A stretch of DNA of 64,000 nt, taken from sequence record ON190024.1, one strand, 5' to 3'. This document shows positions 1 to 64,000 of the stretch, piece after piece. A model generated the notes under the pieces. That model was not told where the DNA came from. It did not search any database and saw only the letters and a list, made by a program, of their open reading frames with translations. Both the position numbers and the translations under genes were made by a program. Positions within the stretch are counted from its first letter, which is position 1. Each line of letters starts with the position of its first letter.

Positions 1-416
1 GCATCAATACGGAAGCGAGTTGTCGCAGTATCATTTTCACGTAAACTAAAATTACCACCATCGTTGATCAGATACCAACGCTTTGTACCGTCATTATCTT
101 GAAGCAACAGACGCGGAGAACCACCTCGAATCTCAATTTCATTCGCCGTATTTGTCAGTTTACCCGTCATCGTATCGCCGATCTTTTGAACGTAGCCACC
201 GCCCGCAATCGGGGCAAATCGAGCATCAGATTCAGCTTTTGTAAATGCAGAAGTCGTCCCACCGTTACCTAGTTCGCCTGGCAGTGGTGTGTCGTGTTCT
301 GTGTAAATTTTGTAGCCTTGGTAGCGGATAGTCTCGCCTTGCGGGTCAAAGCGAAGATTTCCTCCGTGCCAGACTATATTACCACCAATCGCGGTAGTTG
401 ATCTTAGTTCTGCCAT
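1..416 (-). CDS. long tail fibre paralog, N-terminal part (runs off window)
   Basis: Manual translation from ATG at 416: MAELRSTTAIGGNIVWHGGNLRFDPQGETIRYQGYKIYTE...ESDARFAPIAGGGYVQKIGDTMTG. The N-terminus is nearly identical to the 488-3772 protein. Not in the ORF track because it is truncated. Confidence 0.85.
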   Translation of the reverse strand, partial: MAELRSTTAIGGNIVWHGGNLRFDPQGETIRYQGYKIYTEHDTPLPGELGNGGTTSAFTKAESDARFAPIAGGGYVQKIGDTMTGKLTNTANEIEIRGGSPRLLLQDNDGTKRWYLINDGGNFSLRENDTATTRFRID

Positions 417-465
417 GTTATTCTCTCATTGAGTACGTTTATCATGTATTTATGAAGATACAAAA

Positions 466-487
466 AAAGCTCCCAAAGGAGCTTTTA
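466..487. terminator. intrinsic terminator hairpin (AGCTCC-caaa-GGAGCT, A/T flanks)
   Basis: Inverted repeat with A-run on one side and T-run on the other, directly after the tail-fibre stop. Confidence 0.8.
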
Positions 488-3400
488 TTAACTTAGTAGT
501 GCTTCTAGTCTAGCGATTCGTTCTTCAAGAGCTTCGCGTTTGCGCTTCTCTTCTTTAATACCCTCAATCAATAGACCAACCATATTTCCGTATGCAACTG
601 CATAGTGACCATCAGCATCGCCACCGGATTCAACAACAGCTTCTGGTAGAACTTCAAGAACTTCTTGAGCAATTACACCAGTTTGTCGCGGACATTCAAC
701 GTCTGTACGATCATATGTGTAACCATTCAGACGGTCAATTTTCTCAAGCGGATTTGTGATTCGCTCAACGTTAGTCTTGACTCGCGCATCCGAGTATGCT
801 GTAATATTACCAGCCGACTGAATGCTTTGATAGTAGTAGAAGCCGCTAGTCGCATCAGTTGAGTTGTGAAGCCAACTTGTGTTTCGATGACCAAAGTGCC
901 ACGTTTTACCATTATCAGAACGGAAAACCCAACTACCCTCATTTGAAGATCTCTGCATGTATCGTGTAGTATCGCCACCCAATGCAATGACGTTCTTAAC
1001 CATCAAGTTGCCGTTTGTCGTTAATGACATTGCCCCATCAGTCGCTGCGTCACTCGAATCACGCCACAAGAATCCACGATCCGTATCGTTGTTCATTGTG
1101 AACGTCATTGCGTAGTCATTCAACCAACCAAAGGATTGTGCGCTTGCCATGCCGATTGTATATGAACCACTAGACCACACTCGAATCTTATCATAAGAAG
1201 AAACACCAGTTGAGATCAATGTCCCATTGACTGTGAAGCTCCCATCAGAATGAGTATGATTGTGTGAATCATCCGCAACCGCAACAGATAATGCAACGTT
1301 TGCGCTACCGTCGATTGAAGCAGAACCACTTACATCGCCGTTCAGAGTCAGAGTACGAGCCGTAGTCCACTTATCTGCCAACGGGTGATAAGATGAGTTG
1401 TAGTTAGCACGCCATCCCGGTGCATAATTAGAACCATTATCAATGTAAATGAATTCTCGTCTAGTTGTCGCACCAGAAGCAGTTGTCGGTGTAATAACTT
1501 TGATTGTGCAGTTTGTTGTTGAAGTACCATGAACTTCAATCACAGAACCCGCAGTACCAAACACACCAAATCCCGTGTCTACTGTCACCTGAGCAGCATA
1601 TGACCAACTACCACGACATGTCCAGTACCAAGTTGAAAACGCGCCTTTTGCAGACAGCAATGAAATAAATTCAGCAGTCGTTACTCGATTATTTGTCCCA
1701 AATGAAATTTGACCTGCACCGTTAGTGCCTGTAACCTCTTGAGGAGACCATGATACGTTCGCTGTACCGTTTACAGACTTGCCAGTTTTCCCGATTGTCA
1801 ACGTTCTCGCAGTCGTCCACTTCGTCGCTTGTGTAGCTGAAGTCGCAGATGTTGCAGTCGTAGCGTTACCACTCAATGCCCCGATGAATGTCGGTGCTGT
1901 GATATTCACAGTCGATGTAATTGAAGTACTCTTAACTGAAAATTGTTTATTGTCAGCTAGTATACCACCGACGCCAAGAACAATCTCACCTGCCGTGTTT
2001 GAGTTGTGCAAATACACCGCAGTGCGGTTACCAATCAATCCAAATTTATCAACTTTAACCGTTTCAGATGCAGGAGCCGTATTGCCAGCAGAGTCAGTGA
2101 TGATCAATGATGAACTCATCGTATCACCAGTTTTCTGTACGTAGCCGCCGCCCGCAATAGGTGCGAATCTCGCGTCTGCTTCAGTCTCGGTGTAGTATCG
2201 ACCATCGTGCGTATGTGAGTCATTAGCAACCACAACAGACAAGGTAACGTTTGAGCTACCGTCGATTGAAGCAGAACCACTTACATCGCCGTTCAGAGTC
2301 AATGTTCTTGCAGTTGTCCACTTATCAGCCAATGGGTGATATTCATCATCGAAGATCTTCATCCACGCTGAACTAACACCAGACTCTCGACGCTTCCACC
2401 ATAGGCGATTACTATTCTGACCCATAGCAAGAGTCATTGCATAACCGTTACCGTTGTTGTGCTCAGTATGAACACCCCACATCCAACCAGTTTCTTCAGC
2501 AGGCTTACCCGTGATTGAGCTATTTACATCAATGAAACCGCTTCGTTGGTAATCATCAATGTCACCAGAAGATAGCTGCATCGAGCCGATTTTGCCGCCA
2601 GATGTTCCACCAAAACCGTAAACCACGTTACTTGACTGAGCTTGTGTAGTAGGTACATTCAAGTAACCAGTCATCGTATCGCCAGTCGCGTTTACGAAAC
2701 GAGCATCAGATTCTGCTTCGGTGTAGTAACGACCATCGTGAGTATGAGAGTCGTCAGCAACTGTAACTGCGAGTGAAATATTCGAGCTACCATCAAACGA
2801 AACTGATCCACTAACATCACCAGATAACGTCAACGTTCTTGCAGTTGTCCACTTATCAGCTTCTGGGTGGTAGTCGGTGTGGTACATATAAACCCAGTCT
2901 TCCCACACGTCTGCGTATCTCGTACGAAGTGCAATTGTACCTGAGTTGCCGCTTATACCATATGGGTAAGCAACTTGAGTCGCGTTAGTAGTCGAACCAT
3001 ATGTCATTGTCTGAGCATACCAGTAACCAGTAAACCCAGAAGGTCGATTTAAACCTTGTGATAACTTGTTGTAAAAGCCACCTCGATAAAGAGTATCCCA
3101 GTCAACTGTGGTATCAACACCCGATAGAGTACGCCCCGTCGCGATATATTCAGGGTTACTTGCGCTCAGACCAACTTCAGCGTATGTTGTATGATTTGGA
3201 ACAACTGTATTGATAGTGACGTTTGAACTACCGTCAATTGAAACTGAACCAGTTACTTCGCCTGATAGAGTAAGCGTTCTTGCAGTCGTCCATTTATCGG
3301 CATTTGGGTGATAGTTGTCTGCAAAAATTCGCTGCGTTGTGTTTAGATAACCAATACCGTTGATAACAACGTTGTTGTTTGATCTAGAACCGTACATGAC

Positions 3401-3772
3401 AACCGATTCAGAATTCGATTCACGTCTGATAATCTGCCATTGATTGACAACGCCATCATAGTGATAACGAACCCCGTGATTTCCGTTGTCCTCAGTCAAG
3501 TATAGACTTGCATCGGTGTTTGCAGTACTGCTCAAATGCAATTGCGCAGTCGATTTAGCGATTTGCAAATCGCCACTCATGACATCACCAGCACGTTTAA
3601 CAACAGACTCGGTTAAATCTGTATGAGGGTCTGGCTTGTCATTTTCTGTATAAAGTTTGTAGCCACTGTAAAGTACTGTTTCTCCTTGCGGATCGAAACG
3701 CAAATTACCGCCATGCCAAACTATGTTACCGCCAATCGCGGTTGTTGAACGTAATTCTGCCATTAGTTTCAT
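488..3772 (-). CDS. long tail fibre distal subunit (gp37-like) with C-terminal intramolecular chaperone (peptidase S74-like)
   Basis: Repeated HPxADKWTTARTLTLxGDVSGSxSxDGS modules. C-terminal YSDARVKTNVERI...GVIAQEV...VAYGNMVGLLIEGIKE plus coiled coil is typical of the autocleaving chaperone. Confidence 0.85.
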   Translation of the reverse strand: MKLMAELRSTTAIGGNIVWHGGNLRFDPQGETVLYSGYKLYTENDKPDPHTDLTESVVKRAGDVMSGDLQIAKSTAQLHLSSTANTDASLYLTEDNGNHGVRYHYDGVVNQWQIIRRESNSESVVMYGSRSNNNVVINGIGYLNTTQRIFADNYHPNADKWTTARTLTLSGEVTGSVSIDGSSNVTINTVVPNHTTYAEVGLSASNPEYIATGRTLSGVDTTVDWDTLYRGGFYNKLSQGLNRPSGFTGYWYAQTMTYGSTTNATQVAYPYGISGNSGTIALRTRYADVWEDWVYMYHTDYHPEADKWTTARTLTLSGDVSGSVSFDGSSNISLAVTVADDSHTHDGRYYTEAESDARFVNATGDTMTGYLNVPTTQAQSSNVVYGFGGTSGGKIGSMQLSSGDIDDYQRSGFIDVNSSITGKPAEETGWMWGVHTEHNNGNGYAMTLAMGQNSNRLWWKRRESGVSSAWMKIFDDEYHPLADKWTTARTLTLNGDVSGSASIDGSSNVTLSVVVANDSHTHDGRYYTETEADARFAPIAGGGYVQKTGDTMSSSLIITDSAGNTAPASETVKVDKFGLIGNRTAVYLHNSNTAGEIVLGVGGILADNKQFSVKSTSITSTVNITAPTFIGALSGNATTATSATSATQATKWTTARTLTIGKTGKSVNGTANVSWSPQEVTGTNGAGQISFGTNNRVTTAEFISLLSAKGAFSTWYWTCRGSWSYAAQVTVDTGFGVFGTAGSVIEVHGTSTTNCTIKVITPTTASGATTRREFIYIDNGSNYAPGWRANYNSSYHPLADKWTTARTLTLNGDVSGSASIDGSANVALSVAVADDSHNHTHSDGSFTVNGTLISTGVSSYDKIRVWSSGSYTIGMASAQSFGWLNDYAMTFTMNNDTDRGFLWRDSSDAATDGAMSLTTNGNLMVKNVIALGGDTTRYMQRSSNEGSWVFRSDNGKTWHFGHRNTSWLHNSTDATSGFYYYQSIQSAGNITAYSDARVKTNVERITNPLEKIDRLNGYTYDRTDVECPRQTGVIAQEVLEVLPEAVVESGGDADGHYAVAYGNMVGLLIEGIKEEKRKREALEERIARLEALLS

Positions 3773-3827
3773 TCCATTTATTGAAATTTTTCATATGACA
3801 GTATTTATTATGCCGTAAAAAAGGGCG

Positions 3828-4358
3828 CTATTTGCGCCCTTTACGATTTGCCTTATTTGCTTTTCTTTTTGCTCTACGCAACTCTTTGCGTTTTGCGATT
3901 TTGTCTGCACGTCTAACTGCATCATAATCCGCAGCACACGACGCAGCAAACGCATCAGGCTTGAAAACGGGTTCTTGACCCACGTATCCCAAGATAGTGC
4001 CCTTAGCTTCGTTATACGCAACGTGTGAACGATGGGATGGGTCTGGGTTGATGTCAACGTGAACTTCAAACCCACGAGTACCACACATTGGCTTAACACG
4101 CAGGGCGGTTTCACCTGCTTTATAGACTTCATTCATCAAACGACTACGAATACCATCTTTACAAGACATGTACGCTGGTTCAGTTTCGATAGATTTGAAT
4201 ACTTGAGCGCCTTTACTACCCTCAAGGTGAATGATGATTACAGTAGCGTAACTAATCATATCACTCTTACGCTTGCTATCACACCCAACATAAATCGTAC
4301 TGTTCGGATGACTGTTATTGATAGCTGTTTCAATTGCTTCCCAATCGAACATTTTCAC
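3828..4358 (-). CDS. RNase H-like nuclease (YkuK/DUF458-like)
   Basis: IYVGCDS, RLMNEV, VHVDIN and KPDAFAASCAAD motifs with conserved acidic residues; basic C-tail. Confidence 0.7.
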   Translation of the reverse strand: MKMFDWEAIETAINNSHPNSTIYVGCDSKRKSDMISYATVIIIHLEGSKGAQVFKSIETEPAYMSCKDGIRSRLMNEVYKAGETALRVKPMCGTRGFEVHVDINPDPSHRSHVAYNEAKGTILGYVGQEPVFKPDAFAASCAADYDAVRRADKIAKRKELRRAKRKANKANRKGRK

Positions 4359-4367
4359 CTCTGTACA

Positions 4368-4393
4368 AAAAAAGGCGGCACAATGCCGCCCCT
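4368..4393 (-). terminator. intrinsic terminator after DUF2828 gene
   Basis: Minus strand GGGGCGGC-attgt-GCCGCC followed by a T-run. Confidence 0.8.
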
Positions 4394-4403
4394 TATCACT
4401 TAT

Positions 4404-5840
4404 TTAAAAGCTGTAGCGATCAACGCCTACAGTTTTCAGCATGATCTTGACTGGCTCAAGCTCACCACCCAACAGTGAAGTCAGGATAGATGGGCTACAA
4501 CCCGATACCAGTGCAGTACCCGCTTCGCCAGCTTTAACCGGAACGTTGCCAAGACGACCACGAATGTTCCAGAAGACTAGTTGTGGCATTTCATAGCCAG
4601 CACGTGCGTACATAGCTTTGATTGCGTCGAAGTTTGCACGTTCGCCGCGACCGTACCAGCCACCACCAGTATTTGCTTGGTCGAATTCCATGTCGCTCAT
4701 GATAAGCAACTTAGTTGGCATTTCTTCTTGTGAAAGATTTGCACGTTTTGCACGTTCTAACAGAACGTTGAAGCACTTACCGATGTTTGTGCTCATGTCT
4801 TCGCCTGATCGATTCATGTTGTCAAGACGCTCTTTTAGTGAGCTACCGCGTAACTGGTGGAAGTGCGGATCGCTTGAGAACGAAATGAACTGATCTTTGA
4901 AGATGCCTTCATTGCGTTCAGCAACATAGATGCCAAGAGACATTGCAACTTGCTTACAAGTCACACCTGAACGATCTGTACCTGCGTTGATTGGCGTGCT
5001 CATAGAGCCAGACACGTCAACAACTGGGATGATGCGCTCATCAGAGCCTTCCATGTAGTTCGGCAGAGCCTTCCATTGCTCGTTCGCTACAGACGCATTA
5101 CCATGACTAACGCTCTTAACGACATCATATGGGAACAAGGCACCAGCGTTGATCTTCGCTTCACCTTTTTGAAGCGACTCGATGTAGCTTGTGTAACGAG
5201 CAGAAGCGTTACGACCGAATGCTTGTTGATAACGAGCCGACGCTACAGATGGCAACTTACCGAAGTCGATTGTATCCCATTCTTGCGCACACATCTTCTG
5301 TTCAACAGTGTCAGACAAAAGTGCTAGAATCTTACGCCACTGCTTCGCAGTTACGCCAAGAGACTTGATTGTGCGCTTGAACACATGACCGTTTTTGCTG
5401 TTCTCGCGTGGGAACCACTTCGCAGCGAGACTGTTCTTGTCGTTTACAATCGCATTTGACCACAATGTGATCGCGTCTTTTTCAAGACTTGTACCGAACG
5501 CAGAAATCAAGTCGTCGAAACGACCTAGTTCTGGAATTTTCGACATTACAGCACGAGCTACGTCAGGCTGCTCATTACAAAGCTTAGTGAATAGAGTACG
5601 GAAAGTACCACGTTCACCCGCACCACCGCGAACATCACGAGACCACAAAAGAATGCGTGTCGCTAGTTCTGGGTTTTCTGCAAACGCACGACCGAACAGT
5701 GTTTTAGACTGATCGTTACCACGCATAGCAGCAATACCGAAGAACAAGTTTAGACACTCGTTACCTGAAGTGCTGTGAGTAACTGCACCGTTTGCTGTAC
5801 GTGAATCGTTAGTGGTCATTGCGTTCATAAATGCTGACAT
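4404..5840 (-). CDS. DUF2828-family TROVE/Ro60-like protein with C-terminal vWA domain
   Basis: N-terminal NGAVTHSTSGNECLNLFF, WSRDVRGGAGER, GRFDDL and AAKWFPRE motifs. vWA MIDAS DVSGS plus MSDMEFD and VFWN. The Ro60/TROVE relationship is from family recall, not from a search. Confidence 0.75.
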   Translation of the reverse strand: MSAFMNAMTTNDSRTANGAVTHSTSGNECLNLFFGIAAMRGNDQSKTLFGRAFAENPELATRILLWSRDVRGGAGERGTFRTLFTKLCNEQPDVARAVMSKIPELGRFDDLISAFGTSLEKDAITLWSNAIVNDKNSLAAKWFPRENSKNGHVFKRTIKSLGVTAKQWRKILALLSDTVEQKMCAQEWDTIDFGKLPSVASARYQQAFGRNASARYTSYIESLQKGEAKINAGALFPYDVVKSVSHGNASVANEQWKALPNYMEGSDERIIPVVDVSGSMSTPINAGTDRSGVTCKQVAMSLGIYVAERNEGIFKDQFISFSSDPHFHQLRGSSLKERLDNMNRSGEDMSTNIGKCFNVLLERAKRANLSQEEMPTKLLIMSDMEFDQANTGGGWYGRGERANFDAIKAMYARAGYEMPQLVFWNIRGRLGNVPVKAGEAGTALVSGCSPSILTSLLGGELEPVKIMLKTVGVDRYSF

Positions 5841-5889
5841 TGTTTATTCCTCATATTAAATTGCTGTAAAATGTCGTTTCGATGTGATG

Positions 5890-5918
5890 ATTATACACGG
5901 ATTTGAACCCGTGTAAAC
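5890..5918 (-). promoter_or_regulatory. T4-early-type promoter of DUF2828 gene
   Basis: GTTTAC-17 nt-TATAAT on the minus strand; the spacer contains an inverted repeat. Confidence 0.85.
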
Positions 5919-5932
5919 ACTTTTTTCAATTT

Positions 5933-6247
5933 TTATCGAAAATTCATTCGAGTTAGATTCGTACCGTTTTCGTGAATCTCAACTAGCACGCGACCGCCCG
6001 TTTCATAAGACGTTCGGAGAGAACGATAACCATGCTCTTCGAAGAATGTACGAATAATAGTCGCACCACGCTTGTCTTTATCAGCAGCGTGAATGGGCAC
6101 TTTTACGATGATAGGGAAACTAGACCCCGACTCAACTGCGTGCATGAATTCTTTCTCACATTCGCTCGTGTAATGCTCGGTAAGAATTCGTTTTTCTTCT
6201 GCTTCACGAGCGTGAATTTGTTGTTTGAGTTCATTATGATTAATCAT
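5933..6247 (-). CDS. hypothetical protein
   Basis: 104-aa ORF with overlapping stop/start to its neighbour. Confidence 0.7.
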   Translation of the reverse strand: MINHNELKQQIHAREAEEKRILTEHYTSECEKEFMHAVESGSSFPIIVKVPIHAADKDKRGATIIRTFFEEHGYRSLRTSYETGGRVLVEIHENGTNLTRMNFR

Positions 6248-6579
6248 TGAAACCCCGCTTGTTTGTTTTCTCGAATTGTCAATTTGACAAAAGAATATGA
6301 GTAATCTCTCATATCACGCGGATCGCCAGAGTAATGCCCGAGCTGTGCGTCGAAGTTATGAAAACCCTCGCGTCGCATGACGCCTTTGATGAGAGACATC
6401 ATTTCATCACAACATTCATTGCGGTCAACATTCACCTGAATCGTGATTGGAAACTGAAACCCAGCAACGCCACCGATTTTACGTTCGATTGCTTTGCGCA
6501 TTTCAACTACGAAGAGTTCTTCACGAGTTGAGCGATTCTGTTTGACTTTTTGAATTAATGTATCGTATAAATTACCCAT
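6244..6579 (-). CDS. hypothetical protein
   Basis: Likely start MGNLYD at 6579, overlapping the upstream stop. Confidence 0.65.
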   Translation of the reverse strand: MGNLYDTLIQKVKQNRSTREELFVVEMRKAIERKIGGVAGFQFPITIQVNVDRNECCDEMMSLIKGVMRREGFHNFDAQLGHYSGDPRDMRDYSYSFVKLTIRENKQAGFQ

Positions 6580-6946
6580 CAATATATTCCTTAATCGGCT
6601 TAGAAAAGTGACGAATACAAGAACTGTCAAGTCGTTTACGACCATCACCATCTATATCAGGTAGTGTGTATTCGTCATTAAACGGCTGACCGCTTTCTTT
6701 CGCAATCTCATAGGCATCGGCTCGATTGAAGTATTCACCACAATAGTTGATAAACCCCTGACCGCGATCCCCGAGTTCGTTTCGATGTTCATATGTACAA
6801 CCTAGTTCTTTCAATAACTTAAAGACTGATTGCATGTTTCGACCGAAATGGCAGCTATCAGCAACAACAATGTCGCGCACTTCACCGTTCGGTAGTGTCA
6901 CTCGAATTGCATTAGCAGCAGACGATATTACATTGACGTGCGACAT
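6572..6946 (-). CDS. conserved phage hypothetical protein
   Basis: QGFINYCGEYFNRADAYEIAKESGQ resembles a common phage family of unknown function. Confidence 0.65.
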   Translation of the reverse strand: MSHVNVISSAANAIRVTLPNGEVRDIVVADSCHFGRNMQSVFKLLKELGCTYEHRNELGDRGQGFINYCGEYFNRADAYEIAKESGQPFNDEYTLPDIDGDGRKRLDSSCIRHFSKPIKEYIDG

Positions 6947-7284
6947 GTATCGTACCTCATAAAAATTGAACCGACGCGCTTATACTGACCAGAGTGAGAA
7001 AGCAACAGAGCCATTTTACTATGACCAACGGGATTGCTTGTCACTAGAACAACAGTGCGCGGAAAATTACGATGATCAATCGCATGAGAGAGAATATCAT
7101 ACCCCTCTCTACCAACATCATCACCTAGGTCATTATCCATGAATAGAGTGATGTCAGTTAGATTTGTGTGCTTGACGAAATTCATACCGTCTTCGAATGT
7201 TCGAATTACGAGTTTTTCATCATCACGTACGTAATCAGACGTGAACTTATCAATGTCGCGCTGATCATCAATCATGACGTGCAT
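6928..7284 (-). CDS. cyclic-phosphate-processing receiver-like domain protein (cREC-like)
   Basis: IDDQR ... MDNDLG ... GYDIL ... TSNPVG pattern of the stand-alone divergent receiver family linked to RNA repair. Confidence 0.7.
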   Translation of the reverse strand: MHVMIDDQRDIDKFTSDYVRDDEKLVIRTFEDGMNFVKHTNLTDITLFMDNDLGDDVGREGYDILSHAIDHRNFPRTVVLVTSNPVGHSKMALLLSHSGQYKRVGSIFMRYDTCRTSM

Positions 7285-7316
7285 AATATTTCTCTTTCGT
7301 TAGTGTTGATAAATAC

Positions 7317-7345
7317 ATCATACAGGTTCAACAAACGGAAGTCAA
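7317..7345 (-). promoter_or_regulatory. sigma70-type early promoter for the 7284->5933 operon
   Basis: TTGACT-17 nt-TATGAT on the minus strand. Confidence 0.75.
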
Positions 7346-7346
7346 C

Positions 7347-7718
7347 ATGAAAGACGAAAAAATTATTTCTTTTGATGAATACCTAAACGAAGGGTGGTTT
7401 GAAAGGCAATGGGCTAGATATAAGGCAGGTGAAGATGCACGCAGCATAAAGAAACTAGCTAAGATGCATACCAAGCTTCTACACATCGAACAGAAAGCAA
7501 AGCAAAACAAATACCGATACGAAGCCGTACGGTTCAACTACGAACACATCAAAATGAATGTGCTCGATGCCAAGAAGCTAATTAACAAGCTGCGATACAA
7601 GAAAGGGATTAGTCAAGAGCTAGTTCAGGCAATGGATAAACTAGACATTGAACTTGATAGACTCAACGACTTTGCCGTTGAGGGATTGCATGAGCTAATG
7701 ATTCAACATAAGCTATAA
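7347..7718 (+). CDS. hypothetical late protein, possible internal head protein
   Basis: TAAATA late-type promoter upstream, N-terminus MKDEKIISFDEYLNE, followed by a terminator. Confidence 0.65.
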   Translation: MKDEKIISFDEYLNEGWFERQWARYKAGEDARSIKKLAKMHTKLLHIEQKAKQNKYRYEAVRFNYEHIKMNVLDAKKLINKLRYKKGISQELVQAMDKLDIELDRLNDFAVEGLHELMIQHKL

Positions 7719-7721
7719 AAG

Positions 7722-7748
7722 AAAAGCCCCGTTTTGGGGCTTTTTTTG
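7722..7748. terminator. bidirectional intrinsic terminator
   Basis: AAAAGCCCC-gtttt-GGGGCTTTTTTTT between convergent genes. Confidence 0.8.
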
Positions 7749-7749
7749 T

Positions 7750-7962
7750 TTAATGTGAGTGGCGTAACTTCTTTTCGATCATTCGATCTACAATCGTGGA
7801 GTACATAAGATGCTCTTTGTAGTATTTCTCATCAACTCGGTTGCACTGGAATTGTCGAAAATCTTTGCGTAAGCGGGCAATGAATTTATTAAGTGCTTTG
7901 CGCACTTTGCAAACTTCAGACAGTTCCATGCTTTTTAGTGTATCTTCAGAAAGTATTTCCAT
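7750..7962 (-). CDS. hypothetical protein
   Basis: 70-aa ORF with GAGG SD. Confidence 0.6.
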   Translation of the reverse strand: MEILSEDTLKSMELSEVCKVRKALNKFIARLRKDFRQFQCNRVDEKYYKEHLMYSTIVDRMIEKKLRHSH

Positions 7963-7991
7963 GATTGTTCACCTCTTAGTTAATAGAATAC

Positions 7992-8036
7992 GGGAGACAC
8001 GGGAATCGAACCCATTGCCTTGACCACATATCTCCC
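7992..8036 (-). ncRNA. miniature tRNA-like element (acceptor + T arm, no anticodon arm, no CCA)
   Basis: GGGAGATA-TGTGGTCAAGGCAA-TGGG-TTCGATT-CCCG-TGTCTCCC. Confidence 0.45.
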
Positions 8037-8060
8037 ACTGAGAGTTACGGCAATCTGAGG

Positions 8061-8291
8061 TTAGTGTGCTAGACGCATCAAACGGCGCATACGTTCGCGT
8101 TCAGATAAATCTTCCAAATTTTCTTGTTTCACCTCTTTGATTTCTTCTTCGGGTTCTTCAGCTTCCTTTTTGATTTTTTCAGCATCGGGACCGATGTTTT
8201 TCCAAAGCGAAGCATTTCGCCAGTTATCGTTAAAACCATTACCTAAACCGCGCCCTTCACGCGCATGAGATTTTTGATGAATGTTTTTCAT
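8061..8291 (-). CDS. hypothetical small charged protein
   Basis: 76-aa ORF whose start overlaps the upstream stop; part of it lies in the 127-bp duplication. Confidence 0.6.
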   Translation of the reverse strand: MKNIHQKSHAREGRGLGNGFNDNWRNASLWKNIGPDAEKIKKEAEEPEEEIKEVKQENLEDLSERERMRRLMRLAH

Positions 8292-8600
8292 TATTCGTTA
8301 GATTTCTTTGTTACTTGTCTTGCTACGCCAACAGCAGCAGCACCAGCAGCTACTTTAGCACCTGTTTTTGCCGNNNNNNNNNNNNNNNNNNNNNNNNNNN
8401 NNNNNNNNNNNNNNNNNNNNNNNNNNNNNNNNNNNNNNNNNNNNNNNNNNNNNNNNNNNNNNNNNNNNNNNNNACCGCGCCCTTCACGCGCATGAGATTT
8501 TTGATGAATGTTTTTCATTATTCGTTAGATTTCTTTGTTACTTGTCTTGCTACGCCAACAGCAGCAGCACCAGCAGCTACTTTAGCACCTGTTTTTGCCG
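8247..8600. other. assembly gap (100 N) flanked by an exact 127-bp duplication
   Basis: 8247-8373 is identical to 8474-8600. Confidence 0.9.
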
Positions 8601-8724
8601 CCTTACCGGCTTTTTTAGCGCCCGACTTGATACGATCTTTTACAGAACGTTTCTTTTTCTTTTTGTCTTCTGGGCGCGACTCTTCGATTTCTGACATGAA
8701 TTTGTCAAAGGTTTTCTCACTCAT
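8518..8724 (-). CDS. small basic late protein, possible internal head protein
   Basis: MSEKTFDKFMSEIEE N-terminus, Lys/Ala-rich, TAAATA upstream. Confidence 0.65.
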   Translation of the reverse strand: MSEKTFDKFMSEIEESRPEDKKKKKRSVKDRIKSGAKKAGKAAKTGAKVAAGAAAVGVARQVTKKSNE

Positions 8725-8761
8725 GACCTATCTCCAGTTAATTGAGTTCATTTGTATTTAG

Positions 8762-9139
8762 TCATGAAAAATCGAACTTTCGGGTTAATTGCACATCAAA
8801 TTTGCGCTCGAAACGACAACGCTCAGTACCGTAAAGCACATCATCGAGCGTAAAGCGTTTACGTTTTTGCGTGTGTAGGTTCATATAACGCTCTAGAGCA
8901 GCTTCTGAGTCGAATTCAATACGTTCACAACGTCTTTGTTCGGATGTCTGAGAATAATCGCTTACAACGCGATACAGAAACAATCCGCGTATCACAACTG
9001 CATTAAGAGAATTTGAAGTTTTTACAGTAACGCCGTCAATATCACCGAATTCACTCATGGTAAAGATTATCTCTGAGTCTGGCATTTCAGCGACGCGCTT
9101 CATTTTAGCTATTGATGTTCGTTTATTAGATTTGTACAT
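8762..9139 (-). CDS. hypothetical protein
   Basis: 125-aa ORF with GAGG SD. Confidence 0.6.
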   Translation of the reverse strand: MYKSNKRTSIAKMKRVAEMPDSEIIFTMSEFGDIDGVTVKTSNSLNAVVIRGLFLYRVVSDYSQTSEQRRCERIEFDSEAALERYMNLHTQKRKRFTLDDVLYGTERCRFERKFDVQLTRKFDFS

Positions 9140-9187
9140 TTTATCACCTCATAACGACTGTACACGATTTATCAGACGCCATAAACA

Positions 9188-9211
9188 AAAAAACCTGCTC
9201 AAGGCAGGTTC
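9188..9211 (-). terminator. terminator ending the stable-RNA cluster
   Basis: AACCTGC-cttga-GCAGGTT followed by a T-run on the minus strand. Confidence 0.8.
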
Positions 9212-9226
9212 TAATGTGCAATACAC

Positions 9227-9472
9227 AGACATTCGAGAATTGTTTTATCGTCTTTCCTTAAATCTCAATTGACTATCTCGATGTTTCTCATCAAGAGAAT
9301 ACCCATGATTCGGCATGAGACCTATTTCGTTTAACAGTACGAACACCGTCTTAATGGTCATTTCCTACCACGAGAATGCGACAGGCTCACGTCATCACTG
9401 AGAAAGCAGCTAGTGCGCCTCATTACTATTAAAGTTTGCTTCTTTGATTAGTAATATTGCTGTACAATGTCT
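9227..9472 (-). ncRNA. candidate ncRNA B1 (246 nt, end-paired, CAGCAA motif)
   Basis: Terminal helix AGACATT/AATGTCT; paralogous to 11502-11715 with a covarying hairpin. Confidence 0.65.
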
Positions 9473-9483
9473 TATTGCGAATT

Positions 9484-9572
9484 TGGCGGAGATACTGGGA
9501 ATCGAACCCAGAGAACGCTATTAACGTCCGACACCTTAGCAGGGTGCTGTCATACCTTTAGACCATATCTCC
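9484..9572 (-). tRNA. tRNA-Ser(GCT)
   Basis: Cloverleaf with long variable arm, loop CTGCTAA, encoded CCA. Confidence 0.95.
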
Positions 9573-9577
9573 GTAGA

Positions 9578-9757
9578 TCATTTCTTACCACGCTCTGCTT
9601 TGCTAATCTCGACAGCAGCGATTTGCGCGTTGGCTTCTTTCTCAGTGTCATGAGTACCAAGTACTCGACCTTTAGATGAAAGAGCAACCCATTTGTCGCC
9701 ACGCTTCTCGACTTTCTCAACAAGCTTGTGGTATTCATCAAAAGTTTTAAGTTTCAT
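9578..9757 (-). CDS. 59-aa late protein, possible internal head protein
   Basis: Manual translation MKLKTFDEYHKLVEKVEKRGDKWVALSSKGRVLGTHDTEKEANAQIAAVEISKAERGKK; perfect TATAAATA at 9783-9790. Confidence 0.7.
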   Translation of the reverse strand: MKLKTFDEYHKLVEKVEKRGDKWVALSSKGRVLGTHDTEKEANAQIAAVEISKAERGKK

Positions 9758-9782
9758 TTGTCATCCCTCAGTTAGTTTATTG

Positions 9783-9790
9783 TATTTATA
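9783..9790 (-). promoter_or_regulatory. T4 late promoter TATAAATA
   Basis: Exact consensus upstream of 9757. Confidence 0.8.
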
Positions 9791-10013
9791 ACTGAACGAC
9801 TTTTAAACAGTGGCATGCTGCTCTCATGCTCAGACACATATTTGCTCTTATTGCAGGCGTGTGCCACGCGCAGCGCAGATCCCTTTTGATAATTTAATGA
9901 CCAGCGGGACTCTTAGCAGGTCTTACACATAGCCTTTCAGCTATATCTTCTTTTAAGACCATAGTGTCGTACGGTCTAATCACTCTCTTTCGATTCGCGT
10001 TGCTAAGTGAATT

Positions 10014-10090
10014 TGGTGCCCAACCCGAGATTCGAACTCGGATCATCTAGTGTTTGAAACTAGCGCCTCTGCCAATTGGACTAGTTGGGC
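10014..10090 (-). tRNA. tRNA-Leu(CAA)
   Basis: Cloverleaf, loop TTCAAAC, CCA. Confidence 0.92.
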
Positions 10091-10205
10091 TTGAATGAGC
10101 TGCCGCAACTCTTTAATCCCTAACGCCTGTCAGCTTTCGCCCGGCTGAGACCGTTTTCAACGGCGGTAGTCTAGCTTCGTGTAGAACGCGGCTTATGCTA
10201 GAGTT

Positions 10206-10282
10206 TGGTACGCACGGGCGGATTCGAACCGCCATCCCTGAGATTTTAAGCCTCATGCCTCTGCCAATTGGACCACGTGCGC
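10206..10282 (-). tRNA. tRNA-Leu(TAA)
   Basis: Cloverleaf, loop CTTAAAA, CCA. Confidence 0.92.
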
Positions 10283-10284
10283 AG

Positions 10285-10358
10285 TGGAGCCCGAACAGAG
10301 AATCGAACTCTGACCGCGGGATTTGCAATCCCTCATACTTCCATTATACGATTCGGGC
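10285..10358 (-). tRNA. tRNA-Cys(GCA)
   Basis: Cloverleaf, loop TTGCAAA, U73-CCA. Confidence 0.92.
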
Positions 10359-10461
10359 AATATGTTAGTGCATTGCATGAGCTACTGGCGATCTTAATGG
10401 GTATTTCAAGCATTCAGAATTCCCATGCGCTACTACAATGCTTTTTTCGCTAAATGCACTT

Positions 10462-10539
10462 TGGGGTGACAGACGGGGATCGAACCCGCATCTTCCGGAA
10501 TCACAACCCGGGGGTATTTCCACTTCACCCACTGCCACA
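10462..10539 (-). tRNA. tRNA-His(GTG)
   Basis: Cloverleaf, loop TTGTGAT, C73; the genomic -1 base reads T rather than G. Confidence 0.88.
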
Positions 10540-10592
10540 CCAAAGTACACTTTGGGATGTTTACGACATCAAACGAATGCGCTCCCTGTGCA

Positions 10593-10832
10593 TTAATCAG
10601 TTTTCTTTAAGTAGATACTATCAGGCGATAGCTCTCTCGTAAACATATTTTTGAAATAAATTTCGATGTCATCAGAAGTTGTTGAAGACTCAATTTCAAG
10701 AGCACGTTCTAAAATCTTACCGCGTTTATAACCAGCGCGCCAACAGTCAAACATAAGTCTGTCCATGCGTTTCAGTTTTTCAATTTGGTTTTGATTTACG
10801 TATTCGTGAGTTTCAAGTAATACAGGCGTCAT
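10593..10832 (-). CDS. hypothetical protein
   Basis: 79-aa ORF between tRNAs. Confidence 0.6.
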   Translation of the reverse strand: MTPVLLETHEYVNQNQIEKLKRMDRLMFDCWRAGYKRGKILERALEIESSTTSDDIEIYFKNMFTRELSPDSIYLKKTD

Positions 10833-10855
10833 AATTTATTTCTCATCATAAAGAA

Positions 10856-10929
10856 TGGTAGTCCCTAGTGGAATCGAGCCACTTCTTTCTCTGTGTAAAA
10901 GAGACGTACTGCCATTATACTAAGGGACC
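10856..10929 (-). tRNA. tRNA-Val(TAC)
   Basis: Cloverleaf, loop TTTACAC, T-loop CTCGATT, CCA. Confidence 0.9.
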
Positions 10930-10934
10930 AAAAT

Positions 10935-11008
10935 TGGAGCGGGTACACGGACTCGAACCGAGACGAACGACTTGGAAGGACGTCATGCTACCATTACATC
11001 ATACCCGC
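10935..11008 (-). tRNA. tRNA-Gly(TCC)
   Basis: Loop CTTCCAA, single mismatches in the anticodon and T stems, CCA. Confidence 0.88.
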
Positions 11009-11012
11009 ATTG

Positions 11013-11207
11013 TTAATCTGAAGCGTCGAACAAATCACGTATTGCACGCAGATTCGTAAGCTCTACAGTAAGTGTTCTTATAAAGAACGGGTTGGTCTCT
11101 TTCGCGAGACGATTTTCAACACAGCGAATCTTATCGCGTATGTTGCCCTTGCTTAGTGTAAAGTAGTCATGCTTCTTATCCTCTTTGCTTGAATTTGGTG
11201 GAGACAC
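11013..11207 (-). CDS. hypothetical protein (true start uncertain)
   Basis: Short ORF between tRNAs; the annotated start overlaps a tRNA. Confidence 0.45.
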   Translation of the reverse strand: MSPPNSSKEDKKHDYFTLSKGNIRDKIRCVENRLAKETNPFFIRTLTVELTNLRAIRDLFDASD

Positions 11208-11271
11208 CGATACTCGAAATCGGATCTAATGGCTTATGAGACCATTGCTCTACCACTTGAGCTACATCTCC
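11196..11271 (-). tRNA. tRNA-CAT (probably elongator Met)
   Basis: Cloverleaf, loop CTCATAA, CCA. Confidence 0.9.
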
Positions 11272-11501
11272 AAAAGTAGTAATTAACTCATTTAATCGCA
11301 CACGGGCTGACACCATATATTCATGGTCTGAGCGAGGAACCACATAGTGGGTACTATTACCTCATCTTAGTTTTGATTGTTTTACATGACGATAACTAGA
11401 AACGTTCATAATAATGCCACGCGATACTTCCTGTATCACGGCTAACTGAGTTAGCATAAAGTGCCTTTCGGCTGTAGTGTCGTTTCCGACGAATTAAGTA
11501 C

Positions 11502-11715
11502 AGACAATACCGAAGTGTTTTTTCGTCTTTAACATGAATCGGAGTTGACTATCTTGTTGCTTCTCAACAAGCAAATATCGTCTGTTTCAGCGACGCGCCT
11601 ATCTGACTATTTCTAGGCAGAGAGAATCTTTCCTTTCAAGCTGCACCGAAGCACTGCCCAGGTTAAGATCATTACCATTTTTAGTAAGATTTTAATTTGT
11701 TGCTGTATATTGTCT
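11502..11715 (-). ncRNA. candidate ncRNA B2 (214 nt, end-paired, CAGCAA motif)
   Basis: Terminal helix AGACAATA/TATTGTCT; paralog of 9227-9472. Confidence 0.65.
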
Positions 11716-11776
11716 CTCAAACCATGCTCGTGATATGCCGAAGCAAGTATCATTCGCCGCATGATAGAGCTTAATC

Positions 11777-11852
11777 TGGCATCCCCAGAGGGATTCGAAC
11801 CCACAACCCACGACTTAGAAGGTCGTTGCTCTTCCAATTGAGCTATGAGGAC
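11777..11852 (-). tRNA. tRNA-Arg(TCT)
   Basis: Cloverleaf, loop CTTCTAA, CCA. Confidence 0.93.
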
Positions 11853-11929
11853 GTTGAAAAGAATTCGATCCATGAGCTATTGCGTAGAAGATGGTAGTAA
11901 AGAGACTCTACACTCATGTGATCGAAATT

Positions 11930-12004
11930 TGGTGGACACGCAGGGAGTCGAACCCTATCTTCCTCATTGCAAGTGAGGCGCTTTCCCAATTAAGCTAACG
12001 GCCC
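11930..12004 (-). tRNA. tRNA-Ala(TGC), irregular acceptor stem
   Basis: Loop CTTGCAA and G3:U70 present; the acceptor needs a bulge to pair. Confidence 0.8.
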
Positions 12005-12011
12005 ATAATTA

Positions 12012-12221
12012 TTACAACTGTGTGATTGAAATATGATCCCAGCCGTATAGACCTTCAAGCTCTTCAATCGGCTCACCAACAATATCAGAAATATATTCAG
12101 CAACTTTTGCTTCAATTTCTTCATCAGATAGTTTTTCATCAACGGAAAAAGCATCTTCGTTATTGTTGCCACCGAAATAGCCACCAATGTCATATTCACA
12201 CCATATTGAAATATAGTTCAT
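12012..12221 (-). CDS. small acidic hypothetical protein
   Basis: Start MNYISIWCEY with GAGA SD. Confidence 0.65.
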   Translation of the reverse strand: MNYISIWCEYDIGGYFGGNNNEDAFSVDEKLSDEEIEAKVAEYISDIVGEPIEELEGLYGWDHISITQL

Positions 12222-12246
12222 GTTATTCTCACAGTTGTTTAGAAAA

Positions 12247-12322
12247 TGGTGCCCTGACACGGATTTGAACCGCGAACCTGCTCATTACAAGTGAGCTGCA
12301 CTGCCAGTTGTGCTATCAGGGC
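12247..12322 (-). tRNA. tRNA-Thr(TGT)
   Basis: Cloverleaf, loop CTTGTAA, CCA. Confidence 0.95.
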
Positions 12323-12360
12323 GTTACTGAGTGTTATTACTTGCGTCGTCCAGACCAGAG

Positions 12361-12449
12361 ATACCAACTCTGAAAGGGAATCGAACCCCAAACATTTCTT
12401 TTCGTAAGAAGAATATTAGTAATTGTTTGCTGAAAACACTCTTCGGTAT
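12361..12449 (-). ncRNA. candidate small RNA: motif hairpin plus T-arm
   Basis: GAAGAGT-GTTTTCAGCAAAC...-ATTCTTC hairpin, then GGGG-TTCGATT-CCCT; ATACC/GGTAT closing. Confidence 0.55.
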
Positions 12450-12450
12450 T

Positions 12451-12524
12451 TGGCAGGGGATAACGGATTCGAACCGGTACTGCGTGAGTCAAAGTCACGT
12501 ATGCTGCCTTTACATCAATCCCCT
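12451..12524 (-). tRNA. tRNA-Gln(TTG)
   Basis: Cloverleaf, loop CTTTGAC, G73-CCA. Confidence 0.92.
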
Positions 12525-12543
12525 ATTATTCTTAAATTATCTT

Positions 12544-12619
12544 TGGCGGAACCGACGGGTTTCGAACCCGCTACCTTCTCCGTGACAGGGAGACATGCAA
12601 CCACTTACACCTCGGCTCC
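12544..12619 (-). tRNA. tRNA-Asp(GTC)
   Basis: Cloverleaf, loop CTGTCAC, CCA. Confidence 0.95.
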
Positions 12620-12842
12620 CCAAAGACAACTTAATAGTTGCTTTGTGCTCGTGCAAACCAAACACTAGCTGAACGACTTCTTGATTTCTTAGTTTTACTA
12701 CACATTCCCTCGCTAAAGGGCATCATCGTTCTTGTTTTTAACAAATGCTATGAAAGTGAGATCTTGCTATGCAGGAGGTTTCAAATCTCTGCACACAAGC
12801 AGACATCGCAACCAACGCTCTCAAACATTGTCATGGTCAAAC

Positions 12843-12917
12843 TGGCGCTCCGTGTAGGACTCGAACCTACAGCCTTTCGGTTAACAGCCGATTGCTCCAC
12901 CATTGAGCTAACGAAGC
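12843..12917 (-). tRNA. tRNA-Asn(GTT)
   Basis: Cloverleaf, loop CTGTTAA, CCA. Confidence 0.95.
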
Positions 12918-12920
12918 GTA

Positions 12921-13298
12921 TTATTTATTCGATGCGTGTTCTTCTCTGTGGCAATTCGCACATAACATGATGCATTTATCAAGCTCTGGGACAATTCTCT
13001 CCCATCGTTTGCAACCGCCACTAGCAATGCCAAAGTCTTTCCCATTCGGGTCTGTATGATGAAACTCTAATGCTTCAATGCACTTATCATACCCACATCG
13101 TTCACAGCAACCACCTTTATATTCAACCGCCCTCAATTTAGTACGGCGTCTATATGATACCACTGCTTCTTTATTCTTTTGTTTTCTCTCGTCATCTGTT
13201 CGAAATTTCAATTTCTTACCGTTGTATAAACCAGCACATCGACGACTACAGAATTTATTGTTGTGTGTTTCTGCACCACACTCTAAGCATTTATTCAT
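12921..13298 (-). CDS. small HNH endonuclease
   Basis: CxxC/CxxxC zinc motifs; CERCGY...LEFHH...KCIMLCANCHREEH. Confidence 0.8.
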   Translation of the reverse strand: MNKCLECGAETHNNKFCSRRCAGLYNGKKLKFRTDDERKQKNKEAVVSYRRRTKLRAVEYKGGCCERCGYDKCIEALEFHHTDPNGKDFGIASGGCKRWERIVPELDKCIMLCANCHREEHASNK

Positions 13299-13439
13299 CT
13301 GAATTACTCAATTAATAGTTAATAAAGTAACCCAAAGGAGAGTATAGCCCGCCACATTCGTAAGTGAATGACTCTATTACTACTTAGCAATTACATTCAA
13401 GCGTTACCAAGAACCATGCCACGTAGCTTTAAATTAAAC

Positions 13440-13497
13440 AGCAATCCTTTTCTCTTTTTCCAAATAAAAGTTTTGTATTGTTTGCTGAAAGATTGCT
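13440..13497 (-). ncRNA. candidate 58-nt end-paired RNA with CAGCAA motif
   Basis: AGCAATC-TTTCAGCAAAC...AAAAG-GATTGCT. Confidence 0.55.
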
Positions 13498-13503
13498 TAA
13501 TTC

Positions 13504-13577
13504 TGGCAGGGACATAGAGATTCGAACTCTAACGAACGGGTTTGGAATCCGTCATGCTGCCGTTACATCATGTCCCT
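13504..13577 (-). tRNA. tRNA-Trp(CCA)
   Basis: Cloverleaf, loop TTCCAAA, G73-CCA. Confidence 0.92.
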
Positions 13578-13583
13578 AAAATT

Positions 13584-13657
13584 TGGTAGCCCCAGACAGA
13601 CTCGAACTGTCAACGTGCGATTATCGGTCGCGTGTTTTACCGTTAAACTATGGAGCT
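13584..13657 (-). tRNA. tRNA-Ile(GAT)
   Basis: Cloverleaf, loop CCGATAA, CCA. Confidence 0.9.
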
Positions 13658-13721
13658 AAAGTGAGCACATTTCAGTGCTCGTGTTAATCGGTTAAGTGAC
13701 TAAACTTCCCGGTTAACTAAT

Positions 13722-13820
13722 TGGCGGAAGACTAGGGATTCGAACCCTAACATCACCTCCCGGTGACCGACGGTTTTCAAGACCGTTGCCGCTACCCAGA
13801 ATCTTTCGGCTAAGCCTTCC
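13722..13820 (-). tRNA. tRNA-Ser(TGA), enlarged D loop
   Basis: Loop CTTGAAA, long variable arm, CCA. Confidence 0.9.
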
Positions 13821-13827
13821 ATTAATT

Positions 13828-13904
13828 TGGTTGCGTGGGGCTGGATTCGAACCAGCGTTCTCCGGCTTATGAGACCGACGAGATGACCACTTCTCTACCC
13901 CGCA
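13828..13904 (-). tRNA. tRNA-Met(CAT), initiator-like
   Basis: Resembles bacterial tRNA-fMet body (GCGGGG...CCCC-CGCAACCA); loop CTCATAA. Confidence 0.88.
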
Positions 13905-13913
13905 ATTATTCAA

Positions 13914-14001
13914 CAGCTTGCGTTCTTTGGTCTGTTTATCGCTGTCTGAACTGAGTTCGCCGAGCGATCAATAGATTAAGTTAAATTGCAGTATGCAAGC
14001 T
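13914..14001 (-). ncRNA. candidate end-paired RNA with CTGCAA motif variant
   Basis: AGCTTGC-ATACTGCAAT...ATCGCT/AGCGAT hairpin...AAAGAAC-GCAAGCT. Confidence 0.5.
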
Positions 14002-14006
14002 AAATT

Positions 14007-14092
14007 TGGTGGAGCGTAGAGGAATCGAACCTCTCTTCCCATTACGGGACACGGATTTACAGTCCGCTGCGCCACCTTGGCGCATACGCTCC
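14007..14092 (-). tRNA. tRNA-Tyr(GTA)
   Basis: Loop CTGTAAA, variable arm, CCA. Confidence 0.92.
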
Positions 14093-14098
14093 GGAATT

Positions 14099-14172
14099 TG
14101 GTACTCGATACGGGAGTCGAACCCGTCCTACTTCCTTGAAAGGGAAGTGACCTACCGATAGTCGAATCGAGC
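14099..14172 (-). tRNA. tRNA-Glu(TTC)
   Basis: Cloverleaf, loop CTTTCAA, CCA. Confidence 0.92.
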
Positions 14173-14235
14173 ATTAAATTGTATATTGATTTGCAAGCTA
14201 ATCAACTCGCAAAGCGATACACAATGTATCTAATT

Positions 14236-14312
14236 TGGTACGCCGCCCTGGACTCGAACCAGACACCTGAGAGTTAAAAGCTCCCTGCTCTTCCATGATG
14301 AGCTACCGACGC
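14236..14312 (-). tRNA. tRNA-Lys(TTT) copy 1
   Basis: Loop CTTTTAA, CCA. Confidence 0.9.
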
Positions 14313-14323
14313 ATTATAAAATC

Positions 14324-14398
14324 TGGTGGGTCGCATGAGATTCGAACTCACACCGGTCTGGTTAAAAGCCAGATGTACTACCGTTATACGAACGACCC
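14324..14398 (-). tRNA. tRNA-Lys(TTT) copy 2
   Basis: Loop CTTTTAA, CCA; body unrelated to copy 1. Confidence 0.92.
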
Positions 14399-14404
14399 AG
14401 AATG

Positions 14405-14479
14405 TGGTGCACCCCCTCGGAATCGAACCGAGCACTGCGGGACTTCAATCCGCCGCTTTTCCTGATAAGCTAAGGGTGC
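14405..14479 (-). tRNA. tRNA-Phe(GAA)
   Basis: Loop TTGAAGT, CCA. Confidence 0.88.
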
Positions 14480-14480
14480 A

Positions 14481-14557
14481 TGGTACGCATGAAGAGATTC
14501 GAACTCTTATCATTCGGCTTCTAAGACCGACGCCTCTGCCAATTGGGCTACATGCGC
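14481..14557 (-). tRNA. tRNA-Leu(TAG)
   Basis: Loop CTTAGAA, CCA. Confidence 0.92.
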
Positions 14558-14584
14558 ATTAAATTTTGTAAACTTCTTTTCTTC

Positions 14585-14614
14585 ATTGTACATGATGTTT
14601 ATATCGTTGTAAAC
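14585..14614 (-). promoter_or_regulatory. early-type promoter inside the tRNA cluster
   Basis: GTTTAC(A)...TACAAT with upstream A-tract; GATGTTTA/TAAACATC inverted repeat overlaps it. Confidence 0.7.
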
Positions 14615-14779
14615 ATCTTTTTTTGAATTTATTTTGAAGAACTTAACGTTTTCATTTTTCTATGTGTTAATCTTAACACTCGATCAAGACATCTTAAACA
14701 CTAATTTGTGAAAAAGTTCGTTAAATTCTATCATCACGACAGTACTTAACGAGATACGGTCCTAAGCGTATCAAATCAA

Positions 14780-14907
14780 TTCAGAATGGTGAGACTTGAA
14801 CTCACTTCGAGTAATAGCGTAAACTAACAGTTGTTGCCAGAGGCTATCAATTATTCTCTACCGAGTATGTTGCAACTCTGCATTTCCCCATTTCTAGGCA
14901 TTCTGAA
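14780..14907 (-). ncRNA. tRNA-like element without CCA
   Basis: TTCAGAATG/CATTCTGAA terminal helix, T-arm GTGAG-TTCAAGT-CTCAC, internal GATAGC/GCTATT hairpin. Confidence 0.5.
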
Positions 14908-14910
14908 ATA

Positions 14911-14986
14911 TGGCACCCAATACAAGATTCGAACTTGTAACCTTCGCCTTCGTAGGGCGCTGCTCTTCCAATTGAGCTAATCGGGC
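14911..14986 (-). tRNA. tRNA-Arg(ACG)
   Basis: Loop CTACGAA, CCA. Confidence 0.92.
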
Positions 14987-14994
14987 ATTAAAAC

Positions 14995-15071
14995 TGGTCC
15001 GTGACAAGCGATTCGAACGCTTAACTTCTCCGCCCCAAACGGAGTACTCTACCAGATTGAGCTAGTCACGG
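14995..15071 (-). tRNA. tRNA-Pro(TGG) copy 1
   Basis: Loop TTTGGGG, CCA. Confidence 0.92.
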
Positions 15072-15080
15072 ATTTTAAAT

Positions 15081-15154
15081 TGGTCGGGACGAAGAGACTC
15101 GAACTCTTACCACATGCTCCCAAAGCATGAACGCTGCCTTTACGCCACGTCCCG
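15081..15154 (-). tRNA. tRNA-Pro(TGG) copy 2
   Basis: Loop TTTGGGA, CCA. Confidence 0.92.
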
Positions 15155-15523
15155 TTTGTTCTTTAACTTTGTTTATCATACTCTGCATTCAAAGTACGTT
15201 AAACAAAATTTTTTTGATTTCCTTCGCCCATAAAAAAGGACGCTACGTGCGTCCTCAAGTATACTTCTATGTTATACTATTGGACTACGTTTGTGGAGAC
15301 CACCCTTGTTTCGCACACGGATTCGCTAGATACACGAATTCTGAGCGCAGAAAATCGCTGCGTAAAATCATATCAGAATGTGTATTCGAATGTGTCATGG
15401 AAACTCTCTAAACGTTAAAATAAAAATGTTTTTGTTTGTATAATAGTACTTATAACATCAAATTTGACGATTTGCGGTATTTTCGCAGAAAATTGAAAAA
15501 AACTTCAACTTTCTGCGATTTTC

Positions 15524-15769
15524 TTATCGACCTAGGTGTTTTCGCTTGTTCATTTCAACGAGGATTTCATCGTTGTAATGACGGTTCAGTTCAACATACT
15601 TCTTGTGCTGATCTGAAGTCAACTCGTTGGTGTCATTCAGATGTTTCAAGAATCCAAGAGGTTTGCGAAACGACTTGCGATACTCGTTCAGACGCTCGTC
15701 AGTTAGATTATGCAGTTGTTTCGGAGTCAGTAACGTTTTATTGATGTCAAAACTCATGTTGTACCTCAC
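15524..15769 (-). CDS. hypothetical protein
   Basis: 81-aa ORF with GAGG SD. Confidence 0.6.
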   Translation of the reverse strand: MRYNMSFDINKTLLTPKQLHNLTDERLNEYRKSFRKPLGFLKHLNDTNELTSDQHKKYVELNRHYNDEILVEMNKRKHLGR

Positions 15770-15781
15770 TTGTTATAAAAT

Positions 15782-15897
15782 TGGTAGTCGGGGCTGGATT
15801 CGAACCAGCGACCACGTGCTTAACAGGCAATTGAAGGAGTGCTGGAGCGATACTTGTCAGTATCATTCTTCGTGCTCTACCACTGAGCTACCCGACT
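15782..15897 (-). ncRNA. tRNA-shaped RNA (Asn-GTT-like) with 41-nt insertion in the anticodon stem
   Basis: Removing 15830-15870 restores a 75-nt cloverleaf with CGTGC-CTGTTAA-GCACG arm and CCA. Confidence 0.8.
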
Positions 15898-15902
15898 ATG
15901 AA

Positions 15903-16424
15903 TTATTTAACTTTGAACTTCAAATTACGCCAGTCAAAGTTTCGTTTGTTCTTTGTGTTGTAGAACGTGCCCCAATCAATAGCAATCGGACAGTTCTTAC
16001 TACCTACACGAGCGATAAAGACATCGTGAGTCTCGCTGTAACGCTCTCTAAGCTCTTTTAAACGCTTATCGTAGTTAGCGATATACTCTGCACACGCTTT
16101 GTTGTAAGCTGCTTTAGAGAAGCGTTCGTCACTCGAAAATACATTACCCAGATAAGGTCGAATAACACGAACTCGTTCTTTAGACCAACCCATACTAAAG
16201 CTGTTTTCAATCTCACCTGAGATTTCACCAGTCTTCTTACATCTAGCAAGAATGACCCAGCAACGTTCACGCCGAAAATCTTTTCGTACGTACACGTTAA
16301 CGTGCTTGTCAATGTACTCTTGATAACGAGCGTTATACTCAGCACGCAGTTTATTGCGCACTTCAGGCGACATTGCAGCCCGTTCTTCTTTCGAAAACGC
16401 TTGTGCGAATTTCAATGGTTTCAT
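15903..16424 (-). CDS. hypothetical protein
   Basis: Start MKPLKF with GAGG SD; the upstream ATG in the ORF track lies inside a structured RNA. Confidence 0.7.
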   Translation of the reverse strand: MKPLKFAQAFSKEERAAMSPEVRNKLRAEYNARYQEYIDKHVNVYVRKDFRRERCWVILARCKKTGEISGEIENSFSMGWSKERVRVIRPYLGNVFSSDERFSKAAYNKACAEYIANYDKRLKELRERYSETHDVFIARVGSKNCPIAIDWGTFYNTKNKRNFDWRNLKFKVK

Positions 16425-16437
16425 TATAATTTCCTCT

Positions 16438-16677
16438 TGGCGCCGCTCGTGTGAATCGAACACACGTCAAACACAACACCTCGTCCACCCAATTAGAGTT
16501 TCGAAGTAAGAGCTAATCAGCATTTCGGAGCAGTCGAGCGTTATTTCTACGAGTGAGCTTTCGACAACTCACACGCACTTTCTACCCGGTCCCAGTGATT
16601 CGGTACCAACGCAGGTTGCGAACCTACGTCTGCACTAATGCTGGGAAAACACTGCGTATTGTACACCAGTTAGCGGC
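16438..16677 (-). ncRNA. 240-nt RNA with tRNA-like acceptor/T-arm and CCA end
   Basis: 5' GCCGCT pairs with 3' AGCGGC-G-CCA; T-arm CGTGTG-TTCGATT-CACACG; several internal hairpins. Confidence 0.7.
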
Positions 16678-16679
16678 AT

Positions 16680-16910
16680 TTAAAGATAGCTATCAAAGAC
16701 AGCATCATCAACTTCTTCAATATTGATGTCAGCGTAACACTCATTCGCAATTGCTTGAATTTCATCTATTGAAACTGTACCTGCGTACAATACAACAGCG
16801 TCGTTCGGAATCACGACATCACACATGTATTTGTTAAACATTGCAGTTCTGAAATCAGAATCAACAGAGTAACCGTGCATTGATGTGATAACTAGCAATT
16901 TATGTGACAT
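16680..16910 (-). CDS. hypothetical protein
   Basis: 76-aa ORF with GAGG SD under an early promoter. Confidence 0.65.
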   Translation of the reverse strand: MSHKLLVITSMHGYSVDSDFRTAMFNKYMCDVVIPNDAVVLYAGTVSIDEIQAIANECYADINIEEVDDAVFDSYL

Positions 16911-16940
16911 AATGTTTTCCTCGTGTAGTTGATAATGTGT

Positions 16941-16969
16941 ATACTACACGTTGATGAAACGCCTGTCAA
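16941..16969 (-). promoter_or_regulatory. sigma70-type early promoter
   Basis: TTGACA-17 nt-TAGTAT with A-rich upstream element. Confidence 0.8.
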
Positions 16970-16989
16970 CAACTTTTTCAAATTATTTT

Positions 16990-17066
16990 TGGTAGCCCCT
17001 CTCGGATTCGAACCGAGAACCTGACGATTATGAGTCGTCTGCTACTACCGTTACAGCTAAGGGGCT
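16990..17066 (-). tRNA. tRNA-CAT (probably Ile2, lysidine-type)
   Basis: Body resembles enterobacterial tRNA-Ile2 (GCCCCTTAGC...CGACTCATAATCG...GGGGC); CCA. Confidence 0.85.
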
Positions 17067-17433
17067 ATCGTTCTAGAAATCTACCGACTTTAGCAGCGAA
17101 GATGTTTGCTTCTTCTGCAATCAAAGCAGTTGATTTCATTTGATGAAAAGCGTCTTGTTGATGCAGAACATCTAGTTTACCAGCGCATTTCATCAATTCT
17201 TTTACTGATTGCATAATCTCAATGTTATCAAGCTGACTCGTGTCAGGGTGATGATTGAGACTATCCAAGACAGGGAGTACTTGTTGATAGTAACCCATGC
17301 CGATGAAGTTTATCATAAGTCTGTACTGCATTTCAACAGCAAATGTACAATATTTTCGAAGATTGCGTTTTACAATCTCACAGCGATGTAAGATACAATC
17401 AAGTTCGTCATTTATGTCATCAAACTTATTCAT
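17065..17433 (-). CDS. hypothetical protein
   Basis: Start MNKFDD with GAGG SD. Confidence 0.7.
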   Translation of the reverse strand: MNKFDDINDELDCILHRCEIVKRNLRKYCTFAVEMQYRLMINFIGMGYYQQVLPVLDSLNHHPDTSQLDNIEIMQSVKELMKCAGKLDVLHQQDAFHQMKSTALIAEEANIFAAKVGRFLER

Positions 17434-17447
17434 AAAACCTCGAAAAT

Positions 17448-17567
17448 TGGTGGAGAGTGATGGATTTGAACCACCGACCAAAAGATTTACCAGTTAAGGT
17501 TTGCAGCATGAATGCTTGTCAGTATTCTTTAACATTCTTTTGCTCTACCAGACTGAGCTAACTCTCC
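17448..17567 (-). ncRNA. tRNA-shaped RNA with expanded anticodon arm, CCA end
   Basis: GGAGAGT acceptor, D arm, AAAGA/TCTTT stem, insertion with GAATACT-GACA-AGCATTC-ATGCTGCAAAC, T arm, A-CCA. Confidence 0.8.
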
Positions 17568-17572
17568 ATTGT

Positions 17573-17683
17573 ATTACTACTTTGTTTCGCTTGTCAGGGC
17601 GTCGAAACGCTACCTAACCAAGGATTCGAACCTTTTAACCAACACCTCGCGAAAATTATTTTTCTCGTTGGCAAAGTAGTAAT
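17573..17683 (-). ncRNA. candidate ncRNA with 12-bp terminal helix and T-loop hairpin
   Basis: ATTACTACTTTG/CAAAGTAGTAAT; AAGG-TTCGAAT-CCTT; GCGT-TTCG-ACGC. Confidence 0.55.
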
Positions 17684-17690
17684 GTAAAAA

Positions 17691-17828
17691 CATATAGTTG
17701 CGGGTGCAGGATTCGAACCTACATCACGATCTTATGAATGATATGCGAAATTGATTGCCGTACAGATTCTTATCAGAATCAGTTTTGTGCTACGTGTGCT
17801 ACCACTTACACCAACCCGCAACTATATG
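17691..17828 (-). ncRNA. tRNA-shaped RNA with insertion and 15-bp extended acceptor, no CCA
   Basis: CATATAGTTGCGGGT/ACCCGCAACTATATG; insertion GATTCT-GATA-AGAATC-TGTACGGCAATC. Confidence 0.75.
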
Positions 17829-18074
17829 CTTTCGGGATGCTTACGCAGGTTCTTCTCTACGTAAGCACAGATCCTCAATGTATATTTTGCCTTAGCTAAT
17901 CACAACACAACCCAATATCGTGCGCTTTAATTACGGGATTGATGACCCGTTCGCATGTGATTAGCGTAAAAGTATGATTACGCACCTTTTCTTCTTCAAT
18001 GTCCAAGGCAAAGAGGACTATGAATACTAGTGCGAGAAGATATACAATCAAATTGCTCACCTCGCTTAATAAGT

Positions 18075-18221
18075 GAGAGTACATTGGTCGAGTGTAACGG
18101 AATCGAACCGTTCCCACGATCTCCCTATGATATGCGTAAATTGGTTGCTGAATATAATCATGTCTGATTACAGTATGCTACGTGTGCTGCCACTACACCA
18201 ACACTCGACCAATGTACTCTC
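18075..18221 (-). ncRNA. tRNA-shaped RNA with insertion and 21-bp extended acceptor, no CCA
   Basis: GAGAGTACATTGGTCGAGTGT/ACACTCGACCAATGTACTCTC; insertion TAATCA-GACA-TGATTA-TATTCAGCAACC; paralog of 17691-17828. Confidence 0.75.
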
Positions 18222-18222
18222 G

Positions 18223-18374
18223 ATATTTTAAATGTGCGCTACTTGCACGCCGACTGAGCGAATTTTAACTCAGCTAGTTTTTGATTGAGACCTCGTCCGC
18301 TAAGACTATTCCCTGCACGCCAGAACTTATACTGGCTCTATGTATTCATTGCGGCTAACGCACATTTAAAATAT
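18223..18374 (-). ncRNA. candidate ncRNA with 16-bp terminal inverted repeat
   Basis: ATATTTTAAATGTGCG/CGCACATTTAAAATAT enclosing GCCAG/CTGGC and CTGAG/CTCAG hairpins. Confidence 0.55.
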
Positions 18375-18488
18375 TACTCATCTTCAGCGAAGAGACAGAA
18401 ACGATGAGTCTAGTCTGTTTAATCAATGTTGTTCATCTTCAAGAAGAGGCGAGAACGATGAACTTAGCTCGCTTAATCAACTGTGTTA

Positions 18489-18516
18489 ATCTTATCAGCT
18501 TCTCAGCGAAAGTCAA
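18489..18516 (-). promoter_or_regulatory. stable-RNA promoter P2
   Basis: TTGACT-16 nt-TAAGAT. Confidence 0.75.
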
Positions 18517-18581
18517 CATCTTTTTTCAAAGATTTCATCGAGTTGAAAGTTTGTTTTCTGTCTCTCGACTCGATGAAATAC

Positions 18582-18609
18582 ATTCTACATCCTTTTCAGA
18601 TGAAGTCAA
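18582..18609 (-). promoter_or_regulatory. stable-RNA promoter P1
   Basis: TTGACT-16 nt-TAGAAT with AT-rich upstream element. Confidence 0.75.
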
Positions 18610-18625
18610 CAACTATTTTGAATTT

Positions 18626-18889
18626 TTAAACGGAAATGATAATACCGCTTTCAGTCTCGCCTCGTTCAAGCGCAGCGTGCTTGATCTGAAGTTGTGATAC
18701 TGCTTGCTGAAGTTCAATAATAGCTTTGTCATAAAGCTTGTTGTTCTCTTTAAGCAAAGCAATCTGATCGGTCTGCATACCAATGATGTACGTTAGTAGA
18801 ACAACGTTCTCATCAGTAGTCAGTGTTTCAGGCGCTTCATTGTACTTCTTCAGTACCGCTTCGGTAGATAGATCAGTCATTATTAGCAA
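18626..18889 (-). CDS. hypothetical coiled-coil protein
   Basis: 87-aa ORF downstream of 57B. Confidence 0.65.
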   Translation of the reverse strand: MLIMTDLSTEAVLKKYNEAPETLTTDENVVLLTYIIGMQTDQIALLKENNKLYDKAIIELQQAVSQLQIKHAALERGETESGIIISV

Positions 18890-19328
18890 CCCATTCTAGA
18901 TCTAGTGGTTCGATATATTCATCGACAAGGCGAACCTCTGTATTGATGAACATAGGTGTGATTACGTCGTCATAAGACAATGTGACGTGCGGAGTATAGT
19001 CAGGGTAATCGTGAGTACCACCGATAGAGATAAGGTCTTCGTGACGTTCTACAAGAGCAGGACATGACATCTTAGCAACGACCGCGTGTTTACCGTCTTG
19101 CGTTTTCCAACAGTCAACTTGTTCAACAGTGGCAACGAAAGTGGTATCTACAACAGGCACATCAATTTGCTTACGACTATAAAGCACAGTCACGTGAAAT
19201 TTATCTGGATCTAACGGATTTTTTAGACGAAGCGTTTTTTGCAAGCGAACTAGCTCTTGCTTACTTGCTTCGTCTAATTTGATACCAACGTAAGTTCCCT
19301 GACTCTCAAGGAACTTAGATAGTTTCAT
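18873..19328 (-). CDS. 57B: gp57B-like 2H phosphoesterase (Acb1-type anti-CBASS nuclease)
   Basis: Two HxT motifs (FHVTVLYS, PHVTLSY) and syntenic with 57A and gene 1. Confidence 0.85.
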   Translation of the reverse strand: MKLSKFLESQGTYVGIKLDEASKQELVRLQKTLRLKNPLDPDKFHVTVLYSRKQIDVPVVDTTFVATVEQVDCWKTQDGKHAVVAKMSCPALVERHEDLISIGGTHDYPDYTPHVTLSYDDVITPMFINTEVRLVDEYIEPLDLEWVANND

Positions 19329-19594
19329 TATTCAGCTTCTTTCTCTTTTTCGCCGTCGCCTTCTACAGGGCGTTCAGCTTTACCGGTTAGATAAGCGACT
19401 TCATCAACATAGTTCTGTAGAGAACTTGCTTTTTCTTGATCGAAGTCTAGCAGTTGAGCTAGTACACCAACGAATTGACCAAATGAATTGCGTTCAGCTT
19501 GAAGTGCTTCTTGCAAGTCAAATGTACGAACTTTCAGATCTTTGATTTGCGCGTCTTTCTGTTCGATTACTTGTTCTGGAGTTTGTTGTGACAT
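19328..19594 (-). CDS. 57A: gp57A-like tail fibre chaperone
   Basis: Small coiled-coil LKVRTFDLQE in the T4 gene 57A position. Confidence 0.7.
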   Translation of the reverse strand: MSQQTPEQVIEQKDAQIKDLKVRTFDLQEALQAERNSFGQFVGVLAQLLDFDQEKASSLQNYVDEVAYLTGKAERPVEGDGEKEKEAE

Positions 19595-19603
19595 TTCTTC
19601 ACC

Positions 19604-20242
19604 TTAAAATAATTTGTTGATTTGTTCATGTAGTTCTTCAAGAGAACCATTATTGTCTATTTGAATTGCGTCTTCAATAAAACCCAATTCAGTATCGCTA
19701 ACGTGATTAGATGCAAGCGAACCTTCTCGGTTAACTTGAAGCATCGTGCCACCAAGCTCTTGTACCAATTCTAATTCGTTTTGAAAACGAACATCAGTGA
19801 TTATAAACACCAAATCCGGGTTTTTAAACACTAGCTCATTGTATTTATTACGTGCGTAATTGATCCAATGTTGATCATCAAGCGAACGTGCAACGTCAGT
19901 GCCAGTCATTTGCAGTAAATCACGAATGCTGAACAGTTTCGTGTGAGGGAGCAACGTGTAATAGACATAATCATAATCAGCGTCTACATTCGCGTACTCA
20001 CAACAAGTCAAAACAAGTTCAATTGCTTCGTCGAGGGTAAATGTCGGGACTTCTCTATCAAAATTGTTTTGCCCGTCGATGTCTGCATACTCATAGCCAT
20101 ATTCTTTCAATCCAATGTACAAACCCTCTTTAATCGGGTCTGCAAACTTGTAAATGTAAGCATTATCACTATGAATATCTTGAATGGCTTGAGCTACAGT
20201 ATCTTTGCCTGAGCGTTTTTGTCCATTTATTCCTATTATCAT
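19604..20242 (-). CDS. 1: dNMP kinase
   Basis: IIGINGQKRSGKDT P-loop, FADPIK, RDLLQMTGTD, ITDVRFQNE. Confidence 0.92.
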   Translation of the reverse strand: MIIGINGQKRSGKDTVAQAIQDIHSDNAYIYKFADPIKEGLYIGLKEYGYEYADIDGQNNFDREVPTFTLDEAIELVLTCCEYANVDADYDYVYYTLLPHTKLFSIRDLLQMTGTDVARSLDDQHWINYARNKYNELVFKNPDLVFIITDVRFQNELELVQELGGTMLQVNREGSLASNHVSDTELGFIEDAIQIDNNGSLEELHEQINKLF

Positions 20243-20278
20243 AATGAGTTACCAGTCAATAGTGTGTTTCGTCTCTTG

Positions 20279-20308
20279 ATTATACGACGAAAGTGCTATC
20301 TTCTAAAC
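20279..20308 (-). promoter_or_regulatory. early-type promoter for gene 1
   Basis: GTTTAG-18 nt-TATAAT. Confidence 0.65.
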
Positions 20309-20340
20309 ATGCACCAGCCATACTAGTTTCTCTAATATTT

Positions 20341-20385
20341 CTAATATCCCTAACTTCACTAAAACTACTAATACTACTAAGATGA
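20341..20385. repeat. 45-bp TTAG/CTAA-periodic element, copy 1
   Basis: 43/45 identical to the reverse complement of 46388-46432. Confidence 0.9.
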
Positions 20386-20475
20386 TGCCCAATTTTTGGG
20401 CCTCAAATCCAAACCTGCCGCTTCGCTCTAGATTCAGATACAAAAAAAGCCCCGATAGGGGCTTATTGCTTGTGT

Positions 20476-21009
20476 CTAACCCATATAGGGTGTGATGACT
20501 TCTTCTTTGCCATCGACTTTATGGATCATTTCAAAGTACGAGTATTCAAACTCAACATCACACGTTACAGTTTCAACATCACCTGCTTCAGTGTAGTTCC
20601 ATTCAATAGCACTTAGAGACTTTGGAAACGCATTGACAAAGCGATACGTTGCAACAATCTTGTCTTTGTTATTGTCTAAAACATGAAGCAACATAGTAAC
20701 TGGAACAATCCCGTCACTTGTACTAGCACCAGTTGGGTTATTCATAGTGATTAACCACTTGTATAACTCAGCATAAGTACGCATTTCTTCATCGACCAGA
20801 AACTGAATCGACAGGTCATCGTAAGATGTACCAGAACCTGCTACATGGTTGTTAGCTAGTTTGGCATATTTGGGACCTCGTGTAATACTTGCAATTTCCA
20901 TATTAACACCCGGGATAGTGGCAGTTTGAATCTGCCACTGAAACGTTTGTGTTGCGTTGTTATCTGGGATGTCGATTCGGAAATTATTCTTCATCGTCAA
21001 GTTTTTCAT
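20476..21009 (-). CDS. 3: tail tube terminator / tail completion protein
   Basis: gp19-like fold motifs (YDDLSIQFLVDEE, YRFVNAFP, FEYSYF); gene 3 position. Confidence 0.85.
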   Translation of the reverse strand: MKNLTMKNNFRIDIPDNNATQTFQWQIQTATIPGVNMEIASITRGPKYAKLANNHVAGSGTSYDDLSIQFLVDEEMRTYAELYKWLITMNNPTGASTSDGIVPVTMLLHVLDNNKDKIVATYRFVNAFPKSLSAIEWNYTEAGDVETVTCDVEFEYSYFEMIHKVDGKEEVITPYMG

Positions 21010-22979
21010 TAGTTCACGTTACCTCTTGTAGACGGAATCTTAGCTTCACCGCTTGTAGTCAATGGACGAGTGAAGTTGGTTGTATTTTGCACTGAGCTTA
21101 CAGCGTTGTTGACGAAGTTCGTCCCAACTTCTTTTGTTTGCTGTGCTGCTCTGTATGCTGCTTCACGCGCTGCGACAGCTTCTAAGATCACGGAACGTTT
21201 AATCTCTTGGAATGGCTTAATCAACCCTTCTTCAATCATACGTTGTCTCTCAGCAGCAACGATAGCGTCTTCTTGCATTTGCTTCTTCTCAACTTCAGCC
21301 GCTAGGAACTTGTCTAGGGATTCAGTTGAACTTGCTAATGACTCGACAGGTCGTTTGATTGCATCGGCAGCGTTCTTAGCACCGTCTATAACCGCTTGTG
21401 CTGTATTCTTAGCACCGTCTACGATCATATCCCCTGCTTTCCCTAGATAGTCAGTTTGATAGCGTGCATTGAGTCTGTCCTTGACTTCAGCCTTGCTTGC
21501 GTCAATACGCGCTCGGTTGCCTTCGATGTCTGCGCCAGCAATGAACTTCTCCATGCCTTCTGACTTCAGAAAATCAGGTAGTGCATTTAATGCATTCACG
21601 ACGAACTCTTTAACGTTTAACATTAGGTCATCTATTGCTAACATAAGAAGTCTGAATGAGTCAGGAATTGATAGCCAACTTGCAATGATCTTATTAACCG
21701 CATTGACATACATTTGAAACGCACTTCTAACGAAAGAAGTTACTTTCTCGAAGCCAGATACGATTCCCTCAACTGCGCCTTCTGGTACAGCGTCTTTGAT
21801 GTTTTCACCAACGATTCCAAACCATTCACCAATCCCTCGAACCATATCCGTGAACCAGTTCGAGATTATACTGAATAGCATTGCTCGTTTTTCGGGGTCG
21901 CTAAAAATGTTCTTCAGTGCGGCGAAGATTCTGTCTAGCTCTTCTTCGAAGATTTTGTAAATACCATAACCTGCAACCATTGCAACTAGAGCCGCTGGGT
22001 TTAGCATTATCGCAACCATTCTACCTAGACCTAAGAATAATTGACGAACAACAGTCCACATCCACCCTTTTATGGTGCCGCTCATATCAGTAGCAAGAGC
22101 TTGAACTATATTACCTGTTCCTTTACTAAACTTACCGAACCCTAGAAGAATGTTAGATGCGATTTTACCGAGCGTTCCGAATTTCGTTGCAGTCGAAGCA
22201 GCCATTGCCATTGATGTACTGAATGTTACCAATTGACCGCCTAACATTACTAACCCAACACCGACAAGTCTGAATAATTTAGCAATCCAGCCTAGTTTTT
22301 CACCAGCAAGGTGATTCGCGATACGTCGCAGATCACTAGCTTGATTGCGCTGAACTTTCATATTCTCTTTGTAGCGTAGTTGTTCAGTCTTACGATTGCG
22401 AGTTTCGGTAACGACTTGATACGCGAAAATTTTCTTGTACAATGCGCTTATAAAGCCCACAGTCAACGGAGCGTTGTTACCCGCACCGTTCTGTAGGAAA
22501 CTGTTTAAATCGTCGGCAGCCGTCTTCTGAAGCCCTATAACTCGCTTCATGTCGTTGACTCTAAAGATCAGACGTTCAAACCAACGATTAAAGCCCTCCT
22601 GCATACGTGCGAACTGCATTTTTGCAGTTAAGCGCATTTCTTGAATGCCACGATCAATACGAGACAAATGTCCTTTAAAGTCAAGAGTAGTCTTGATAAT
22701 ATCCGTTAGTGATATAATCGAAGCACGAACTTTATTGGAAGTTTGCTCAAAGTTTTCGATAACGCGCTGAAACAGATTCTTTTGCTGCGCCACCGCCTTT
22801 TCGTTTGTTTTAAACACCGACTGCATAGTTTCGAGCATAGACGTGGTCGTAATATCAATGTTGTTGATATGACGAGCGACACGCTGCATCGTATAAACTT
22901 CAGGTCGGTCTTCTTGTTGGAGAATGATATGATCTAATCTTCCGATTATCTCATTCATTTTCTTGTCGTCAGCCGCCAT
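21009..22979 (-). CDS. 29: baseplate hub / tape measure protein (gp29-like)
   Basis: 656 aa, helical with hydrophobic segments, downstream of 26/51. Confidence 0.65.
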   Translation of the reverse strand: MAADDKKMNEIIGRLDHIILQQEDRPEVYTMQRVARHINNIDITTTSMLETMQSVFKTNEKAVAQQKNLFQRVIENFEQTSNKVRASIISLTDIIKTTLDFKGHLSRIDRGIQEMRLTAKMQFARMQEGFNRWFERLIFRVNDMKRVIGLQKTAADDLNSFLQNGAGNNAPLTVGFISALYKKIFAYQVVTETRNRKTEQLRYKENMKVQRNQASDLRRIANHLAGEKLGWIAKLFRLVGVGLVMLGGQLVTFSTSMAMAASTATKFGTLGKIASNILLGFGKFSKGTGNIVQALATDMSGTIKGWMWTVVRQLFLGLGRMVAIMLNPAALVAMVAGYGIYKIFEEELDRIFAALKNIFSDPEKRAMLFSIISNWFTDMVRGIGEWFGIVGENIKDAVPEGAVEGIVSGFEKVTSFVRSAFQMYVNAVNKIIASWLSIPDSFRLLMLAIDDLMLNVKEFVVNALNALPDFLKSEGMEKFIAGADIEGNRARIDASKAEVKDRLNARYQTDYLGKAGDMIVDGAKNTAQAVIDGAKNAADAIKRPVESLASSTESLDKFLAAEVEKKQMQEDAIVAAERQRMIEEGLIKPFQEIKRSVILEAVAAREAAYRAAQQTKEVGTNFVNNAVSSVQNTTNFTRPLTTSGEAKIPSTRGNVN

Positions 22980-23146
22980 TATTGTTGTTCCTTATTCTTT
23001 TCTTGAATGTAATGTATAAGCTGTGCGGCATAGATTTCACGCTCGAATAGAACCATCGTTTCTAAGTCGTGAAGAGAAAAATTGCCATGAGTGATCATGG
23101 CAAAGTTTTCCTTGTAATACTCTTCAAGTGAGTATCTACCGAGCAT
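22979..23146 (-). CDS. 51: baseplate hub assembly catalyst (gp51-like), 55 aa
   Basis: Manual translation MLGRYSLEEYYKENFAMITHGNFSLHDLETMVLFEREIYAAQLIHYIQEKNKEQQ; overlapping stop/start on both sides. Confidence 0.75.
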   Translation of the reverse strand: MLGRYSLEEYYKENFAMITHGNFSLHDLETMVLFEREIYAAQLIHYIQEKNKEQQ

Positions 23147-23994
23147 TATACGAAAAAATCTTCGATGCCTCTTAGCGTAACTTTCTCGTGATTACCACAC
23201 TTAGGACATTTCACGTCAACGTATGTCGTGATGCGTGGAACTGAATCGACGAATGTCTGAACTTTTTTGAATGCTGCCGTATCAAGTTCGCCCATGATGT
23301 TCACAAGCTGCCCTTGCTCTTCAAGTTCTTCTTTGGTGTAAACAGTATCACCAACATGAACTTCTTTAATTGATTCAACCGCAATATTGAACAGACCTTG
23401 TGGTGTATTCGGGTCGTTGTTCTCATACACTCGAATTGTCGGGTGTTGGAGTTTGATAACAACTTTTGGGTTGACTCGAACTGTATCTTCACCTGTAAAT
23501 TCAGGCACGAATGCAGCTTTCAAGTCGATGTTGGTTCTGATACGCTCACCGCATAAGTGCTTCTCAGGTGCAAACACTGCTTCAATCGCTTCTTCGTTTG
23601 ATTGATTCATAATCTCGGCAAAAATATCATCAGCAGATTTAGCCAGTTCAGCCTCTTCTTCTTCAGAAAGCTTTTGAAGTTCTTCTTCGGACTTCGGAGC
23701 ACAGCAGTTGTATTCTGCTTGAATGTTAGTCACACCGTTACTGTTCATATACATATGCAGAAACAGATACTCAGAGTCACCAACCGTCAGGTCATCCATT
23801 TTGATGTCAGATACAATGCAGTTTTCAAGACACTGTTCGATTGCGTCAATCTTCTCATCAGATTCATTTGCGATAAGCAATGCTTTATGCTCTTTTGCAA
23901 GCATTGCACGCAGTTTAATTTCTTCACCAGTTGATGGTAGTTTTACAGTATATTGTGGCGCAGCAAGTACGCTAATATCAAATGCTTTAGTCAT
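23146..23994 (-). CDS. 26: baseplate hub subunit gp26
   Basis: YTVKLPSTGEEIKLRAMLAKEHKALLIA and C-terminal CPKCG...GIEDFF. Confidence 0.88.
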   Translation of the reverse strand: MTKAFDISVLAAPQYTVKLPSTGEEIKLRAMLAKEHKALLIANESDEKIDAIEQCLENCIVSDIKMDDLTVGDSEYLFLHMYMNSNGVTNIQAEYNCCAPKSEEELQKLSEEEEAELAKSADDIFAEIMNQSNEEAIEAVFAPEKHLCGERIRTNIDLKAAFVPEFTGEDTVRVNPKVVIKLQHPTIRVYENNDPNTPQGLFNIAVESIKEVHVGDTVYTKEELEEQGQLVNIMGELDTAAFKKVQTFVDSVPRITTYVDVKCPKCGNHEKVTLRGIEDFFV

Positions 23995-24005
23995 GATGTT
24001 TTACC

Positions 24006-24752
24006 TTAGAATAGACCTGAAATGGCTTCAGCGCCTGTATTGAAAAAGCTGTTATATGTTTTCTCGAAGTTTTGAGTAATACCCAGTTTATCCGAGATTG
24101 TGCTTGATAGATCTTCAGTCATGTATGTTGCGCTTTCGTAAACAAACTCGACTTCGAATTCAGCCACTGCGTTGTTATTCTCGTATCCTAACTGAACCCC
24201 ACCTACTCGAATTGGATACGCATTCTTCAAGCTAGTCATCGTAACCATTTCTGCGTTACGATTGTATGTGTAAATCTCAATTGTTCGAGCATAGTTCGAG
24301 AAGAAACCGACTTGAGCAGAATCATTCGAATAAATCTGCTTAAACCAACCAAGTAACATTTTACGTTCTGGGTGTGTTGGTGACAGATACAATGACATGG
24401 TCACTGTTTCGTCGGTTTTCGCTTTTACTACGTGATGTGGCTTACGTCGAGTTTTATCTACGTCAGTTTCGTATGACGACCCTGGGATATTAACTGATTT
24501 CACCATCATTCCGATGTTTCGTTCGAACTCAAACCCTGAGCCGAAAAGAGAAGCAGTTGACGCAAGGGCATCTTGTACCCCTACGCCTTTGATGTCTGAA
24601 AAGTCAGCATTCAAAAATGACTCGCCTGTATTCATCAACTGCTTTGCTGTATCTTGTAGCGATGCAAATCGCACCGCATACAAGTTTTGTCTGGCTAAGT
24701 CGTTCTTTGTAATTTGAGATAAGAACTTCTTAACATCTATTCCGATTGCCAT
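24006..24752 (-). CDS. 54: baseplate-tail tube initiator gp54
   Basis: DLARQNLYAVRF, tube-protein-like fold, FEVEFVY. Confidence 0.75.
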   Translation of the reverse strand: MAIGIDVKKFLSQITKNDLARQNLYAVRFASLQDTAKQLMNTGESFLNADFSDIKGVGVQDALASTASLFGSGFEFERNIGMMVKSVNIPGSSYETDVDKTRRKPHHVVKAKTDETVTMSLYLSPTHPERKMLLGWFKQIYSNDSAQVGFFSNYARTIEIYTYNRNAEMVTMTSLKNAYPIRVGGVQLGYENNNAVAEFEVEFVYESATYMTEDLSSTISDKLGITQNFEKTYNSFFNTGAEAISGLF

Positions 24753-24755
24753 TCG

Positions 24756-25352
24756 TTATCTCCTTCTATAACGATCATCGTAAGCACGAACAGCAGAAAT
24801 GTTGCGACCATTTTTAGCAACGAATTGTTGCAATGGCATGTGAATAACGTTGTACCAGTCATGTGGCTTGACTTCTTCAAGCGACCCTTTAATTCGCTTG
24901 AGAATGTATAATTTCACCATATGTTTACTGAACTTGATGTTTTTCACTCGACCCCAATCGATCATTAATCGTGTGGAGTTGCTCACTGTTTTCGTGTTAG
25001 CATATCTAAGTAATGTGGTTAAAAATTTCTCGCGATCTTTGGGTGGGATGTAATGCAAGTTCAAGCCTAGCATATAGCCTTTTTGTTGCCCCAAGCAGAT
25101 GATGCACGGAAATTTATCCCAGTATGGTAACTGGTGTTTAGTTTTTGCGTCGTACGCGAAAACATACATGTTGCCTTTGTGAGGAACTTGCACTTTTCGA
25201 CTACGAATTGCATCATGAACGCGCTTTTTGAACCACGCCAGTGATTTGCGCTGATTCTTTGCAATTGGAGTACGACCAAGCTCGTGTGTTTGAGCTTTGA
25301 AGCTGTCAAGAAGACTCTCTTTTTTCTTCTTTGCTCTTTCTGGTCTAGCCAT
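24756..25352 (-). CDS. 2: DNA end protector protein
   Basis: YDAKTKHQLPYWDKFP...GLNLHYIPP...VKLYI motif. Confidence 0.92.
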   Translation of the reverse strand: MARPERAKKKKESLLDSFKAQTHELGRTPIAKNQRKSLAWFKKRVHDAIRSRKVQVPHKGNMYVFAYDAKTKHQLPYWDKFPCIICLGQQKGYMLGLNLHYIPPKDREKFLTTLLRYANTKTVSNSTRLMIDWGRVKNIKFSKHMVKLYILKRIKGSLEEVKPHDWYNVIHMPLQQFVAKNGRNISAVRAYDDRYRRR

Positions 25353-25807
25353 TACACTCTCAGTCCTATTAGTTTACGAAGTCCGACTTCAGTCAAGACT
25401 TTGAATTGCCATCCCTTCTGCTTTGCGAATTTAATCGCAGCAGCCCACTTATCTTGGTTTACTTGATACGTATATATCTCTTTCAGTAAACGCTTCTTAG
25501 CTTTTTCAGTAAGTCTCTGTGGTTTCTCGGGTGGCAATGTTTCTTTGTTGGGTTTGATCTCGAATATGAATTCTCGACCGTCACTGAACTTCACGTAAAA
25601 GTCCATGAAATATCTACGTTTTTTCCCACCGTCAGCAGAACTAACATAAGGGATAACGATTTCTTCAGAGTTCCAGCGAACTACATGCGGGTTGTTGTCA
25701 CACCAGCGCATGAAAGACAATTCCCATGAGCTTCTGTACTCAATTTTCTGATAGTTGCCTTTGTATTTCGATTTGTTTGTTGGAACGTATTTGCCAGAAT
25801 ATGCCAT
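25352..25807 (-). CDS. 4: head completion nuclease
   Basis: MAYSGKYVPTNKSKYKG, YRSSWE, WNSEEIVIPY, YFMDF. Confidence 0.93.
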   Translation of the reverse strand: MAYSGKYVPTNKSKYKGNYQKIEYRSSWELSFMRWCDNNPHVVRWNSEEIVIPYVSSADGGKKRRYFMDFYVKFSDGREFIFEIKPNKETLPPEKPQRLTEKAKKRLLKEIYTYQVNQDKWAAAIKFAKQKGWQFKVLTEVGLRKLIGLRV

Positions 25808-25873
25808 AAAACGCCTCCTTTCATTTATTTAGTATCGAGTCTAAATACAGATATATTTTAAAGGAGATCTAAC

Positions 25874-27013
25874 ATGGGATTTTTAAGTTACGTCGGTCTT
25901 AACGGAAAACAAAGTGATACTCTTGATCGTGTACTGTCTTTTGATGGGGGCGTTGAAAGTAGCACAACTGAGATTACCCAAGACACAGATCAGGGCAGAG
26001 TTAGCACGTCTAATATAGTTGCACTGACATATCCGCCCAATCTTGGCGCGAGATCTGGACACTCGAACTTTTTTATTTTTCGAGCGTATGACTTGGCTAG
26101 CACAACAAAGCAACATTACACTGACATGCGGCAGTCATTCACAGCATCATCGAAAGAATCTAAGCAGGCGTCTGAAATTCCTAGTGAGTTGATGGCAACT
26201 ATGGCTCTTTACGCGCCAAACTTAGTTGAAGAAGTTTCGCATGAATATGACAAAACACCGACTTCAGTTTTAAATGACTTCTTAGCCGCAGCCGCTACAG
26301 CAGCCGGTGCAGATACTGTTTCTCAGGGTGTAGAAGCGGGTAAGAAAGCCGTAGCAACCGCAGCCGGTGCTACGTTAGCACAGATCAAGCGTTCATTCAT
26401 TCAATCAAATGCTGCCGGTCAGCTTGAGAAGAACAGCAGCGTAGTTACGGATAACGTTACTGTAACTGCATACAAAGGGACCGCTCAACGTCAGCAAACA
26501 TTGATGTATCAATTTCACCCGAAATCACTAGATGAACTGAAGATCGTCGGTGAGGTCATCAAAACATTCTATCGACTTTCTCTACCAGTGAAAGGTCAGA
26601 TTAGTTCTGATTTGCTAGATACTGGTAATGCTGCATTAGGTTCAGGGTTTTCAAATGGCTTTGCGAAGTATGCAACGCTATTGAAAACGCCGCCAGTGTG
26701 GATGATTGAAGAAGTTTCAGATGTTGACGCGACACGATACACCCCGCGATTCGTTTTCGGACCCGCGGGTATCACGTCAGTGAAATTAAACAGAACACCA
26801 GATCAGTATTGGCGCACATTTCGCGGTACAGCAGGCGACCCAGCAGGTATTGAACTTGAAGTGACATTCACTGAGCTTATCCCTATGGATCGTGCAATGT
26901 ACGAGCGAGATCAAGCAAGTAGCATTCGTGGTTACGACAACGGTACCACTACTGCAAGTGGTAACAGTAATGATTCTGGTTCATTCTTTGGTGATATTGG
27001 GAGTTTATTCTAA
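25874..27013 (+). CDS. 48: baseplate tail tube cap gp48
   Basis: FHPKSLDE, FGPAGITSV, LEVTFTEL motifs; divergent from gene 4. Confidence 0.8.
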   Translation: MGFLSYVGLNGKQSDTLDRVLSFDGGVESSTTEITQDTDQGRVSTSNIVALTYPPNLGARSGHSNFFIFRAYDLASTTKQHYTDMRQSFTASSKESKQASEIPSELMATMALYAPNLVEEVSHEYDKTPTSVLNDFLAAAATAAGADTVSQGVEAGKKAVATAAGATLAQIKRSFIQSNAAGQLEKNSSVVTDNVTVTAYKGTAQRQQTLMYQFHPKSLDELKIVGEVIKTFYRLSLPVKGQISSDLLDTGNAALGSGFSNGFAKYATLLKTPPVWMIEEVSDVDATRYTPRFVFGPAGITSVKLNRTPDQYWRTFRGTAGDPAGIELEVTFTELIPMDRAMYERDQASSIRGYDNGTTTASGNSNDSGSFFGDIGSLF

Positions 27014-27591
27014 TGATTTTCGCGATATTTGACAAGACTGAATATCTTGGTGTTGAGACTGCGAATATTTTCAAGAATTTGAATTATTATCATAAGCAGA
27101 TCATCCCATCATTCACGACTATTCAGTACAAAATCAGGGGCGACTATCGCCCCGAACAGATTGCATATGAACTGTATGGCGATACGTCGTTATACTGGTT
27201 GATTATGCTTCTAAACGAACGAGTTGACCCTTTTTATGATTGGGTTCAGCCCAACGAATCAGTTTCTGAGAACGCTATTTATCGTTATCAGTTTATTGGC
27301 GGCAACGAGCAAGTTCATCATCACGTAGATGAGCAAGGTCGATGGTGGTATGACGTGGTCGAAGACCCAGAAAATCCTCGAAATTGGTACAATAAATTCG
27401 ATTGGGAAAACAACGCGCCTGAAGAAGGGCAGGAAGATTATCGTGAGCTTCTATATCACGGCGTGATGATCCCTGTTTCCGTTGACGAATATGAATTCAA
27501 CCGAAACGAAGAAAATCGCGTAATCAATGTACTATCGAGGGATGATGTTAGTACATACATTAGCACATTCATGAAATTAGCAGGGGTATAA
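27013..27591 (+). CDS. 53: baseplate wedge gp53
   Basis: RPEQIAYELYGDTSLYWLIMLLN LysM-like motif. Confidence 0.9.
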   Translation: MIFAIFDKTEYLGVETANIFKNLNYYHKQIIPSFTTIQYKIRGDYRPEQIAYELYGDTSLYWLIMLLNERVDPFYDWVQPNESVSENAIYRYQFIGGNEQVHHHVDEQGRWWYDVVEDPENPRNWYNKFDWENNAPEEGQEDYRELLYHGVMIPVSVDEYEFNRNEENRVINVLSRDDVSTYISTFMKLAGV

Positions 27592-27592
27592 C

Positions 27593-28864
27593 ATGTTTGA
27601 AATGCGCTCCGCTAACCCAATTGAGAACTTTGTGGTTAGCAAGATTCACATACGCGGTCTTGATTTTGCGGCGTCGGTGGAGAATGAAATCACACACATG
27701 GAAATTTATGAATCGCTTAACGGGTTGGTTTCTGGCATGTTCATGTTCAAGGATTCGGTTGGCGTCGTTGACACAATTCGAATGACTGGATTTGAAGCAA
27801 TTGACGTTGAATTTGCGTCGTATGTCGGGGAGCAAGCAAACCGAGTCTATCAAAAATCATTTCGTGCAACGGGTATTTCTAGAATGCCTGCACGTACTGG
27901 TGGGTTTGAGACTGTATTGGTGCGTTTCACAAATAACTTACTGACTCTTAACGATTACGTTAAACGACCTTATGTATTCAAGAAGACTAGTATTTCGAAT
28001 ATCATAAAAGCGATTTTGGATAATCTGGGCGACGAGAAGCCAAAATATGAAATTGAAACGTCGTTATATCAACGTGATTTTGTGACTAAGATCGGTAAAC
28101 CGTATGACATCATCCAAAGCATTGTCGATCATGCTAGTACCGACGTGAATAATAGTTGTAAATTCATGTTCTATGAAGATCGCGACTCAGTTAAATTCGC
28201 ATCACTCGGGTCAATTCGTGACAAAGAATACGAATACATCATCCGTAAAGGTGCTGATACTGGCGATGGTAAATGGACATCGGGTAACACGAATACAATC
28301 ACAGCATTACGAGTTGTGGTGAAAGAACAATCTAATATGCACGAGATTTCTAGTGGTTTATTCGGTTCTAGAACATATTCTCATAGTTTAATTCGCAAGA
28401 AATTGACTACAAAAGATGTTCGTCGAAATGATTATATCGCGCAAGTTGGTATTTTGAATGACCGCGCTCATATGTACACGAATGAACTTGAGTTTGCAAG
28501 TGAAGTTCCTGAAACTGAACAGCCATTGAACAGTATTCAGCTACTACCAAACGATGGTTTTTACGAGCATGACAACAAACACCCACTAGGGTCTATTCAC
28601 GGCGTATCTCTTATGGAAGAGACGTATTTGAAAGCTAAACAGATCATCGTTGAAATACCCGGGAACACTAACATCACGGTTGGTGACGTTGTATTTCTTG
28701 ATTATCACGCGGTGACGGGTGAGAATCATTCTAGTTTAGACGCATCGGGTCGTTGGATTGTTCATGAGTTGAAGCACCGTGTTGAACCCAACTCATTTAT
28801 AACCACTCTTGAATTGTCTAGTGATTCATCGGTTAATATCGCAATTGCGGGGAGCAAGAAATAA
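27593..28864 (+). CDS. 27: baseplate hub gp27
   Basis: IYESL, FMFYED, IPGNTNITVGDV; precedes gp5. Confidence 0.75.
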   Translation: MFEMRSANPIENFVVSKIHIRGLDFAASVENEITHMEIYESLNGLVSGMFMFKDSVGVVDTIRMTGFEAIDVEFASYVGEQANRVYQKSFRATGISRMPARTGGFETVLVRFTNNLLTLNDYVKRPYVFKKTSISNIIKAILDNLGDEKPKYEIETSLYQRDFVTKIGKPYDIIQSIVDHASTDVNNSCKFMFYEDRDSVKFASLGSIRDKEYEYIIRKGADTGDGKWTSGNTNTITALRVVVKEQSNMHEISSGLFGSRTYSHSLIRKKLTTKDVRRNDYIAQVGILNDRAHMYTNELEFASEVPETEQPLNSIQLLPNDGFYEHDNKHPLGSIHGVSLMEETYLKAKQIIVEIPGNTNITVGDVVFLDYHAVTGENHSSLDASGRWIVHELKHRVEPNSFITTLELSSDSSVNIAIAGSKK

Positions 28865-30129
28865 TGTTTATGGGATTAGATGGGTTTGAGTGGTGGACTG
28901 GCGTTGTCGAAGATCGAACAACCGACCCACTCAAACTTGGTAGAATTAAAGTTCGAATGATTGGTCTGCACCCAGATAAGAAAAGTTCAGAACAAGGTAT
29001 TCGAACTGAAGAACTGCTTTGGGTTCATCCCATGCAGTCTCTTGATAATGCAGCAATGAACGGAATCGGGAATGCTCCTATAGGCGTCGTTGAGGGAACG
29101 TGGGTTTTTGGTTTCTTCAGAGACAAGTTGCGTCAAGATGCAGTCGCCATGGGTGTATTGCCCGGGATTCCCGAAGATTTGCCGAACGGTAGCGTTGGGT
29201 TTAATGACCCGAATGAGAAATATCCGTTAGCAGATAAGCTTAATGAGCCAGATACAAACCGTCTAGCTCGTAATGACGTTGATCCTGACGTATATGACGA
29301 AAGTCAATCTCAGACTGCGTTTGATAACGGTGAAGCGCCTTATGTATATCGACCGCACCCGATCATTGCAAGTAAAAGAGCGGCTGAAGAGAAAGAAATC
29401 CCGCTTGCTGGTTACAATGCAGAGGGTCCGAAGTATGATGAGAAAGCCACGCCGTATGCAGCACAGTATCCGTACAATCATGTTCGTGAATCAGAATCGG
29501 GTCACATTCATGAGATTGATGACACAGAGGGAGCAGAGCGTCTTCATACGTATCACAGAACTGGAACGTTTGAAGAAATTCACTCAGATGGTAGTCGAGT
29601 GACAAAGATTATAGGCGATGATTTTGAGATTGTACATAAGAATCAAAATGTGTACATCAAAGGCAACTTGAATATCACCGTTGTTGGCGACGCGACTTTT
29701 TACTGTCAGCAAAACGTTACTCAACAGATTGACGGAGACTTGAAACAGCACGTCAAGGGTAATGTTGATCAGCACGTCGAAATGAACGTGACTCAAACAG
29801 TTGACAAAGACGTTACGCAAGTCGTTCATCAGAACGTTACACAAACCGTCGATATGAATGTCACTCAGACAGTGCATCAGAACGTTACACAGACGGTTGA
29901 CGGGAATGTTAATCAAACTGTGGGCGGTAACGTTCAAAGTAACGTCACGGGCGATTACACGCAGAATATCAGCGGTAATTACACAATCACAGTGGGCGGT
30001 TCTATGTCTGAAAGTGTTAGTTCATCGTATACTCGTTCAGCAGCATCAATAAGTGATGATGGTGGTGGCGCAACTTTGAATTTAGCAGGTTCAGCAGCAT
30101 TGGACGGCACAACAGTAAGTCTAGGTTAA
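28864..30129 (+). CDS. 5: baseplate central spike gp5 (no lysozyme domain)
   Basis: N-terminal OB-fold (WWTGVVEDRTTDPLKLGRIKVR), HIHEIDDT, 8-residue beta-helix repeats. Confidence 0.92.
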   Translation: MFMGLDGFEWWTGVVEDRTTDPLKLGRIKVRMIGLHPDKKSSEQGIRTEELLWVHPMQSLDNAAMNGIGNAPIGVVEGTWVFGFFRDKLRQDAVAMGVLPGIPEDLPNGSVGFNDPNEKYPLADKLNEPDTNRLARNDVDPDVYDESQSQTAFDNGEAPYVYRPHPIIASKRAAEEKEIPLAGYNAEGPKYDEKATPYAAQYPYNHVRESESGHIHEIDDTEGAERLHTYHRTGTFEEIHSDGSRVTKIIGDDFEIVHKNQNVYIKGNLNITVVGDATFYCQQNVTQQIDGDLKQHVKGNVDQHVEMNVTQTVDKDVTQVVHQNVTQTVDMNVTQTVHQNVTQTVDGNVNQTVGGNVQSNVTGDYTQNISGNYTITVGGSMSESVSSSYTRSAASISDDGGGATLNLAGSAALDGTTVSLG

Positions 30130-30133
30130 TTGA

Positions 30134-30619
30134 ATGGCTAGTATTACACCAACAACATTGCCAATCATTGCAGAGGGTGAGAACGTCGATGTGACGTTCT
30201 TCGCTGTTATGGATGAAGGCGAAACATTGGTTGACATAAACATCACGAATTTTATACCAAATACGGGCATCACGATTGAGGGTGCTCGTTATTACGGTCA
30301 GTATCAGGATTCGTTTGATTTGGGACCCAGTGGCTTGAAGTATCGCGACACGCGAGACAATAGCTATCATGAAGTGAGTAAATTCAGTGATTTGCCAGCG
30401 AATCCGGCTCATGGTCACGTGTATCGCTTCGAAGCGCCTAGTCCGCTGTCAACTGATTACACATACGAAGTCACAGTCAATTACGAGTATGAAGATCCAC
30501 TTGTGCCTGGTGTTATCGAAGAGCGTCAGCTAATCGAAACATTCAGTCAGACCGTAAAGGGTAAATGGGATAATTGGGCACAACAACTTAGGGATTATAT
30601 AGCAACGGGAGGTAATTAA
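30134..30619 (+). CDS. gp5.1-like protein
   Basis: Position between 5 and 5.4; ends WDNWAQQLRDYI. Confidence 0.6.
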   Translation: MASITPTTLPIIAEGENVDVTFFAVMDEGETLVDINITNFIPNTGITIEGARYYGQYQDSFDLGPSGLKYRDTRDNSYHEVSKFSDLPANPAHGHVYRFEAPSPLSTDYTYEVTVNYEYEDPLVPGVIEERQLIETFSQTVKGKWDNWAQQLRDYIATGGN

Positions 30620-30915
30620 TGCCAGCTTTAGCAGGGGCAGACGAACCGACTACTGGTCACGGAACATATCCACCGACAGTAGTAACAGGGGGTAGCGGGA
30701 GAGTTACAGTACAAGGCAAACCTGCGTTATCAAAAGATAACATGGTTCATGTTACGCATTGTAACACAGTTCCGAATCATGATTGTCACGCCGGTAGTGC
30801 AGCAACGTTTAGTCCGAAAGTGTTTATTGAGGGGAGTAATGCAATCCGTATCGGCGACACATTGACGTGCGGCGATACGGTAGCAGGTGGTGCGGGGAAG
30901 GTTACTAGTTCGTAG
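30619..30915 (+). CDS. 5.4: PAAR-like spike tip (gp5.4)
   Basis: TTGHGTYPPT, HC...H, VFIEG..AIRIGD.LTCGD. Confidence 0.88.
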   Translation: MPALAGADEPTTGHGTYPPTVVTGGSGRVTVQGKPALSKDNMVHVTHCNTVPNHDCHAGSAATFSPKVFIEGSNAIRIGDTLTCGDTVAGGAGKVTSS

Positions 30916-31264
30916 CGTTGTGCGATTTGATTCGCTCTTCACTATTCAGAGTCGTAACGTCAACTTCTTCAGCTTTGAATGAATTATCGACCATTTTTGG
31001 TGCTTCGACAGTCGTCATTGGATCGACTTTGTATTTTGCAGTGTCGTTTACGACTTCGGTCGCTGTAGGGCGTGTGATTGGTGATGTGAACACTTTAAAC
31101 GCACCAGCAGCAAGTGTCAGAACTAGAGCTACTGCAATGATTTTGCCGTAAGGTAGTTTCAAATCAAACTTGAAGATCTTTGACAAGATGAACGCAACAA
31201 GCAAGATTAGCAGTAATGAAACGAATACGCCAACGACTGGTGCGAGAACTAATAAAAATTCCAT
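30905..31264 (-). CDS. small membrane protein
   Basis: Two hydrophobic helices. Confidence 0.7.
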   Translation of the reverse strand: MEFLLVLAPVVGVFVSLLLILLVAFILSKIFKFDLKLPYGKIIAVALVLTLAAGAFKVFTSPITRPTATEVVNDTAKYKVDPMTTVEAPKMVDNSFKAEEVDVTTLNSEERIKSHNATN

Positions 31265-31318
31265 TGTATTTTCCTATTTCGTGTGAAACAAAGGGGCGAC
31301 ATAGCCGCCCCGTTTTGA

Positions 31319-32194
31319 TTATTTAATCGGAGTTTGCACTGCGATTTTGTCAAGCATTTCGGTAGGTACGAATACCTTGTTGTTTGATTTCGCAAGCTCA
31401 CGTAGAGTTTTTTGCTCTTCTAGGAAGCGTACGTTGTTGTTCATCAGCTTGTCAGCAACCAGTTTCTTGGTTTCTGCTTCGTACAGTTCGATTTCGCGTT
31501 GACGTTTTGAAACTTCTTCACGAGTCGCAATCTGTAGCAGGTCAAGTTTACGTTGTGCTTTTACAGTATCTTCTTGCTGACGACGTTCAGCCGATGCTTC
31601 TTGCGCAGCAGTAATCGTTTTAGGGTAAACTACGTCAGTAACACCCACGACTTTAAGAACGAATGGCGTATCTTTCAGTTCTTGATTAAGACGCTGTTTC
31701 ACGAACTGGTTAAGCTTTTCACGGTTAGATGCGACTTCCGAAATGCTGTATTCAGCAATGATTGACGGAATAATCGTGTTCAGTTTAGCTCGTGCATAAC
31801 GAACGAACACATCTTGCTGTGAAATCACACCTAATTGATCAGTCTGCGATTTGAACGGCACCTTCGCAAAAACGAAGTTGTATTTCGCAGGATCGACCGC
31901 CATGGTCATTTCAACGTCGTACTTCAGCATTAGTTCGTCTTTCGGCATGAAAGTGTCAAACTTCATTTCGTAGAAGCTGTCAGATACATCAAGCAGTACT
32001 AGACGATCTGGGTAGCGCCATGCCCAATCAAGACGAAACTTAGATGGTTGACGTGGCTCTTGAGTCAAATCGAAGCCGTCTTTAGTCTGAATCTTACCAA
32101 CGAAGCCGGTTGGGATTTCAGCAGGAGTACCACAGCCAGTTAGTGCGAAGCCCAGTGCTGCTACTGAAAGAAGTTTAGCGATATTTTTAAACAT
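31319..32194 (-). CDS. SPFH/band-7 family lipoprotein
   Basis: Signal with lipobox ALTGC, PTGFVG, IAEYSISEVASNREKL, VVGVTDVVYPKTITAAQE and coiled coil. Confidence 0.8.
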   Translation of the reverse strand: MFKNIAKLLSVAALGFALTGCGTPAEIPTGFVGKIQTKDGFDLTQEPRQPSKFRLDWAWRYPDRLVLLDVSDSFYEMKFDTFMPKDELMLKYDVEMTMAVDPAKYNFVFAKVPFKSQTDQLGVISQQDVFVRYARAKLNTIIPSIIAEYSISEVASNREKLNQFVKQRLNQELKDTPFVLKVVGVTDVVYPKTITAAQEASAERRQQEDTVKAQRKLDLLQIATREEVSKRQREIELYEAETKKLVADKLMNNNVRFLEEQKTLRELAKSNNKVFVPTEMLDKIAVQTPIK

Positions 32195-32226
32195 GTTTTG
32201 CTCTCTTAGTTAAGTTGACGATGTGA

Positions 32227-32255
32227 ATGATACGTTGTGTAGTTCAGCATGTCAA
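32227..32255 (-). promoter_or_regulatory. sigma70-type early promoter for the SPFH cassette
   Basis: TTGACA-17 nt-TATCAT. Confidence 0.8.
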
Positions 32256-32348
32256 GTTGTTTTTCACAAATTTCTCATTTTGTTTGTGCGCTTCGTTGCG
32301 CTGAGGAGTACATAGTAGGCAAAACAAATACCCCTGTCAACACTTTTC

Positions 32349-32356
32349 TATAAATA
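32349..32356 (+). promoter_or_regulatory. late promoter TATAAATA (gene 25)
   Basis: Exact consensus. Confidence 0.8.
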
Positions 32357-32379
32357 AATTTAAAATTCGGAGAAAATCT

Positions 32380-32799
32380 ATGGCAATTGCAGAGTTGAAC
32401 ACTCTAAAGCCAGGGAGTTACTACTTCAGTGACATCCCAGCAAATTTCGGCAAGAGTGTTGTAAACAATGACTTGAGCGCATCATATGACTTGAAAGCAA
32501 TACAAGAATCAATCATCGGAATCGTGAGTACAAAGAAAGGCGAGCGACCTTTCAATCCCGAATTTGGATGTGACATCAGCAATCAGCTATTTGAAAACAT
32601 TTCGCCTGCAAGTGCGTTTGCAATCAAATACAGTATTGAGAACGCGATTTCTAAATGGGAACCGCGTGTGGTGATTCAAAAGATTGAAGTTCTACCGCTT
32701 TATGACAAGAACACATACGAAATTGTGGTTCAGTATCATCTACGCACCAACTTTGATCGACTGTTTGCGCTTAAAACAAGACTTGTGAATCGTCTTTAA
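32380..32799 (+). CDS. 25: baseplate wedge gp25
   Basis: AIQESIIGIVSTKKGERPFNPEFGC...WEPRV. Confidence 0.92.
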   Translation: MAIAELNTLKPGSYYFSDIPANFGKSVVNNDLSASYDLKAIQESIIGIVSTKKGERPFNPEFGCDISNQLFENISPASAFAIKYSIENAISKWEPRVVIQKIEVLPLYDKNTYEIVVQYHLRTNFDRLFALKTRLVNRL

Positions 32800-32883
32800 T
32801 GAACAGCCCGCCATTGTGCGGGCTTTTTTGTGCATTAAATATAAGAAACGAAATTTACATAATTTTACCAACAGGGGAATAAC

Positions 32884-34842
32884 ATGACAACTAACTCGAA
32901 TTTGCCTGTTAGTTCTGGCTCGTTTGAGACAATCAAACAAGACCTTATTCAATATCTGAAAGGTCAAGACGAGTTCAAGGATTACGACTTTAAAGGTAGT
33001 CGCCTGAACGTACTAACAGATTTGCTTGCATACAACACAATGTATCTTCAGCACTACTCGAATGCAGCACTATTCGAGGGATTTATTCGCACTGCACAGA
33101 AACACAGCAGTGTGGTTCAGCACGCTCAAGATATGGGTTATGCGCCAAGCTCTTTGTCGGCAGCAACACATACTATCGGTATCAAAGCGTATCACGCTGA
33201 AAACCCAGTTGAGATCACATTAGGTACAGGTACTCGATTCAGCGCAGATGTTGATGGTGTTGATTACTACAGCTACATCGTATGGGAACCTCATATTCTA
33301 ATCGGTGCGAAACAAGATCCGCTCGATCCTGCGAGTCCCTTAGTGTATCAAGATCAGATTGATTTGGTTCAAGGAACACTAGGTCGCTATGAAACGATTT
33401 TCAGTGAAAGTGAGTCGATTACGATCAAAGACCCGGATTTAGACAGAAATTATGTTCGTGTGTTCGTAGATAATGCAGAATGGACTAACTGGACTGACAA
33501 ATCAATCGTGAACGTAACTGGTGGCTCGAATGTATTCTATCTTCGCGAAACAGTAGACGGGTACACTGAGGTTTACTTCGGCGAGGGTGTTCTGACTGAT
33601 TTTACCGAGAACGCAGGTGCATACAATCCCGGTTATATCGGTGGTTTGCGACCAATTGAAGGTCAGCGCATTCGTGTTCAATACGTGAAAACATCGGGAC
33701 CGCTTGCGAACGGTTCACAGCGTTTCACATGGGCAGATGACATCCCGAATTTCCAATTGGATGACAAGAACATCGACGATAATCCGAATAACGATGAGAA
33801 CTTCGTGGGATCTATCGGCGGTGGTTATGCTGAAGGCACAGAACGTATTAGAGAACTCGCACCGATTTTCCGCGAGTCGCAACGTCGATGCGTGACTAAA
33901 CTTGACTATGAAACGTTCGTTTCTCAGAAGTTCGGTAATATCGTTCAGGCTGTTCAAGCGTTCGGTAGTTCAGACAAGCCGGGATATGTGTTCATTTCGA
34001 TTAAACCGAAAAGCGGATTGACTCTGCCTCAAGTTGCTCGTAATGACATCGAAGAATATCTGAAAGAATTTAATATTGTAACAGTAACACCTAAAGTTGT
34101 TGACCCAGATTACTTGTACATCAAGCACAACCTGAGAATCAACTACCGTACCGGTTCATTGGCTGAGGGTGCTGACTATCTGAAAGCTCAGATCATCAAT
34201 GCGATTTCAGATTACTACTACAATGAAGTGGAGATTTTCAACGCATCGTTTCACGTGTCAAAGATGTTGAGCTACGTAGATGACGCGCACCCGTCTATTC
34301 TAGGTTCACGCTGTGACATCAGCTTGATTCGCGAATTGACCAACTTTGCACAAACTCCTATGAGTGGCTACAGTTTCTTGAACCCAATTACACCAGCAAC
34401 TGTGAAGTCCGAAGACATCACGTTTACCCCGGGTAATTACAAAGTTCAAATGAGAACAACTGAAGCTCGTACTGCGCCGACACAAGAAGATATTGGTACA
34501 ATTCTATTGGGTCCATTTGCAGCAGGTGACATCACAGCGCCAGTTGACCCAGAGACTGGCTTGCCAACTGGCGCATACACAGACAACGACTTTGATCGCG
34601 AAGTAATTGGCGGTCGCAGTCTATATTACCGTGTAGGTACAATTAACTACGCATCAGGCATGATGGACTATGACTTCATCAACTTGGGTATCAACTCATC
34701 AGATTGGGATGTTACTGGCAACCTGATCGTGTCAGCAACGCCAACACGTGTGAATATATACACAGATGACGGTAGCTTGATTGTATATGAGAACGAGCTG
34801 CGTCCTCAATACACAGACATCGTCCTAGAGGGTATTTCTTAA
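32884..34842 (+). CDS. 6: baseplate wedge gp6
   Basis: DYDFKGSRLNVLTDLLAYNT, QRRCVTKLDY. Confidence 0.93.
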   Translation: MTTNSNLPVSSGSFETIKQDLIQYLKGQDEFKDYDFKGSRLNVLTDLLAYNTMYLQHYSNAALFEGFIRTAQKHSSVVQHAQDMGYAPSSLSAATHTIGIKAYHAENPVEITLGTGTRFSADVDGVDYYSYIVWEPHILIGAKQDPLDPASPLVYQDQIDLVQGTLGRYETIFSESESITIKDPDLDRNYVRVFVDNAEWTNWTDKSIVNVTGGSNVFYLRETVDGYTEVYFGEGVLTDFTENAGAYNPGYIGGLRPIEGQRIRVQYVKTSGPLANGSQRFTWADDIPNFQLDDKNIDDNPNNDENFVGSIGGGYAEGTERIRELAPIFRESQRRCVTKLDYETFVSQKFGNIVQAVQAFGSSDKPGYVFISIKPKSGLTLPQVARNDIEEYLKEFNIVTVTPKVVDPDYLYIKHNLRINYRTGSLAEGADYLKAQIINAISDYYYNEVEIFNASFHVSKMLSYVDDAHPSILGSRCDISLIRELTNFAQTPMSGYSFLNPITPATVKSEDITFTPGNYKVQMRTTEARTAPTQEDIGTILLGPFAAGDITAPVDPETGLPTGAYTDNDFDREVIGGRSLYYRVGTINYASGMMDYDFINLGINSSDWDVTGNLIVSATPTRVNIYTDDGSLIVYENELRPQYTDIVLEGIS

Positions 34843-37800
34843 TGGCAAATGTATTACAGGCACCGCCAATTATGGAAGTGTCGATTAACAAATTGACACG
34901 AAACTATGCTGAACTTTCGTGGACAACCGTGGGTGAGAATTTCCGTTATGAAATTCACGTGCGCTCGGCGGTCAGTGCTGAACTGCTTTTAACGCAGCCT
35001 TTCGCGCCGTTATACCCAAACCCGTTCACGGCTGAAACACGTCTGTTTACAAACATTAACGAATCAGTGCGCTACTATCAGTGGCGCATTCGTTCAGTTT
35101 ATCAAGGATTTAATCCGAGTGAATGGATTCAGTCAGACATCGGTTACACGTCTGAAACAAACGATTACGATATTGTCACGCAAGACGAATTCACGCCGGC
35201 TAGTTCATTTATAGAAGCGCGTCTTAACAACGATAACGATCAGTATCTTAATAGCCGTAACCAGTTGCAAGCAACCTTAGTAAGACCAGGGTTTGAATTT
35301 GACCCAAATATGTTCAATGCTGATTCAGCCGCGTATTGGTTCGTTACTAACCCAGGATTTAGCGCAAATTACGGGAAAGTGCCGTCAGTTTGTCAGAGCA
35401 ATAGTCGAGTGATCCCGTCGGTGATCGACGATGTGATATATGCATTCGAGCGTTGGCAACAAGTTTGTAAAGTATCAAACGACGGTGGGAAAACATGGCA
35501 TACATACAAGGCAACCAACTCGCGTCTAGGTAGCCCTGTGTACGACTGTATCTGTAAGCAGTCTAACACGTTTAGTTATCTTCTAGGGTACGATTACCTT
35601 ATTCAGGGCGTTTCGTCTACTGACGTTGATTACTCGCACGATAACGGACTGGAATACTCACACGCTTCGGTTGATCTTACGTTCGATAAACTAGACTTTG
35701 ACTTGGGTTTTGGTTTTGATGTTGAGCGTTTCAAAGATCTTGCTATTTTACCACCACAAGTGCGTCATAAAGCAGATGCGTTCGGGGTTGATGATGTAAT
35801 GACCGTTGTAACATACGGAAACACATACGTATGGCACAACAATAGAATCCCGCGTATTTTCGACAACGTTCAATCTGACCTATACGGTGAACGTATTTTC
35901 GAAACAGTAGGTGAGCTTGACAATGAGCCGGTCTATTTCGAAGCTCGTATTGTTCAGAACGATATTAGTCGCCCAGATTTCGACGAAAATACTGCCGATG
36001 TTTGCGTGAAAAAGATTCAGTACTTTGATGATCCTGAGCAAGGTCTTGATTATCAAGATGGTCACATGTATGCGCTGGTTATAGGTGAGTGGGAGCATGA
36101 TAGTAACGGCAAACGAATCGGAACTTCTGATCCAAATGAGATTCGCGGCGTATATCGTCTGAATCGCACCGCTATCATGAACGGCGACATCGTTGTAGGC
36201 TATTCAGGTCTATCTTGGGAGCGCGTATACGGTAATATTGCTGAAGAGCGTTTGCTGCTAAACGAACGTTCGGTTATTTCTCGCGATAACACTCATCTAA
36301 TCGTTGGGCATGACTTGACAAAGAACTATGGTGAAGAAGGCAACCCTGCTTATGATAATCGTCAAGAATCTAGCGGCGCGCCTGGCAACTATCACTCAAC
36401 TCTCGGTAGCAATTACGGCACAGTCGATGACCCGTACCTAGTTGCAGACAACGATGAAGTTGACGAAGCAGTTCGCATGTTTACTAAGCCGTTCTTTACG
36501 ACTTATGTTAAGCCGATGACTCAGATTATCGCAACGAAAGACGGGAATACGTGGGATTATAAGCCACAAGATTACTACGGTTCAGCGCACTTTAACTGGA
36601 TGCAGCGTGCAGAAACGCGAGATTGGAAATCGTGGGCAAACGAAATCATGTACTACAAGAAAGAGTCTATCTTCCGCCATGATTTTGCTGATCTTGATGA
36701 TGTTCGTTGGAAAGAAACGTTTAACGAAGGCGAATACACATTTGAAGCACCGAACTTATCTATTTTCGGTTTCAATGGGTATGCGGCAGGTGCAATCATT
36801 CACTCAAAGAATGATAACAAAGTGATTGGTTACTACAAGTTCCCTTATCGCGTTGACATCACCGCACCGATTCGTTGGTCGCCAGAGCGTCGTGTGATAA
36901 CTGCTAGTCTGTCAAATTACACACCTGTAATCATCGAGCCGCCAGCAGAAGATCCAACGACTATGCTCGATCCTACGTTGACGCCACTGATTTACAAAAT
37001 GATGCCAGAAAATTACTTAGATGCAGACGGATTTTACAAACAATTCGCGAAGCACTATTTAGATTTCATCAGTAAAGGTGACGGGACAGCGTATAATAAC
37101 GTGTACAACTTGTTGAACAGCAAAAACCCGTTAGACGATCATTATACTGAATACTTGCACAAGCTTGTATATGAGCGAAATCGTATCTTAGAGCCAGAGA
37201 AGCGCGACGCAGTTGTTAAGTTCTTCTTAGCACGCAGAGCAGACTTTTACAGCACGAAGGGTATTTTGGACTCATACAAGTTTCTGTTCAAGTTACTGTA
37301 CAACGAAGATGTTGAAGTTGAGATTGAATCGCTTAACACATTTGAGTATGCAATTGTGGTGAATTCAAATGATGTAACAGATGATATTGTCGGTCGACGT
37401 ATCTACTCAGGTACAGGCAATGCGGATGTTACGTATATCTCTAGACATTACATTGAGGGTAAACGTTACTGGAAATTGACGTTGAACAACTTAATCGGTG
37501 AATTGAACATCGGTGATGTTTTGTCAATTGACGGTCTGGATTTTACCGCTACCGCGATCACTCGCGTACAAGGTGAACGAATCGACTACGACTCAAACGA
37601 GTTCTTAGATCGAAGCAAGTCATACTACGTGATGAAATTGCGTTCTGAAATGCAATTGAGTCAGTACAAAGATGATGTAATTCGATTTGTGCATCCAATT
37701 GGATTTGGGTTTTTGGGTATTACGCTACTAACCGTACTGATCAATCATGGTATCTCAGTAGAGCACCATGAAACAATCGTTGATTCGTATCGTTTGATTA

Positions 37801-38339
37801 GATACGACAATGGTATCGGTCTAAACTTCACAGAAGAAACGTCATTACTTGACATGTATGAAGAGCGTGTTTACAACTCGTTCGGTGAGCTTCAAGTGAA
37901 GCCGCATCCGTTAGCTCTTGAAAATCCGTTAGACCATGTGATTCATGATCGTATTCTGAACACGCAAGGCGTGACAATCACAGAATACAACGACTACTGG
38001 CGTAATGATCGCGTAATCGCCCTTGACGAATCGGTTGCGATTGATGAGCAACGATATATAGAGACAGATACGGGTGATATTAATGACATTTGGGGTGGGA
38101 AACAGCGCGTTCTTAACCCGAATTACAACCCAACTGCGAAAATTCAACCAGCAGACGCGAACAACTCAGAGCAATGGGGAATGACGCCGTACGAACGTGC
38201 GCCTGCATTCATGTTTGACTGGTCGACAGGGGCAACGAGTATTTCAGATATGTACGAGGATACTGACTACAGACTGAAAGACAACGTAGGTAACCCATAC
38301 GACCCAGAAACGCCGACTCAAAAACAAATAGGTGAATAA
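34842..38339 (+). CDS. 7: baseplate wedge gp7
   Basis: 1165 aa between 6 and 8; FYSTKGILDSYKFLFKLLYNEDV, VHPIGFGF. Confidence 0.88.
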   Translation: MANVLQAPPIMEVSINKLTRNYAELSWTTVGENFRYEIHVRSAVSAELLLTQPFAPLYPNPFTAETRLFTNINESVRYYQWRIRSVYQGFNPSEWIQSDIGYTSETNDYDIVTQDEFTPASSFIEARLNNDNDQYLNSRNQLQATLVRPGFEFDPNMFNADSAAYWFVTNPGFSANYGKVPSVCQSNSRVIPSVIDDVIYAFERWQQVCKVSNDGGKTWHTYKATNSRLGSPVYDCICKQSNTFSYLLGYDYLIQGVSSTDVDYSHDNGLEYSHASVDLTFDKLDFDLGFGFDVERFKDLAILPPQVRHKADAFGVDDVMTVVTYGNTYVWHNNRIPRIFDNVQSDLYGERIFETVGELDNEPVYFEARIVQNDISRPDFDENTADVCVKKIQYFDDPEQGLDYQDGHMYALVIGEWEHDSNGKRIGTSDPNEIRGVYRLNRTAIMNGDIVVGYSGLSWERVYGNIAEERLLLNERSVISRDNTHLIVGHDLTKNYGEEGNPAYDNRQESSGAPGNYHSTLGSNYGTVDDPYLVADNDEVDEAVRMFTKPFFTTYVKPMTQIIATKDGNTWDYKPQDYYGSAHFNWMQRAETRDWKSWANEIMYYKKESIFRHDFADLDDVRWKETFNEGEYTFEAPNLSIFGFNGYAAGAIIHSKNDNKVIGYYKFPYRVDITAPIRWSPERRVITASLSNYTPVIIEPPAEDPTTMLDPTLTPLIYKMMPENYLDADGFYKQFAKHYLDFISKGDGTAYNNVYNLLNSKNPLDDHYTEYLHKLVYERNRILEPEKRDAVVKFFLARRADFYSTKGILDSYKFLFKLLYNEDVEVEIESLNTFEYAIVVNSNDVTDDIVGRRIYSGTGNADVTYISRHYIEGKRYWKLTLNNLIGELNIGDVLSIDGLDFTATAITRVQGERIDYDSNEFLDRSKSYYVMKLRSEMQLSQYKDDVIRFVHPIGFGFLGITLLTVLINHGISVEHHETIVDSYRLIRYDNGIGLNFTEETSLLDMYEERVYNSFGELQVKPHPLALENPLDHVIHDRILNTQGVTITEYNDYWRNDRVIALDESVAIDEQRYIETDTGDINDIWGGKQRVLNPNYNPTAKIQPADANNSEQWGMTPYERAPAFMFDWSTGATSISDMYEDTDYRLKDNVGNPYDPETPTQKQIGE

Positions 38340-39363
38340 AGTGGCAAAAATTTACAGATCAACAATCACAACAGAATATCGAGTTAACAACTTGATGAAC
38401 TTCTACGAAAACGTAGGTGATGAAGACGACAAGAACACAATTTACCTTATGTTCGGTCGTAATGAGCCTTGGTCAGAACGCGAAGATGAAATAAACTTCG
38501 CGCCACCTTACCCGAACGACAGCCCAGACGGAAAAGCCGACGTTTGGGCGCGTGCGCTCGGTCTGATCAAGATTCCAAAATCACAGCTTCGCCCTGTTCT
38601 TCCTCGTAAGGACTGGGGCGACCCTGATTTGAATAACTCGCTTCGATTCACATTCGGTGATATTGTAACAGTTAACACTATGCCGATCAATAGTCACCCA
38701 AGTGCATTGAACGGCTACATGGTTTATCGTTGCATAGACATCCCAGAAACAGACCCGAACAACACAAACATTCGCGGTACGTGTTCGATTGCGACAGTAA
38801 CGAACAAAAATGACTGTGTAGCAGTCGGCGGTGAATGGAATGCACCGTCATCACCAGGTAACCAAGAAAACATCCCACACGGCACAGGGAATGCAATCGA
38901 AACAGGTGATGGGTACGTATGGGAATATCTTTACACTATTCCACCGAGTGAAGTTCTTACGAACGTAACTCAAGAATACATCGTTTGCCCGTTCCCTGAA
39001 GACATTATCGCTGATCGTGTTGCATGGGGTCTAGATCAGAACATCGTTTTCAATGAAAACTACGATGAGACGATTTACAGTGTAGGCGCAGTGCAGTTGC
39101 GTTTTCGAGCTAAACTAGCAGGTGCAGACTTCATTCACTTGTTTGGTCCCGGCAATCAGGGCTATCGCCAGATTTCGCTGGTTCAAAACCCGTTGCTAGT
39201 TCGAGAAGAAGGCGCAACGTCGGATACGAAAGCGACTGAAACACGTTATGACCCACACGAGATTCAAGCAGGGACTGGTCAGATAATTTACATGGAAAAT
39301 CGCCAGCCGATTCGTAAAACACTTGACCAAGTAGAAGAGTTCAACTTGATCTACAACTTCTAA
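38332..39363 (+). CDS. 8: baseplate wedge gp8
   Basis: YMVYRCID, GDGYVWEYLYTIP, IIYMENRQPI. Confidence 0.9.
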   Translation: MNKVAKIYRSTITTEYRVNNLMNFYENVGDEDDKNTIYLMFGRNEPWSEREDEINFAPPYPNDSPDGKADVWARALGLIKIPKSQLRPVLPRKDWGDPDLNNSLRFTFGDIVTVNTMPINSHPSALNGYMVYRCIDIPETDPNNTNIRGTCSIATVTNKNDCVAVGGEWNAPSSPGNQENIPHGTGNAIETGDGYVWEYLYTIPPSEVLTNVTQEYIVCPFPEDIIADRVAWGLDQNIVFNENYDETIYSVGAVQLRFRAKLAGADFIHLFGPGNQGYRQISLVQNPLLVREEGATSDTKATETRYDPHEIQAGTGQIIYMENRQPIRKTLDQVEEFNLIYNF

Positions 39364-39418
39364 TAAATAAAGTAAACAACTCATTAGGCGCGTGTTCGCG
39401 CCTTTCTTGGAGATTAAG

Positions 39419-40375
39419 ATGGGACGACAAAGATTAGAAACTGGTACTGCGGGTTCGGTTGGTACTGGTGATACAATTCACAACGGTGGTAATAAGCTGC
39501 GTGACAACTCTGACGAGTTCTACCACATTAACGCAGACTTTGAACTAACTGAAGCAGGTGAAAACTATATCCCTGCTTACAATGACACGTCGCCACGCCC
39601 TTTTGCAGGTGGCTATTGGCAGAGAATTCCGCCAAGCTCAACTGCGGGTGGTTCAGGTGGACCGAACAACACTAACTTGCTAACATCAATCATTACTGGT
39701 GGTAAGTATGACATCGACACGTCAGCACTAGGCGGCGGGGCATCAATGACATTAAACTTGCCGAAAATCGGTACAACAGCGGGTATGGCAAAGCGCGGTG
39801 AGAGAATTGAATTTCAAAACACGACTGCGACTCTAGACACAAACCCGATTGTTATCGCACCATCAGCAGGTGATGCAATTGTTGGTGCGACTGAACTAAA
39901 CGGCACACAAATCGTTCGTAACAATTACTGCCACATAATCTGTACAGTAATTGATGATGGTACTGGTCTAGCAGGCACACCTCAGTGGGGTATTAAAATC
40001 ATCCCAATTTTAGGTGACTTCGGTGCGCCAGTTAACGACACGATTTACACAATCCCAGAGACAGTGACAGTCACAATGCCGCTATTTGATACTTTATCGT
40101 ATGCAGCGTGTAAGTTGATGGTTTACGCAGAAAACAGCGACCCAGCTCAGGGTGGTGCGGTTACTCGTCGTATGTCATCAGAATTGTTGCTGCTAAATAA
40201 TGTAACAGACGTTTATATTGATGAATACTCAGTAATCAATACAGACAAAGATTTCGGTAACTTGGTTCTAATTGAACCGCGAGTTGATAACGGAACAATC
40301 GTTCTCGATATTACATCAAATGACGATAACGTGTCAATTTCAATCAAATCTATCGAAACAATCAGACTATCGTAA
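39419..40375 (+). CDS. 9: baseplate gp9 (long tail fibre connector)
   Basis: GTGDTIHNGGNKLRDN N-terminal motif; position. Confidence 0.8.
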   Translation: MGRQRLETGTAGSVGTGDTIHNGGNKLRDNSDEFYHINADFELTEAGENYIPAYNDTSPRPFAGGYWQRIPPSSTAGGSGGPNNTNLLTSIITGGKYDIDTSALGGGASMTLNLPKIGTTAGMAKRGERIEFQNTTATLDTNPIVIAPSAGDAIVGATELNGTQIVRNNYCHIICTVIDDGTGLAGTPQWGIKIIPILGDFGAPVNDTIYTIPETVTVTMPLFDTLSYAACKLMVYAENSDPAQGGAVTRRMSSELLLLNNVTDVYIDEYSVINTDKDFGNLVLIEPRVDNGTIVLDITSNDDNVSISIKSIETIRLS

Positions 40376-40384
40376 GGGACAATA

Positions 40385-42631
40385 ATGAAACAGACGATCA
40401 ACGTCGGGCAAATTGTTGATGACGGTACTGGTGATTACCTACGACAAGGTGGCATTAAGACCCGTGACAATTTCGACGAAATATACAGTCACTTAGGCGA
40501 CGGTAGCAGGCTCTATGCTGCCGGTGCTTGGCGCAATTGGAAATTTGCTTCTACATATCTAAACGGTGATACATCGTACAACCCTGCTAACGCTGAACTG
40601 TATTTCGACGAGAACGGCGATGGTCAGGGTCCTGAACTACATACGAATTTCGGCGAGTCATGGACAGTCGATACGTCGCTTGGTGCAGTCGATGTGTATC
40701 TCCCAAGTGGTGTTGAAGAAGCAGACTACGGTAAAGCGATTCGCGTTCGTGATGTTAAGGGTACATGGGACAAACAGCTTGTAACAATATACCCAGATTC
40801 GAAAGACTCAATCAAACGTGTTGCAGGTTCAACTCAGAACGAACTAGGCTCAGGTGCTGAATTCAGCAACGCATATCAAGATCTTGAGCTAGTGTTTACG
40901 CCACCCCGCCATTGGGAATATGTTGCTCAGAAATACGTAAACGGGCTGACATTTGGCGATGTTCCGAGCGTATTACGTCGTGCAATTATTGCACGTCAAG
41001 ATCAGCGTGATTTCAACATGTCACTTGAATTGAATGGTGGCGTGTACAACCAAGCCGCGGTTGAAGTATACCGTCGCGGTAACTTGCTGTACTTCGGAAA
41101 CGACCTAAATGACTTCAGTGACTACGGATCAGTTCCGCTTCACACAGTCGAACCGTGGGTTGCTAATAACCCTGAAACGTATTACGTAGGTGACTTAGTT
41201 CGCGGTGACGTGGTTACAGGTCGTGATGACCGAGTATGGCAGTGTATTGTTGAACACAACAGCATCGGTACGTGGGAAGAGAACAACTGGGCGGAATTTG
41301 CAGATTTTCCTGATTATCAACCACATGCAGGTTCAACTGCATATTCAGTAGGTGATGTGGTTACTCAAGTTGTAGGCGGTTTTGTTCAAACATTTGAATG
41401 CTTGATTTCACACACATCAGCGGCGGGTACAACTGACTTAACTACTGATAATCGCTGGAAGCAATTGACAAATGACGACTTAGCACCACTTGATGGGCGT
41501 ACAATCCGTCTTCGATTGCCTGCAAATGAAGCAGACCCGGTCGCAATGGTCACTTATTTGAGTGACGTATCGAGCTTCCGTAGCAGTTATGTTCTGAAGT
41601 CAATCAAAGTGATTGATGAAAATAACTATGGCGTTCAAGAATCACCGGGCGCGGTTGTTAAAAAAGATTTCGTACCGGGAATGCAAGTTACACTATCAGA
41701 TTTTGGTCTGCCTGAATATACTCAGTTCAATACAGAAACTCTTGAAGTTCTCCTGAACGGTACTCAGTTGACAAAATCAAACACTGCGGGTAATGGTGAC
41801 AGTCAGAACGGCGGTGATTATGATTATGACTACATTCAAGATACTGAAGGGCGCTGGAATACAATCGTGTTTGCAGAAGCATTAGCTGATAGTGATGTAA
41901 TCACAGTCAGATGGTACGATAACGTAATCGGAACGCTTTTGACGTGGGATGAAGGCGATGACAACTTGCAAGAGCGTACACGTGAGATTTTCGTTTCTCG
42001 TGACGACTGGGCAGACGTTCGTCGATTCAACAAGATCATTTACACTGATCCACAAAACCCGTCTGCGGCTGTTACTGAAGTTCTACCGGACCCAGAGACA
42101 TTTGCACCGGGCGGAACGCTAGTTTCGTTATTTGAAAGTATCTTCCCGATTGGCTCAGTGTATACGAATGCAAACAACCCGAACAACCCCGCCGATTACA
42201 TGGGATTCGGTACTTGGGTTCGCTATGCGCCAGGTCGTACAATCGTGGGATGGAACCCAAATGATGATGGGAAATTCCATCGAAACAATAACAACGAAAA
42301 CATTGTTCAAGCAGGTGGTACAGGCGGTTCGATTGGTGTGACTCTTACTAAAGAGAACATCCCTGAGCTAATAAGTACAACAAACCCTGACTACAACAGT
42401 GAAGGCGAACGCGACATTGGAAATGTCAACGAGCAATATAGCTTAGTTGCGCGTTCAGCAACATCGGGTGGTGACATTAACTTGAACGGCTGTCTTGGTG
42501 ACCCAGAGAACACAGTTCCTCTAGCTTACTACAAAGAAGAGCCAATCAAAGTCAACCACGGTCAAATCGCACAAGCAGTTGACGTAACTCAGCCATACAT
42601 CACTGCATACACTTGGTTAAGGACTGCATAA
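40385..42631 (+). CDS. 10: baseplate wedge/pin gp10
   Basis: MKQTINVGQIVDDGTGDYLRQGGIK, FPIGSVY, QPYITAYTWLRTA. Confidence 0.92.
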   Translation: MKQTINVGQIVDDGTGDYLRQGGIKTRDNFDEIYSHLGDGSRLYAAGAWRNWKFASTYLNGDTSYNPANAELYFDENGDGQGPELHTNFGESWTVDTSLGAVDVYLPSGVEEADYGKAIRVRDVKGTWDKQLVTIYPDSKDSIKRVAGSTQNELGSGAEFSNAYQDLELVFTPPRHWEYVAQKYVNGLTFGDVPSVLRRAIIARQDQRDFNMSLELNGGVYNQAAVEVYRRGNLLYFGNDLNDFSDYGSVPLHTVEPWVANNPETYYVGDLVRGDVVTGRDDRVWQCIVEHNSIGTWEENNWAEFADFPDYQPHAGSTAYSVGDVVTQVVGGFVQTFECLISHTSAAGTTDLTTDNRWKQLTNDDLAPLDGRTIRLRLPANEADPVAMVTYLSDVSSFRSSYVLKSIKVIDENNYGVQESPGAVVKKDFVPGMQVTLSDFGLPEYTQFNTETLEVLLNGTQLTKSNTAGNGDSQNGGDYDYDYIQDTEGRWNTIVFAEALADSDVITVRWYDNVIGTLLTWDEGDDNLQERTREIFVSRDDWADVRRFNKIIYTDPQNPSAAVTEVLPDPETFAPGGTLVSLFESIFPIGSVYTNANNPNNPADYMGFGTWVRYAPGRTIVGWNPNDDGKFHRNNNNENIVQAGGTGGSIGVTLTKENIPELISTTNPDYNSEGERDIGNVNEQYSLVARSATSGGDINLNGCLGDPENTVPLAYYKEEPIKVNHGQIAQAVDVTQPYITAYTWLRTA

Positions 42632-43317
42632 TGACAACTAAAGCAAGACATGCGTCACGAGTGTGGAGCAATGACTCGCGCATGAAGATTTTCGATCAAA
42701 CAGCAATTGACGACTCGGGTTTATTCCCGGGTGGTCGCTTCAATTTCCGCGGTGCGGTATTAGGCGATTCAACAATTGACGAAATTCAAGAAGGCGCGTG
42801 GGACCCGAACGTTCAAGCTGCGATCATGCAGCTTGCAATGGCAGCAATTTTGCCAGTCGGTACTATTATCTCGTCAACAGACGCAACGAACCCGTTTAAC
42901 ACGAACCAGTTCAACGAAACAATTACATTCACTGGGACTTCGGCAGTTGATAACATCAGCTTATATGGCGTTTCAGTGCAGTTGACTGTAGGCGATTCGG
43001 ATAATGACATTGCAGAAAAAGTTTTCACGGCTCTGCACGCATCGAATCTGTTTGACACTGTTCCGACAGATCACGTCGCACCGTCAAACACGTTTCTATT
43101 GAAGCACCGCAGTTCTAGACCGCACAATCCTGCGTACTCAACGACGTTTGAAGACATTTTAGACCCAGAAGGTAGTCCAACTGGGATTCAAGCTAAAAGC
43201 GTCGTCACGGGTTCGTCAGACGGTCAGAAGAGCTTAGGTTACGGGGAATGGGAATTGTATCACACTGATACAACAACATTCACTGATACTGTATATTACT
43301 ACAGAAGGATTGCATAA
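42631..43317 (+). CDS. 11: baseplate gp11 (short fibre connector)
   Basis: Position between 10 and 12; ends YYYRRIA. Confidence 0.75.
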   Translation: MTTKARHASRVWSNDSRMKIFDQTAIDDSGLFPGGRFNFRGAVLGDSTIDEIQEGAWDPNVQAAIMQLAMAAILPVGTIISSTDATNPFNTNQFNETITFTGTSAVDNISLYGVSVQLTVGDSDNDIAEKVFTALHASNLFDTVPTDHVAPSNTFLLKHRSSRPHNPAYSTTFEDILDPEGSPTGIQAKSVVTGSSDGQKSLGYGEWELYHTDTTTFTDTVYYYRRIA

Positions 43318-44855
43318 TGTCAGGAACAAACATATTCACGCACGCGAGTGACGAGGCAAAATATGTTTACCTGCAACCGTTCACTTCTCCCGGTTCAGCT
43401 TTTGAAGCGGGAGGAGATGTTCAGAGTATTTTGGAGCAAATTGATCCAAGCGCATTGCTACCACTGCCGCCGTTACCTTATGCAACTCCGACTGAGGACG
43501 GTGCAGTTGAGTACTCGACTCAAGCAGAAGCTAATGCACTTGATGATTTATTGACTGTTCTTACACCCGAAACATTAGACGGTGTTGATCAGTTTGTATC
43601 ACCAGCAACCGATACTCAGCTAGGTAACTTACTTGAATTACGTTCAAGTGATTTGACTCGAACATATGCATCGTCAGATGCTAGTCGTTTGCTTTCATAT
43701 CGTCGTCTTGAAGAAATGATGACGACTAGAAATGCACTTGCCGATGACACAACTAATGAATCTCAGGGGTTTGCTCAGTTTGCAACTCTAGCTGAATCAT
43801 TAGCATACAACCCATCACGCATAATCTCGCCTATGCGAACGTGGAACTTGATTAAAAAAGAAATTCCAAACCCGTGGGCGCAAGCAACCGAGACATCAAC
43901 CGGTGTCGTTAGAACAGTAGCACCGAGTGATTCATTGAAATCAGATGCTTCTATCGCGATTAGTGTCAAAGGGTTTAATCATGTATCAGCAACAACTTCA
44001 AAGCGAGGTGCGTTTAAGTTAACACAAAACAACTATGATCGCAATGCAAGTGATGCAAACGAATATGCAATAACTCCCGGTACAATTGATAATTTATTGG
44101 CTACGAGTGATAAGGTCGGATTCTTTCAACTCCCTGCTACGTTCACAAACGACTCAACTCAAGCAACTAGTGCGGCATTAGGCTACGAACTTGCAAATAA
44201 ACTGAGTCCAGATGGTGGTACGATTACAGGTACGCTTCAATGTGACAACATTTACAGTAATATTGTTACGAGACAAAAGCAATACAGCTATGGCGGCTCA
44301 TATTACGTTAATGTAAGAGAAACGCGAGAAGTATTCCCGAACAATCAACTTGACGCTAAAATCGGCTTAGCAGGTCGACCAGTCGGGAGCATTTTCCATT
44401 GTACCGAAAATGTAGACCCGAATGTTGTATTTGGGGGCGTGTGGTATAGAATCAGAGCAGGTCAAACAATGATTGGTCAAGGCACGGGCGACGATGGCGT
44501 GCGTCGTCGTTACTTCTCGGCAGGGACATATCGCGATGACGACCGAGTTACATTGTACGAGCGCCATTTGCCTAGTCATAGTCACAAAAGCTGGGGTGAA
44601 ACATACTCGGGTTCTAAATCTGCATGTGTTAAGTACGGTACATATCGAAACCCGTATGGCGTGACGTATTACTGTAAAGAATACAGCTACGTTGATTATT
44701 GGAGATTTGGTAAATCTGGCTCTCGCAATAATATAGGCATGGGTTCTACTGACCGAGATAATTACATGTATTACACATCACCGGTAGGTGGCGGTCAAGC
44801 TCATGAAAACATGATGCCATTCTATCCCGTTTATATTTGGAGACGAGTTAAATGA
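43317..44855 (+). CDS. 12: short tail fibre gp12, paralog 1
   Basis: HASDEAKYV, AT...G repeats, collar (PVGSIF), HLPSHSH, HENMMPFYPVYIWRRV. Confidence 0.8.
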   Translation: MSGTNIFTHASDEAKYVYLQPFTSPGSAFEAGGDVQSILEQIDPSALLPLPPLPYATPTEDGAVEYSTQAEANALDDLLTVLTPETLDGVDQFVSPATDTQLGNLLELRSSDLTRTYASSDASRLLSYRRLEEMMTTRNALADDTTNESQGFAQFATLAESLAYNPSRIISPMRTWNLIKKEIPNPWAQATETSTGVVRTVAPSDSLKSDASIAISVKGFNHVSATTSKRGAFKLTQNNYDRNASDANEYAITPGTIDNLLATSDKVGFFQLPATFTNDSTQATSAALGYELANKLSPDGGTITGTLQCDNIYSNIVTRQKQYSYGGSYYVNVRETREVFPNNQLDAKIGLAGRPVGSIFHCTENVDPNVVFGGVWYRIRAGQTMIGQGTGDDGVRRRYFSAGTYRDDDRVTLYERHLPSHSHKSWGETYSGSKSACVKYGTYRNPYGVTYYCKEYSYVDYWRFGKSGSRNNIGMGSTDRDNYMYYTSPVGGGQAHENMMPFYPVYIWRRVK

Positions 44856-46273
44856 GTAAAGGAACTCAAATTTTCAATCACGTGATTGATGATGCGGGTA
44901 CGGTTACAGTTGAAGTCGCTGGTACTGCCTTTGACGGGCAGACTGGCGGCAACGATGATCTTCAGACGTGCCTTGAATTGATTCAAGATCACGCTGTTCA
45001 GCCGTTACCTGATTATCCAGTCGCGTCAACGACTGTGGCTGGTATTACGAAATTAAGTGATGAAGCCGCTGTAGTTGACCCGCTAAACACAGATAGCGCG
45101 GTTACGCCAAGTTCGCTTGATTATTGGATGCAAAATCACGCAACTGCAACTGAATTGCAGTATGGTTTCGTAAAGCTGATAACCGAAAGCACAATCGACA
45201 CAGTAGCACCGTCAGATCCCGTAGAAGCTGCACAAAAGCACGCATTCACGTTAAAAACGCTGAACTATGCTCTTAATACTAGATTTTACGCGACTGAATC
45301 TGACCCAGGTGCTGTGCGTCTAGCGACGAACGCGCAAGCAACGACAACAGGCACACTTTCAACGACTGTAGCAATGACGCCGCAGCGAGTTAAAGAAATG
45401 CTTGACGTGTGGGCAAATACAACTGCATCAGACGCATCCGAAACTACAAAAGGGTTGATTCGACTAGCAAACGGGACTGAAGTCAACAGTACATTAGCGA
45501 CTGAAGATAACTTGGCAATTTCGCCATATCGTTTTAACTTTAGAACAGCAACTACGACTCGTAAGGCAGGGTTTTATCTACCCGACGCTACAGTTGCCAA
45601 CGCTCGTGCGTCGAACGAACATGCAGTTACAGTGGGCACATTGAATCTATTCAGTGCAAATAGTTCTCGTGTGGGTGTTGCTAAAATAGCAAATAACCTG
45701 ACGACGAATGATCCGTTACAAGCTCTAAGCGCAGCAATGGGTTATAAGTTGAATAACGAGAAGATTGGCGATGCAGGTGGTACAGTCACGGGTACCCTGA
45801 AGATCAACAATGTTCAGTCAGTTGGCGGAACTCAGTTGATGACTAATGGTCTAATTGAATCGCAAGCAATGCTTAATATGTATCCAGTCGGTTCAGTTTA
45901 CATGTCGTTAGTATCAACATCACCGGCTACACTTTTCGGTGGTACATGGGCTAGATTGGCACAAGGTCGTGTTCTTGTTTCAGAGGGTTCATATGGCGGG
46001 AGAACTTTTGCAGTTCGCCAAACTGGCGGCGAGTATGAAGTTCAGCTAACTGAAGCAACAATCCCTGCTCATAAACACGCTGGTTGGGGTGAACATTACG
46101 ACGGTAACGGTATCGGGTTTGGCGTTGCGAAGCAATACGGGCGTAATAACCCAGGTTCTCGTAGAACAGACAGTGACAACTATCTATACTACACGTCACC
46201 GGTCGGTGGTAACCAAGCACACAACAACGTACAGCCATACTATACTGTTTACATGTGGGAAAGAACTGCATAA
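44852..46273 (+). CDS. short tail fibre gp12-like, paralog 2
   Basis: ASTTVAGITKL / ASETTKGLIRLA repeats, YPVGSVY collar, IPAHKH, HNNVQPYYTVYMWERTA. Confidence 0.8.
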   Translation: MSKGTQIFNHVIDDAGTVTVEVAGTAFDGQTGGNDDLQTCLELIQDHAVQPLPDYPVASTTVAGITKLSDEAAVVDPLNTDSAVTPSSLDYWMQNHATATELQYGFVKLITESTIDTVAPSDPVEAAQKHAFTLKTLNYALNTRFYATESDPGAVRLATNAQATTTGTLSTTVAMTPQRVKEMLDVWANTTASDASETTKGLIRLANGTEVNSTLATEDNLAISPYRFNFRTATTTRKAGFYLPDATVANARASNEHAVTVGTLNLFSANSSRVGVAKIANNLTTNDPLQALSAAMGYKLNNEKIGDAGGTVTGTLKINNVQSVGGTQLMTNGLIESQAMLNMYPVGSVYMSLVSTSPATLFGGTWARLAQGRVLVSEGSYGGRTFAVRQTGGEYEVQLTEATIPAHKHAGWGEHYDGNGIGFGVAKQYGRNNPGSRRTDSDNYLYYTSPVGGNQAHNNVQPYYTVYMWERTA

Positions 46274-46387
46274 AGACAAGCATAGTATAACGCATATGTC
46301 AATGTGAATAAACGGGTGAGATTGATTTCTCACCCTTTTTTGTATGAGCGAAGCGGTAGAAACGGATCGAGGCGGAAAAATTCCGTC

Positions 46388-46432
46388 TCATCTTAGTAGT
46401 ATTAGTGGTTTTAGTGAAGTTAGAGATATTAG
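46388..46432. repeat. 45-bp TTAG-periodic element, copy 2 (inverted)
   Basis: 43/45 identity to the reverse complement of 20341-20385. Confidence 0.9.
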
Positions 46433-46524
46433 TATGATTAGTATTAAATACTTGTTTAAATCCATGAATGTACCTGCTATTATAAACGCATAAAGACATC
46501 TCCCTCCTTGATCCTTTGTATTGC

Positions 46525-46532
46525 TATAAATA
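46525..46532 (+). promoter_or_regulatory. late promoter TATAAATA (wac)
   Basis: Exact consensus. Confidence 0.8.
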
Positions 46533-46571
46533 GTAGTAAGCTATGTTCATTTACAATACAAGGGAACAAAA

Positions 46572-48251
46572 ATGACAATTCAAAAGCCTATCATTACAGA
46601 GCTTAGATATGTAAATGGTCAACCAGATCCTTCTCAACGTCCCGATCAAACTCGAATTAACTGGGCTAAGAATGGTGAGAGCATCAATGGTGCTTCTGGT
46701 GACACGGTTTCTGACGGTGTGCTAAACCGCGCAGGAGTACAGATCCAAGAAAACGTTCTGAACACACATTATAATACAAAAGCACAGCAAACGACAATTG
46801 AAGAACTTGTCGATACCGTAAACGAACTGACGGGTGGCGGCGACGCAAACCTTGGTACTCGTGTTTCTCAGACTGAATTCGATATTGATGTTCTTGAAAA
46901 TCAAGTAGATGATCTTCAAGACAATGTTGGTGTACCGTCTACTATTGATGTTATGGCAACAGGTTTATATCGTCGCGCTGAAGACATCGAAGCTGATATT
47001 GGTGTTCGTAACCCAAATGACATCCCAAATGACGTTGAAAATAACGACACGATTCGTAAAGACTTGTATTTCATCAAACGTCGTATCGGTAACGACCGTA
47101 ACTACGATGTAAACGGGAATTCATCTCCGAGTACAAACCCAACTGGTATGAAATATCAGATTGAAGATTTGTACAACAAAACTGCAACGATCAATGCTGA
47201 AATTGGTGAAAACACAATCCCGTTGACAATCAATGGTCGTCTGTATGAGTTGGAGCAAAACTCACAAGTTGGTGACGTTGCTGAAATTCGTAGCGAAATC
47301 GGCGATTCTCAAGATGCAGATCCTGCTCGTACGATTTATTTGCGCCTTGACGACGCAGAAAGTGCGATTAGTGACAATTCATCAGACATCAATTTGTTGC
47401 AACAAGAAATCGAAACTCCAACAACTGGTCTAATTGATCGTGTTTCGGCTAATGAAACTGCAATTTCAGACGGTCAGACGCAAATCACTGCTAATGCTCA
47501 GTCAATTACTGACATTACAACTGACCTTGGCTCGTACTCAGTAGGTGACGTGTATGCAGGTACCGTTAAAGCTCGTCTATCGACGTTTAGCGACGACATT
47601 TCTAATCTATGGGGTCGTTTAGGGGCTACTGACGCAGAGACTGGCACAGTGTCGTACAGAGTGGCAGGATTAGAGGCTAGTCTAGGGGATCGCGATAGTC
47701 CGGTTGAATTCACAGCGTGGTACACTATTCAAGAAAACCGTGGTCTGATTGACTCAGCTCAGTCGGATGTTGATGGTCTATTGACTGTAGTCGGTCAGAG
47801 TGATACTGAAGTGGGTACTTTGCGTGCTCGTGTTCTTGAGCTTGAAGCCAACTTGGATTATGCAATGTTGACTTCAGACACGCCAAACACGGCATCGTTG
47901 ACAACAACACCGACAGACATGTTCAGTTTATTCAACGTTGAATCAGACGTAAGTGGTTTCACATACACAGGTGGTGTTTTGACTAGAACTGGTCTTGGTA
48001 TTAAAAAGCCGATCATGTTGAACTGGGTAGTTGTTTCGCCAACTACAACAACACTTACGATTAAGATTGATATTGTCAATCCGTCTGGTAGTGTTACTAT
48101 TGAAAAAACACGTACGCTTCGTGCAGGTGCAGTTACGCCGATCAATATTGTTCACGTTGCTGACATTGAAGACACTGGTGACATTAGTATTCTTGCTAGT
48201 ACTGCGGCAAACGTTACGATTGAACACGAATCGTTCTTCATGCAACTATAA
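46572..48251 (+). CDS. wac: fibritin (whisker/neck)
   Basis: RINWAKNGE...DGVLNR N-terminus, long segmented coiled coil. Confidence 0.88.
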   Translation: MTIQKPIITELRYVNGQPDPSQRPDQTRINWAKNGESINGASGDTVSDGVLNRAGVQIQENVLNTHYNTKAQQTTIEELVDTVNELTGGGDANLGTRVSQTEFDIDVLENQVDDLQDNVGVPSTIDVMATGLYRRAEDIEADIGVRNPNDIPNDVENNDTIRKDLYFIKRRIGNDRNYDVNGNSSPSTNPTGMKYQIEDLYNKTATINAEIGENTIPLTINGRLYELEQNSQVGDVAEIRSEIGDSQDADPARTIYLRLDDAESAISDNSSDINLLQQEIETPTTGLIDRVSANETAISDGQTQITANAQSITDITTDLGSYSVGDVYAGTVKARLSTFSDDISNLWGRLGATDAETGTVSYRVAGLEASLGDRDSPVEFTAWYTIQENRGLIDSAQSDVDGLLTVVGQSDTEVGTLRARVLELEANLDYAMLTSDTPNTASLTTTPTDMFSLFNVESDVSGFTYTGGVLTRTGLGIKKPIMLNWVVVSPTTTTLTIKIDIVNPSGSVTIEKTRTLRAGAVTPINIVHVADIEDTGDISILASTAANVTIEHESFFMQL

Positions 48252-48261
48252 GGGGTAATTT

Positions 48262-49185
48262 ATGCAAGCGTATAACGCCACATCGCCTCGTGAAATGAAA
48301 GATTTGATTTTAAGGCGCCTAGGTGCGCCTATTGTCAACGTCGAAGTATCTGAAGATCAGGTATACGACTGTATTTCTCGTGCGCTTGAATTATACATTG
48401 AGTATCATCCAGACGGTGTTAATAAAACGTATTCTATCATTTCATTATCTGAAGAGCAAGCTCAGACAGGCATCATCGACTTGGATATCCCTGCGACTGC
48501 TATCACTAAGATTTTGCGTGCAGAAAGTTCGTTTTTCACTATGGATGGTAATGCTACTTACTCATGGTTTAGTGATTTTCTACAAGGTCTAGCTGGCGGT
48601 CCCGGTGCGGGGTCGTGTAACTCATATCATCAGGGGATGTTAGGTCAAGGTAGTCTAAGTGATTACTGGAACTTGATGTCATACAAAAATATGTTGACTG
48701 ACTTGTTATCGCCTGAATACGATTATTGGTATAATGGCGTAAACAAGCAGCTTCGAATCAATGCAAACTTGAGTGCAGGTGAGCTTATTGTAGTTGAAGC
48801 ATTTGTTCCTAGCGCGTTGTTGGTTTCTGAATCAGCAACTGGTATTATTGGTAACAAAGCAGCTACTATCGGCTCATATGAAGATACGACTGCACAAGAG
48901 CGTTGGGATGACCCATACAGCATTCTTCGTCAGAACAACACAATCGGTAACCCGAACCAATTCGCTGAACAAAATGCTTATTCAGTTCGCTGGGTTAAAG
49001 ACATGGCAACCGCTATGACTAAGCAAATGAACGGCGTTATCTTGAAAAAACATCAAGGGTTGCAATTGCCAGGTGGAATTACAATTGATGGTAAGGAAAT
49101 TTACGATGAGGCAACTCAAGAGATTGAGAGGCTACGTGAAGAGCTAATGTCATTGACTGTTCCGCTAGGCGTATTCATGGGGTGA
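48262..49185 (+). CDS. 13: neck protein gp13
   Basis: LILRRLGAPIVNVEV, LPGGITIDG. Confidence 0.93.
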   Translation: MQAYNATSPREMKDLILRRLGAPIVNVEVSEDQVYDCISRALELYIEYHPDGVNKTYSIISLSEEQAQTGIIDLDIPATAITKILRAESSFFTMDGNATYSWFSDFLQGLAGGPGAGSCNSYHQGMLGQGSLSDYWNLMSYKNMLTDLLSPEYDYWYNGVNKQLRINANLSAGELIVVEAFVPSALLVSESATGIIGNKAATIGSYEDTTAQERWDDPYSILRQNNTIGNPNQFAEQNAYSVRWVKDMATAMTKQMNGVILKKHQGLQLPGGITIDGKEIYDEATQEIERLREELMSLTVPLGVFMG

Positions 49186-49188
49186 TTT

Positions 49189-50025
49189 ATGGGAGCATAC
49201 GACACTAATACGGGTGGTATGTTCGCTAAGTTAGAAAGTCAAAAAGGGTATGATCAGATTTACAACAATCACTTGGTCAACCCTTATTTTAACTGGGTGA
49301 ATCATACTAATGAGCAGAATCTAACGGACATGCTCGTAGCAGAATCAATCATCAACCGAGGGGTTGAATGTGTGTATCTGCGAAGAGAAATGGAAAAGGT
49401 CGATCTTGTGTTCGGCGAAGACCCAATGAGTAAATTCACTCAGAACTTTCGAATGTCTCTTTACGTCGAATCATTTGAGGGGTGGGATGGTGACGGCGAT
49501 TGGTACAGTAAATTCGGATTTCAAGTGAATGATGAAATGAACGTCTGTATCAACCCGAAATTATTCGCGCAACAAGGCGACGGTAAGCAGCCGTTAATGG
49601 GTGATTTAATTTACTTCCCGCTTGCAAATAGTCTTTTTGAGATTAGTTGGATTGAGCGCGAAGACCCGTGGTATATGAACGGTGTTTTACCTATGCGCAA
49701 GATGAAAATGACTAAATTCGTTTACTCTGGTGAAGAAATTAATCTTGAGAAGCCAGAGGCAGTCATTGATTCAATTGACGATATTCTAAACTTTGGAGAA
49801 GATACTGACGAAATGATTGACATTGACAAAATCAATGCACTTGACGGGCGTTGGGATATTGGTATCGAACAAGGTGCTGAAATTACTCAAATCGAAGATG
49901 AAGTTGACAAGTTCTATGAGTCTGAGCAAGTCGTGCCTAGCGGCAGTGACGTTCAGCCTACAGACCCGCGCAACGCAACGATTGGTTTCAATGTAAATAA
50001 CAGTAATCCATTCGACAGTTTTTAA
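49189..50025 (+). CDS. 14: neck protein gp14
   Basis: LVAESIINRG, FGEDPMSKF, SKFGF, GDLIYFP. Confidence 0.93.
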   Translation: MGAYDTNTGGMFAKLESQKGYDQIYNNHLVNPYFNWVNHTNEQNLTDMLVAESIINRGVECVYLRREMEKVDLVFGEDPMSKFTQNFRMSLYVESFEGWDGDGDWYSKFGFQVNDEMNVCINPKLFAQQGDGKQPLMGDLIYFPLANSLFEISWIEREDPWYMNGVLPMRKMKMTKFVYSGEEINLEKPEAVIDSIDDILNFGEDTDEMIDIDKINALDGRWDIGIEQGAEITQIEDEVDKFYESEQVVPSGSDVQPTDPRNATIGFNVNNSNPFDSF

Positions 50026-50034
50026 GGGGGCATC

Positions 50035-51387
50035 GTGAAAGGGTATTTCTATCACAGATCGATACGAAAATACGTTCTCTTGATGGGAAACTTGTTCTCT
50101 AACATATACGTGTCTCGCGGAGACGGGTATAGAAAGGTGCCAATTACAGTTTCATCAAAGGAGCACTTTGTTGCATCTTTGAACAGTCAAGAGCTTAACG
50201 GCGACGGTAGCGTGGCAAATGTAGCTACGCTGCTACCAAGAATTGGCTTGGACATGGTTTCGTGTACGTATGACGCTACTCGAAAGACAAACATTGCAAA
50301 TCGTAAGCTGACACGTGACTTTACGGGAGACCGACCTAAGTCGAACAAGTTGTTTAACCCTGTCCCTTACGACTTCGAATTTGAAGTGAGCGTTTATACG
50401 CGACATCAGGATGATGCATTTCAGATTATAGAACAAATACTACCATATTTTCAACCTCAGTTCAATACAATGATCAAAGAGCTTGATGAAAATGAAGTTG
50501 TGGTAGACCAGCGTGATATTCCGATCATCTTAGAATCGGCTGTTCCTGAGACAACGTTCGAGGGTGCGGCTGGTGATATGAGACACATCGAATGGACGCT
50601 TAACTTGCGAATGAAAGGTTGGCTATATCCGCCTACAAACGCACAGTTTGGTGAAATCAGAACGATTTACCTAAACTTTCAAGATGAAGAACAAACGATC
50701 ATTCACGCAGAGCGCGAAGCAGTTACAAGCTCTTACGACATTCTTTGGAAAGTTCGCTCAGAGGTTGAAGCACTTAATACGTTCGGGTGGCGTCATAGCG
50801 TTGATAGTCTATACGGTCTTGTATGGAACACACGTGGCGATATTGTCAGCGATCTTGAAATTGACTGGAATCGTCGATTCAGCATCACAGATGCATTGCA
50901 AATTGATTGGTCAACACGTTCAAGCGCGAGTTCTGAGCTATTGGTTGATTGGAATATTCGTGATGTCGTCGGTCGAGACTACGATGTTGACTGGTACAAC
51001 CGTCAGATCATTGAAAGCACGTACGAATCGCCTTGGGGCGTATCACCTATTGCTTCTAATGAACTGGCAATCAACTGGGATACACGTGGGTTTGTTGAAC
51101 TCAACACCGACATTCAGTGGTCAGAGGGTGCAATTGCTGAAAGTAGCTTAGATGTTGATTGGAATCGTTCTCAATATGTTGAAGCAGTGTCAGACATAGA
51201 TTGGTCGACTCGCGCAGTCGTAACATCGGTCAATGACATAGATTGGTCAACACGTTCTGAACTATCGGCATCTACTGATATTAACTACAACATGTCGTCA
51301 CAAGTAACAAGCAGCTACGAAATGTACTACCTACCGGGTGAACTTGCTTGGAACTTCACTGACGTGACGTACAACATTGAAAACTAA
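50035..51387 (+). CDS. 15: tail sheath stabiliser gp15 with C-terminal repeat extension
   Basis: YFYHRSIRKYV, PVPYDF, QIIEQILPYFQP, KGWLYPP, then DW-repeats. Confidence 0.9.
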   Translation: MKGYFYHRSIRKYVLLMGNLFSNIYVSRGDGYRKVPITVSSKEHFVASLNSQELNGDGSVANVATLLPRIGLDMVSCTYDATRKTNIANRKLTRDFTGDRPKSNKLFNPVPYDFEFEVSVYTRHQDDAFQIIEQILPYFQPQFNTMIKELDENEVVVDQRDIPIILESAVPETTFEGAAGDMRHIEWTLNLRMKGWLYPPTNAQFGEIRTIYLNFQDEEQTIIHAEREAVTSSYDILWKVRSEVEALNTFGWRHSVDSLYGLVWNTRGDIVSDLEIDWNRRFSITDALQIDWSTRSSASSELLVDWNIRDVVGRDYDVDWYNRQIIESTYESPWGVSPIASNELAINWDTRGFVELNTDIQWSEGAIAESSLDVDWNRSQYVEAVSDIDWSTRAVVTSVNDIDWSTRSELSASTDINYNMSSQVTSSYEMYYLPGELAWNFTDVTYNIEN

Positions 51388-51441
51388 TACGTATGGTCTT
51401 CTAAATATGAAGACCATCCTTATCTTTTTGGAGAGCTAACA

Positions 51442-51990
51442 ATGCCTATCGTAACAGGTGATTTGAAATTTAAGAAAAGTCTGCACGTAGTTGCAGCGGG
51501 ACCGGGTAACGGCAATACGCATGATCTAGAAATTGATTCACTTGGTGGCGGTATTAGTGCTACTGAATTAGTGTCTGGTGAATTGCACGGTCTTTTTGAT
51601 GCTGTGCCGTCAGCGGAAGCAGCATCAGGACGTGTTGAGTATCGTTTGATTTACGTACAGAACACACACGCTACATTGACACTGTATGATGCGAAAGTAT
51701 TCATCTTTGCAAATACAGCATCGCCAGATTCAACAATCGAAATCGGTCTAGACCCTGTAGCAGGCAATGGCGTTGACTCGCTGATCTTGCTAGATGATGA
51801 AGTTGACTCAGGTAATGAATTGTCTGCGGTAGTATTCGGTGAACATTCTGATTTCGCATCAGGTCTAGACATCGGTAATCTACAAGCAGGTGAACAACGC
51901 GCCGTTTGGGTTCGTCGTACAATCAGTCCGGGTGCAGCGGCAGCGGCAGAAACTGCAACAATATCATTGCGCGGTGACACTGACGCTTAA
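51442..51990 (+). CDS. hypothetical late (probably virion) protein
   Basis: 182 aa beta-rich; EYRLIYVQN, VWVRRTISPGA; own TAAATA. Confidence 0.75.
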   Translation: MPIVTGDLKFKKSLHVVAAGPGNGNTHDLEIDSLGGGISATELVSGELHGLFDAVPSAEAASGRVEYRLIYVQNTHATLTLYDAKVFIFANTASPDSTIEIGLDPVAGNGVDSLILLDDEVDSGNELSAVVFGEHSDFASGLDIGNLQAGEQRAVWVRRTISPGAAAAAETATISLRGDTDA

Positions 51991-52101
51991 ATGCTTATTT
52001 TAACGCTGTGTGCAGCTCGTACGCAGCGTTTGTCTATTTTATTGAGTGTTTGTACTCATATTATTGAAAAGACGCTCACAGAGCGTTTTAGAGAGGAACG
52101 T

Positions 52102-54412
<2,311 letters not shown>

Positions 54413-54413
54413 T

Positions 54414-54421
54414 TATAAATA
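54414..54421 (+). promoter_or_regulatory. late promoter TATAAATA (gene 18)
   Basis: Exact consensus. Confidence 0.8.
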
Positions 54422-54458
54422 TTGAATGAACAAACAACTTAATGGTAAGGAAAAATAA

Positions 54459-56474
54459 ATGACTCTTTTATCTCCGGGCATCGAAAATAAAGAGATTAAC
54501 CTTGCAAGTGCTATCGGTCGTGCGGCTACAGGTCGTGCGGCTATGGTGGGGAAATTTGAGTGGGGTCCAGCTTACAGCATCACTCAGGTAACTTCAGAGT
54601 CTGACTTGGTTACTATTTTCGGTCGTCCAAACGACTATACCGCAGCTTCATTCATGACTGCAAACAACTTCTTGAAGTATGGTAACGATCTGCGTTTGGT
54701 TCGTATCTGTGATGCAACAACTGCACAGAACGCGACTCCGCTGTACAACGCAGTTGAATACACTATCGGTGCTTCAAACGGTTGTGTTGTGGGTGATGAC
54801 ATTACAATCACTTACTCGGGCGTTGGTGCGCTAACTGCAAAGGGTAAAGTTCTAGAAGTTGACGCTGGTAACAACAACGCTGCATCGAAGATTTTCTTGC
54901 CTTCTGCTGAAATCGTCGCTGCTGCGAAAGCTGACGGGAACTACCCGAGTGTAGGTACTATCACACTTCAGCCAACTCAAGGTGACATTGCACTAACAAA
55001 CATTGAAATTATCGACACGGGTTCAGTTTACTTCCCTAACATCGAGCTTGCTTTTGATGCGTTGACAGCAATCGAAACTGAAGGCGGTGCGCTGAAATAC
55101 GCTGATCTAATCGAGAAGCAAGGTTTCCCACGTCTTTCTGCACGCTATGTAGGCGACTTTGGTGATGCAATCTCAGTAGAGATCATCAACTACGCTGATT
55201 ATCAGACTGCATTTGCATTCGCAGCGGGTCACACACTAGGCGACATCGAACTTCCAATCTACCCAGATGGCGGTACACGTTCGATCAACCTATCGAGCTA
55301 CTTCACATTCGGTCCGTCGAACAGCAATCAATACGCTGTAATCGTTCGTGTATCTGGTGAAGTTGAAGAAGCGTTCATCGTTTCGACTAACCCAGGCGAC
55401 AAAGACGTAAACGGTCAATCAATCTTCATTGATGAGTACTTTGAGAACAGTGGGTCGGCTTACATCACTGCTATCGCAGAGGGATGGAAACCTGAATCTG
55501 GTGCGTACAACTTCGGTGGTGGCTCAGATGCTAACGCAGGTGCTGACGATTGGATGTTCGGTCTAGACATGCTATCTGACCCAGAAATGCTTTACACTAA
55601 CCTAGTTATTGCGGGTAACGCGGCGGCTGAAGAAGTTTCAATTGCTTCAACTGTTCAGAAATACGCGATTGACTCAGTTGGTAACGTTCGTCAAGACTGT
55701 GTGGTATTCGTATCTCCGCCTCAGTCACTGATTGTTAACAAGCAAGCAGGCACTGCGGTAGCGAATATTCAAGGCTGGCGTACGGGCATCGACCCTACGA
55801 ATGGTCAAGCAGTAGTTGACAATCTAAACGTAAGCACAACTTACGCAGTGATTGACGGCAACTATAAGTATCAATACGACAAGTACAACGACCGCAATCG
55901 CTGGGTTCCACTAGCAGGTGATATTGCTGGTCTATGTGCGTACACTGATCAAGTCTCACAACCTTGGATGTCGCCAGCGGGCTTCAACCGCGGTCAGATC
56001 AAGGGCGTAAACCGTCTGGCAGTAGACTTGCGTCGTGCGCATCGTGATGCACTGTATCAAATCGGTATCAACCCTGTAGTCGGATTTGCTGGTCAAGGTT
56101 TCGTACTGTACGGTGATAAGACTGCTACACAGCAAGCAAGTGCATTTGACCGCATCAACGTGCGTCGTCTGTTCAACTTGCTGAAGAAAGCAATCTCAGA
56201 CGCTGCTAAGTACCGCCTATTTGAATTGAACGATGAGTTCACACGCTCAAGCTTCAAGTCAGAGATCGACGCTTACTTGACTAACATTCAAGATCTAGGT
56301 GGCATATACGACTTCCGCGTTGTGTGTGATGAGACTAACAACCCTGGCTCTGTCATCGACAGAAACGAGTTTGTGGCAAGTATCTACGTGAAACCTGCTA
56401 AGTCAATCAACTTCATTACGCTGAACTTCGTAGCAACGTCAACTGACGCTGACTTCGCAGAAATCATCGGTTAA
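54459..56474 (+). CDS. 18: tail sheath protein
   Basis: MTLLSPGIE, PWMSPAGFNRG, FDRINVRRLF. Confidence 0.97.
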   Translation: MTLLSPGIENKEINLASAIGRAATGRAAMVGKFEWGPAYSITQVTSESDLVTIFGRPNDYTAASFMTANNFLKYGNDLRLVRICDATTAQNATPLYNAVEYTIGASNGCVVGDDITITYSGVGALTAKGKVLEVDAGNNNAASKIFLPSAEIVAAAKADGNYPSVGTITLQPTQGDIALTNIEIIDTGSVYFPNIELAFDALTAIETEGGALKYADLIEKQGFPRLSARYVGDFGDAISVEIINYADYQTAFAFAAGHTLGDIELPIYPDGGTRSINLSSYFTFGPSNSNQYAVIVRVSGEVEEAFIVSTNPGDKDVNGQSIFIDEYFENSGSAYITAIAEGWKPESGAYNFGGGSDANAGADDWMFGLDMLSDPEMLYTNLVIAGNAAAEEVSIASTVQKYAIDSVGNVRQDCVVFVSPPQSLIVNKQAGTAVANIQGWRTGIDPTNGQAVVDNLNVSTTYAVIDGNYKYQYDKYNDRNRWVPLAGDIAGLCAYTDQVSQPWMSPAGFNRGQIKGVNRLAVDLRRAHRDALYQIGINPVVGFAGQGFVLYGDKTATQQASAFDRINVRRLFNLLKKAISDAAKYRLFELNDEFTRSSFKSEIDAYLTNIQDLGGIYDFRVVCDETNNPGSVIDRNEFVASIYVKPAKSINFITLNFVATSTDADFAEIIG

Positions 56475-56524
56475 GAGCAATCACGAGGGGCTAAAAAGCC
56501 CCTCTAAATAAAAGGTAAGAGAAA

Positions 56525-57025
56525 ATGGCACTTAATGTAGACAACATTAAAAGAGCTTTCAGCAACGGTGATTTCGCTCGTCCTAACTTGTTCGAAGTTG
56601 AGATTCCGTATCTGGGACAGAACTTTAAATTTCAATGTCGCGCCTCTTCAATGCCGCCGGGCAGTGTTGAGAAAGTGGAAGTTTCATATCAAAACCGTAA
56701 GTACAACATTGCGGGCGACCGTACGTTCGACGATTGGAACGTTACTGTGTACAACGATGAGACTCACGACATTCGCAAGGCAATTATGGCATGGCAAGCG
56801 CGTGCTGTAGGCTTAGGCAAAGACATTTCAGGTGAAACGCCTGACCAGTACAAACGTACTGGTACAATCACACAGTTAGACCGTAACGGTGATCCGACTA
56901 CTTCGGCAACTGTATACGGAATTTTCCCAACTGTGGTGGGTGAAGTTGCGCTTGACTGGGACTCAAACAACGAGATCGAAACGTTTGAAGTAACATTCAG
57001 CCTTGATTACTTCACATTAGATTAA
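56525..57025 (+). CDS. 19: tail tube protein
   Basis: ARPNLFEVEI, AGDRTFDDWNVTV, LDWDSNNEIETFEVTF. Confidence 0.96.
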   Translation: MALNVDNIKRAFSNGDFARPNLFEVEIPYLGQNFKFQCRASSMPPGSVEKVEVSYQNRKYNIAGDRTFDDWNVTVYNDETHDIRKAIMAWQARAVGLGKDISGETPDQYKRTGTITQLDRNGDPTTSATVYGIFPTVVGEVALDWDSNNEIETFEVTFSLDYFTLD

Positions 57026-57064
57026 GAACAATAGGGGCGTTCAGCCCCTTTATTGAGGTAAAAT

Positions 57065-58612
57065 ATGTTAGAGTTTATGAAATTCTGGACAAAAGAAGAA
57101 GAGCAGGACATTCAAAAAATCGAGAAAAACCCTGTCCGTTCGTTTTCTGCGCCAGATAACGTAGATGGTGCTAAAGAGATTCATACTAACTTATTAGCAC
57201 CTCAACTTGGTCATGCAATTATCCCGTCGGATGCTCAATCGGAAGGGACGATTCCGGTTAAGGAACTAATCAAGAGCTATCGTGCTCTAGCAGAATATCA
57301 CGAAGTCGATGATGCGATTCAAGAAATCGTCGATGAAGCAATCGTTTATGAAAACGATAAAGAAGTTGTGTGGTTGAACTTAGACAACACCGACTTTTCA
57401 GAAAATATCAAAGCTAAGATCAATGAAGAATTTGACCGCGTTGTAAGCTTGCTTCAAATGCGCAAACATGGTTACAAGTGGTTTAGAAAGTGGTATGTTG
57501 ACTCTCGAATCTATTTCCACAAAATCTTAGACAAAGATAACAACATTATCGAATTGCGCCCGCTAAACCCGATGAAAATGGAGCTAGTGCGCGAGATTCA
57601 GAAAGAAACTATTGATGGCGTAGAAGTTGTAAAAGGAACGCTTGAGTATTACGTTTACAAGCAGTCTGATTACAAAATGCCGTCATGGATGAGCGCAACA
57701 AACCGTGCTCAGACATCATTCAGAATTCCAAAAGATGCAATTGTTTTCGCTCACAGCGGATTAATGCGCGGCTGTGCCGATGACCCGTACATTATCGGTT
57801 ATCTTGATCGTGCTATCAAGCCAGCAAACCAGTTGAAGATGCTAGAAGATGCGTTGGTAATCTATCGTCTAGCACGTGCTCCTGAACGTCGCGTATTCTA
57901 TGTTGACGTTGGTAACTTGCCGACTCAGAAAGCACAGCAATACGTAAATGGTATCATGCAAAACGTTAAAAATCGCGTTGTGTACGACACACAGACTGGT
58001 CAAGTTAAAAATACGACTAATGCAATGTCGATGCTTGAAGACTACTACCTACCACGCCGAGAAGGTTCGAAGGGTACTGAGGTAAGCACACTACCTGGCG
58101 GTCAGTCGCTTGGAGACATCGAAGACGTATTGTACTTCAACCGTAAGTTGTATAAAGCAATGCGAATTCCGACATCACGTGCAGCGTCTGAAGATCAGAC
58201 GGGCGGTATTAACTTCGGTCAGGGTGCAGAAATCACACGTGACGAATTGAAGTTTACTAAATTCGTGAAGCGTTTGCAAACAAAATTCGAAACTGTAATT
58301 ACCGATCCGCTTAAACATCAGTTGATTGTAAATAATATCATAACTGAAGAAGAGTGGGATGCTAATCATGAAAAACTTTACGTTGTATTCAACCAAGACT
58401 CATATTTTGAAGAGGCTAAGGAATTAGAGATTCTAAATAGTCGTATGAACGCAATGCGTGACATTCAAGATTATGCTGGGAAATATTACAGTCATAAATA
58501 CATTCAGAAAAACATTTTACGTTTGTCTGACGATCAGATCACTGCAATGCAGAGCGAAATTGATGAAGAAGAGACAAACCCACGATTCCAACAAGACGAT
58601 CAAGGATTTTAG
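57065..58612 (+). CDS. 20: portal protein
   Basis: KPANQLKMLEDALVIYRLARAPERRVFY, EITRDELKF. Confidence 0.97.
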   Translation: MLEFMKFWTKEEEQDIQKIEKNPVRSFSAPDNVDGAKEIHTNLLAPQLGHAIIPSDAQSEGTIPVKELIKSYRALAEYHEVDDAIQEIVDEAIVYENDKEVVWLNLDNTDFSENIKAKINEEFDRVVSLLQMRKHGYKWFRKWYVDSRIYFHKILDKDNNIIELRPLNPMKMELVREIQKETIDGVEVVKGTLEYYVYKQSDYKMPSWMSATNRAQTSFRIPKDAIVFAHSGLMRGCADDPYIIGYLDRAIKPANQLKMLEDALVIYRLARAPERRVFYVDVGNLPTQKAQQYVNGIMQNVKNRVVYDTQTGQVKNTTNAMSMLEDYYLPRREGSKGTEVSTLPGGQSLGDIEDVLYFNRKLYKAMRIPTSRAASEDQTGGINFGQGAEITRDELKFTKFVKRLQTKFETVITDPLKHQLIVNNIITEEEWDANHEKLYVVFNQDSYFEEAKELEILNSRMNAMRDIQDYAGKYYSHKYIQKNILRLSDDQITAMQSEIDEEETNPRFQQDDQGF

Positions 58613-58624
58613 AGGTAGCAGATT

Positions 58625-58792
58625 ATGAGCTTAGAAACAATGGTAGCAGCGGCACGCGACGGTAAACTAGCAGATTTTGAAGCGCAATTCCGCCAAGAAA
58701 TCGGGCAACGTGTAGCGGCTCGCATTGACGACATGAAGCAAGAGCTTGGTCGCTCAATCAAAGTAGACGGTGAAATCAATCAGGAGGACTAA
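58625..58792 (+). CDS. 67: prohead core protein gp67 (55 aa)
   Basis: Manual translation MSLETMVAAARDGKLADFEAQF...; position between 20 and 68. Confidence 0.7.
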   Translation: MSLETMVAAARDGKLADFEAQFRQEIGQRVAARIDDMKQELGRSIKVDGEINQED

Positions 58793-59283
58793 TGAAGTTC
58801 ATTTCCGAAGCCGTACAAGAGAAAATGGTTGAAGACTTGGTTGAAGCAGTACTTGGCGGTCATCTTGATCGTCAAGATATTAGCGACACAATCAAGGCGT
58901 TCGCCGAAGCTGAAGACATCGGCGTACACAGCAATAAAGACATCACAGATGAAGTCAATGTTGTTCTTGACGTGCTGAGTTCTCTTGAAAACGGATCAAC
59001 ATTTGAAGAAGCATGTGCAGAGTTCAATCTGTCTGAAAAACTGGTTAAGCAAGTATCGGTAGCTAATCAGAAAGCGGGCGAGCCTCTGATCTCTAAGCGC
59101 ATCGACCGAAAAACTGCCTCACGAAAAGCGACGCAGACAACTGGTCTAAGTAAATCGAAGAGACAAAAAACGGCTCGCAAAGCAGCTAAAACGCGCAGAC
59201 GCCAAAAGGGCACAAGTGCAGAGCGAAAAGCTAATAAGTTGCGTAAAAAATCGCTGAAGAAGCGTAAGCAAATGGGGCTTTAA
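58792..59283 (+). CDS. 68: prohead core protein gp68
   Basis: Basic C-terminus RKATQTTGLSKSKR...RKKSLKKR. Confidence 0.85.
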   Translation: MKFISEAVQEKMVEDLVEAVLGGHLDRQDISDTIKAFAEAEDIGVHSNKDITDEVNVVLDVLSSLENGSTFEEACAEFNLSEKLVKQVSVANQKAGEPLISKRIDRKTASRKATQTTGLSKSKRQKTARKAAKTRRRQKGTSAERKANKLRKKSLKKRKQMGL

Positions 59284-59285
59284 TT

Positions 59286-59927
59286 ATGGAATTACAACTC
59301 TTAATTGAAGACTGGGGCGTATCGAGCTATGCAACTGCTGAGACTGGCGAAAAGCCGCTTGTTGAAGCGAAAATGCCCGCTGAAAAGGGCGGTGACTTGT
59401 ACATTGAGGGTATTTTCATGCAATCGAATGTCGTGAACCGTAATGGTCGCAGATATCCGAAAAAAGTCATGGAAAATGCCGTATCTAAATACATTCAAGA
59501 GCAAGTCAAGACGAATCAAGCGTTGGGCGAGCTTAATCACCCTAGCCGTTCAAACGTCGATCCTGCTGAAGCTGCAATTCGTATTACTGAGTTGTGGTGG
59601 GATGGCGATAACGTAATGGGAAAAGCAATCGTACTAAATACTCCGAAGGGACAAATCGTACGCGGTCTAATCGAAGGCGGTTGGGTTCCGGGCGTAAGTT
59701 CACGAGGTCTTGGTTCAGTTAAGCAAGTTGACGGGATCAACGAAGTACAAGACTTTCGTCTTACAGTTGGTGTAGATGTAGTGTGGGGTCCGAGTGCGCC
59801 TGCTGCATACGTTAAGCCAGTAACTGAGTCAAATGAAGCTGCTAAATCAGTAAAAACAGAAGAAATTACAGAAAGTAATGACGCTGAGTTTGCGAAACTA
59901 GCGGAAACGTTAAAAACTCTCTTATAA
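59286..59927 (+). CDS. 21: prohead protease
   Basis: YIEGIFMQ, NRNGRRYP, ALGELNHP, GVSSRGLGS. Confidence 0.96.
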   Translation: MELQLLIEDWGVSSYATAETGEKPLVEAKMPAEKGGDLYIEGIFMQSNVVNRNGRRYPKKVMENAVSKYIQEQVKTNQALGELNHPSRSNVDPAEAAIRITELWWDGDNVMGKAIVLNTPKGQIVRGLIEGGWVPGVSSRGLGSVKQVDGINEVQDFRLTVGVDVVWGPSAPAAYVKPVTESNEAAKSVKTEEITESNDAEFAKLAETLKTLL

Positions 59928-59930
59928 ATA
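59923..59930 (+). promoter_or_regulatory. late promoter TATAAATA (gene 22)
   Basis: Exact consensus. Confidence 0.75.
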
Positions 59931-59959
59931 TATAAAACATATTTAAGGAATTGAAGAAG

Positions 59960-60802
59960 ATGCAAATCAAAGAGCAACTACTTGAAGCGGTATCAAAAGA
60001 CGATACTAAAATCACTACTGCTTTGGATGGCATTTTTGAATCAGTTGAACTTTCCGAAGATGTTCGTAATAAGTTCAGCACTGTTTTCGAAAGTGTAATC
60101 AAGACTAAAGCCGTTGAGCTTGCTGAAGCACATATTGCTGAAGCTGCTGAAAAGGCTGAAGCAGTAATCAACGAACACAAAGAAGAGCTAAATGAAGCTG
60201 CTGAAAAATACGGCGAACATCTAGCAGAGCAAATGGCGAACAAACTTGATTCATACCTAGATCACGTTGTTGAAGCTTGGATGGCTGAAAACAAACTAGC
60301 GGTTGAAAATGGTCTGAAAGTTTCTATGTTCGACGGCTTGATGGAAGGCATGAAAAATGTATTCATCGAGAACAACGTTCACTGCCCAGACGAGAAGATC
60401 GACATGATCGAAGCTCTTGAAGAAAACATTCAAGATCTTGAAAGCCGTCTAGACGCAGTTATCGTCGAAAACCGCCAACACAAAGAATACGCTAACTACG
60501 TAGAGAAAAACATCATCATCGAGCGCGTGACTGCTGGTATGGCTGAATCTCAAAAAGAGAAAGTTGCTGACCTAGCCGAGTCAATCCGCTTCGACGAGAA
60601 CTTTGAAGACAATCTAAATAGTGTTATCAAGTTCGCTTCTGGTATCAAGCTTGCTGAAAAAGAAGATATGGAAGACGACAAGAAGCCGGCTGAGAAAAAA
60701 GACGGTGAAGACGACGCTGAGAAGAAAGACGACAAAGAAATGAAAGAATCCGCAGTACCATCTATGGCTGCATACTTGAAAGCTGCTCGTACTACTCGAT
60801 AA
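59960..60802 (+). CDS. 22: prohead scaffold protein
   Basis: YLDHVVEAWMAENKLAVENGLK, acidic coiled coil. Confidence 0.92.
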   Translation: MQIKEQLLEAVSKDDTKITTALDGIFESVELSEDVRNKFSTVFESVIKTKAVELAEAHIAEAAEKAEAVINEHKEELNEAAEKYGEHLAEQMANKLDSYLDHVVEAWMAENKLAVENGLKVSMFDGLMEGMKNVFIENNVHCPDEKIDMIEALEENIQDLESRLDAVIVENRQHKEYANYVEKNIIIERVTAGMAESQKEKVADLAESIRFDENFEDNLNSVIKFASGIKLAEKEDMEDDKKPAEKKDGEDDAEKKDDKEMKESAVPSMAAYLKAARTTR

Positions 60803-60826
60803 GCAATAAAACGTGATTTCACGTTA

Positions 60827-60834
60827 TATAAATA
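60827..60834 (+). promoter_or_regulatory. late promoter TATAAATA (gene 23)
   Basis: Exact consensus. Confidence 0.8.
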
Positions 60835-60872
60835 CTTTTGTAAATTTTAGAATTAATTAAGGAATCATTCAA

Positions 60873-62417
60873 ATGAACCTAACTGAAAAATGGAAAGACT
60901 TGCTTGAAGCAGAAGGTGCGGATATGCCAGAGATTGCAACTGCAACTAAGCAAAAAATCATGTCGAAAATCTTTGAAAACCAAGATCGCGACATCAACAA
61001 CGATCCGATGTATCGTGACCCGCAACTAGTTGAAGCATTCAACGCTGGTCTTAACGAAGCTGTAGTTAACGGCGACCACGGTTACGATCCTGCGAATATC
61101 GCACAAGGCGTTACTACTGGTGCAGTAACTAACATCGGTCCTACCGTAATGGGTATGGTACGTCGTGCTATTCCACAGCTTATCGCTTTCGATATTGCTG
61201 GTGTTCAGCCAATGACTGGTCCAACTAGCCAAGTATTCACGCTTCGCTCAGTATACGGTAAAGATCCTCTAACTGGCGCAGAAGCATTCCATCCGACTCG
61301 TCAAGCTGACGCTTCGTTCTCTGGTCAAGCTGCTGCATCGACAATTGCAGACTTCCCAACTACTGGTGCTGCAACTGACGGTACTCCGTACAAAGCTGAA
61401 GTAACTACTTCTGGTGGCGACGTTTCAATGCGTTACTTCCTAGCACTAGGCGCTGTTACTCTAGCAGTAGCTGGTCAAATGACTGCAACTGAATACACTG
61501 ACGGTGTTGCGGGTGGTCTGCTTGTTGAAATCGACGCTGGTATGGCAACTTCTCAGGCTGAACTACAAGAGAACTTCAACGGTTCAAGCAACAACGAGTG
61601 GAACGAAATGTCATTCCGCATCGACAAACAAGTTGTTGAAGCGAAATCTCGTCAATTGAAAGCTCAATACTCAATCGAGCTTGCGCAAGACCTACGTGCT
61701 GTACACGGTCTAGACGCTGACGCTGAACTGAGCGGTATCCTAGCTAACGAAGTAATGGTTGAACTGAACCGTGAAATCGTTAACCTAGTTAACTCTCAAG
61801 CTCAAATCGGTAAGTCTGGCTGGACTCAAGGCGCAGGTGCTGCTGGTGTGTTTGACTTCTCAGACGCAGTAGACGTGAAAGGCGCTCGTTGGGCTGGTGA
61901 AGCTTACAAAGCTCTATTGATCCAAATCGAAAAAGAAGCGAACGAAATCGGTCGTCAAACTGGTCGTGGTAACGGTAACTTCATCATTGCATCACGCAAC
62001 GTAGTTTCTGCACTATCAATGACTGATACTCTTGTTGGCCCTGCTGCACAAGGTATGCAAGACGGTTCAATGAACACTGACACTAACCAAACTGTGTTCG
62101 CGGGTGTTCTAGGTGGTCGCTTCAAAGTGTACATCGACCAATACGCAGTGAACGATTACTTCACAGTTGGTTTCAAAGGTTCGACTGAAATGGACGCTGG
62201 TGTGTTCTACTCACCTTACGTACCGCTGACTCCACTACGTGGTTCAGACAGCAAGAACTTCCAACCAGTAATCGGGTTCAAGACTCGTTACGGTGTGCAA
62301 GTTAACCCATTCGCAGATCCAACTGCTTCGGCAACTAAAGTTGGTAACGGTGCTCCAGTCGCTGCATCAATGGGCAAAAACGCTTACTTCCGTCGCGTAT
62401 TCGTTAAGGGTCTGTAA
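60873..62417 (+). CDS. 23: major capsid protein
   Basis: RRAIPQLIAFDIAGVQPMTGPT, KSRQLKAQYSIELAQDLRAVHG, FQPVIGFKTRYG. Confidence 0.98.
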   Translation: MNLTEKWKDLLEAEGADMPEIATATKQKIMSKIFENQDRDINNDPMYRDPQLVEAFNAGLNEAVVNGDHGYDPANIAQGVTTGAVTNIGPTVMGMVRRAIPQLIAFDIAGVQPMTGPTSQVFTLRSVYGKDPLTGAEAFHPTRQADASFSGQAAASTIADFPTTGAATDGTPYKAEVTTSGGDVSMRYFLALGAVTLAVAGQMTATEYTDGVAGGLLVEIDAGMATSQAELQENFNGSSNNEWNEMSFRIDKQVVEAKSRQLKAQYSIELAQDLRAVHGLDADAELSGILANEVMVELNREIVNLVNSQAQIGKSGWTQGAGAAGVFDFSDAVDVKGARWAGEAYKALLIQIEKEANEIGRQTGRGNGNFIIASRNVVSALSMTDTLVGPAAQGMQDGSMNTDTNQTVFAGVLGGRFKVYIDQYAVNDYFTVGFKGSTEMDAGVFYSPYVPLTPLRGSDSKNFQPVIGFKTRYGVQVNPFADPTASATKVGNGAPVAASMGKNAYFRRVFVKGL

Positions 62418-62442
62418 TAGACTCTTAATTGAAACAGACAAC

Positions 62443-62470
62443 AAAGGGGACTCTTCGGAGTCCCTTTTTG
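62443..62470. terminator. bidirectional terminator
   Basis: AAAGGGGACTC-TTCG-GAGTCCCTTTTT. Confidence 0.88.
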
Positions 62471-62473
62471 CGT

Positions 62474-63571
62474 TTATAGACTATGCAAATAATTGTAGGC
62501 GATACTGACTCGCTTATCTTCTAGAGCTTCGCCGTATGCAGGTCCCGGCTCAACGTCAACTTTGACATTTCGGGTTAGTTCAATTAACTCAATAAGCATT
62601 TTACGCTTCACTTCATCTTTTACTTGCGATAATGCAACTTCGAACGGTAGACCTTCTTTGTATGCACCTAGCTTACGTAAAACAATGACAATCGTTTCAT
62701 CAAATGCATTAGCAACGTTTAGACTCATCAAGATCTCAGATGCTTTATCAAATTGCTTAGTCGCACCGAATTTTCGAGTGTAACGATTACGATGGTCGAA
62801 TGATGCCCATTTAGCAATTAGCTGCACGTCTTCACACTTGAAAGGCATACGATTGTAGAACTTCAATTCAAGCAATTCGCGTGCGCTAGGTACTGCACAG
62901 AACCCAATTTGACCTAAAAATGCGAAGTACATGTGCGCGTCTTTCTCAGACAGTGCTTTTTGAGTCTCTAGCCACACACGTTCTTTAGGTAGATTCTCAA
63001 GCATGCCGTCATTGATCATTTTCTTGCATAGCTCAATCGTTTCTTCTGCGACTGTAAATCCCATGCTGTAGTAACGAGCATAGAAACGAGCAACACGCAG
63101 AACACGCAATGGATCTTCAGCAAATGCTTCAGTCGTGTGACGAAGAATCTTGTTTTTTAAGTCATCTAGACCCCCGTACGGGTCGATGACATCATCAGTC
63201 GAGCCCCACATAAACAGACTATTTGGTGTCATGTCTGGTATAGCCATTGAGTTGATAGTCAAATCTCGACGAGATAAGTCGTCTTCTAACGTAACACCGT
63301 CAGTCGTGAAAGTGAAGTCAGTAGTTTTGCCGCCAGTACTGCGTTCAACACGCGCAAGCGCGACTTCATTGCCGTCTTTATCGAGCCAAACAGGGAAATC
63401 AGCGCCGATTGGTTCACCGTACATAGTCATCATTTGCTCATGCGTACAACCGGTTACGACGTAATCAATGTCTTTCGGGAATCTAGACCAACCCTCGACG
63501 TGTTTCAGAATAGAGTCGCGTACTGCGCCACCGACAATGTATTTTTTCATCAAGTTAAGATTCGCTTTCAT
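62474..63571 (-). CDS. cca: tRNA nucleotidyltransferase (CCA-adding enzyme)
   Basis: YIVGGAVRD, DIDYVV, DLSRRDLTINSMA, EDPLRVLRVARF. Confidence 0.92.
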   Translation of the reverse strand: MKANLNLMKKYIVGGAVRDSILKHVEGWSRFPKDIDYVVTGCTHEQMMTMYGEPIGADFPVWLDKDGNEVALARVERSTGGKTTDFTFTTDGVTLEDDLSRRDLTINSMAIPDMTPNSLFMWGSTDDVIDPYGGLDDLKNKILRHTTEAFAEDPLRVLRVARFYARYYSMGFTVAEETIELCKKMINDGMLENLPKERVWLETQKALSEKDAHMYFAFLGQIGFCAVPSARELLELKFYNRMPFKCEDVQLIAKWASFDHRNRYTRKFGATKQFDKASEILMSLNVANAFDETIVIVLRKLGAYKEGLPFEVALSQVKDEVKRKMLIELIELTRNVKVDVEPGPAYGEALEDKRVSIAYNYLHSL

Positions 63572-63593
63572 TGTGTTCTCCTTTTGAACCTAT

Positions 63594-63622
63594 ACAGTAC
63601 ATGACTAAATAATATAAGTCAA
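63594..63622 (-). promoter_or_regulatory. early promoter for cca
   Basis: TTGACT-17 nt-TACTGT. Confidence 0.6.
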
Positions 63623-63630
63623 CCAGATTT

Positions 63631-63984
63631 ATGGGAAGATTTATGGAATACACAAAATACGAGATTCAGAAATATCGTAGTCGTCGAAGTCATGGCATAA
63701 ATCTGCCAGATTACAACGGAGCGATATACATCGACTTGCAAAGTAGCCCGTGTGGGTCTGATAGCAATTACTTTGCTGTACTGAACAGCGAAGAGCAAAT
63801 CGCAGTTGAGATTGCATTTGGCGGGTATTACAACGAAACTGAGGGTGATAGAGACCCTATACCAGAAGATACCGATTTTCATTTGATTGGTTCTCAGGGT
63901 CATTATGAAGCTCAGGGGCGAATGTTTAATAGCAACTTGCGCGTATGGCTGCGAGGGGCAGGTAAAATCACTATAATTTACTAA
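63631..63984 (+). CDS. hypothetical late protein
   Basis: 117-aa ORF with TAAATA upstream. Confidence 0.65.
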   Translation: MGRFMEYTKYEIQKYRSRRSHGINLPDYNGAIYIDLQSSPCGSDSNYFAVLNSEEQIAVEIAFGGYYNETEGDRDPIPEDTDFHLIGSQGHYEAQGRMFNSNLRVWLRGAGKITIIY

Positions 63985-64000
63985 GGGAATACTATGTCAA

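What the first reader, a model, noticed from the sequence alone, without database searches (positions are those of the whole stretch)
3828..7284. RNA-repair-like gene cassette: cREC-like receiver + Ro60-like + RNase H-like nuclease
Co-oriented early genes encode a cyclic-phosphate-processing receiver-like protein (6928-7284), the TROVE/vWA protein, and directly downstream a YkuK-like RNase H-fold nuclease. Established knowledge: Ro60 and cREC domains occur in RNA-repair contexts, and Rsr/Y RNA partners with a nuclease (PNPase). Inference: these genes, the CCA-adding enzyme and the RNA family form a module that processes 2',3'-cyclic-phosphate ends left by host anticodon nucleases.
Basis: partly seen in the sequence, partly recalled or inferred. 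Interest (0 to 1): 0.7.

Follow-up and report, generated by a model that had tools for sequence, protein, structure and literature searches.

The report
Phage Ro60-like, nuclease, cREC gene set
A KVP40-type Vibrio phage carries, just after its tRNA genes, three intact genes for a Ro60-shaped RNA-binding ring, an RNase H-type nuclease and a cyclic-phosphate esterase; relatives keep them linked, which points to a phage tool for handling tRNA ends, but its activity is untested.

Summary
All three domain calls pass profile searches at the stated coordinates: cREC (PF20274), DUF2828+DUF7788 and YkuK/DUF458 (PF04308). A model of the middle protein matches Ro60 structures over its full length. Predicted catalytic and metal-binding residues are conserved.

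Linkage is real but lineage-limited.
- The trio cREC, Ro60-like, DUF458 recurs in two further relatives, at another genome position.
- Ro60-like and DUF458 lie within 5 kb of each other in 10 of the 11 phage lineages I found that carry both. That includes Cronobacter S13 and Pseudomonas Milchi.
- Most phages with one of these genes lack the other.
- Outside this clade cREC lies 6-125 kb from the Ro60-like gene.

New here: phage DUF458 is a tRNA-array gene. In 77 of 80 viral loci it sits beside co-oriented tRNAs, at a median of 11 nt. A small metallophosphoesterase recurs nearby, and in S13 the CCA-adding enzyme follows it directly.

The cassette holds no ligase. KVP40's Rnl1, PNK-type kinase, Rnl2 and CCA-adding enzyme lie 56-115 kb away. 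I therefore favour tRNA or tRNA-like RNA surveillance and 3'-end trimming and healing over re-ligation of anticodon-nuclease cuts.

The scan's earlier notes on this genome propose Y-RNA-like partners; I checked them only lightly.

The parts
6928..7284 (-). cREC (cyclic-phosphate processing receiver) protein, 118 aa, stand-alone; KVP40.0304
   Evidence: PF20274 at E 2.9e-15, 57.1 bits against a cut-off of 27. phrog_1479. Invariant D6, D7, D50-N51-D52 and T82/S83-N84-P85 across 12 homologues.
7317..7345 (-). sigma-70-like promoter candidate (TTGACT-17-TATGAT) 33 nt upstream of the cREC start
   Evidence: sequence. It is a consensus match only, and such sites are not enriched over shuffles.
6572..6946 (-). 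T4 Arn.3 / Y16D-like protein, 124 aa, function unknown; overlaps the cREC stop by 19 nt; KVP40.0303
   Evidence: phrog_839 at 5.4e-32. Atlas neighbours are PF26092 T4_Y16D clusters, feature score 0.91, structural TM 0.67. KVP40 note 'similar to T4 arn.3'.
6244..6651 (-). small protein of unknown function (ORF 135 aa; KVP40.0302 is annotated at 112 aa)
   Evidence: phrog_15681 at 1e-69 on residues 25-135. No Pfam or NCBIfam match.
5933..6247 (-). small protein of unknown function, 104 aa; KVP40.0301; overlaps the previous gene by 4 nt
   Evidence: phrog_15675 at 2.5e-57. No Pfam match. Atlas gives only unnamed viral clusters.
5890..5917 (-). sigma-70-like promoter candidate (TTTACA-16-TATAAT, 11 of 12) before the Ro60-like gene; a T-arm-like hairpin fills its spacer
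   Evidence: The leader 5841-5889 holds an ACAGCAA copy at 5861-5867.
4404..5840 (-). Ro60-like ring protein (helical-repeat ring plus vWA domain with MIDAS motif), 478 aa; KVP40.0300
   Evidence: PF25043 at 1.2e-45 plus PF11443 at 1e-29. AlphaFold model pLDDT 77.5. The top three Foldseek PDB matches are Ro60 of Thermus phage phiLo, Xenopus and human, E 9e-7 to 3e-5, TM 0.51-0.58 over the full length. Invariant D275-V-S277-G-S279, T351 and D383.
4367..4392 (-). G+C-rich hairpin plus T7 run between the Ro60-like stop and the DUF458 start (attenuator or terminator candidate)
   Evidence: Read. Relatives change it with pairing kept (variants at 4373, 4377 and 4389).
3828..4358 (-). YkuK/DUF458 RNase H-fold nuclease, 176 aa (an ATG at 4352 behind GAGGTG is the likelier start), with a 30-residue Lys/Arg-rich C-terminal helix; KVP40.0299
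   Evidence: PF04308 at 5.9e-17. phrog_11311 at 1e-93. Invariant D27, E77, D102 and D144 in 38 sequences. Model pLDDT 92.5. Weak fold matches to NurA, EndoV and RNase HI. Tail composition.
3817..3839 (-). intrinsic-terminator-like hairpin (GGGCGC-AAATA-GCGCCC plus T6) overlapping the DUF458 stop, followed by a late-promoter-like AATAAATA before gp37
   Evidence: Read.

Best explanation
The cassette is a phage tool set for structured small RNAs, centred on tRNAs and tRNA-like RNAs.

Shown:
- Three intact proteins are encoded: an Ro60-fold ring, a DEDD RNase H-fold nuclease and a cREC phosphoesterase-type receiver domain.
- They lie on one strand just downstream of the 27-gene tRNA array.
- The Ro60-like and DUF458 genes are close together in 10 of the 11 lineages found that carry both.
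- Phage DUF458 genes sit inside or at the end of tRNA arrays.

Inferred:
- The ring binds tRNA-like RNAs and the single-stranded 3' ends of damaged or misfolded tRNAs, as Ro60 does.
- The DUF458 nuclease is the phage's own nuclease partner. It trims or degrades those RNAs, taking the place that host PNPase holds in the Ro60/Y RNA/PNPase machine.
- cREC, together with a small metallophosphoesterase in relatives, opens and removes 2',3'-cyclic or 3'-phosphate ends. Such ends would otherwise block exonucleases and the CCA-adding enzyme.
- With no ligase in the set, the likely outcome is 3'-end trimming and healing followed by CCA repair, or disposal of the RNA. Re-ligation of anticodon loops is unlikely.
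For: Domains and residues:
- The domain calls and conserved catalytic or metal-binding residues hold.
- The Ro60 fold is confirmed.

The trio in relatives:
- cREC, Ro60-like and DUF458 are directly consecutive in L088/L089. In L173 two small ORFs intervene.
- Both sit next to gp46/47/45 rather than gp37, so the set is kept through a rearrangement.

The Ro60-like/DUF458 pair:
- It is adjacent in L090, in EniLVp02, in P0138 and L165 (opposite order), and within 3-4.3 kb in G027, G034, Cronobacter S13 and Pseudomonas Milchi.
- On the Ro60-like tree this proximity needs at least 3-4 changes.
- Of 11 lineages with both genes, 10 have them within 5 kb, in genomes of 170-465 kb.

tRNA link:
- 77 of 80 viral DUF458 loci hold tRNAs. 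The nearest is a median 11 nt away and always on the same strand.
- The same holds in unrelated phages RcXuper and BUDD.
- It does not hold for chromosomal bacterial homologues.

Other neighbours:
- A phrog_547 phosphoesterase recurs beside the set.
- A CCA-adding enzyme directly follows DUF458 in S13.
- 26 of 27 window tRNAs encode CCA, so the phage's CCA enzyme can only serve repair.

Precedent: phage Ro60 binds phage Y-like RNAs and host PNPase (PMC12135203).
Against: - No biochemical data exist for any of the three families in phages.
- Complex prediction for Ro60-like plus DUF458 gave no answer.
- 45 of 48 contigs with the Ro60-like gene lack DUF458, and 22 of 24 larger DUF458 contigs lack the Ro60-like gene. 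Neither protein needs the other.
- cREC is tightly linked only in the KVP40-related clade.
- T4-like phages pile accessory genes around tRNA arrays, which inflates chance proximity.
- The 80 DUF458 loci fall into few sequence clusters: 6 at 70% identity.
- A terminator-like hairpin separates the Ro60-like and DUF458 genes.
Confidence: 0.45

Rival explanations
1. The three genes are independent passengers. Each is a separate accessory gene that happens to lie in the plastic region beside the tRNA array. DUF458 is a pre-tRNA maturation or turnover nuclease for the phage's own tRNA transcripts. The Ro60-like protein works alone with its RNAs. cREC serves NAD/ADP-ribose or nucleotide metabolism.
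For: - Most phages carry only one of the three.
- cREC is 6-125 kb from the Ro60-like gene outside this clade.
- DUF458 is bound far more tightly to tRNA arrays than to the Ro60-like gene.
- Separate promoter-like and terminator-like sites divide the cassette.
- Three unrelated small genes interrupt it in KVP40.
Against: - When both genes are present they are close in 10 of 11 lineages, in both gene orders.
- The trio stays together at a different genome position.
- In the triad clade outside KVP40, DUF458 has left the tRNA array but stays with the Ro60-like gene.
Confidence: 0.3
2. One reading: the cassette, the CCA-adding enzyme and the tRNA-like RNAs together repair tRNAs cut in the anticodon loop by host nucleases (PrrC/RloC type), by processing the 2',3'-cyclic-phosphate ends.
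For: - cREC is predicted to open cyclic phosphates and is linked to RNA ligases in other phages (PMC7824862, PMC9503650).
- Phosphoesterases recur next to the set.
- The phage is rich in tRNA genes.
Against: - The cassette holds no ligase.
- KVP40's Rnl1 and a PNK-type kinase ORF sit together about 115 kb away. That pair is the T4-type healing and sealing set.
- Rnl2 is about 90 kb and the CCA enzyme about 56 kb away.
- A nuclease has no role in loop re-ligation.
Confidence: 0.1
3. Counter-defence by sequestration and signal destruction. The Ro60-like RNP binds and damps a host RNase such as PNPase, as in Thermus phage phiLo. cREC destroys cyclic-nucleotide or cyclic ADP-ribose defence signals, as the nearby Acb1 does for CBASS. 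DUF458 degrades host RNAs.
For: - phiLo Ro60 with its Yrl RNAs attenuates host PNPase (PMC12135203).
- The authors who defined cREC first proposed cADPr or 2'-3' cyclic nucleotides as substrates.
- An Acb1 gene lies 11.6 kb upstream on the same strand.
Against: - cREC's recurrent neighbours here are RNA-related, not NAD-related.
- The tRNA-array position of DUF458 argues for a tRNA substrate.
- There is no evidence of PNPase binding for this divergent family.
Confidence: 0.15

Closest known systems
Ro60 / Y RNA / PNPase machine (RYPER) of Deinococcus and Salmonella; Ro60 (TROVE, PF05731)
   Same: Ring of helical repeats closed by a vWA domain with a MIDAS motif. The gene lies beside tRNA-like RNA genes and is genetically linked to a nuclease.
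   Different: There is no sequence-level match to PF05731 or to any Ro60 chain in the PDB; the likeness is by fold only, with 12-16% identity. The linked nuclease is a phage-encoded RNase H-fold protein, not host PNPase. No Y RNA binding is shown.
phiRo60 of Thermus phage phiLo (PDB 9l5y; PMC12135203)
   Same: It is a phage-encoded Ro60-fold protein and the best structural match (E 8.8e-07). It has phage-encoded Y-like RNA partners.
   Different: phiLo Ro60 is described by its authors as an Ro60 homolog, and it acts on host PNPase. In a term search of that paper I found no mention of a neighbouring nuclease or cREC. The KVP40 protein belongs to the much larger DUF2828/DUF7788 family, with more than 7,000 clusters.
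cREC-containing RNA-repair and NAD/ADPr systems of jumbo and medium phages (Iyer et al. 2021, 2022; PMC7824862, PMC9503650)
   Same: Stand-alone cREC with the conserved aspartates. A phosphoesterase neighbour occurs in relatives (L173, L175).
   Different: The published contexts that I read link cREC to RNA ligases, Nudix, sirtuin, 2H, kinase and calcineurin-like enzymes. In those passages I found no link to a Ro60-like gene or to DUF458. No ligase is present here.
YkuK / DUF458 (PF04308), predicted RNase H-like (Knizewski and Ginalski 2005; Majorek et al. 2014, PMC3985635)
   Same: HMM match, DEDD residues and a single-domain protein.
   Different: The family has no known function or solved structure. 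The phage branch is embedded in tRNA arrays. The KVP40/S13 branch adds a 20-35 residue Lys/Arg tail.
T4 Pnkp-Rnl1 tRNA healing and sealing pathway
   Same: It is a phage answer to tRNA damage that involves 2',3'-cyclic phosphate ends.
   Different: That pathway needs a kinase-phosphatase and a ligase. KVP40 has candidates for both elsewhere, and this cassette has neither.

Membership tests
cREC (PF20274) | Profile match above the curated cut-off | tested here: met
   57.1 bits against a cut-off of 27, E 2.9e-15, profile positions 1-86 of 88.
cREC (PF20274) | Receiver-type acidic pocket: paired Asp after strand 1 and Asp after strand 3 | tested here: met
   D6, D7, D50 and D52 are invariant in 12 homologues down to 39% identity.
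cREC (PF20274) | Hydrolysis of 2',3'-cyclic phosphate or cyclic ADPr-phosphate | not testable with these tools
   The family is described as experimentally uncharacterised in PMC9503650.
Ro60 / TROVE | Sequence membership in Pfam TROVE (PF05731) or similarity to solved Ro60 chains | tested here: not met
   PF05731 was not listed at E up to 0.1. A profile search of PDB sequences gave no Ro60 hit.
Ro60 / TROVE | Helical-repeat ring closed by a vWA domain | tested here: met
   The top three Foldseek hits are Ro60 proteins: probability 1.00, TM 0.51-0.58, 515-565 aligned columns.
Ro60 / TROVE | MIDAS metal site in the vWA domain | tested here: met
   D275-x-S277-x-S279, T351 and D383 are invariant in 20 sequences.
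Ro60 / TROVE | Bound Y RNA partner | tested here: inconclusive
   Rfam's tRNA model hits two oversized tRNA-like genes of 113-117 nt at 15785-15897 and 17451-17567. ACAGCAA occurs in the gene's leader and in the tRNA cluster.
YkuK / DUF458 (PF04308) | Profile match above the curated cut-off | tested here: met
   62.4 bits against a cut-off of 25, profile positions 6-142 of 145.
YkuK / DUF458 (PF04308) | RNase H-type carboxylate set (D, E, D, D) | tested here: met
   D27, E77, D102 and D144 are invariant in 38 sequences down to 30% identity.
YkuK / DUF458 (PF04308) | RNase H-like fold | tested here: inconclusive
   The model is confident (pLDDT 92.5). PDB matches to NurA, EndoV and RNase HI are weak: E 1e-3 to 4e-2, TM 0.26-0.37. 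Atlas neighbours at TM 0.5-0.58 are RNase H and NurA.
Healing-and-sealing RNA repair cassette (Pnkp-Rnl or RtcB type) | An RNA ligase encoded in the cassette | tested here: not met
   No ligase domain occurs in 3828-7962. The PF09511 and PF09414 hits lie about 115 and 90 kb away in KVP40.
Conserved three-gene module | cREC, Ro60-like and DUF458 linked in relatives outside the genus | tested here: met
   L088/L089 and L173 carry the trio. This is confined to one clade: it is absent from 78 other Ro60-like loci.

The most novel reading that the evidence does not exclude
A self-contained, ligase-independent tRNA 3'-end rescue machine encoded by phages. The Ro60-like ring, loaded with phage tRNA-mimic RNAs, captures tRNAs whose acceptor ends were cut or extended by host toxins. 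The tRNA-array nuclease DUF458 trims them. cREC and a metallophosphoesterase clear the cyclic or 3'-phosphate. The phage CCA-adding enzyme then rebuilds the end. DUF458 would be the first dedicated nuclease partner of an Ro60-type RNP other than PNPase.
Probability: 0.22. Interest if true: 0.82.

Novelty: new variant of a known kind. Interest (0 to 1): 0.6.

Why it matters
Ro60 RNPs are known from animals, bacteria and, since 2025, one phage. The DUF2828/DUF7788 branch is far more abundant in viral metagenomes and has never been studied.

A recurrent link to an uncharacterised RNase H-fold nuclease would assign a first function to both families. That nuclease marks phage tRNA arrays across unrelated phages, and end-healing esterases and a CCA-adding enzyme lie nearby.

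The finding would also open a testable route by which tRNA-rich phages maintain or police tRNA pools under host attack. The proteins are small, soluble-looking and easy to assay, and KVP40 is a culturable model phage.

Tried and rejected
- Complex prediction for the Ro60-like protein plus DUF458 scored 0.00. The tool reads this as no answer, so it is not used as evidence.
- Public runs holding the region exist only as low-depth contigs of unknown kind. They show no transcript ends and no timing.
- Profile searches of PDB sequences with the Ro60-like and DUF458 alignments found nothing useful.
- Single-sequence word-index searches badly undercounted the DUF458 and cREC relatives: 22 and 15 hits. 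Pattern scans then found more than 550 viral DUF458 loci. This corrected an early impression that DUF458 is nearly always next to the Ro60-like gene.
- The neighbours of cREC in 12 other phages are heterogeneous. Only a 3'-5' exoribonuclease-like gene in three loci stood out.
- No homologue of the recurrent phosphoesterase occurs in the 64-kb window.
- NCBIfam gave nothing.
- Burroughs and Aravind 2016 (PMC5062991) could not be read.
- The three small genes between cREC and the Ro60-like gene stayed unexplained.
- The overlapping ORFs 3791-4132 (-) and 4032-4478 (+) are taken as spurious.


Full report
**What the window is.** The window is a KVP40-type Vibrio phage (Straboviridae, Schizotequatrovirus). 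Region 3700-7400 is 100% identical to phage PVA8 and 98.4% to KVP40. The finding corresponds to KVP40.0299-0304. All genes lie on the minus strand. Upstream in the direction of transcription are 27 tRNA genes at 9484-17066. Rfam's tRNA model also hits two oversized tRNA-like genes there. Downstream is the long tail fibre gene gp37.

- cREC, 6928-7284: PF20274, E 2.9e-15.
- Ro60-like, 4404-5840: DUF7788 at 1.2e-45 plus DUF2828 at 1e-29. PHROGs names the family 'RNA-binding protein'.
- DUF458, 3828-4358: PF04308 RNaseH_like at 5.9e-17.
- Three small genes of unknown function lie between cREC and the Ro60-like gene. One is like T4 Arn.3/Y16D. With cREC they form a chain of overlapping reading frames (overlaps of 19, 11 and 4 nt in the KVP40 annotation).
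- A sigma-70-like site precedes cREC, and a better one (11 of 12) precedes the Ro60-like gene. Such sites are not enriched over shuffled sequence, so 'early' remains a guess.
- A G+C hairpin with a T-run separates the Ro60-like and DUF458 genes. A second one ends the cassette just before a late-promoter-like box for gp37.

**The proteins look functional.**
- An AlphaFold model of the 478-aa protein (pLDDT 77.5) finds Ro60 proteins as its three best PDB matches over the whole length. These are Thermus phage phiLo (E 8.8e-07), Xenopus and human, with TM 0.51-0.58.
- Its vWA domain keeps the MIDAS residues D275-x-S-x-S, T351 and D383.
- By sequence it is not a TROVE member. PF05731 is not hit, and a profile search of PDB sequences finds no Ro60.
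- DUF458 keeps an invariant D27/E77/D102/D144 set in 38 sequences. Its model is confident (pLDDT 92.5).
- That model resembles NurA, EndoV and RNase HI only weakly. No relative has a solved structure.
- cREC keeps the receiver-type aspartates D6, D7, D50 and D52.

**Linkage starting from the Ro60-like gene.** The family is huge: more than 7,000 clusters at 90% identity.
- Of 80 viral loci, only the same-genus locus and one other had DUF458 within 8 kb by single-sequence search.
- With the Pfam model, 3 of 48 contigs held PF04308 at all. In all three it lay within 5 kb of the Ro60-like gene.
- cREC was present in 15 of 48 contigs, but 6-125 kb away (mostly 12-28 kb) except in the same genus.

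**Linkage starting from DUF458.**
- The closest relatives show cREC, Ro60-like and DUF458 directly consecutive in L088/L089. In L173 two small ORFs are added.
- L090 and Vibrio phage EniLVp02 have Ro60-like, a small ORF, then DUF458.
- All of these sit beside gp46/47/45 rather than gp37.
- More distant cases have the opposite order: DUF458 then Ro60-like, 296-813 nt apart, in P0138 and L165.
- Others are 3-4.3 kb apart: G027, G034, Cronobacter S13 and Pseudomonas Milchi. One case is 11.5 kb apart.
- On a tree of 87 Ro60-like proteins the 'DUF458 nearby' state needs 4 changes, of which at least 3 are forced by well-supported branches.
- Against this, 77 of 80 viral DUF458 loci have no Ro60-like gene within 8 kb, and 22 of 24 larger DUF458 contigs lack it altogether.

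The pairing is therefore facultative. When both genes are present it is strongly non-random.

**The strongest new regularity concerns tRNA arrays.**
- In 77 of 80 viral DUF458 loci there are tRNA genes. The nearest is a median 11 nt away and always on the same strand, and 56 of 80 lie within 500 nt. This holds for arrays of 1 to 29 tRNAs.
- These loci are not all independent: they form 6 clusters at 70% identity.
- The same picture appears in unrelated phages. In Rhodobacter phage RcXuper, DUF458 follows a peptidyl-tRNA hydrolase inside a 22-tRNA array. In Xanthomonas phage BUDD it sits inside 34 tRNAs.
- Bacterial chromosomal homologues in freshwater Burkholderiales and Methylophilaceae serve as a control and are not tRNA-adjacent.
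- In the triad clade outside KVP40, DUF458 has no tRNA nearby but keeps the Ro60-like neighbour.
- Ro60-like loci are more weakly tRNA-linked: 31 of 80 have tRNAs within 8 kb.
- The branches of DUF458 that sit near the Ro60-like gene mostly carry a 20-35 residue Lys/Arg tail. The tRNA-array branch lacks it. This is confounded by phylogeny.

**Further recurrent neighbours point to RNA 3'-end chemistry.**
- A phosphoesterase of about 180 aa (phrog_547; a weak Metallophos_2 match) sits directly before cREC in L173.
- It lies near the set in L088 and L090, and between the Ro60-like and DUF458 genes in G027 and S13. It also lies near DUF458 in six tRNA-array loci.
- It is absent from this window.
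- In S13, DUF458 is followed directly by the CCA-adding enzyme and an NMNAT/ADP-ribose pyrophosphatase.
- In KVP40 the CCA-adding enzyme is about 56 kb away, Rnl1 and a PNK-type kinase ORF about 115 kb away, and Rnl2 about 90 kb away.
- Because 26 of 27 tRNA genes here already encode CCA, the phage's CCA enzyme can only serve end repair.

**Interpretation.**
- What is shown: three intact genes, lineage-limited but real linkage, and a tRNA-array signature for the nuclease.
- The best-supported mechanism, at about 0.45, is a tRNA-centred surveillance and 3'-end processing set. The Ro60-like ring holds tRNA-like RNAs and 3' ends. DUF458 is its phage-encoded nuclease. cREC, with a metallophosphoesterase in relatives, clears cyclic or 3'-phosphates.
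The cassette has no ligase, and a separate Rnl1 and kinase pair exists elsewhere in the genome.
- Independent functions for the three genes (0.3) remain open.
- A counter-defence reading (0.15) also remains open. It rests on PNPase damping, as in phiLo (PMC12135203), together with cyclic-signal destruction by cREC.

**Comparison with the literature.**
- cREC and its predicted role come from Iyer et al. 2021 and 2022 (PMC7824862, PMC9503650). The 2021 paper also notes ROT/TROVE proteins in some jumbo phages.
- DUF458 was predicted to be RNase H-like in 2005 and was classified in 2014 (PMC3985635).
- A full-text search for DUF458, YkuK, PF04308, DUF2828 and PF11443 found no paper that treats the tRNA-array association or the link to Ro60-like genes.
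- I rate the finding a new variant of a known kind.

**Earlier notes of this scan.** They propose Y-RNA-like partners in the tRNA cluster and a shared ACAGCAA tag. I saw the oversized tRNA-like genes and the tag in the gene's leader. I did not test those claims further.

Noticed in passing
window 18873-19328 (-): The T4 57B homologue is an Acb1 anti-CBASS 2H phosphodiesterase (PF23474, 1.7e-46). The KVP40 RefSeq record names it 'RNA ligase', which looks like a mis-annotation.
   Followed up: partly
L201, L216, L225, L228, L231 (bacterial chromosomes, for example Ca. Methylopumilus universalis): Phage-type DUF458 genes (about 38-40% identity) sit in complete chromosomes of streamlined freshwater Methylophilaceae and Burkholderiales. 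They are not next to tRNAs and no Ro60-like or cREC gene is nearby. This is an odd distribution for a mostly viral branch.
   Followed up: partly
L178 (Cronobacter phage S13, 131558-141932): A single region of about 9 kb holds a Ro60-like gene, two oversized tRNA-like genes (121 and 113 nt), a phosphoesterase, tRNA-Ser, thymidine kinase, DUF458, a CCA-adding enzyme and an NMNAT/ADP-ribose pyrophosphatase.
   Followed up: partly
L181 (Rhodobacter phage RcXuper) and L182 (Xanthomonas phage BUDD): In RcXuper, DUF458 sits inside a 22-tRNA array directly after a peptidyl-tRNA hydrolase. In BUDD it sits inside 34 tRNAs, none of which the BUDD record annotates in this stretch.
   Followed up: partly
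window 5894-5915: A hairpin with a tRNA T-arm-like sequence (ACACGGGTTCAAATCCGTGT) fills the spacer between the -35 and -10 boxes of the promoter-like site before the Ro60-like gene.
   Followed up: no
window 15785-15897 and 17451-17567 (-): Rfam's tRNA model hits two genes of 113-117 nt that ARAGORN does not call. The KVP40 record calls such genes pseudo-tRNAs. Other notes of this scan read them as Y-RNA-like.
   Followed up: no
L088 3092-6047: Five tandem paralogous genes (185-203 aa, weakly phrog_622-like) lie directly upstream of cREC. The last one overlaps its start.
   Followed up: no
window 6941-7345, in run X2: A contig from a related phage matches the cassette except for two stretches of the cREC gene, which are replaced by unlike sequence of the same length. 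cREC appears to be a mosaic hot spot.
   Followed up: no
window 488-3772 (-): The gp37 long tail fibre ends in a Peptidase_S74 intramolecular chaperone domain (PF13884, 1.4e-15).
   Followed up: no
L082-L087 (marine T4-like contigs): Here DUF458 is followed by two tRNA-Ser genes. About 4 kb further on lie an RlaP nucleotidyltransferase (PF10127, an RNA-ligase-associated family) and an HD-domain protein.
   Followed up: no

What the first reader, a model, noticed from the sequence alone, without database searches (positions are those of the whole stretch)
4404..18221. Candidate phage Ro60-like/Y-like RNP system: ten RNAs share one helix-anchored motif in fixed register
Seen in sequence: minus-strand motif NG-N8-C[A/T/G]GCA(A) at plus coordinates 5861 (CGACATTTTA-CAGCAA), 9457 (AGACATTGTA-CAGCAA), 11700 (AGACAATATA-CAGCAA), 12427 (AGAGTGTTTT-CAGCAA), 13482 (AGCAATCTTT-CAGCAA), 13986 (AGCTTGCATA-CTGCAA), 15840 (AGTATCGCTC-CAGCAC), 17501 (AGCATTCATG-CTGCAA), 17755 (AGAATCTGTA-CGGCAA) and 18145 (TGATTATATT-CAGCAA). 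In nine cases the first 6-8 nt form one strand of a helix whose sequence varies while pairing is kept. The tenth copy is in the 5' UTR of the DUF2828 TROVE/vWA gene. Established knowledge: Ro60/Rsr proteins (TROVE+vWA) bind Y RNAs at a terminal helix, and bacterial YrlA RNAs mimic tRNA. Inference: this protein binds a whole family of phage RNAs through this motif, which differs from the canonical YrlA motif. The result could be a multi-RNA RNP for RNA repair/decay, or a set of decoys against anticodon-nuclease defences.
Basis: partly seen in the sequence, partly recalled or inferred. Interest (0 to 1): 0.93.

Follow-up and report, generated by a model that had tools for sequence, protein, structure and literature searches.

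The report
Phage Ro60-like protein's partner RNAs
A KVP40-type Vibrio phage encodes a Ro60-shaped protein and at least eleven RNAs, four of them tRNA look-alikes, that share one short helix-plus-CNGCAA signature; that signature sits next to this protein's gene in hundreds of unrelated phages and has the same design as the unexplained "Class I" RNAs of social amoebae.

Summary
All ten sites exist, and an eleventh lies at 9851-9865. The CNGCAA hexamer alone is not enriched. The composite signature is: AAG, a 6-bp helix P1 that starts with G, about 3 nt, CNGCAA, then the P1 partner followed by UG. It occurs 12 times on the minus strand of 5.8-18.3 kb against about 0.8 expected, and P1 covaries.

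The module closes mini RNAs, longer RNAs and a circularly permuted tRNA-like RNA with YrlA topology. It also replaces the anticodon loop of four otherwise complete tRNA-like RNAs (KVP40's "pseudo-tRNAs"). In the protein's own 5' UTR, P1 pairs with the AUG.

The protein (DUF2828+DUF7788) folds like Ro60: the top six PDB matches are Ro60, and the MIDAS motif is intact.

In 79 distant phage loci, and in FelixO1, Moogle, Listeria, Campylobacter, Bacillus and mycobacteriophages, the module sits beside the gene on its strand. T4 and T5 stretches, which lack the gene, lack it.

Rfam's Dictyostelium Class I RNA model aligns full-length to the mini form below its threshold. Binding is inferred, not shown. 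A 2024 preprint had already noted the Ro60 fold of the Bas63 homologue and its anti-Ppl role. The RNA partner appears to be new.

The parts
4404..5840 (-). Ro60-like protein gene (478 aa; Pfam DUF2828 + DUF7788; PHROG 850 'RNA-binding protein'; = KVP40.0300)
   Evidence: Pfam hits and PHROG hit. AF2 model with the top six Foldseek PDB matches all Ro60. The MIDAS residues D275-x-S277-x-S279, T351 and D383 are invariant in 22 homologues.
5890..5917 (-). Promoter-like site TTTACA-16-TATAAT upstream of the gene
   Evidence: Best consensus match in the region, 11/12. Conserved in relatives. Function not tested.
5836..5875 (-). Module U in the gene's 5' UTR. P1 is GACATT (5870-5875) with AATGTC (5836-5841), and the partner strand contains the AUG (5838-5840). 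Motif CAGCAA is at 5861-5866 and the Shine-Dalgarno GAGG lies in the loop.
   Evidence: Second-best hit of model R2 in the whole window (21.1 bits, E 0.018) and best hit of R1.
9228..9471 (-). RNA E (~244 nt). P1 is GACATT 9466-9471 with AATGTC 9228-9233, flanked by UAA on the 5' side and UGU on the 3' side. Motif at 9457-9462. It follows tRNA-Ser and is followed by a terminator-like hairpin at 9190-9212.
   Evidence: The motif block is conserved out to K566.
9833..9865 (-). P1 is GGCACA with TGTGTC, then UG. Motif CTGCAA at 9851-9856.
   Evidence: Compensatory changes in nt-1 (GCATA/TATGT) and K566 (ACTACA/TGTAGT).
11503..11714 (-). RNA F (~212 nt), a paralogue of E. P1 is GACAAT(A) with (T)ATTGTC, then UGU. 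Motif at 11700-11705.
   Evidence: An A-rich tract precedes the 3' strand, as in other members.
12329..12441 (-). RNA G (113 nt), a circularly permuted tRNA-like RNA with YrlA topology. Order: P1 5' strand GAGTGT(T), motif 12427-12432, hairpin, T-arm, closed acceptor-like hairpin AGAG-UUGGUAU-CUCU, short D-like hairpin, P1 3' strand (A)ACACTC.
   Evidence: The acceptor hairpin covaries (AGTG/CACT in ValKK3, CTGAG/CTCAG in K566). P1 is kept in K566 as GAGTG/CACTC.
13441..13496 (-). Mini RNA H (56 nt), Class I-like. P1 is GCAATC with GATTGC, flanked by UAA and UGU. Motif at 13482-13487.
   Evidence: R2 gives 44.4 bits, E 4e-8. Rfam RF01414 aligns full-length at 27.4 bits. P1 covaries as GTAATC/GATTAC.
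13916..14000 (-). RNA I (85 nt). P1 is GCTTGC with GCAAGC, then UGU. Motif CTGCAA at 13986-13991. It has an internal hairpin.
   Evidence: Absent from K566.
15782..15897 (-). tRNA-like RNA A (116 nt, encoded CCA; KVP40 'tRNA-Pseudo-3'). Module 15839-15864 (GATAC-UGACAA-GUAUC-GCUC-CAGCAC) stands in place of the anticodon loop.
   Evidence: Rfam tRNA 49.8 bits with a ~45-nt insert.. An A-like RNA occurs in L055, an Aeh1-size contig.
17448..17567 (-). tRNA-like RNA B (120 nt, encoded CCA; 'tRNA-Pseudo-4'). Module 17501-17527 (GAAUAC-UGACAA-GCAUUC-AUG-CUGCAA).
   Evidence: Rfam tRNA 55.8 bits. The A.C mismatch in the helix is replaced by U-A in nt-1. A B-like RNA lies 500 nt after the gene in L049.
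17698..17820 (-). tRNA-like RNA C (123 nt, no encoded CCA, leader-trailer helix extends the acceptor stem to 12 bp). Module 17755-17780.
   Evidence: P1 changes from GATTC/GAATC to CAAGC/GTTTG (ValKK3) and CAAGT/GCTTG (K566), while the N position of CNGCAA reads G, T or A.
18085..18207 (-). tRNA-like RNA D (123 nt, encoded CCA, 15-bp leader-trailer helix). Module 18145-18170.
   Evidence: P1 changes from TAATC/GATTA to CTTAC/GTAAG in K566.
9484..17066 (-). tRNA gene cluster (27 ARAGORN tRNAs plus one found only by Rfam at 11933-12004) in which the module RNAs are embedded
8374..8473 (.). Assembly gap (run of N) flanked by identical 127-nt copies at 8247-8373 and 8474-8600. This is an artefact and not part of the system.

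Best explanation
The 478-aa protein is a Ro60-like ring: a TROVE-like helical repeat domain followed by a vWA domain with a complete MIDAS site. It belongs to the DUF2828/DUF7788 family. I propose that its cognate RNA ligand is a small module. The module has a 6-bp helix (P1) of free sequence whose first pair is always G-C. P1 is flanked by A-A on the 5' side and U-G on the 3' side. Its 5' strand is followed, after about 3 mostly U-rich bases, by single-stranded C-N-G-C-A-A. An A-rich tract leads into its 3' strand.

The phage places this handle on different cargo:
- bare ~35-60-nt RNAs (K, H);
- 85-245-nt RNAs (I, F, E);
- a circularly permuted tRNA-like domain (G), the same topology as bacterial YrlA;
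- four otherwise complete tRNA-like RNAs with acceptor, D and T arms, three of them with an encoded CCA. In these, P1 is capped by a UGAYAA loop and the module replaces the anticodon loop (A-D).

By analogy with Ro60 and Y RNA, the protein would hold the handle while the cargo domain recruits or blocks tRNA-recognising enzymes or nucleases. This would give a set of alternative RNPs.

A further copy lies in the protein's own 5' UTR. There P1 pairs with the start codon and encloses the Shine-Dalgarno sequence, so bound protein should shut off its own translation.

Shown here: the fold, the module, its covariation, and its genomic linkage to the gene. Inferred: binding, feedback, and the cargo's function. 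The Bas63 homologue (gp130) has been reported to counter the Ppl defence system, which points to an anti-defence role.
For: Fold: Ro60 entries (9l5y, 2i91, 1yvr, 1yvp, 9nep) are the top six Foldseek matches, full-length, probability 1.00. The MIDAS residues are invariant.

Module in the window: 12 composite hits against about 0.8 expected. All ten sites plus 9856 have P1.

Covariation on a set chosen by homology and T-arm context, not by pairing: 96.5% of cells paired against 64.6% in shuffles; 4 of 5 pairs show compensatory changes; score 0.81 against at most 0.18 for slid registers.

Linkage: 180 gene-strand hits against 59 opposite-strand in 1.26 Mb of distant DUF2828 loci, and 41/79 against 1/79 adjacent to the gene. 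For a clade-specific RNA pattern, 41/41 testable matches have the gene. Modules flank the gene in FelixO1, Moogle, Faith1, LP-064, PC14 and Tsamsa. They are absent from the T4 and T5 tRNA regions, which have no DUF2828. No protein neighbour is co-conserved.

Architecture: permuted members show P1, motif, T-arm, acceptor hairpin, D-arm and P1'. Rfam YrlA hits them weakly (38.0, 34.8 and 24.7 bits).

Against: No binding data exist for any DUF2828 protein with any of these RNAs.

Sequence searches do not connect the protein to TROVE or Ro60. The link is a fold match of a medium-confidence model (TM about 0.55, rmsd about 8 A).

The canonical Ro-binding sequence is absent.

Adjacency could reflect cis-regulation of the gene rather than a trans RNP.

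My scanner required pairing, so the 100% pairing in A3 is circular.

Many loci belong to a few clades, so the counts are not independent events.

In Dictyostelium the only protein shown to bind a Class I RNA directly is an RRM protein (PMC7919456).
Confidence: 0.7

Rival explanations
1. The module is a cis-acting mRNA element, a 5' or 3' UTR stabiliser, attenuator or processing site for the DUF2828 transcript. It would be recognised by a host factor such as an RNase or Hfq/ProQ-type protein, not by the DUF2828 protein. The copies in the tRNA cluster would be duplicates used for transcript processing.
For: In many loci the mini form starts 19-24 nt after the stop codon, or ends just before the ribosome-binding site. 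E is followed by a terminator-like hairpin. The conserved AAG and CUG flanks could be cleavage sites.
Against: Copies lie up to 12 kb from the gene inside tRNA arrays. The module is fused to tRNA-like domains in two circular permutations, exactly as Y RNAs are built. The same design makes free, abundant ~60-nt RNAs in Dictyostelium (PMC7919456). The link to the gene holds both upstream and downstream of it, and in hosts from four phyla with different RNases.
Confidence: 0.15
2. The tRNA-like RNAs A-D act on their own as decoys or substrates for anticodon nucleases or tRNA-modifying enzymes. The CNGCAA resembles a tRNA-Cys anticodon loop (CUGCAAA in B). The Ro-like protein would be unrelated or only accessory.
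For: tRNAscan calls these 'pseudo' tRNAs with anticodon GCA (PMC3468402). Acceptor, D and T arms and the CCA end are intact. The Bas63 homologue has an anti-defence phenotype.
Against: Most copies have A, G or C where the universal U33 would be. The motif is not in a 7-nt loop closed by a stem. The same motif occurs in RNAs with no tRNA-like part and in phage contigs with no tRNA within 10 kb.
Confidence: 0.08
3. A-D are decaying tRNA pseudogenes, as annotated in KVP40, and the shared hexamer is a chance or compositional feature.
For: KVP40 annotates tRNA-Pseudo-3, -4 and -5. The hexamer alone is not enriched.
Against: The inserts are conserved with compensatory helix changes across genomes only 74% identical. 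Composite enrichment is about 15-fold. An independent covariance model gives E 4e-8. Equivalent RNAs exist in Aeh1-like and other distant contigs.
Confidence: 0.02

Closest known systems
Ro60/Rsr with Y RNAs, especially bacterial YrlA (Rfam RF02553; Chen et al. 2014, PMC4201824), and Thermus phage phiLo Ro60 with Yrl1/2 (PMC12135203)
   Same: The protein is a ring-plus-vWA fold. The RNA genes lie next to the protein gene. The RNA has a terminal helix 'handle' and a cargo domain that mimics tRNA. Permuted members here have the YrlA order: helix, T-arm, closed acceptor hairpin, D-arm, helix. YrlA gives weak hits on them.
   Different: The protein family is DUF2828/DUF7788, not Pfam TROVE, and has no sequence-level match to Ro60. 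The conserved RNA element is single-stranded CNGCAA beside a helix of free sequence, not GNCGAA(N0-1)G inside the helix. There are many RNAs per genome. Un-permuted tRNA-like versions with open acceptor ends and CCA exist. There is a copy in the protein's own 5' UTR.
Dictyostelid Class I RNAs (Rfam RF01414; Aspegren 2004; Avesson 2011; Kjellin 2021, PMC7919456)
   Same: The shared features are: an AAG start; a 6-bp terminal stem of free, covarying sequence with an invariant first G paired to the C of a 3' CUG(U); a conserved ...UUACAGCAA block directly after the 5' strand, with C, C, A, A the most invariant positions; an A-rich 3' part; a length of ~55-65 nt; and tandem gene clusters. RF01414 aligns end to end with window RNA H and with L037 and L009 minis.
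   Different: The scores (27-31 bits) are below Rfam's gathering score of 41.5. The phage spacer is one base shorter. There is no DUSE promoter. Class I RNAs were reported as unique to Dictyostelia, and their only proven direct binder is the RRM protein CIBP/Rnp1A. Whether dictyostelids have a DUF2828 protein could not be tested here.
Bas63 (Escherichia phage JohannRWettstein) gp130, PhageMaP preprint 10.1101/2024.10.10.617714
   Same: It is a homologous protein (45% identity). Its Ro60-like fold has been noted. It lies next to a tRNA array. The authors guessed that some neighbouring 'tRNAs' might be Y RNAs. It has an experimental role as a counter to the Ppl defence system.
   Different: That work defined no RNA motif or RNA genes. 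In FelixO1 and Moogle, which belong to the same Ounavirinae subfamily (FelixO1 to the same genus), the partner-like RNAs are unannotated elements between the tRNAs, not the annotated tRNAs.
Stable non-tRNA RNAs in phage tRNA clusters: T4 rnaC/rnaD and T5 RNA1, RNA2, RNA3, RNAI-IV
   Same: They are small stable RNAs, some tRNA-like, embedded in and processed from tRNA operons. Their function has been unknown for decades.
   Different: T4 and T5 lack DUF2828 in the stretches examined, and their RNAs lack the module.

Membership tests
Ro60 / TROVE protein family | Toroid of HEAT-like helical repeats followed by a vWA domain | tested here: met
   The AF2 model has helices over residues 28-258, then an alpha/beta domain over 270-471. 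The six best Foldseek PDB matches are all Ro60, aligned over 506-573 columns.
Ro60 / TROVE protein family | MIDAS motif (DxSxS...T...D) in the vWA domain | tested here: met
   VVDVSGSMS at 273-281. D275, S277, S279, T351 and D383 are invariant in 22 homologues 51-82% identical to the window protein.
Ro60 / TROVE protein family | Sequence membership (Pfam TROVE PF05731, or a significant sequence match to solved Ro60) | tested here: not met
   Pfam gives only DUF2828 and DUF7788. phmmer and a profile search of PDB sequences find armadillo designs, not Ro60. NCBIfam gives nothing.
Ro60 / TROVE protein family | Binds Y-type RNA on the outer surface and RNA 3' ends in the central hole | not testable with these tools
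   Needs biochemistry or a structure.
YrlA (Rfam RF02553) | Terminal helix enclosing a permuted tRNA-like domain (T-arm, closed acceptor hairpin, D-arm) | tested here: met
   Seen in window RNA G and in L034, L036, L037, L040, L049, L051, FelixO1, Moogle and Faith1 members. A-D have the same parts but un-permuted.
YrlA (Rfam RF02553) | Reaches the family's gathering score (69 bits) | tested here: not met
   The best scores are 38.0, 34.8 and 24.7 bits on loci members. There is no hit at any window motif site at E<=5.
YrlA (Rfam RF02553) | Conserved GNCGAA(N0-1)G near the 5' end (PMC4201824) | tested here: not met
   The conserved block is CNGCAA in a loop position. CGAA occurs sporadically and is not conserved.
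YrlA (Rfam RF02553) | Encoded next to a Ro60 orthologue | tested here: met
   Next to the Ro60-like DUF2828 gene.
Dictyostelium Class I RNA (Rfam RF01414) | 6-bp terminal stem with invariant 5' G, AAG start, CUG(U) end, sequence-free and covarying | tested here: met
   Seed alignments A3 and A5: G4, C59 (C40 in A3) and G61 (G42 in A3) are invariant and five of six pairs vary on both sides. Window H has UAA-GCAAUC...GAUUGC-UGU.
Dictyostelium Class I RNA (Rfam RF01414) | Conserved 11-nt block CCUUACAGCAA next to the 5' stem strand | tested here: inconclusive
   The phage consensus is (U)U(A/U)CAGCAA with a spacer one base shorter. The positions that are invariant in Dictyostelia (U3, C6, C9, A10, A11) are also the invariant ones here (PMC7919456).
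Dictyostelium Class I RNA (Rfam RF01414) | Reaches the gathering score (41.5 bits) | tested here: not met
   27.4 bits (window H), 30.8 and 27.9 bits (L037), 28.2 bits (L009). All are full-length alignments to positions 1-56 of the model.
Dictyostelium Class I RNA (Rfam RF01414) | Dictyostelid origin with a DUSE promoter ~60 nt upstream | tested here: not met
   These are phage sequences inside polycistronic tRNA operons, or beside sigma-70-like promoters.
tRNA (Rfam RF00005) | Cloverleaf with a 7-nt anticodon loop | tested here: not met
   A and B pass the tRNA gathering score (49.8 and 55.8 bits) only by treating ~45 nt as an insertion. C and D are not recognised. ARAGORN calls none of the four. 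No 7-nt anticodon loop exists.

The most novel reading that the evidence does not exclude
The helix-plus-CNGCAA module is the universal ligand of a second, DUF2828-type branch of Ro-like RNPs that spans phages and eukaryotes. On this reading, the abundant Dictyostelium Class I RNAs would be the 'Y RNAs' of the amoebal DUF2828 protein. Those RNAs were described in 2004, were thought unique to social amoebae, and have no known mechanism. The uncharacterised DdR-21 pull-down protein DDB_G0281243 is the obvious candidate to check. Phages would then use the same handle to load tRNA-shaped cargo onto the ring, as an anti-defence device of the kind suggested by Bas63 gp130 against Ppl.
Probability: 0.4. 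Interest if true: 0.95.

Novelty: new variant of a known kind. Interest (0 to 1): 0.85.

Why it matters
Homologues of this protein (PHROG 850) were found in 711 phage records and in more than 7,000 protein clusters. These include the Felixounavirus, Pecentumvirus and Fletchervirus groups and mycobacteriophages. Only one functional report exists.

Knowing the likely RNA ligand has several uses:
- The family becomes directly testable by EMSA, RIP and mutagenesis of five bases and one helix.
- It explains the long-standing 'pseudo-tRNAs' of KVP40-like phages.
- It explains unannotated conserved gaps in phage tRNA arrays.
- It predicts a simple translational feedback loop.
- It shows one RNA handle used in two circular permutations of a tRNA-like scaffold, which bears on how Y-like RNAs evolve from tRNAs.

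If the resemblance to Dictyostelium Class I RNAs reflects a shared protein partner, it would give a mechanism to an orphan eukaryotic RNA class.

Tried and rejected
1. The hexamer alone as a signal: it is not enriched.

2. Rfam at gathering thresholds: only tRNAs are found. YrlA and Class I appear only below threshold.

3. Sequence-only PDB searches: no Ro60, only armadillo-repeat designs.

4. ARAGORN 'long tRNAs' in other DUF2828 loci: these are ordinary long-variable-arm tRNAs, not the insert type.

5. MAFFT alignment of full mini RNAs (A2): it broke the 3' strand and was unusable.

6. Model R1 with the loop cut out: too short a loop. It found the 5' UTR copy but was otherwise weak. It was replaced by R2.

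7. Loose IMG/VR pattern AAAGGATNNNTTNCAGCAA: the scan stopped at 120 rows, which were essentially all chance matches in coding DNA. None had a DUF2828 gene, so the scan was uninformative.

8. Co-conserved protein neighbours (RNaseH-like PF04308 and small ORFs): none.

9. Reaching eukaryotic DUF2828 proteins with a doubled-length query: only viral and prokaryotic hits were listed.

10. Reading B as an intron-containing tRNA-Asn, or the hairpin loop as an anticodon loop: rejected. The loop is 6 nt, position 33 varies, and nt-1's B does not keep the reading.

11. A MotA-box or promoter reading of TTGCTG on the + strand: rejected, because all the genes here are on the minus strand.

Full report
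**Source and gap.** The window is a KVP40-type Vibrio phage. It is 100% identical to phage PVA8 and 99% to KVP40 over the tested 2.6 kb. The 500 nt to its left map to KVP40 locus positions 5034-5533, and the 500 nt to its right map to 5407-5906. The two flanks therefore overlap, and 8247-8373 is identical to 8474-8600 over 127/127 bases. This is an unmerged contig overlap, not missing sequence. The second PVA8 record, which is 540 bp shorter, holds that flank sequence only once. The nearest RNA of interest ends at 9228, so the gap does not touch the finding.

**The observation.** The hexamer alone is not evidence. TTGCNG occurs 182 times in the window against 135+/-13 in shuffles, and about 19 times on the relevant strand of the region against about 13 expected. 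What is non-random is a composite:
- a helix P1 of 5-7 bp whose first base is G;
- a spacer of 2-4 nt;
- CNGCA[ACT];
- the complementary strand ending in C, followed by [TA]G.

The complementary strand lies either up to 270 nt downstream ('open') or immediately upstream across a 5-8-nt loop ('closed'). A scanner for this finds 24 hits in the window against a mean of 8.4 in 30 block shuffles. Twelve of them lie on the minus strand between 5.8 and 18.3 kb, where about 0.8 is expected.

The eleventh copy shows compensatory helix changes in nt-1 and K566. That partner strand contains the gene's AUG, and the Shine-Dalgarno sequence lies in the loop.

**Conservation.** I aligned the window with KVP40, ValKK3, VS1, nt-1 and K566, which fall to 74% DNA identity. 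C, G, C, A and the register are kept, while the N position and the helix sequence change:
- RNA C has GATTC/GAATC, CAAGC/GTTTG or CAAGT/GCTTG, with CGGCAA, CTGCAA or CAGCAA.
- RNA D changes TAATC/GATTA to CTTAC/GTAAG.
- RNA H changes GCAATC/GATTGC to GTAATC/GATTAC.

I also took 17 capped modules chosen by homology and T-arm context, not by pairing. In these, 96.5% of cells pair against 64.6% in shuffles. Four of five pairs have changes on both sides. The covariation score is 0.81, against at most 0.18 when the partner strand is slid by 1-3 columns.

**Anatomy.** Coordinates are.
- H (13441-13496) and K (9833-9865) are bare modules.
- I (13916-14000), F (11503-11714) and E (9228-9471) enclose more RNA. 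E and F are paralogues, and E is followed by a terminator-like hairpin.
- G (12329-12441) encloses a T-arm, a closed, covarying acceptor-like hairpin and a short D-like hairpin.
- A (15782-15897), B (17448-17567), C (17698-17820) and D (18085-18207) have full acceptor, D and T arms. A, B and D also encode CCA. About 45 nt stands where the anticodon loop should be, and this insert contains P1 capped by UGACAA, UGAUAA or AGACAU, then 3-4 nt, then CNGCA(A/C).

Rfam's tRNA model accepts A and B only with that insertion. KVP40 annotates such RNAs as tRNA-Pseudo-3 to -5, and tRNAscan's 'anticodon GCA' for them is the GCA of the motif.

The capped and open forms are circular permutations of one design. 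In open forms the 5' flank is AAAG and the 3' flank is UGA(Y)A. Joined together, these give exactly the UGAYAAG loop of A-D.

**The protein.** Pfam gives DUF7788 (E 1e-45) and DUF2828 (E 1e-29). PHROG 850 is labelled 'RNA-binding protein'. NCBIfam gives nothing. Sequence searches of the PDB do not reach Ro60.

An AlphaFold2 model built on 22 homologues (pLDDT 76.6, pTM 0.73) is all-helical to about residue 258 and then alpha/beta. Its six best Foldseek PDB matches are all Ro60: Thermus phage phiLo, Xenopus Ro60 with RNAs, and a 2026 cryo-EM entry. These have E 8e-8 to 3.5e-5 and 506-573 aligned columns. All later matches are isolated vWA domains. The MIDAS residues are invariant in the family alignment. 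The fold claim therefore stands, while sequence-level membership of TROVE does not.

**Linkage to the gene.** A profile scan of IMG/VR returned 80 loci with DUF2828 genes. One of them is KVP40-like. The proteins of the other 79 are 46-55% identical to the window's. About half have tRNA arrays on the same strand, and half have no tRNA within 10 kb.

'Orphan' T-arms in these loci are often preceded by AAG-N8-CNGCAA. Full read-outs show the YrlA order: P1, motif, A-rich linker, anticodon-stem strand, T-arm, closed acceptor hairpin, UA, D-arm, anticodon-stem strand, A-rich tract, P1', UGA. P1 is different in every locus.

Scanner counts over the 79 loci (1.26 Mb):

| Measure | Gene strand | Opposite strand | Shuffles |
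|---|---|---|---|
| Total hits | 180 | 59 | 34-52 |
| Loci with a hit within 400 nt of the gene | 41/79 | 1/79 | not counted |

Typically a ~55-nt mini RNA starts about 20 nt after the stop codon, with its motif 35-42 nt after it, and often two stand in tandem.

The reverse test used a clade-specific RNA pattern, GGTTCCNTACAGCAA-N30-50-GGAACCNGG. It has 45 matches in all of IMG/VR. Forty-one have the gene ending 19-417 nt upstream on the same strand. The other four have at most 404 nt of upstream sequence in the fetched stretch, which need not reach the gene when it ends ~405 nt upstream.

Cultured phages from four host phyla show the same thing:
- FelixO1 and Moogle have four modules each among the tRNAs just after the gene, one of them YrlA-like.
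- Mycobacteriophage Faith1 has three right after its 'Ro-like RNA binding protein' gene.
- Listeria LP-064 has three just before the gene.
- Campylobacter PC14 has one just before the gene.
- Bacillus Tsamsa has two before the gene.

**Independent model and controls.** I built covariance model R2 only from the IMG/VR mini forms. In the window it scores H at 44.4 bits (E 4e-8) and the 5' UTR copy at 21.1 bits (E 0.018). These are the two best hits in 128 kb. It finds 10 copies beside the gene in FelixO1, Moogle, LP-064, Tsamsa and PC14 at E<=0.016. It finds none at E<=1 in 48 kb of T4 and T5 tRNA regions. Those two stretches also show no DUF2828 by tblastn and only chance-level scanner hits. 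No protein-coding neighbour of the window gene is co-conserved with DUF2828 elsewhere.

**Relation to known RNAs.** Rfam YrlA gives sub-threshold hits on the permuted members, at 38.0, 34.8 and 24.7 bits against a gathering score of 69. Its consensus shows the same domain order. The YrlA signature GNCGAA(N0-1)G (PMC4201824) is replaced here by CNGCAA, which sits in a loop rather than in the helix.

Unexpectedly, Rfam's Dictyostelium Class I RNA model (RF01414) aligns end to end with the mini forms. It scores 27.4 bits on window H (E 8e-4 in the local search), 30.8 and 27.9 bits in L037, and 28.2 bits in L009, against a gathering score of 41.5. The published hallmarks of Class I RNAs are an AAG start, a 6-bp stem of free sequence with an invariant first G pairing to the C of a terminal CUGU, and an adjacent 11-nt CCUUACAGCAA with U3, C6, C9, A10 and A11 nearly invariant. 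They are also ~60 nt long and occur in clustered genes (PMC7919456). These are the features of the phage module. That paper reports Class I RNAs as unique to Dictyostelia.

A DdR-21 pull-down found CIBP/Rnp1A (an RRM protein and the direct binder), GuaB, NdkC and the uncharacterised DDB_G0281243 (10.1101/2020.04.05.026054). I could not determine whether dictyostelids encode a DUF2828 protein. In the searchable literature the domain appears in plant papers and one tardigrade paper. My recollection is that Pfam describes it as found in eukaryotes and viruses.

**Prior art on the protein.** The PhageMaP preprint (10.1101/2024.10.10.617714) reports three things about Bas63 gp130:
- It is structurally similar to Ro60.
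- It lies upstream of the tRNA genes, some of which the authors suggest may be Y RNAs.
- Its deletion sensitises the phage to the Ppl defence system.

Bas63 is phage JohannRWettstein, whose homologue is 45% identical to the window protein. SEA-PHAGES annotations already say 'Ro-like RNA binding protein'. I found no description of the RNA module, of its link to DUF2828, or of a link to Class I RNAs.

**Mechanism.** The best-supported reading is a Ro60/Y-RNA-type RNP in which the protein grips the P1+CNGCAA handle. The cargo is nothing, an unknown domain, or a tRNA-shaped domain in either permutation, and it determines what the particle engages. The 5' UTR copy gives autogenous translational repression. 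A promoter-like TTTACA-16-TATAAT sits just upstream of that copy.

What is shown: the fold, the module, the covariation and the genomic linkage. What is inferred: binding, feedback, cargo function and the anti-defence role. The main rival is a cis-regulatory or processing element read by another factor. It is weakened by three facts: copies lie up to 12 kb from the gene, the module is fused to tRNA-like domains, and the same design exists as free RNAs in amoebae.

**Verdict.** This is a new variant of the Ro60-Y RNA kind, with a possible and testable bridge to an orphan eukaryotic RNA class.

Noticed in passing
window 8247-8600: The N run 8374-8473 is flanked by two identical 127-nt copies. 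KVP40 has the sequence once, and the second PVA8 record, which is 540 bp shorter, holds the flank sequence only once. This is an unmerged contig overlap in this assembly.
   Followed up: yes
window 7999-8015, 14789-14805, 16449-16465 (minus strand): Three further T-arm-like hairpins lie outside any called tRNA and have no clear CNGCAA module. One closes a mini acceptor+T-arm element just after ORF 8061-8291. One sits in the 350-nt gap between tRNA-Leu and tRNA-Arg, near a CTGGCAA. One lies at the start of ORF 15903-16463, where there is a weak tmRNA-like Rfam hit. All are conserved in relatives.
   Followed up: partly
L001 (KVP40) 14383-14495: KVP40, nt-1 and ValKK3 carry a fifth capped tRNA-like RNA ('tRNA-Pseudo-5', GAAGUC-UGAUAA-GAUUUC-AUU-CUGCAU). 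The window (PVA8) lacks it between B and C.
   Followed up: partly
window 9228-9471 and 11503-11714: RNAs E and F are paralogues. They share a 3' domain (...GATAGTCAA...AAAGACGA.AAAAC...) of unknown fold. E is followed by a terminator-like hairpin at 9190-9212.
   Followed up: partly
window 5894-5915: The spacer of the promoter-like site upstream of the Ro-like gene is itself a T-arm-like hairpin (CACGG-GUUCAAAU-CCGUG). It partly covaries in relatives.
   Followed up: no
window 18873-19328 (minus): An Acb1 anti-CBASS phosphodiesterase homologue (Pfam E 1.7e-46; the T4 57B position) lies just upstream of the RNA region.
   Followed up: no
window 3828-4358 (minus): An RNaseH-like PF04308 protein lies directly downstream of the Ro-like gene. 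It is not co-conserved with DUF2828 in other loci: only 1 of the 85 searched (L007-L092, T4 locus excluded).
   Followed up: partly
L089 (Listeria phage LP-064) 5855-7066: An RtcB-like RNA ligase gene lies 1.3 kb downstream of the DUF2828 gene. This recalls the bacterial rsr-yrlBA-rtcBA arrangement.
   Followed up: no
L091 (Bacillus phage Tsamsa) about 2500-2820: About 320 nt of noncoding, GC-richer sequence lies between the two modules upstream of the gene. It could be another structured RNA.
   Followed up: no
L037 8605-9054; L072 18443; L075 20038: L037 carries a phage-encoded tmRNA (Rfam 75 bits). Two other DUF2828 contigs have tRNAs that ARAGORN labels Pyl, which suggests amber-suppressor-type anticodons.
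   Followed up: no
L086 (T4) 4909-5172; L254 (T5) 8285-11950: T4 rnaC/rnaD and eight T5 'stable RNAs of unknown function', some tRNA-like, sit in tRNA clusters like the RNAs here. They lack the module, and these two stretches show no DUF2828.
   Followed up: partly

What the first reader, a model, noticed from the sequence alone, without database searches (positions are those of the whole stretch)
5841..5918. Motif copy in the 5' UTR of the Ro60-like gene suggests autoregulation
Between the early promoter (GTTTAC-17-TATAAT) and the GAGG SD lies CGACATTTTACAGCAAT, nearly identical to the 5' end of ncRNA B1 (AGACATTGTACAGCAAT). Inference: the protein represses its own translation unless titrated by the RNA family. 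The promoter spacer is also a palindrome, TACACGG-GTTCAAAT-CCGTGTA, that mimics a tRNA T-arm in read-through transcripts from the upstream cREC-like operon, where I saw no terminator.
Basis: partly seen in the sequence, partly recalled or inferred. Interest (0 to 1): 0.72.

Follow-up and report, generated by a model that had tools for sequence, protein, structure and literature searches.

The report
Gene leader mimics Ro-like partner RNA
The ribosome-binding site of a phage gene for a Ro60-like RNA-binding protein sits inside a miniature copy of a small-RNA signature that accompanies this gene family in many phages and bacteria, so feedback control of the protein by its own RNA-binding activity is plausible but unproven.

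Summary
The window is a KVP40-like Vibrio phage (100% identical to PVA8). On the minus strand, 5918-5841 holds GTTTAC-17-TATAAT, a dyad across the spacer, the 17-mer (15/17 to B1's 5' end), GAGG and the ATG of a DUF2828/DUF7788 gene. An AlphaFold model of that protein matches only Ro60/TROVE structures.

The 17-mer is half of a larger element: a 6-bp stem, one free base, TACAGCAA, a loop, the complementary arm, then N-G. In the leader the Shine-Dalgarno lies in the loop and the AUG in the 3' arm.

This signature defines an RNA family absent from Rfam 15. B1, B2 and two further window RNAs belong to it. It sits on the gene's strand beside DUF2828 genes in 78 other phage contigs and 73 genome bins: 72% and 65% of core sites have arms, against 11% in controls. 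In bacteria the last copy often ends 14-40 nt before the start codon.

Leader mimicry of the partner RNA is therefore well supported. Autorepression is a reasonable inference (about 0.45) and is untested. The leader hairpin is weak, and three phage lineages have lost it to a homing-endonuclease cassette.

The tRNA T-arm reading of the spacer dyad is not supported: the dyad is conserved, the T-loop sequence is not.

The parts
5913..5918 (-). -35 hexamer GTTTAC of a T4-type early-like sigma-70 promoter, with an A-rich tract just upstream (5919-5940)
   Evidence: 5 of 6 columns are invariant in 13 phages.
5890..5895 (-). -10 hexamer TATAAT. The transcription start predicted from it is about 5883, so the element below begins about 8 nt into the mRNA.
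   Evidence: 6 of 6 columns are invariant in 13 phages. The start site is inferred, not mapped.
5894..5915 (.). Dyad TACACGG / CCGTGTA across the promoter spacer (7 bp, 8-nt loop). Its function is unknown. It is transcribed only in read-through RNA from the upstream operon.
   Evidence: It is the strongest dyad among 22 promoter-like sites. 90% of cells are paired over 14 phages, with 3 pairs changed on both sides. The loop sequence is not conserved.
5834..5876 (-). Leader element, a mini member of the stem-ACAGCAA RNA family. Its parts are: 5' arm GACATT 5875-5870; free T 5869; core TACAGCAA 5868-5861; loop 5860-5842 holding the SD GAGG at 5852-5849; 3' arm AATGTC 5841-5836, which contains the start codon at 5840-5838; then AG 5835-5834.
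   Evidence: Model R1, built without any Vibrio-phage sequence, scores it 15.8 bits. That is the second-best hit in the window, with E=0.18 window-wide and 5.6e-4 for the 200 nt around it.
4404..5840 (-). Gene for a 478-aa DUF2828 + DUF7788 protein (KVP40.0300 'RNA-binding protein'). It has the Ro60/TROVE fold with a vWA MIDAS motif (D275, S277, S279, T351, D383 invariant).
   Evidence: Pfam; annotation; AF2 model with pLDDT 82; the top 7 Foldseek PDB hits are all Ro60/TROVE, E 1.5e-9 to 6e-5; invariant columns.
9224..9473 (-). B1, a long family member just 3' of tRNA-Ser. Arms are GACATT (9471-9466) and AATGTC (9233-9228), followed by TG. An intrinsic terminator follows at 9190-9212.
   Evidence: It is found only in the same 50 Vibrio phages.
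11499..11716 (-). B2, a paralogue of B1 lying 3' of tRNA-Arg. Arms are GACAAT / ATTGTC, a compensatory swap relative to B1.
13439..13497 (-). Short family member just 3' of tRNA-Trp. Arms are GCAATC / GATTGC and the core is TTCAGCAA.
   Evidence: R1 scores it 24.6 bits, E=0.001, the best hit in the window. Its orthologue in QD01, PVA23 and VS1 has arms GTAATC / GATTAC.
13914..14001 (-). Probable family member just 3' of tRNA-Tyr. Arms are AGCTTGC / GCAAGCT and the core is TACTGCAA.
   Evidence: R1 scores it 13.9 bits, E=0.55. This is weaker support.

Best explanation
The leader of the DUF2828 (Ro60-fold) gene is a miniature member of the RNA family that this protein family travels with. The family signature is a closing stem whose first pair is G-C, one free base, the invariant (N)ACAGCAA, a variable insert, the complementary arm, and N-G.

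In the large members (B1, B2 and the two short RNAs in the tRNA cluster) the insert carries whatever those RNAs do. In the leader the insert is only 19 nt and contains the Shine-Dalgarno sequence, and the 3' arm contains the AUG.

The inferred mechanism has three steps:
1. The protein recognises the stem plus ACAGCAA junction on its partner RNAs.
2. When free protein exceeds partner RNA, it also clamps the intrinsically weak leader stem.
3. The clamped stem hides the SD and AUG from the 30S subunit, so translation falls (autogenous repression by mimicry, with the B RNAs as competitors).

What is shown: the element's anatomy, its conservation, the existence and covariation of the RNA family, its exclusive genomic linkage to DUF2828 genes, and the Ro60 fold. 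What is inferred: protein-RNA binding, the sign of the effect (repression), and titration by B RNAs.
For: (1) Anatomy. The leader meets every sequence feature of the family, and its SD and AUG lie inside the element.

(2) Selection. 13 of 15 motif columns are invariant in 13 phages whose flanking leader is variable.

(3) The RNA family is real.
- There are 73 distinct elements with 28 different arm pairs. Arm position 1 is G-C in 25 of 28, and 69 of 73 have NG after the 3' arm.
- A seventh pair that the search did not require forms in 25 of 27 sequences, using 5 pair types.
- B1 and B2 differ by a compensatory swap in the arms.

(4) Linkage to the protein.
- Next to DUF2828 genes, 48 of 67 TACAGCAA sites on the gene strand have arms, against 0 of 8 on the opposite strand, in 78 IMG/VR loci.
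- In 73 genome bins the counts are 89 of 137 against 4 of 43.
- In 118 unrelated viral contigs the rate is 10.9%.
- No protein neighbour of the PVA8 gene is conserved in those 151 loci.

(5) Copies next to the ribosome-binding site recur.
- In 16 of 41 genome loci the last element ends 14-52 nt before the start codon, in the pattern arm-YG-SD-ATG. L255 and L276 carry 31-33-nt mini elements.
- Phage contig L046 has one 17 nt before its ATG.
- R1 scores those that were outside its training set at 19.9-30.7 bits.

(6) An independent model ranks the PVA8 leader second in the whole window.

(7) The protein has the Ro60 fold, and Ro60 proteins bind a stem next to a conserved motif in Y RNAs encoded beside them (PMC4201824, PMC12135203).

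(8) Phage D479, which lacks B1 by BLAST, has a variant leader, GAAAT...ATTTC-TG, with its start codon context changed accordingly. This is suggestive only.
Against: - The leader hairpin alone is weak: about -3 kcal/mol, z-score about 0, and it is the minimum-free-energy fold in 5 of 7 phages.
- Within the KVP40-like clade the leader stem never varies, so it gives no covariation. Its 3' arm is also constrained by coding (ATG-TC), so 6 nt of complementarity could be partly luck. An arm pair within 60 nt of a TACAGCA site arises somewhere in 16% of simulated windows.
- The R1 score is modest, at E=0.18 window-wide. The F86, 1.081.O and D479 leaders do not reach E<=2, and neither does L027.
- Three lineages (the D482 clade, CZ01 and VH1_2019) replaced the promoter and leader with a homing-endonuclease cassette and persist, so the element is dispensable.
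- Most marine phage orthologues carry the RNAs 3' of the gene and have no leader copy.
- There are no binding, expression or transcript-end data of any kind.
Confidence: 0.45

Rival explanations
1. The leader is an operon relic or processing signal. In the ancestral arrangement, still seen in bacteria, the partner RNAs are transcribed in tandem just upstream of the gene and cut out of the same transcript. The KVP40-type leader is then a shrunken last copy. It is kept because it marks a processing or stability site for a host or phage RNase, or simply supplies the SD and AUG context. It would not be a feedback operator.
For: - Tandem arrays lie directly 5' of the gene in genome bins, up to 5 copies in L262.
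- In the window, B1, B3 and B4 begin 5-12 nt after a tRNA 3' end and B2 about 60 nt after one, so they must be excised from precursors.
- The leader can be lost without killing the phage.
Against: - The PVA8 leader has its own strong promoter about 8 nt upstream, so no excision from a precursor is needed.
- Excising the element would remove the SD and AUG.
- The 5' arm and core are invariant while the flanks drift, which a decaying relic would not show.
Confidence: 0.2
2. The protein regulates positively or protectively. It binds the leader but stabilises the mRNA or shields it from exonucleases, rather than repressing translation.
For: A phage Ro60 with its Y-like RNAs attenuates PNPase-mediated degradation in vitro (PMC12135203, read). 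The element sits at the extreme 5' end of the predicted primary transcript.
Against: The SD lies in the loop and the AUG in the stem, which is the geometry of an occluding operator. In bacteria the 3' arm abuts the SD within 3-10 nt, where a ~55-kDa ring would clash with the 30S subunit.
Confidence: 0.15
3. The motif is a DNA-level signal. It could be part of a homing-endonuclease target, or an antisense MotA-box-like site (ATTGCTGTA on the plus strand resembles the T4 MotA box), and the similarity to B1 and B2 reflects repeated DNA sites.
For: A GIY-YIG/homing-endonuclease cassette has replaced exactly this intergenic region in three lineages. The plus-strand sequence matches 8 of 9 positions of the T4 MotA-box consensus as I recall it.
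Against: - No suitably spaced -10 element follows any of the three plus-strand copies (read).
- A DNA site does not explain arm covariation, strand specificity (0 of 8 and 4 of 43 on the opposite strand), or the spread across bacteria that lack T4-type transcription.
Confidence: 0.05
4. The resemblance is due to chance, with no function.
For: Short AT-rich motifs recur. A 14-base version of the motif has more than 118 matches in IMG/VR, and arm pairs occur at about 11% of core sites by chance.
Against: - The shuffle probability is 0.005.
- The motif is invariant across diverged phages.
- It is the second-best hit of an independent model.
- The same arrangement appears at unrelated orthologues.
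Confidence: 0.03

Closest known systems
Ro60 (Rsr) with Y RNAs / YrlA, including phage versions (mycobacteriophages, Thermus phage phiLo Yrl1/Yrl2)
   Same: - A ring-shaped TROVE+vWA-fold protein is encoded next to small RNAs.
- Those RNAs pair their 5' and 3' ends into a stem that adjoins a short conserved motif.
- The inserts vary, and some family members carry tRNA-like T and D arms (D525 L084:1722, L046:4910 and 5756, L256, L244).
- Several paralogous RNAs occur per genome (PMC4201824, PMC12135203).
   Different: - The protein belongs to Pfam DUF2828/DUF7788, not the TROVE family. Sequence similarity to solved Ro60 proteins is marginal (E=0.15).
- The conserved RNA motif is (N)ACAGCAA directly after the 5' arm, not GNCGAAN0-1G / CGAA in a bulge.
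- No Rfam 15 model, Y RNA or otherwise, matches at its gathering score; two regions searched down to E<=10 and E<=5 gave only chance-level hits to unrelated families.
- As far as I know and could find, no Ro60 gene has been reported to carry a partner-RNA mimic in its own ribosome-binding site.
Autogenous translational operators that mimic the protein's main RNA ligand (E. coli thrS leader mimicking the tRNA-Thr anticodon arm; ribosomal-protein leaders such as S8, L1, S15, L20; T4 gp32, gp43, RegA). Listed from established knowledge.
   Same: A copy of the ligand's recognition feature overlaps the SD and AUG of the protein's own mRNA. The abundant primary ligand would compete with the operator, giving feedback.
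   Different: Those cases are shown biochemically and this one is sequence inference only. Here the operator stem is very weak on its own, and the start codon itself forms part of the stem.
T4 stable RNAs species 1 and 2 (rnaC, rnaD) in the tRNA gene cluster. Recalled from memory as a lead only.
   Same: They are small stable RNAs of unknown function, co-transcribed with and processed from a T4-type phage tRNA cluster.
   Different: B1 finds only Vibrio schizoT4 phages in 50,697 phage records. As far as I know, T4 has no DUF2828 gene.

Membership tests
Stem-ACAGCAA RNA family linked to DUF2828 genes (defined here) | A closing stem of at least 6 Watson-Crick pairs whose outermost pair is G-C | tested here: met
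   The leader pairs GACATT (5875-5870) with AATGTC (5841-5836), and G5875 pairs with C5836.
Stem-ACAGCAA RNA family linked to DUF2828 genes (defined here) | One unpaired base, then NACAGCAA immediately 3' of the 5' arm | tested here: met
   T, then TACAGCAA at 5868-5861. ACAGCAA is invariant in the 27-sequence alignment A7.
Stem-ACAGCAA RNA family linked to DUF2828 genes (defined here) | The 3' arm is followed by N-G | tested here: met
   AG lies at 5835-5834. The G is the first base of codon 3 and stays G in all leader-bearing phages, where the codon is GCA, GTA or GCT. 69 of 73 family members have NG.
Stem-ACAGCAA RNA family linked to DUF2828 genes (defined here) | Lies on the same strand as, and close to, a DUF2828 gene | tested here: met
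   It overlaps the gene's start. Family-wide strand bias is shown.
Stem-ACAGCAA RNA family linked to DUF2828 genes (defined here) | Recognised by a covariance model built without any related (Vibrio phage) sequence | tested here: inconclusive
   It scores 15.8 bits and is the second-best of all hits in 128 kb. E is 0.18 window-wide and 5.6e-4 when only the 200 nt around the leader are searched. The orthologous F86 and 1.081.O leaders fall below E=2.
Stem-ACAGCAA RNA family linked to DUF2828 genes (defined here) | Bound by the DUF2828 protein | not testable with these tools
   Genomic linkage only.
Y RNA / YrlA (Rfam; Chen et al. 2014) | A Ro-binding helix with the GNCGAAN0-1G (CGAA) motif, and a match to the family model | tested here: not met
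   The core is ACAGCAA. No Rfam hit reaches the gathering score, and none appears at E<=10 over 5700-12300. The motif definition comes from PMC4201824 and PMC12135203.
Y RNA / YrlA (Rfam; Chen et al. 2014) | Encoded beside a Ro60-fold protein gene, with the 5' and 3' ends paired | tested here: met
Autogenous translational operator by ligand mimicry | The operator overlaps the SD and/or start codon and resembles the protein's presumed primary RNA ligand | tested here: met
   The SD is in the loop and the AUG in the 3' arm. The leader matches B1 at 15 of 17 positions and shares its architecture.
Autogenous translational operator by ligand mimicry | The protein binds the operator and lowers its own translation, and the ligand competes | not testable with these tools
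   No experiment was possible.
   - The palindrome's register gives 7 bp with an 8-nt loop, and the T-loop register gives only 2 bp.
- The loop is TTAAAAT in PVA23 and TTATAAT in phi-ST2. It becomes GGGTTTAAACCC in nt-1 and is unrelated in VH7D, D525, F86 and 1.081.O.
- ARAGORN and the Rfam tRNA model are silent there.
Ro60 / TROVE protein family (for the encoded protein) | A helical-repeat ring plus a C-terminal vWA domain with a MIDAS motif | tested here: met
   The AF2 model has pLDDT 82 and pTM 0.80. The top 7 PDB matches are all Ro60/TROVE over about 510-570 columns, with TM 0.49-0.62. D275, S277, S279, T351 and D383 are invariant.
Ro60 / TROVE protein family (for the encoded protein) | Sequence membership in Pfam TROVE | tested here: not met
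   Pfam gives only DUF7788 (1.2e-45) and DUF2828 (1e-29). A profile search against PDB TROVE chains gives E=0.15.
T4-type early promoter | GTTTAC, a 17-nt spacer, TATAAT, and an upstream A-tract | tested here: met
   The consensus is from established T4 knowledge. Promoter activity was not tested.

The most novel reading that the evidence does not exclude
DUF2828 proteins are a second, undescribed branch of Ro60-like RNPs. Their cognate 'Y-like' RNAs are defined by a closing stem plus the invariant ACAGCAA. These RNAs occur in phages, many bacterial phyla and some archaeal bins, with inserts ranging from nothing to whole tRNA-like domains. A miniature copy placed over the ribosome-binding site forms a feedback operator, which would be the first autoregulatory circuit known for any Ro-family protein.
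Probability: 0.35. Interest if true: 0.85.

Novelty: new variant of a known kind. Interest (0 to 1): 0.72.

Why it matters
Ro60/Y-RNA particles are conserved from bacteria to humans. How their stoichiometry is set, and what the many divergent TROVE-like proteins of phages bind, remain largely open questions.

This locus offers three things:
- a concrete RNA signature for a whole uncharacterised protein family (DUF2828/DUF7788), which makes its ligands predictable from sequence in phages and gut, rumen and marine bacteria;
- a compact 43-nt candidate operator, with natural loss-of-leader variants, that makes feedback control directly testable with standard binding and reporter assays;
- an explanation for several unannotated gaps in the tRNA clusters of KVP40-like phages.

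If the RNA family holds up, it also deserves a curated covariance model.

Tried and rejected
- **Exact motif upstream of orthologues.** It is absent from about 75 IMG/VR loci with 41-54% identical proteins. This looked like a refutation until the structural descriptor was used.
- **IMG/VR scan for GACATTNTACAGCAA.** It returned more than 118 mostly random matches and was uninformative, so I reused them as a background control.
- **Relaxed descriptor ([TA]ACAGCA with G-U pairs allowed).** It was too noisy, giving 56 hits on the opposite strand. I kept the strict version.
- **'B3' candidates from a 3-mismatch search.** Some proved to be true members with new arms (D525, F86, QD01). MAFFT alignment of their interiors with B1 and B2 was meaningless.
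- **Generic search for other leader-versus-locus repeats in other clades.** It found nothing convincing. The GGTTCAAATCCGTGTA match to the tRNA-Gly T-arm is only the universal T-loop consensus.
- **B RNA acting as an antisense regulator of the leader.** Rejected, because the complementary blocks in B1's 3' end are not collinear with the leader (read).
- **Conserved protein partners.** Neither DUF458/YkuK, cREC nor the three small ORFs is found next to orthologues.
- **Pfam on L046's neighbours.** Uninformative.
- **Literature.** I found nothing on DUF2828 RNAs or on KVP40 small RNAs.
- **First simulation script.** It timed out, and the second failed on the N run. The third ran.

Full report
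**What the window is.** Positions 4000-8000 are 100% identical to Vibrio phage PVA8 and 98.5% identical to KVP40 (Schizotequatrovirus). Genes in this region run on the minus strand. The ORF at 4404-5840 (478 aa) matches Pfam DUF7788 (1.2e-45) and DUF2828 (1e-29). RefSeq annotates it in KVP40 as 'RNA-binding protein'. Upstream on the same strand lie three small ORFs and a cREC_REC gene. Downstream lie a DUF458/RNase H-like gene and tail-fibre gene gp37. A cluster of 27 tRNA genes occupies 9484-17066.

**The observation.** Read on the minus strand, 5918-5841 contains these features:
- GTTTAC (5918-5913), a 17-nt spacer, and TATAAT (5895-5890), preceded by an A-rich tract;
- the 17-mer CGACATTTTACAGCAAT (5876-5860);
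- GAGG (5852-5849) and the ATG (5840-5838).

The 17-mer matches B1's AGACATTGTACAGCAAT (9472-9456) at 15 of 17 positions. B2's copy lies at 11715-11699. The dyad TACACGG/CCGTGTA spans the spacer and borrows bases from both hexamers. No terminator-like site lies on this strand between 7722 and 4965.

**Whether it is more than chance.** Only 0.5% of 1000 shuffles of the segment reach a 15/17 match to B1 or B2. I collected the orthologous region from 13 further related Vibrio phages, with DNA identity to PVA8 down to 67%. In the 13 phages that keep the promoter, 13 of 15 motif columns are invariant. The leader segments on either side have 2/12 and 0/8 invariant columns. The motif is therefore as conserved as the -35 and -10 hexamers.

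**What the motif really is.** B1 (9224-9473) and B2 (11499-11716) are paralogues. In both, the 5' GACAWT pairs with a 3' AWTGTC, and the two RNAs differ by a compensatory T/A swap. The shared plan is a 6-nt arm, N, TACAGCAA, an insert, the complementary arm, and TG.

The leader follows the same plan. GACATT, T and TACAGCAA are followed by 19 nt containing GAGG, then AATGTC (which contains the ATG), then AG. Of 24 ACAGCAA sites in the window, only B1, B2 and the leader have a complementary arm downstream. Relatives carry further members with different arms: GAGTGT/ACACTC in D525 and F86, with a tRNA-like T-arm inside, and GTAATC/GATTAC in QD01, PVA23 and VS1.

**Generalisation.** The exact 17-mer is absent upstream of about 75 phage orthologues from IMG/VR with 41-54% protein identity. 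The structural signature, however, is abundant there.
- Among distinct TACAGCAA sites in those 78 loci, 48 of 67 on the gene's strand have an exact 6-nt arm pair within 330 nt. On the other strand the count is 0 of 8.
- In 73 loci from bacterial and archaeal genome bins that encode orthologues (31-48% identity), the counts are 89 of 137 against 4 of 43, and 50 of the 73 loci have at least one element. The bins include Erysipelotrichaceae, Lachnospiraceae, Oscillospiraceae, Saccharibacteria, Roseiflexaceae and Fusobacterium necrophorum ATCC 25286.
- The background rate in 118 unrelated viral contigs is 10.9%.
- Across the phage loci there are 73 distinct elements with 28 different arm pairs. 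The first pair is G-C in 25 of 28. All four Watson-Crick pair types occur at every other arm position. N-G follows the 3' arm in 69 of 73.
- In an alignment of 27 short elements, a seventh pair that the search did not impose forms in 25 of 27 sequences, using five pair types.
- Sizes fall into four classes: mini (31-48 nt), short (51-60), medium with tRNA-like T and D arms (104-129), and long (211-269).
- No Rfam 15 family matches at its gathering score. Two regions were also searched at permissive E-values (window 5700-12300 and L262:2450-3000) and gave only chance-level hits to unrelated families. Only embedded tRNA-like inserts hit RF00005.
- None of the PVA8 gene's protein neighbours recurs in the 151 other loci. 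The RNA element is the only conserved companion of DUF2828.

**The protein.** An AlphaFold2 model built from 39 orthologues (pLDDT 82, pTM 0.80) was compared with the PDB. The seven best matches are all Ro60/TROVE structures: Thermus phage phiLo, Deinococcus Rsr, Xenopus Ro with RNA, and human Ro60. E-values run from 1.5e-9 to 6e-5 and TM-scores from 0.49 to 0.62 over nearly full length. Isolated vWA domains follow. A DxSxS...T...D MIDAS motif is invariant. At the sequence level the link is marginal (E=0.15). 'Ro60-like' is therefore correct for the fold but not for Pfam membership. Canonical Ro60 partners carry GNCGAAN0-1G / CGAA next to the terminal stem (PMC4201824, PMC12135203). The motif here is ACAGCAA.

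**Copies at the ribosome-binding site elsewhere.** In the genome bins the elements stand in tandem directly 5' of the gene. In 16 of 41 loci the last one ends 14-52 nt before the start codon. The typical pattern is 3' arm, YG, a purine-rich SD, then ATG, as in these loci:

| Locus | Gap to start codon | Note |
|---|---|---|
| L244 | 18 nt | |
| L260 | 18 nt | |
| L282 | 14 nt | |
| L255 | 17 nt | 33-nt mini element |
| L276 | 26 nt | 31-nt mini element |

Phage contig L046 has a 47-nt element (GTTTGC...GCAAAC-TG) ending 17 nt before its ATG.

I built a covariance model, R1, from 27 short elements, none of them from Vibrio phages. It scores gene-proximal elements that were outside its training set at 19.9-30.7 bits, and all 19 of its hits in eight loci lie on the gene strand. 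In the window, its results were as follows:
- The best hit is a new member at 13439-13497 (24.6 bits, E=0.001).
- The second-best hit is the leader at 5834-5876 (15.8 bits). E is 0.18 for the whole window and 5.6e-4 for the 200 nt around the leader.
- A probable fourth RNA lies at 13914-14001 (13.9 bits).

**Mechanism.** The most economical reading is that the protein recognises the stem plus ACAGCAA junction of its partner RNAs. The leader presents the same junction with the SD in its loop and the AUG in its 3' arm. Excess protein would then clamp the leader and block initiation, with the abundant tRNA-cluster RNAs as competitors. This is the classic ligand-mimicry feedback seen in the thrS leader, ribosomal-protein leaders and T4 gp32.

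The steps that are shown are the anatomy, the conservation, the reality of the RNA family, its linkage to the gene, and the protein fold. The steps that are inferred are binding, repression and titration.

Several results count against the model.
- The leader hairpin is worth only about -3 kcal/mol and is no better than shuffled sequence.
- The stem never varies within the clade, and its 3' arm is fixed by coding.
- Model scores for the F86, 1.081.O and D479 leaders are below threshold.
- A GIY-YIG/homing-endonuclease cassette has replaced the promoter, leader and first codons in the D482 clade, CZ01 and VH1_2019.

I put the full autoregulation model at about 0.45. The narrower claim, that the leader is a selected member or mimic of the partner-RNA family, I put at about 0.85.

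**The spacer dyad.** It is real and specific to this promoter: -10.5 kcal/mol against -5 or weaker for 21 other promoter-like sites. Dyad symmetry is kept across 14 phages, with 90% of cells paired and three pairs changed on both sides, although the outer pairs come free from the hexamers. The T-loop look-alike GGTTCAAATCC is confined to the closest relatives. It reads GGTTAAAATCC in PVA23, GGTTATAATCC in phi-ST2 and GGGTTTAAACCC in nt-1, and is unrelated in VH7D, D525, F86 and 1.081.O. Its register also does not fit a T-arm, and no tRNA model responds to it. D479 lacks the promoter but still has a GC-rich hairpin just upstream of its element. This hints at an RNA-level role in read-through transcripts, such as processing or 3'-end protection, but I could not test it. 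The T-arm mimicry claim is not supported.

**Novelty.** Ro60-Y RNA pairs, including phage ones, and autogenous control by mimicry are both known kinds. Three things appear to be new: the RNA signature for the DUF2828 branch, its breadth, and its placement over the gene's own ribosome-binding site. I found no description of these in Rfam 15 or in the searchable literature. That search cannot cover subscription journals.

Noticed in passing
window 13439-13497 (-) and 13914-14001 (-): Two further unannotated small RNAs of the stem-ACAGCAA family lie just 3' of tRNA-Trp and tRNA-Tyr. Their cores are the variants TTCAGCAA and TACTGCAA. R1 scores them 24.6 and 13.9 bits.
   Followed up: partly
window 15785-15897 (-) and 17451-17567 (-): These are tRNA-like RNAs of 113-117 nt with intact acceptor, D and T arms and CCA, but a ~45-nt insert where the anticodon arm should be. 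Rfam's tRNA model scores them 49.8 and 55.8 bits, ARAGORN is silent, and KVP40 annotates the first as a tRNA pseudogene. They could be intron-bearing tRNAs or tRNA-mimic RNAs.
   Followed up: no
window 11933-12004 (-): The Rfam tRNA model hits here (44.9 bits) but ARAGORN makes no call. KVP40 annotates it as 'tRNA-Pseudo-1'.
   Followed up: no
L087:7363-7989, L212:7363-7974, L211:8186-8821 (D482, CZ01, VH1_2019): The intergenic region in front of the DUF2828 gene is a homing-endonuclease insertion site. A cassette on the opposite strand replaces the promoter, the leader and the first three codons. It brings a new promoter-like sequence and leaves TTACAGCAAT fused to the new ATG.
   Followed up: partly
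window 5791-5798 (-) and 5757-5785 (-): A second TACAGCAA lies inside the ORF (codons R-T-A-N). Next to it is a small hairpin, GTTAC-T-CACAGCAC-TTCAG-GTAAC, that R1 scores at 10.6 bits. This is probably a coding coincidence, but it lies within 80 nt of the leader element.
   Followed up: no
window 8374-8473: A run of 100 N (masked or unresolved sequence) lies in the small-ORF region between the Ro-like operon and the tRNA cluster.
   Followed up: no
window 5894-5915 (+): Read on the plus strand, the spacer dyad followed by the T-rich complement of the promoter's A-tract is flagged as terminator-like. It could stop antisense transcription into the upstream operon.
   Followed up: no
window 7719-7747: A strong bidirectional terminator-like hairpin (13 pairs) lies between the plus-strand ORF 7347-7718 and the minus-strand genes. 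It marks the upstream boundary of the cREC/Ro-like transcription unit, whose promoter-like site is at 7346-7317.
   Followed up: no
L244:2807-2907; L256:2797-2909; L046:4910-5013 and 5756-5882; L084:1722-1831: Some family members enclose a complete or nearly complete tRNA-like domain between the arms. In L244 the insert scores 51 bits with the tRNA model. This parallels the tRNA mimicry of YrlA, but with a different protein-binding module.
   Followed up: partly
L262:2568-2940: This Solobacterium bin carries five tandem elements in front of its DUF2828 gene. The last has the core TACAGCGAA and ends 27 nt before the ATG.
   Followed up: partly
L049:11317-11738, L246:71-424, L248:5527-5966: tmRNA genes and tRNA arrays lie within a few kb of DUF2828 genes in several contigs. 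This suggests that many of the 'bacterial' loci are large phages or prophages.
   Followed up: no
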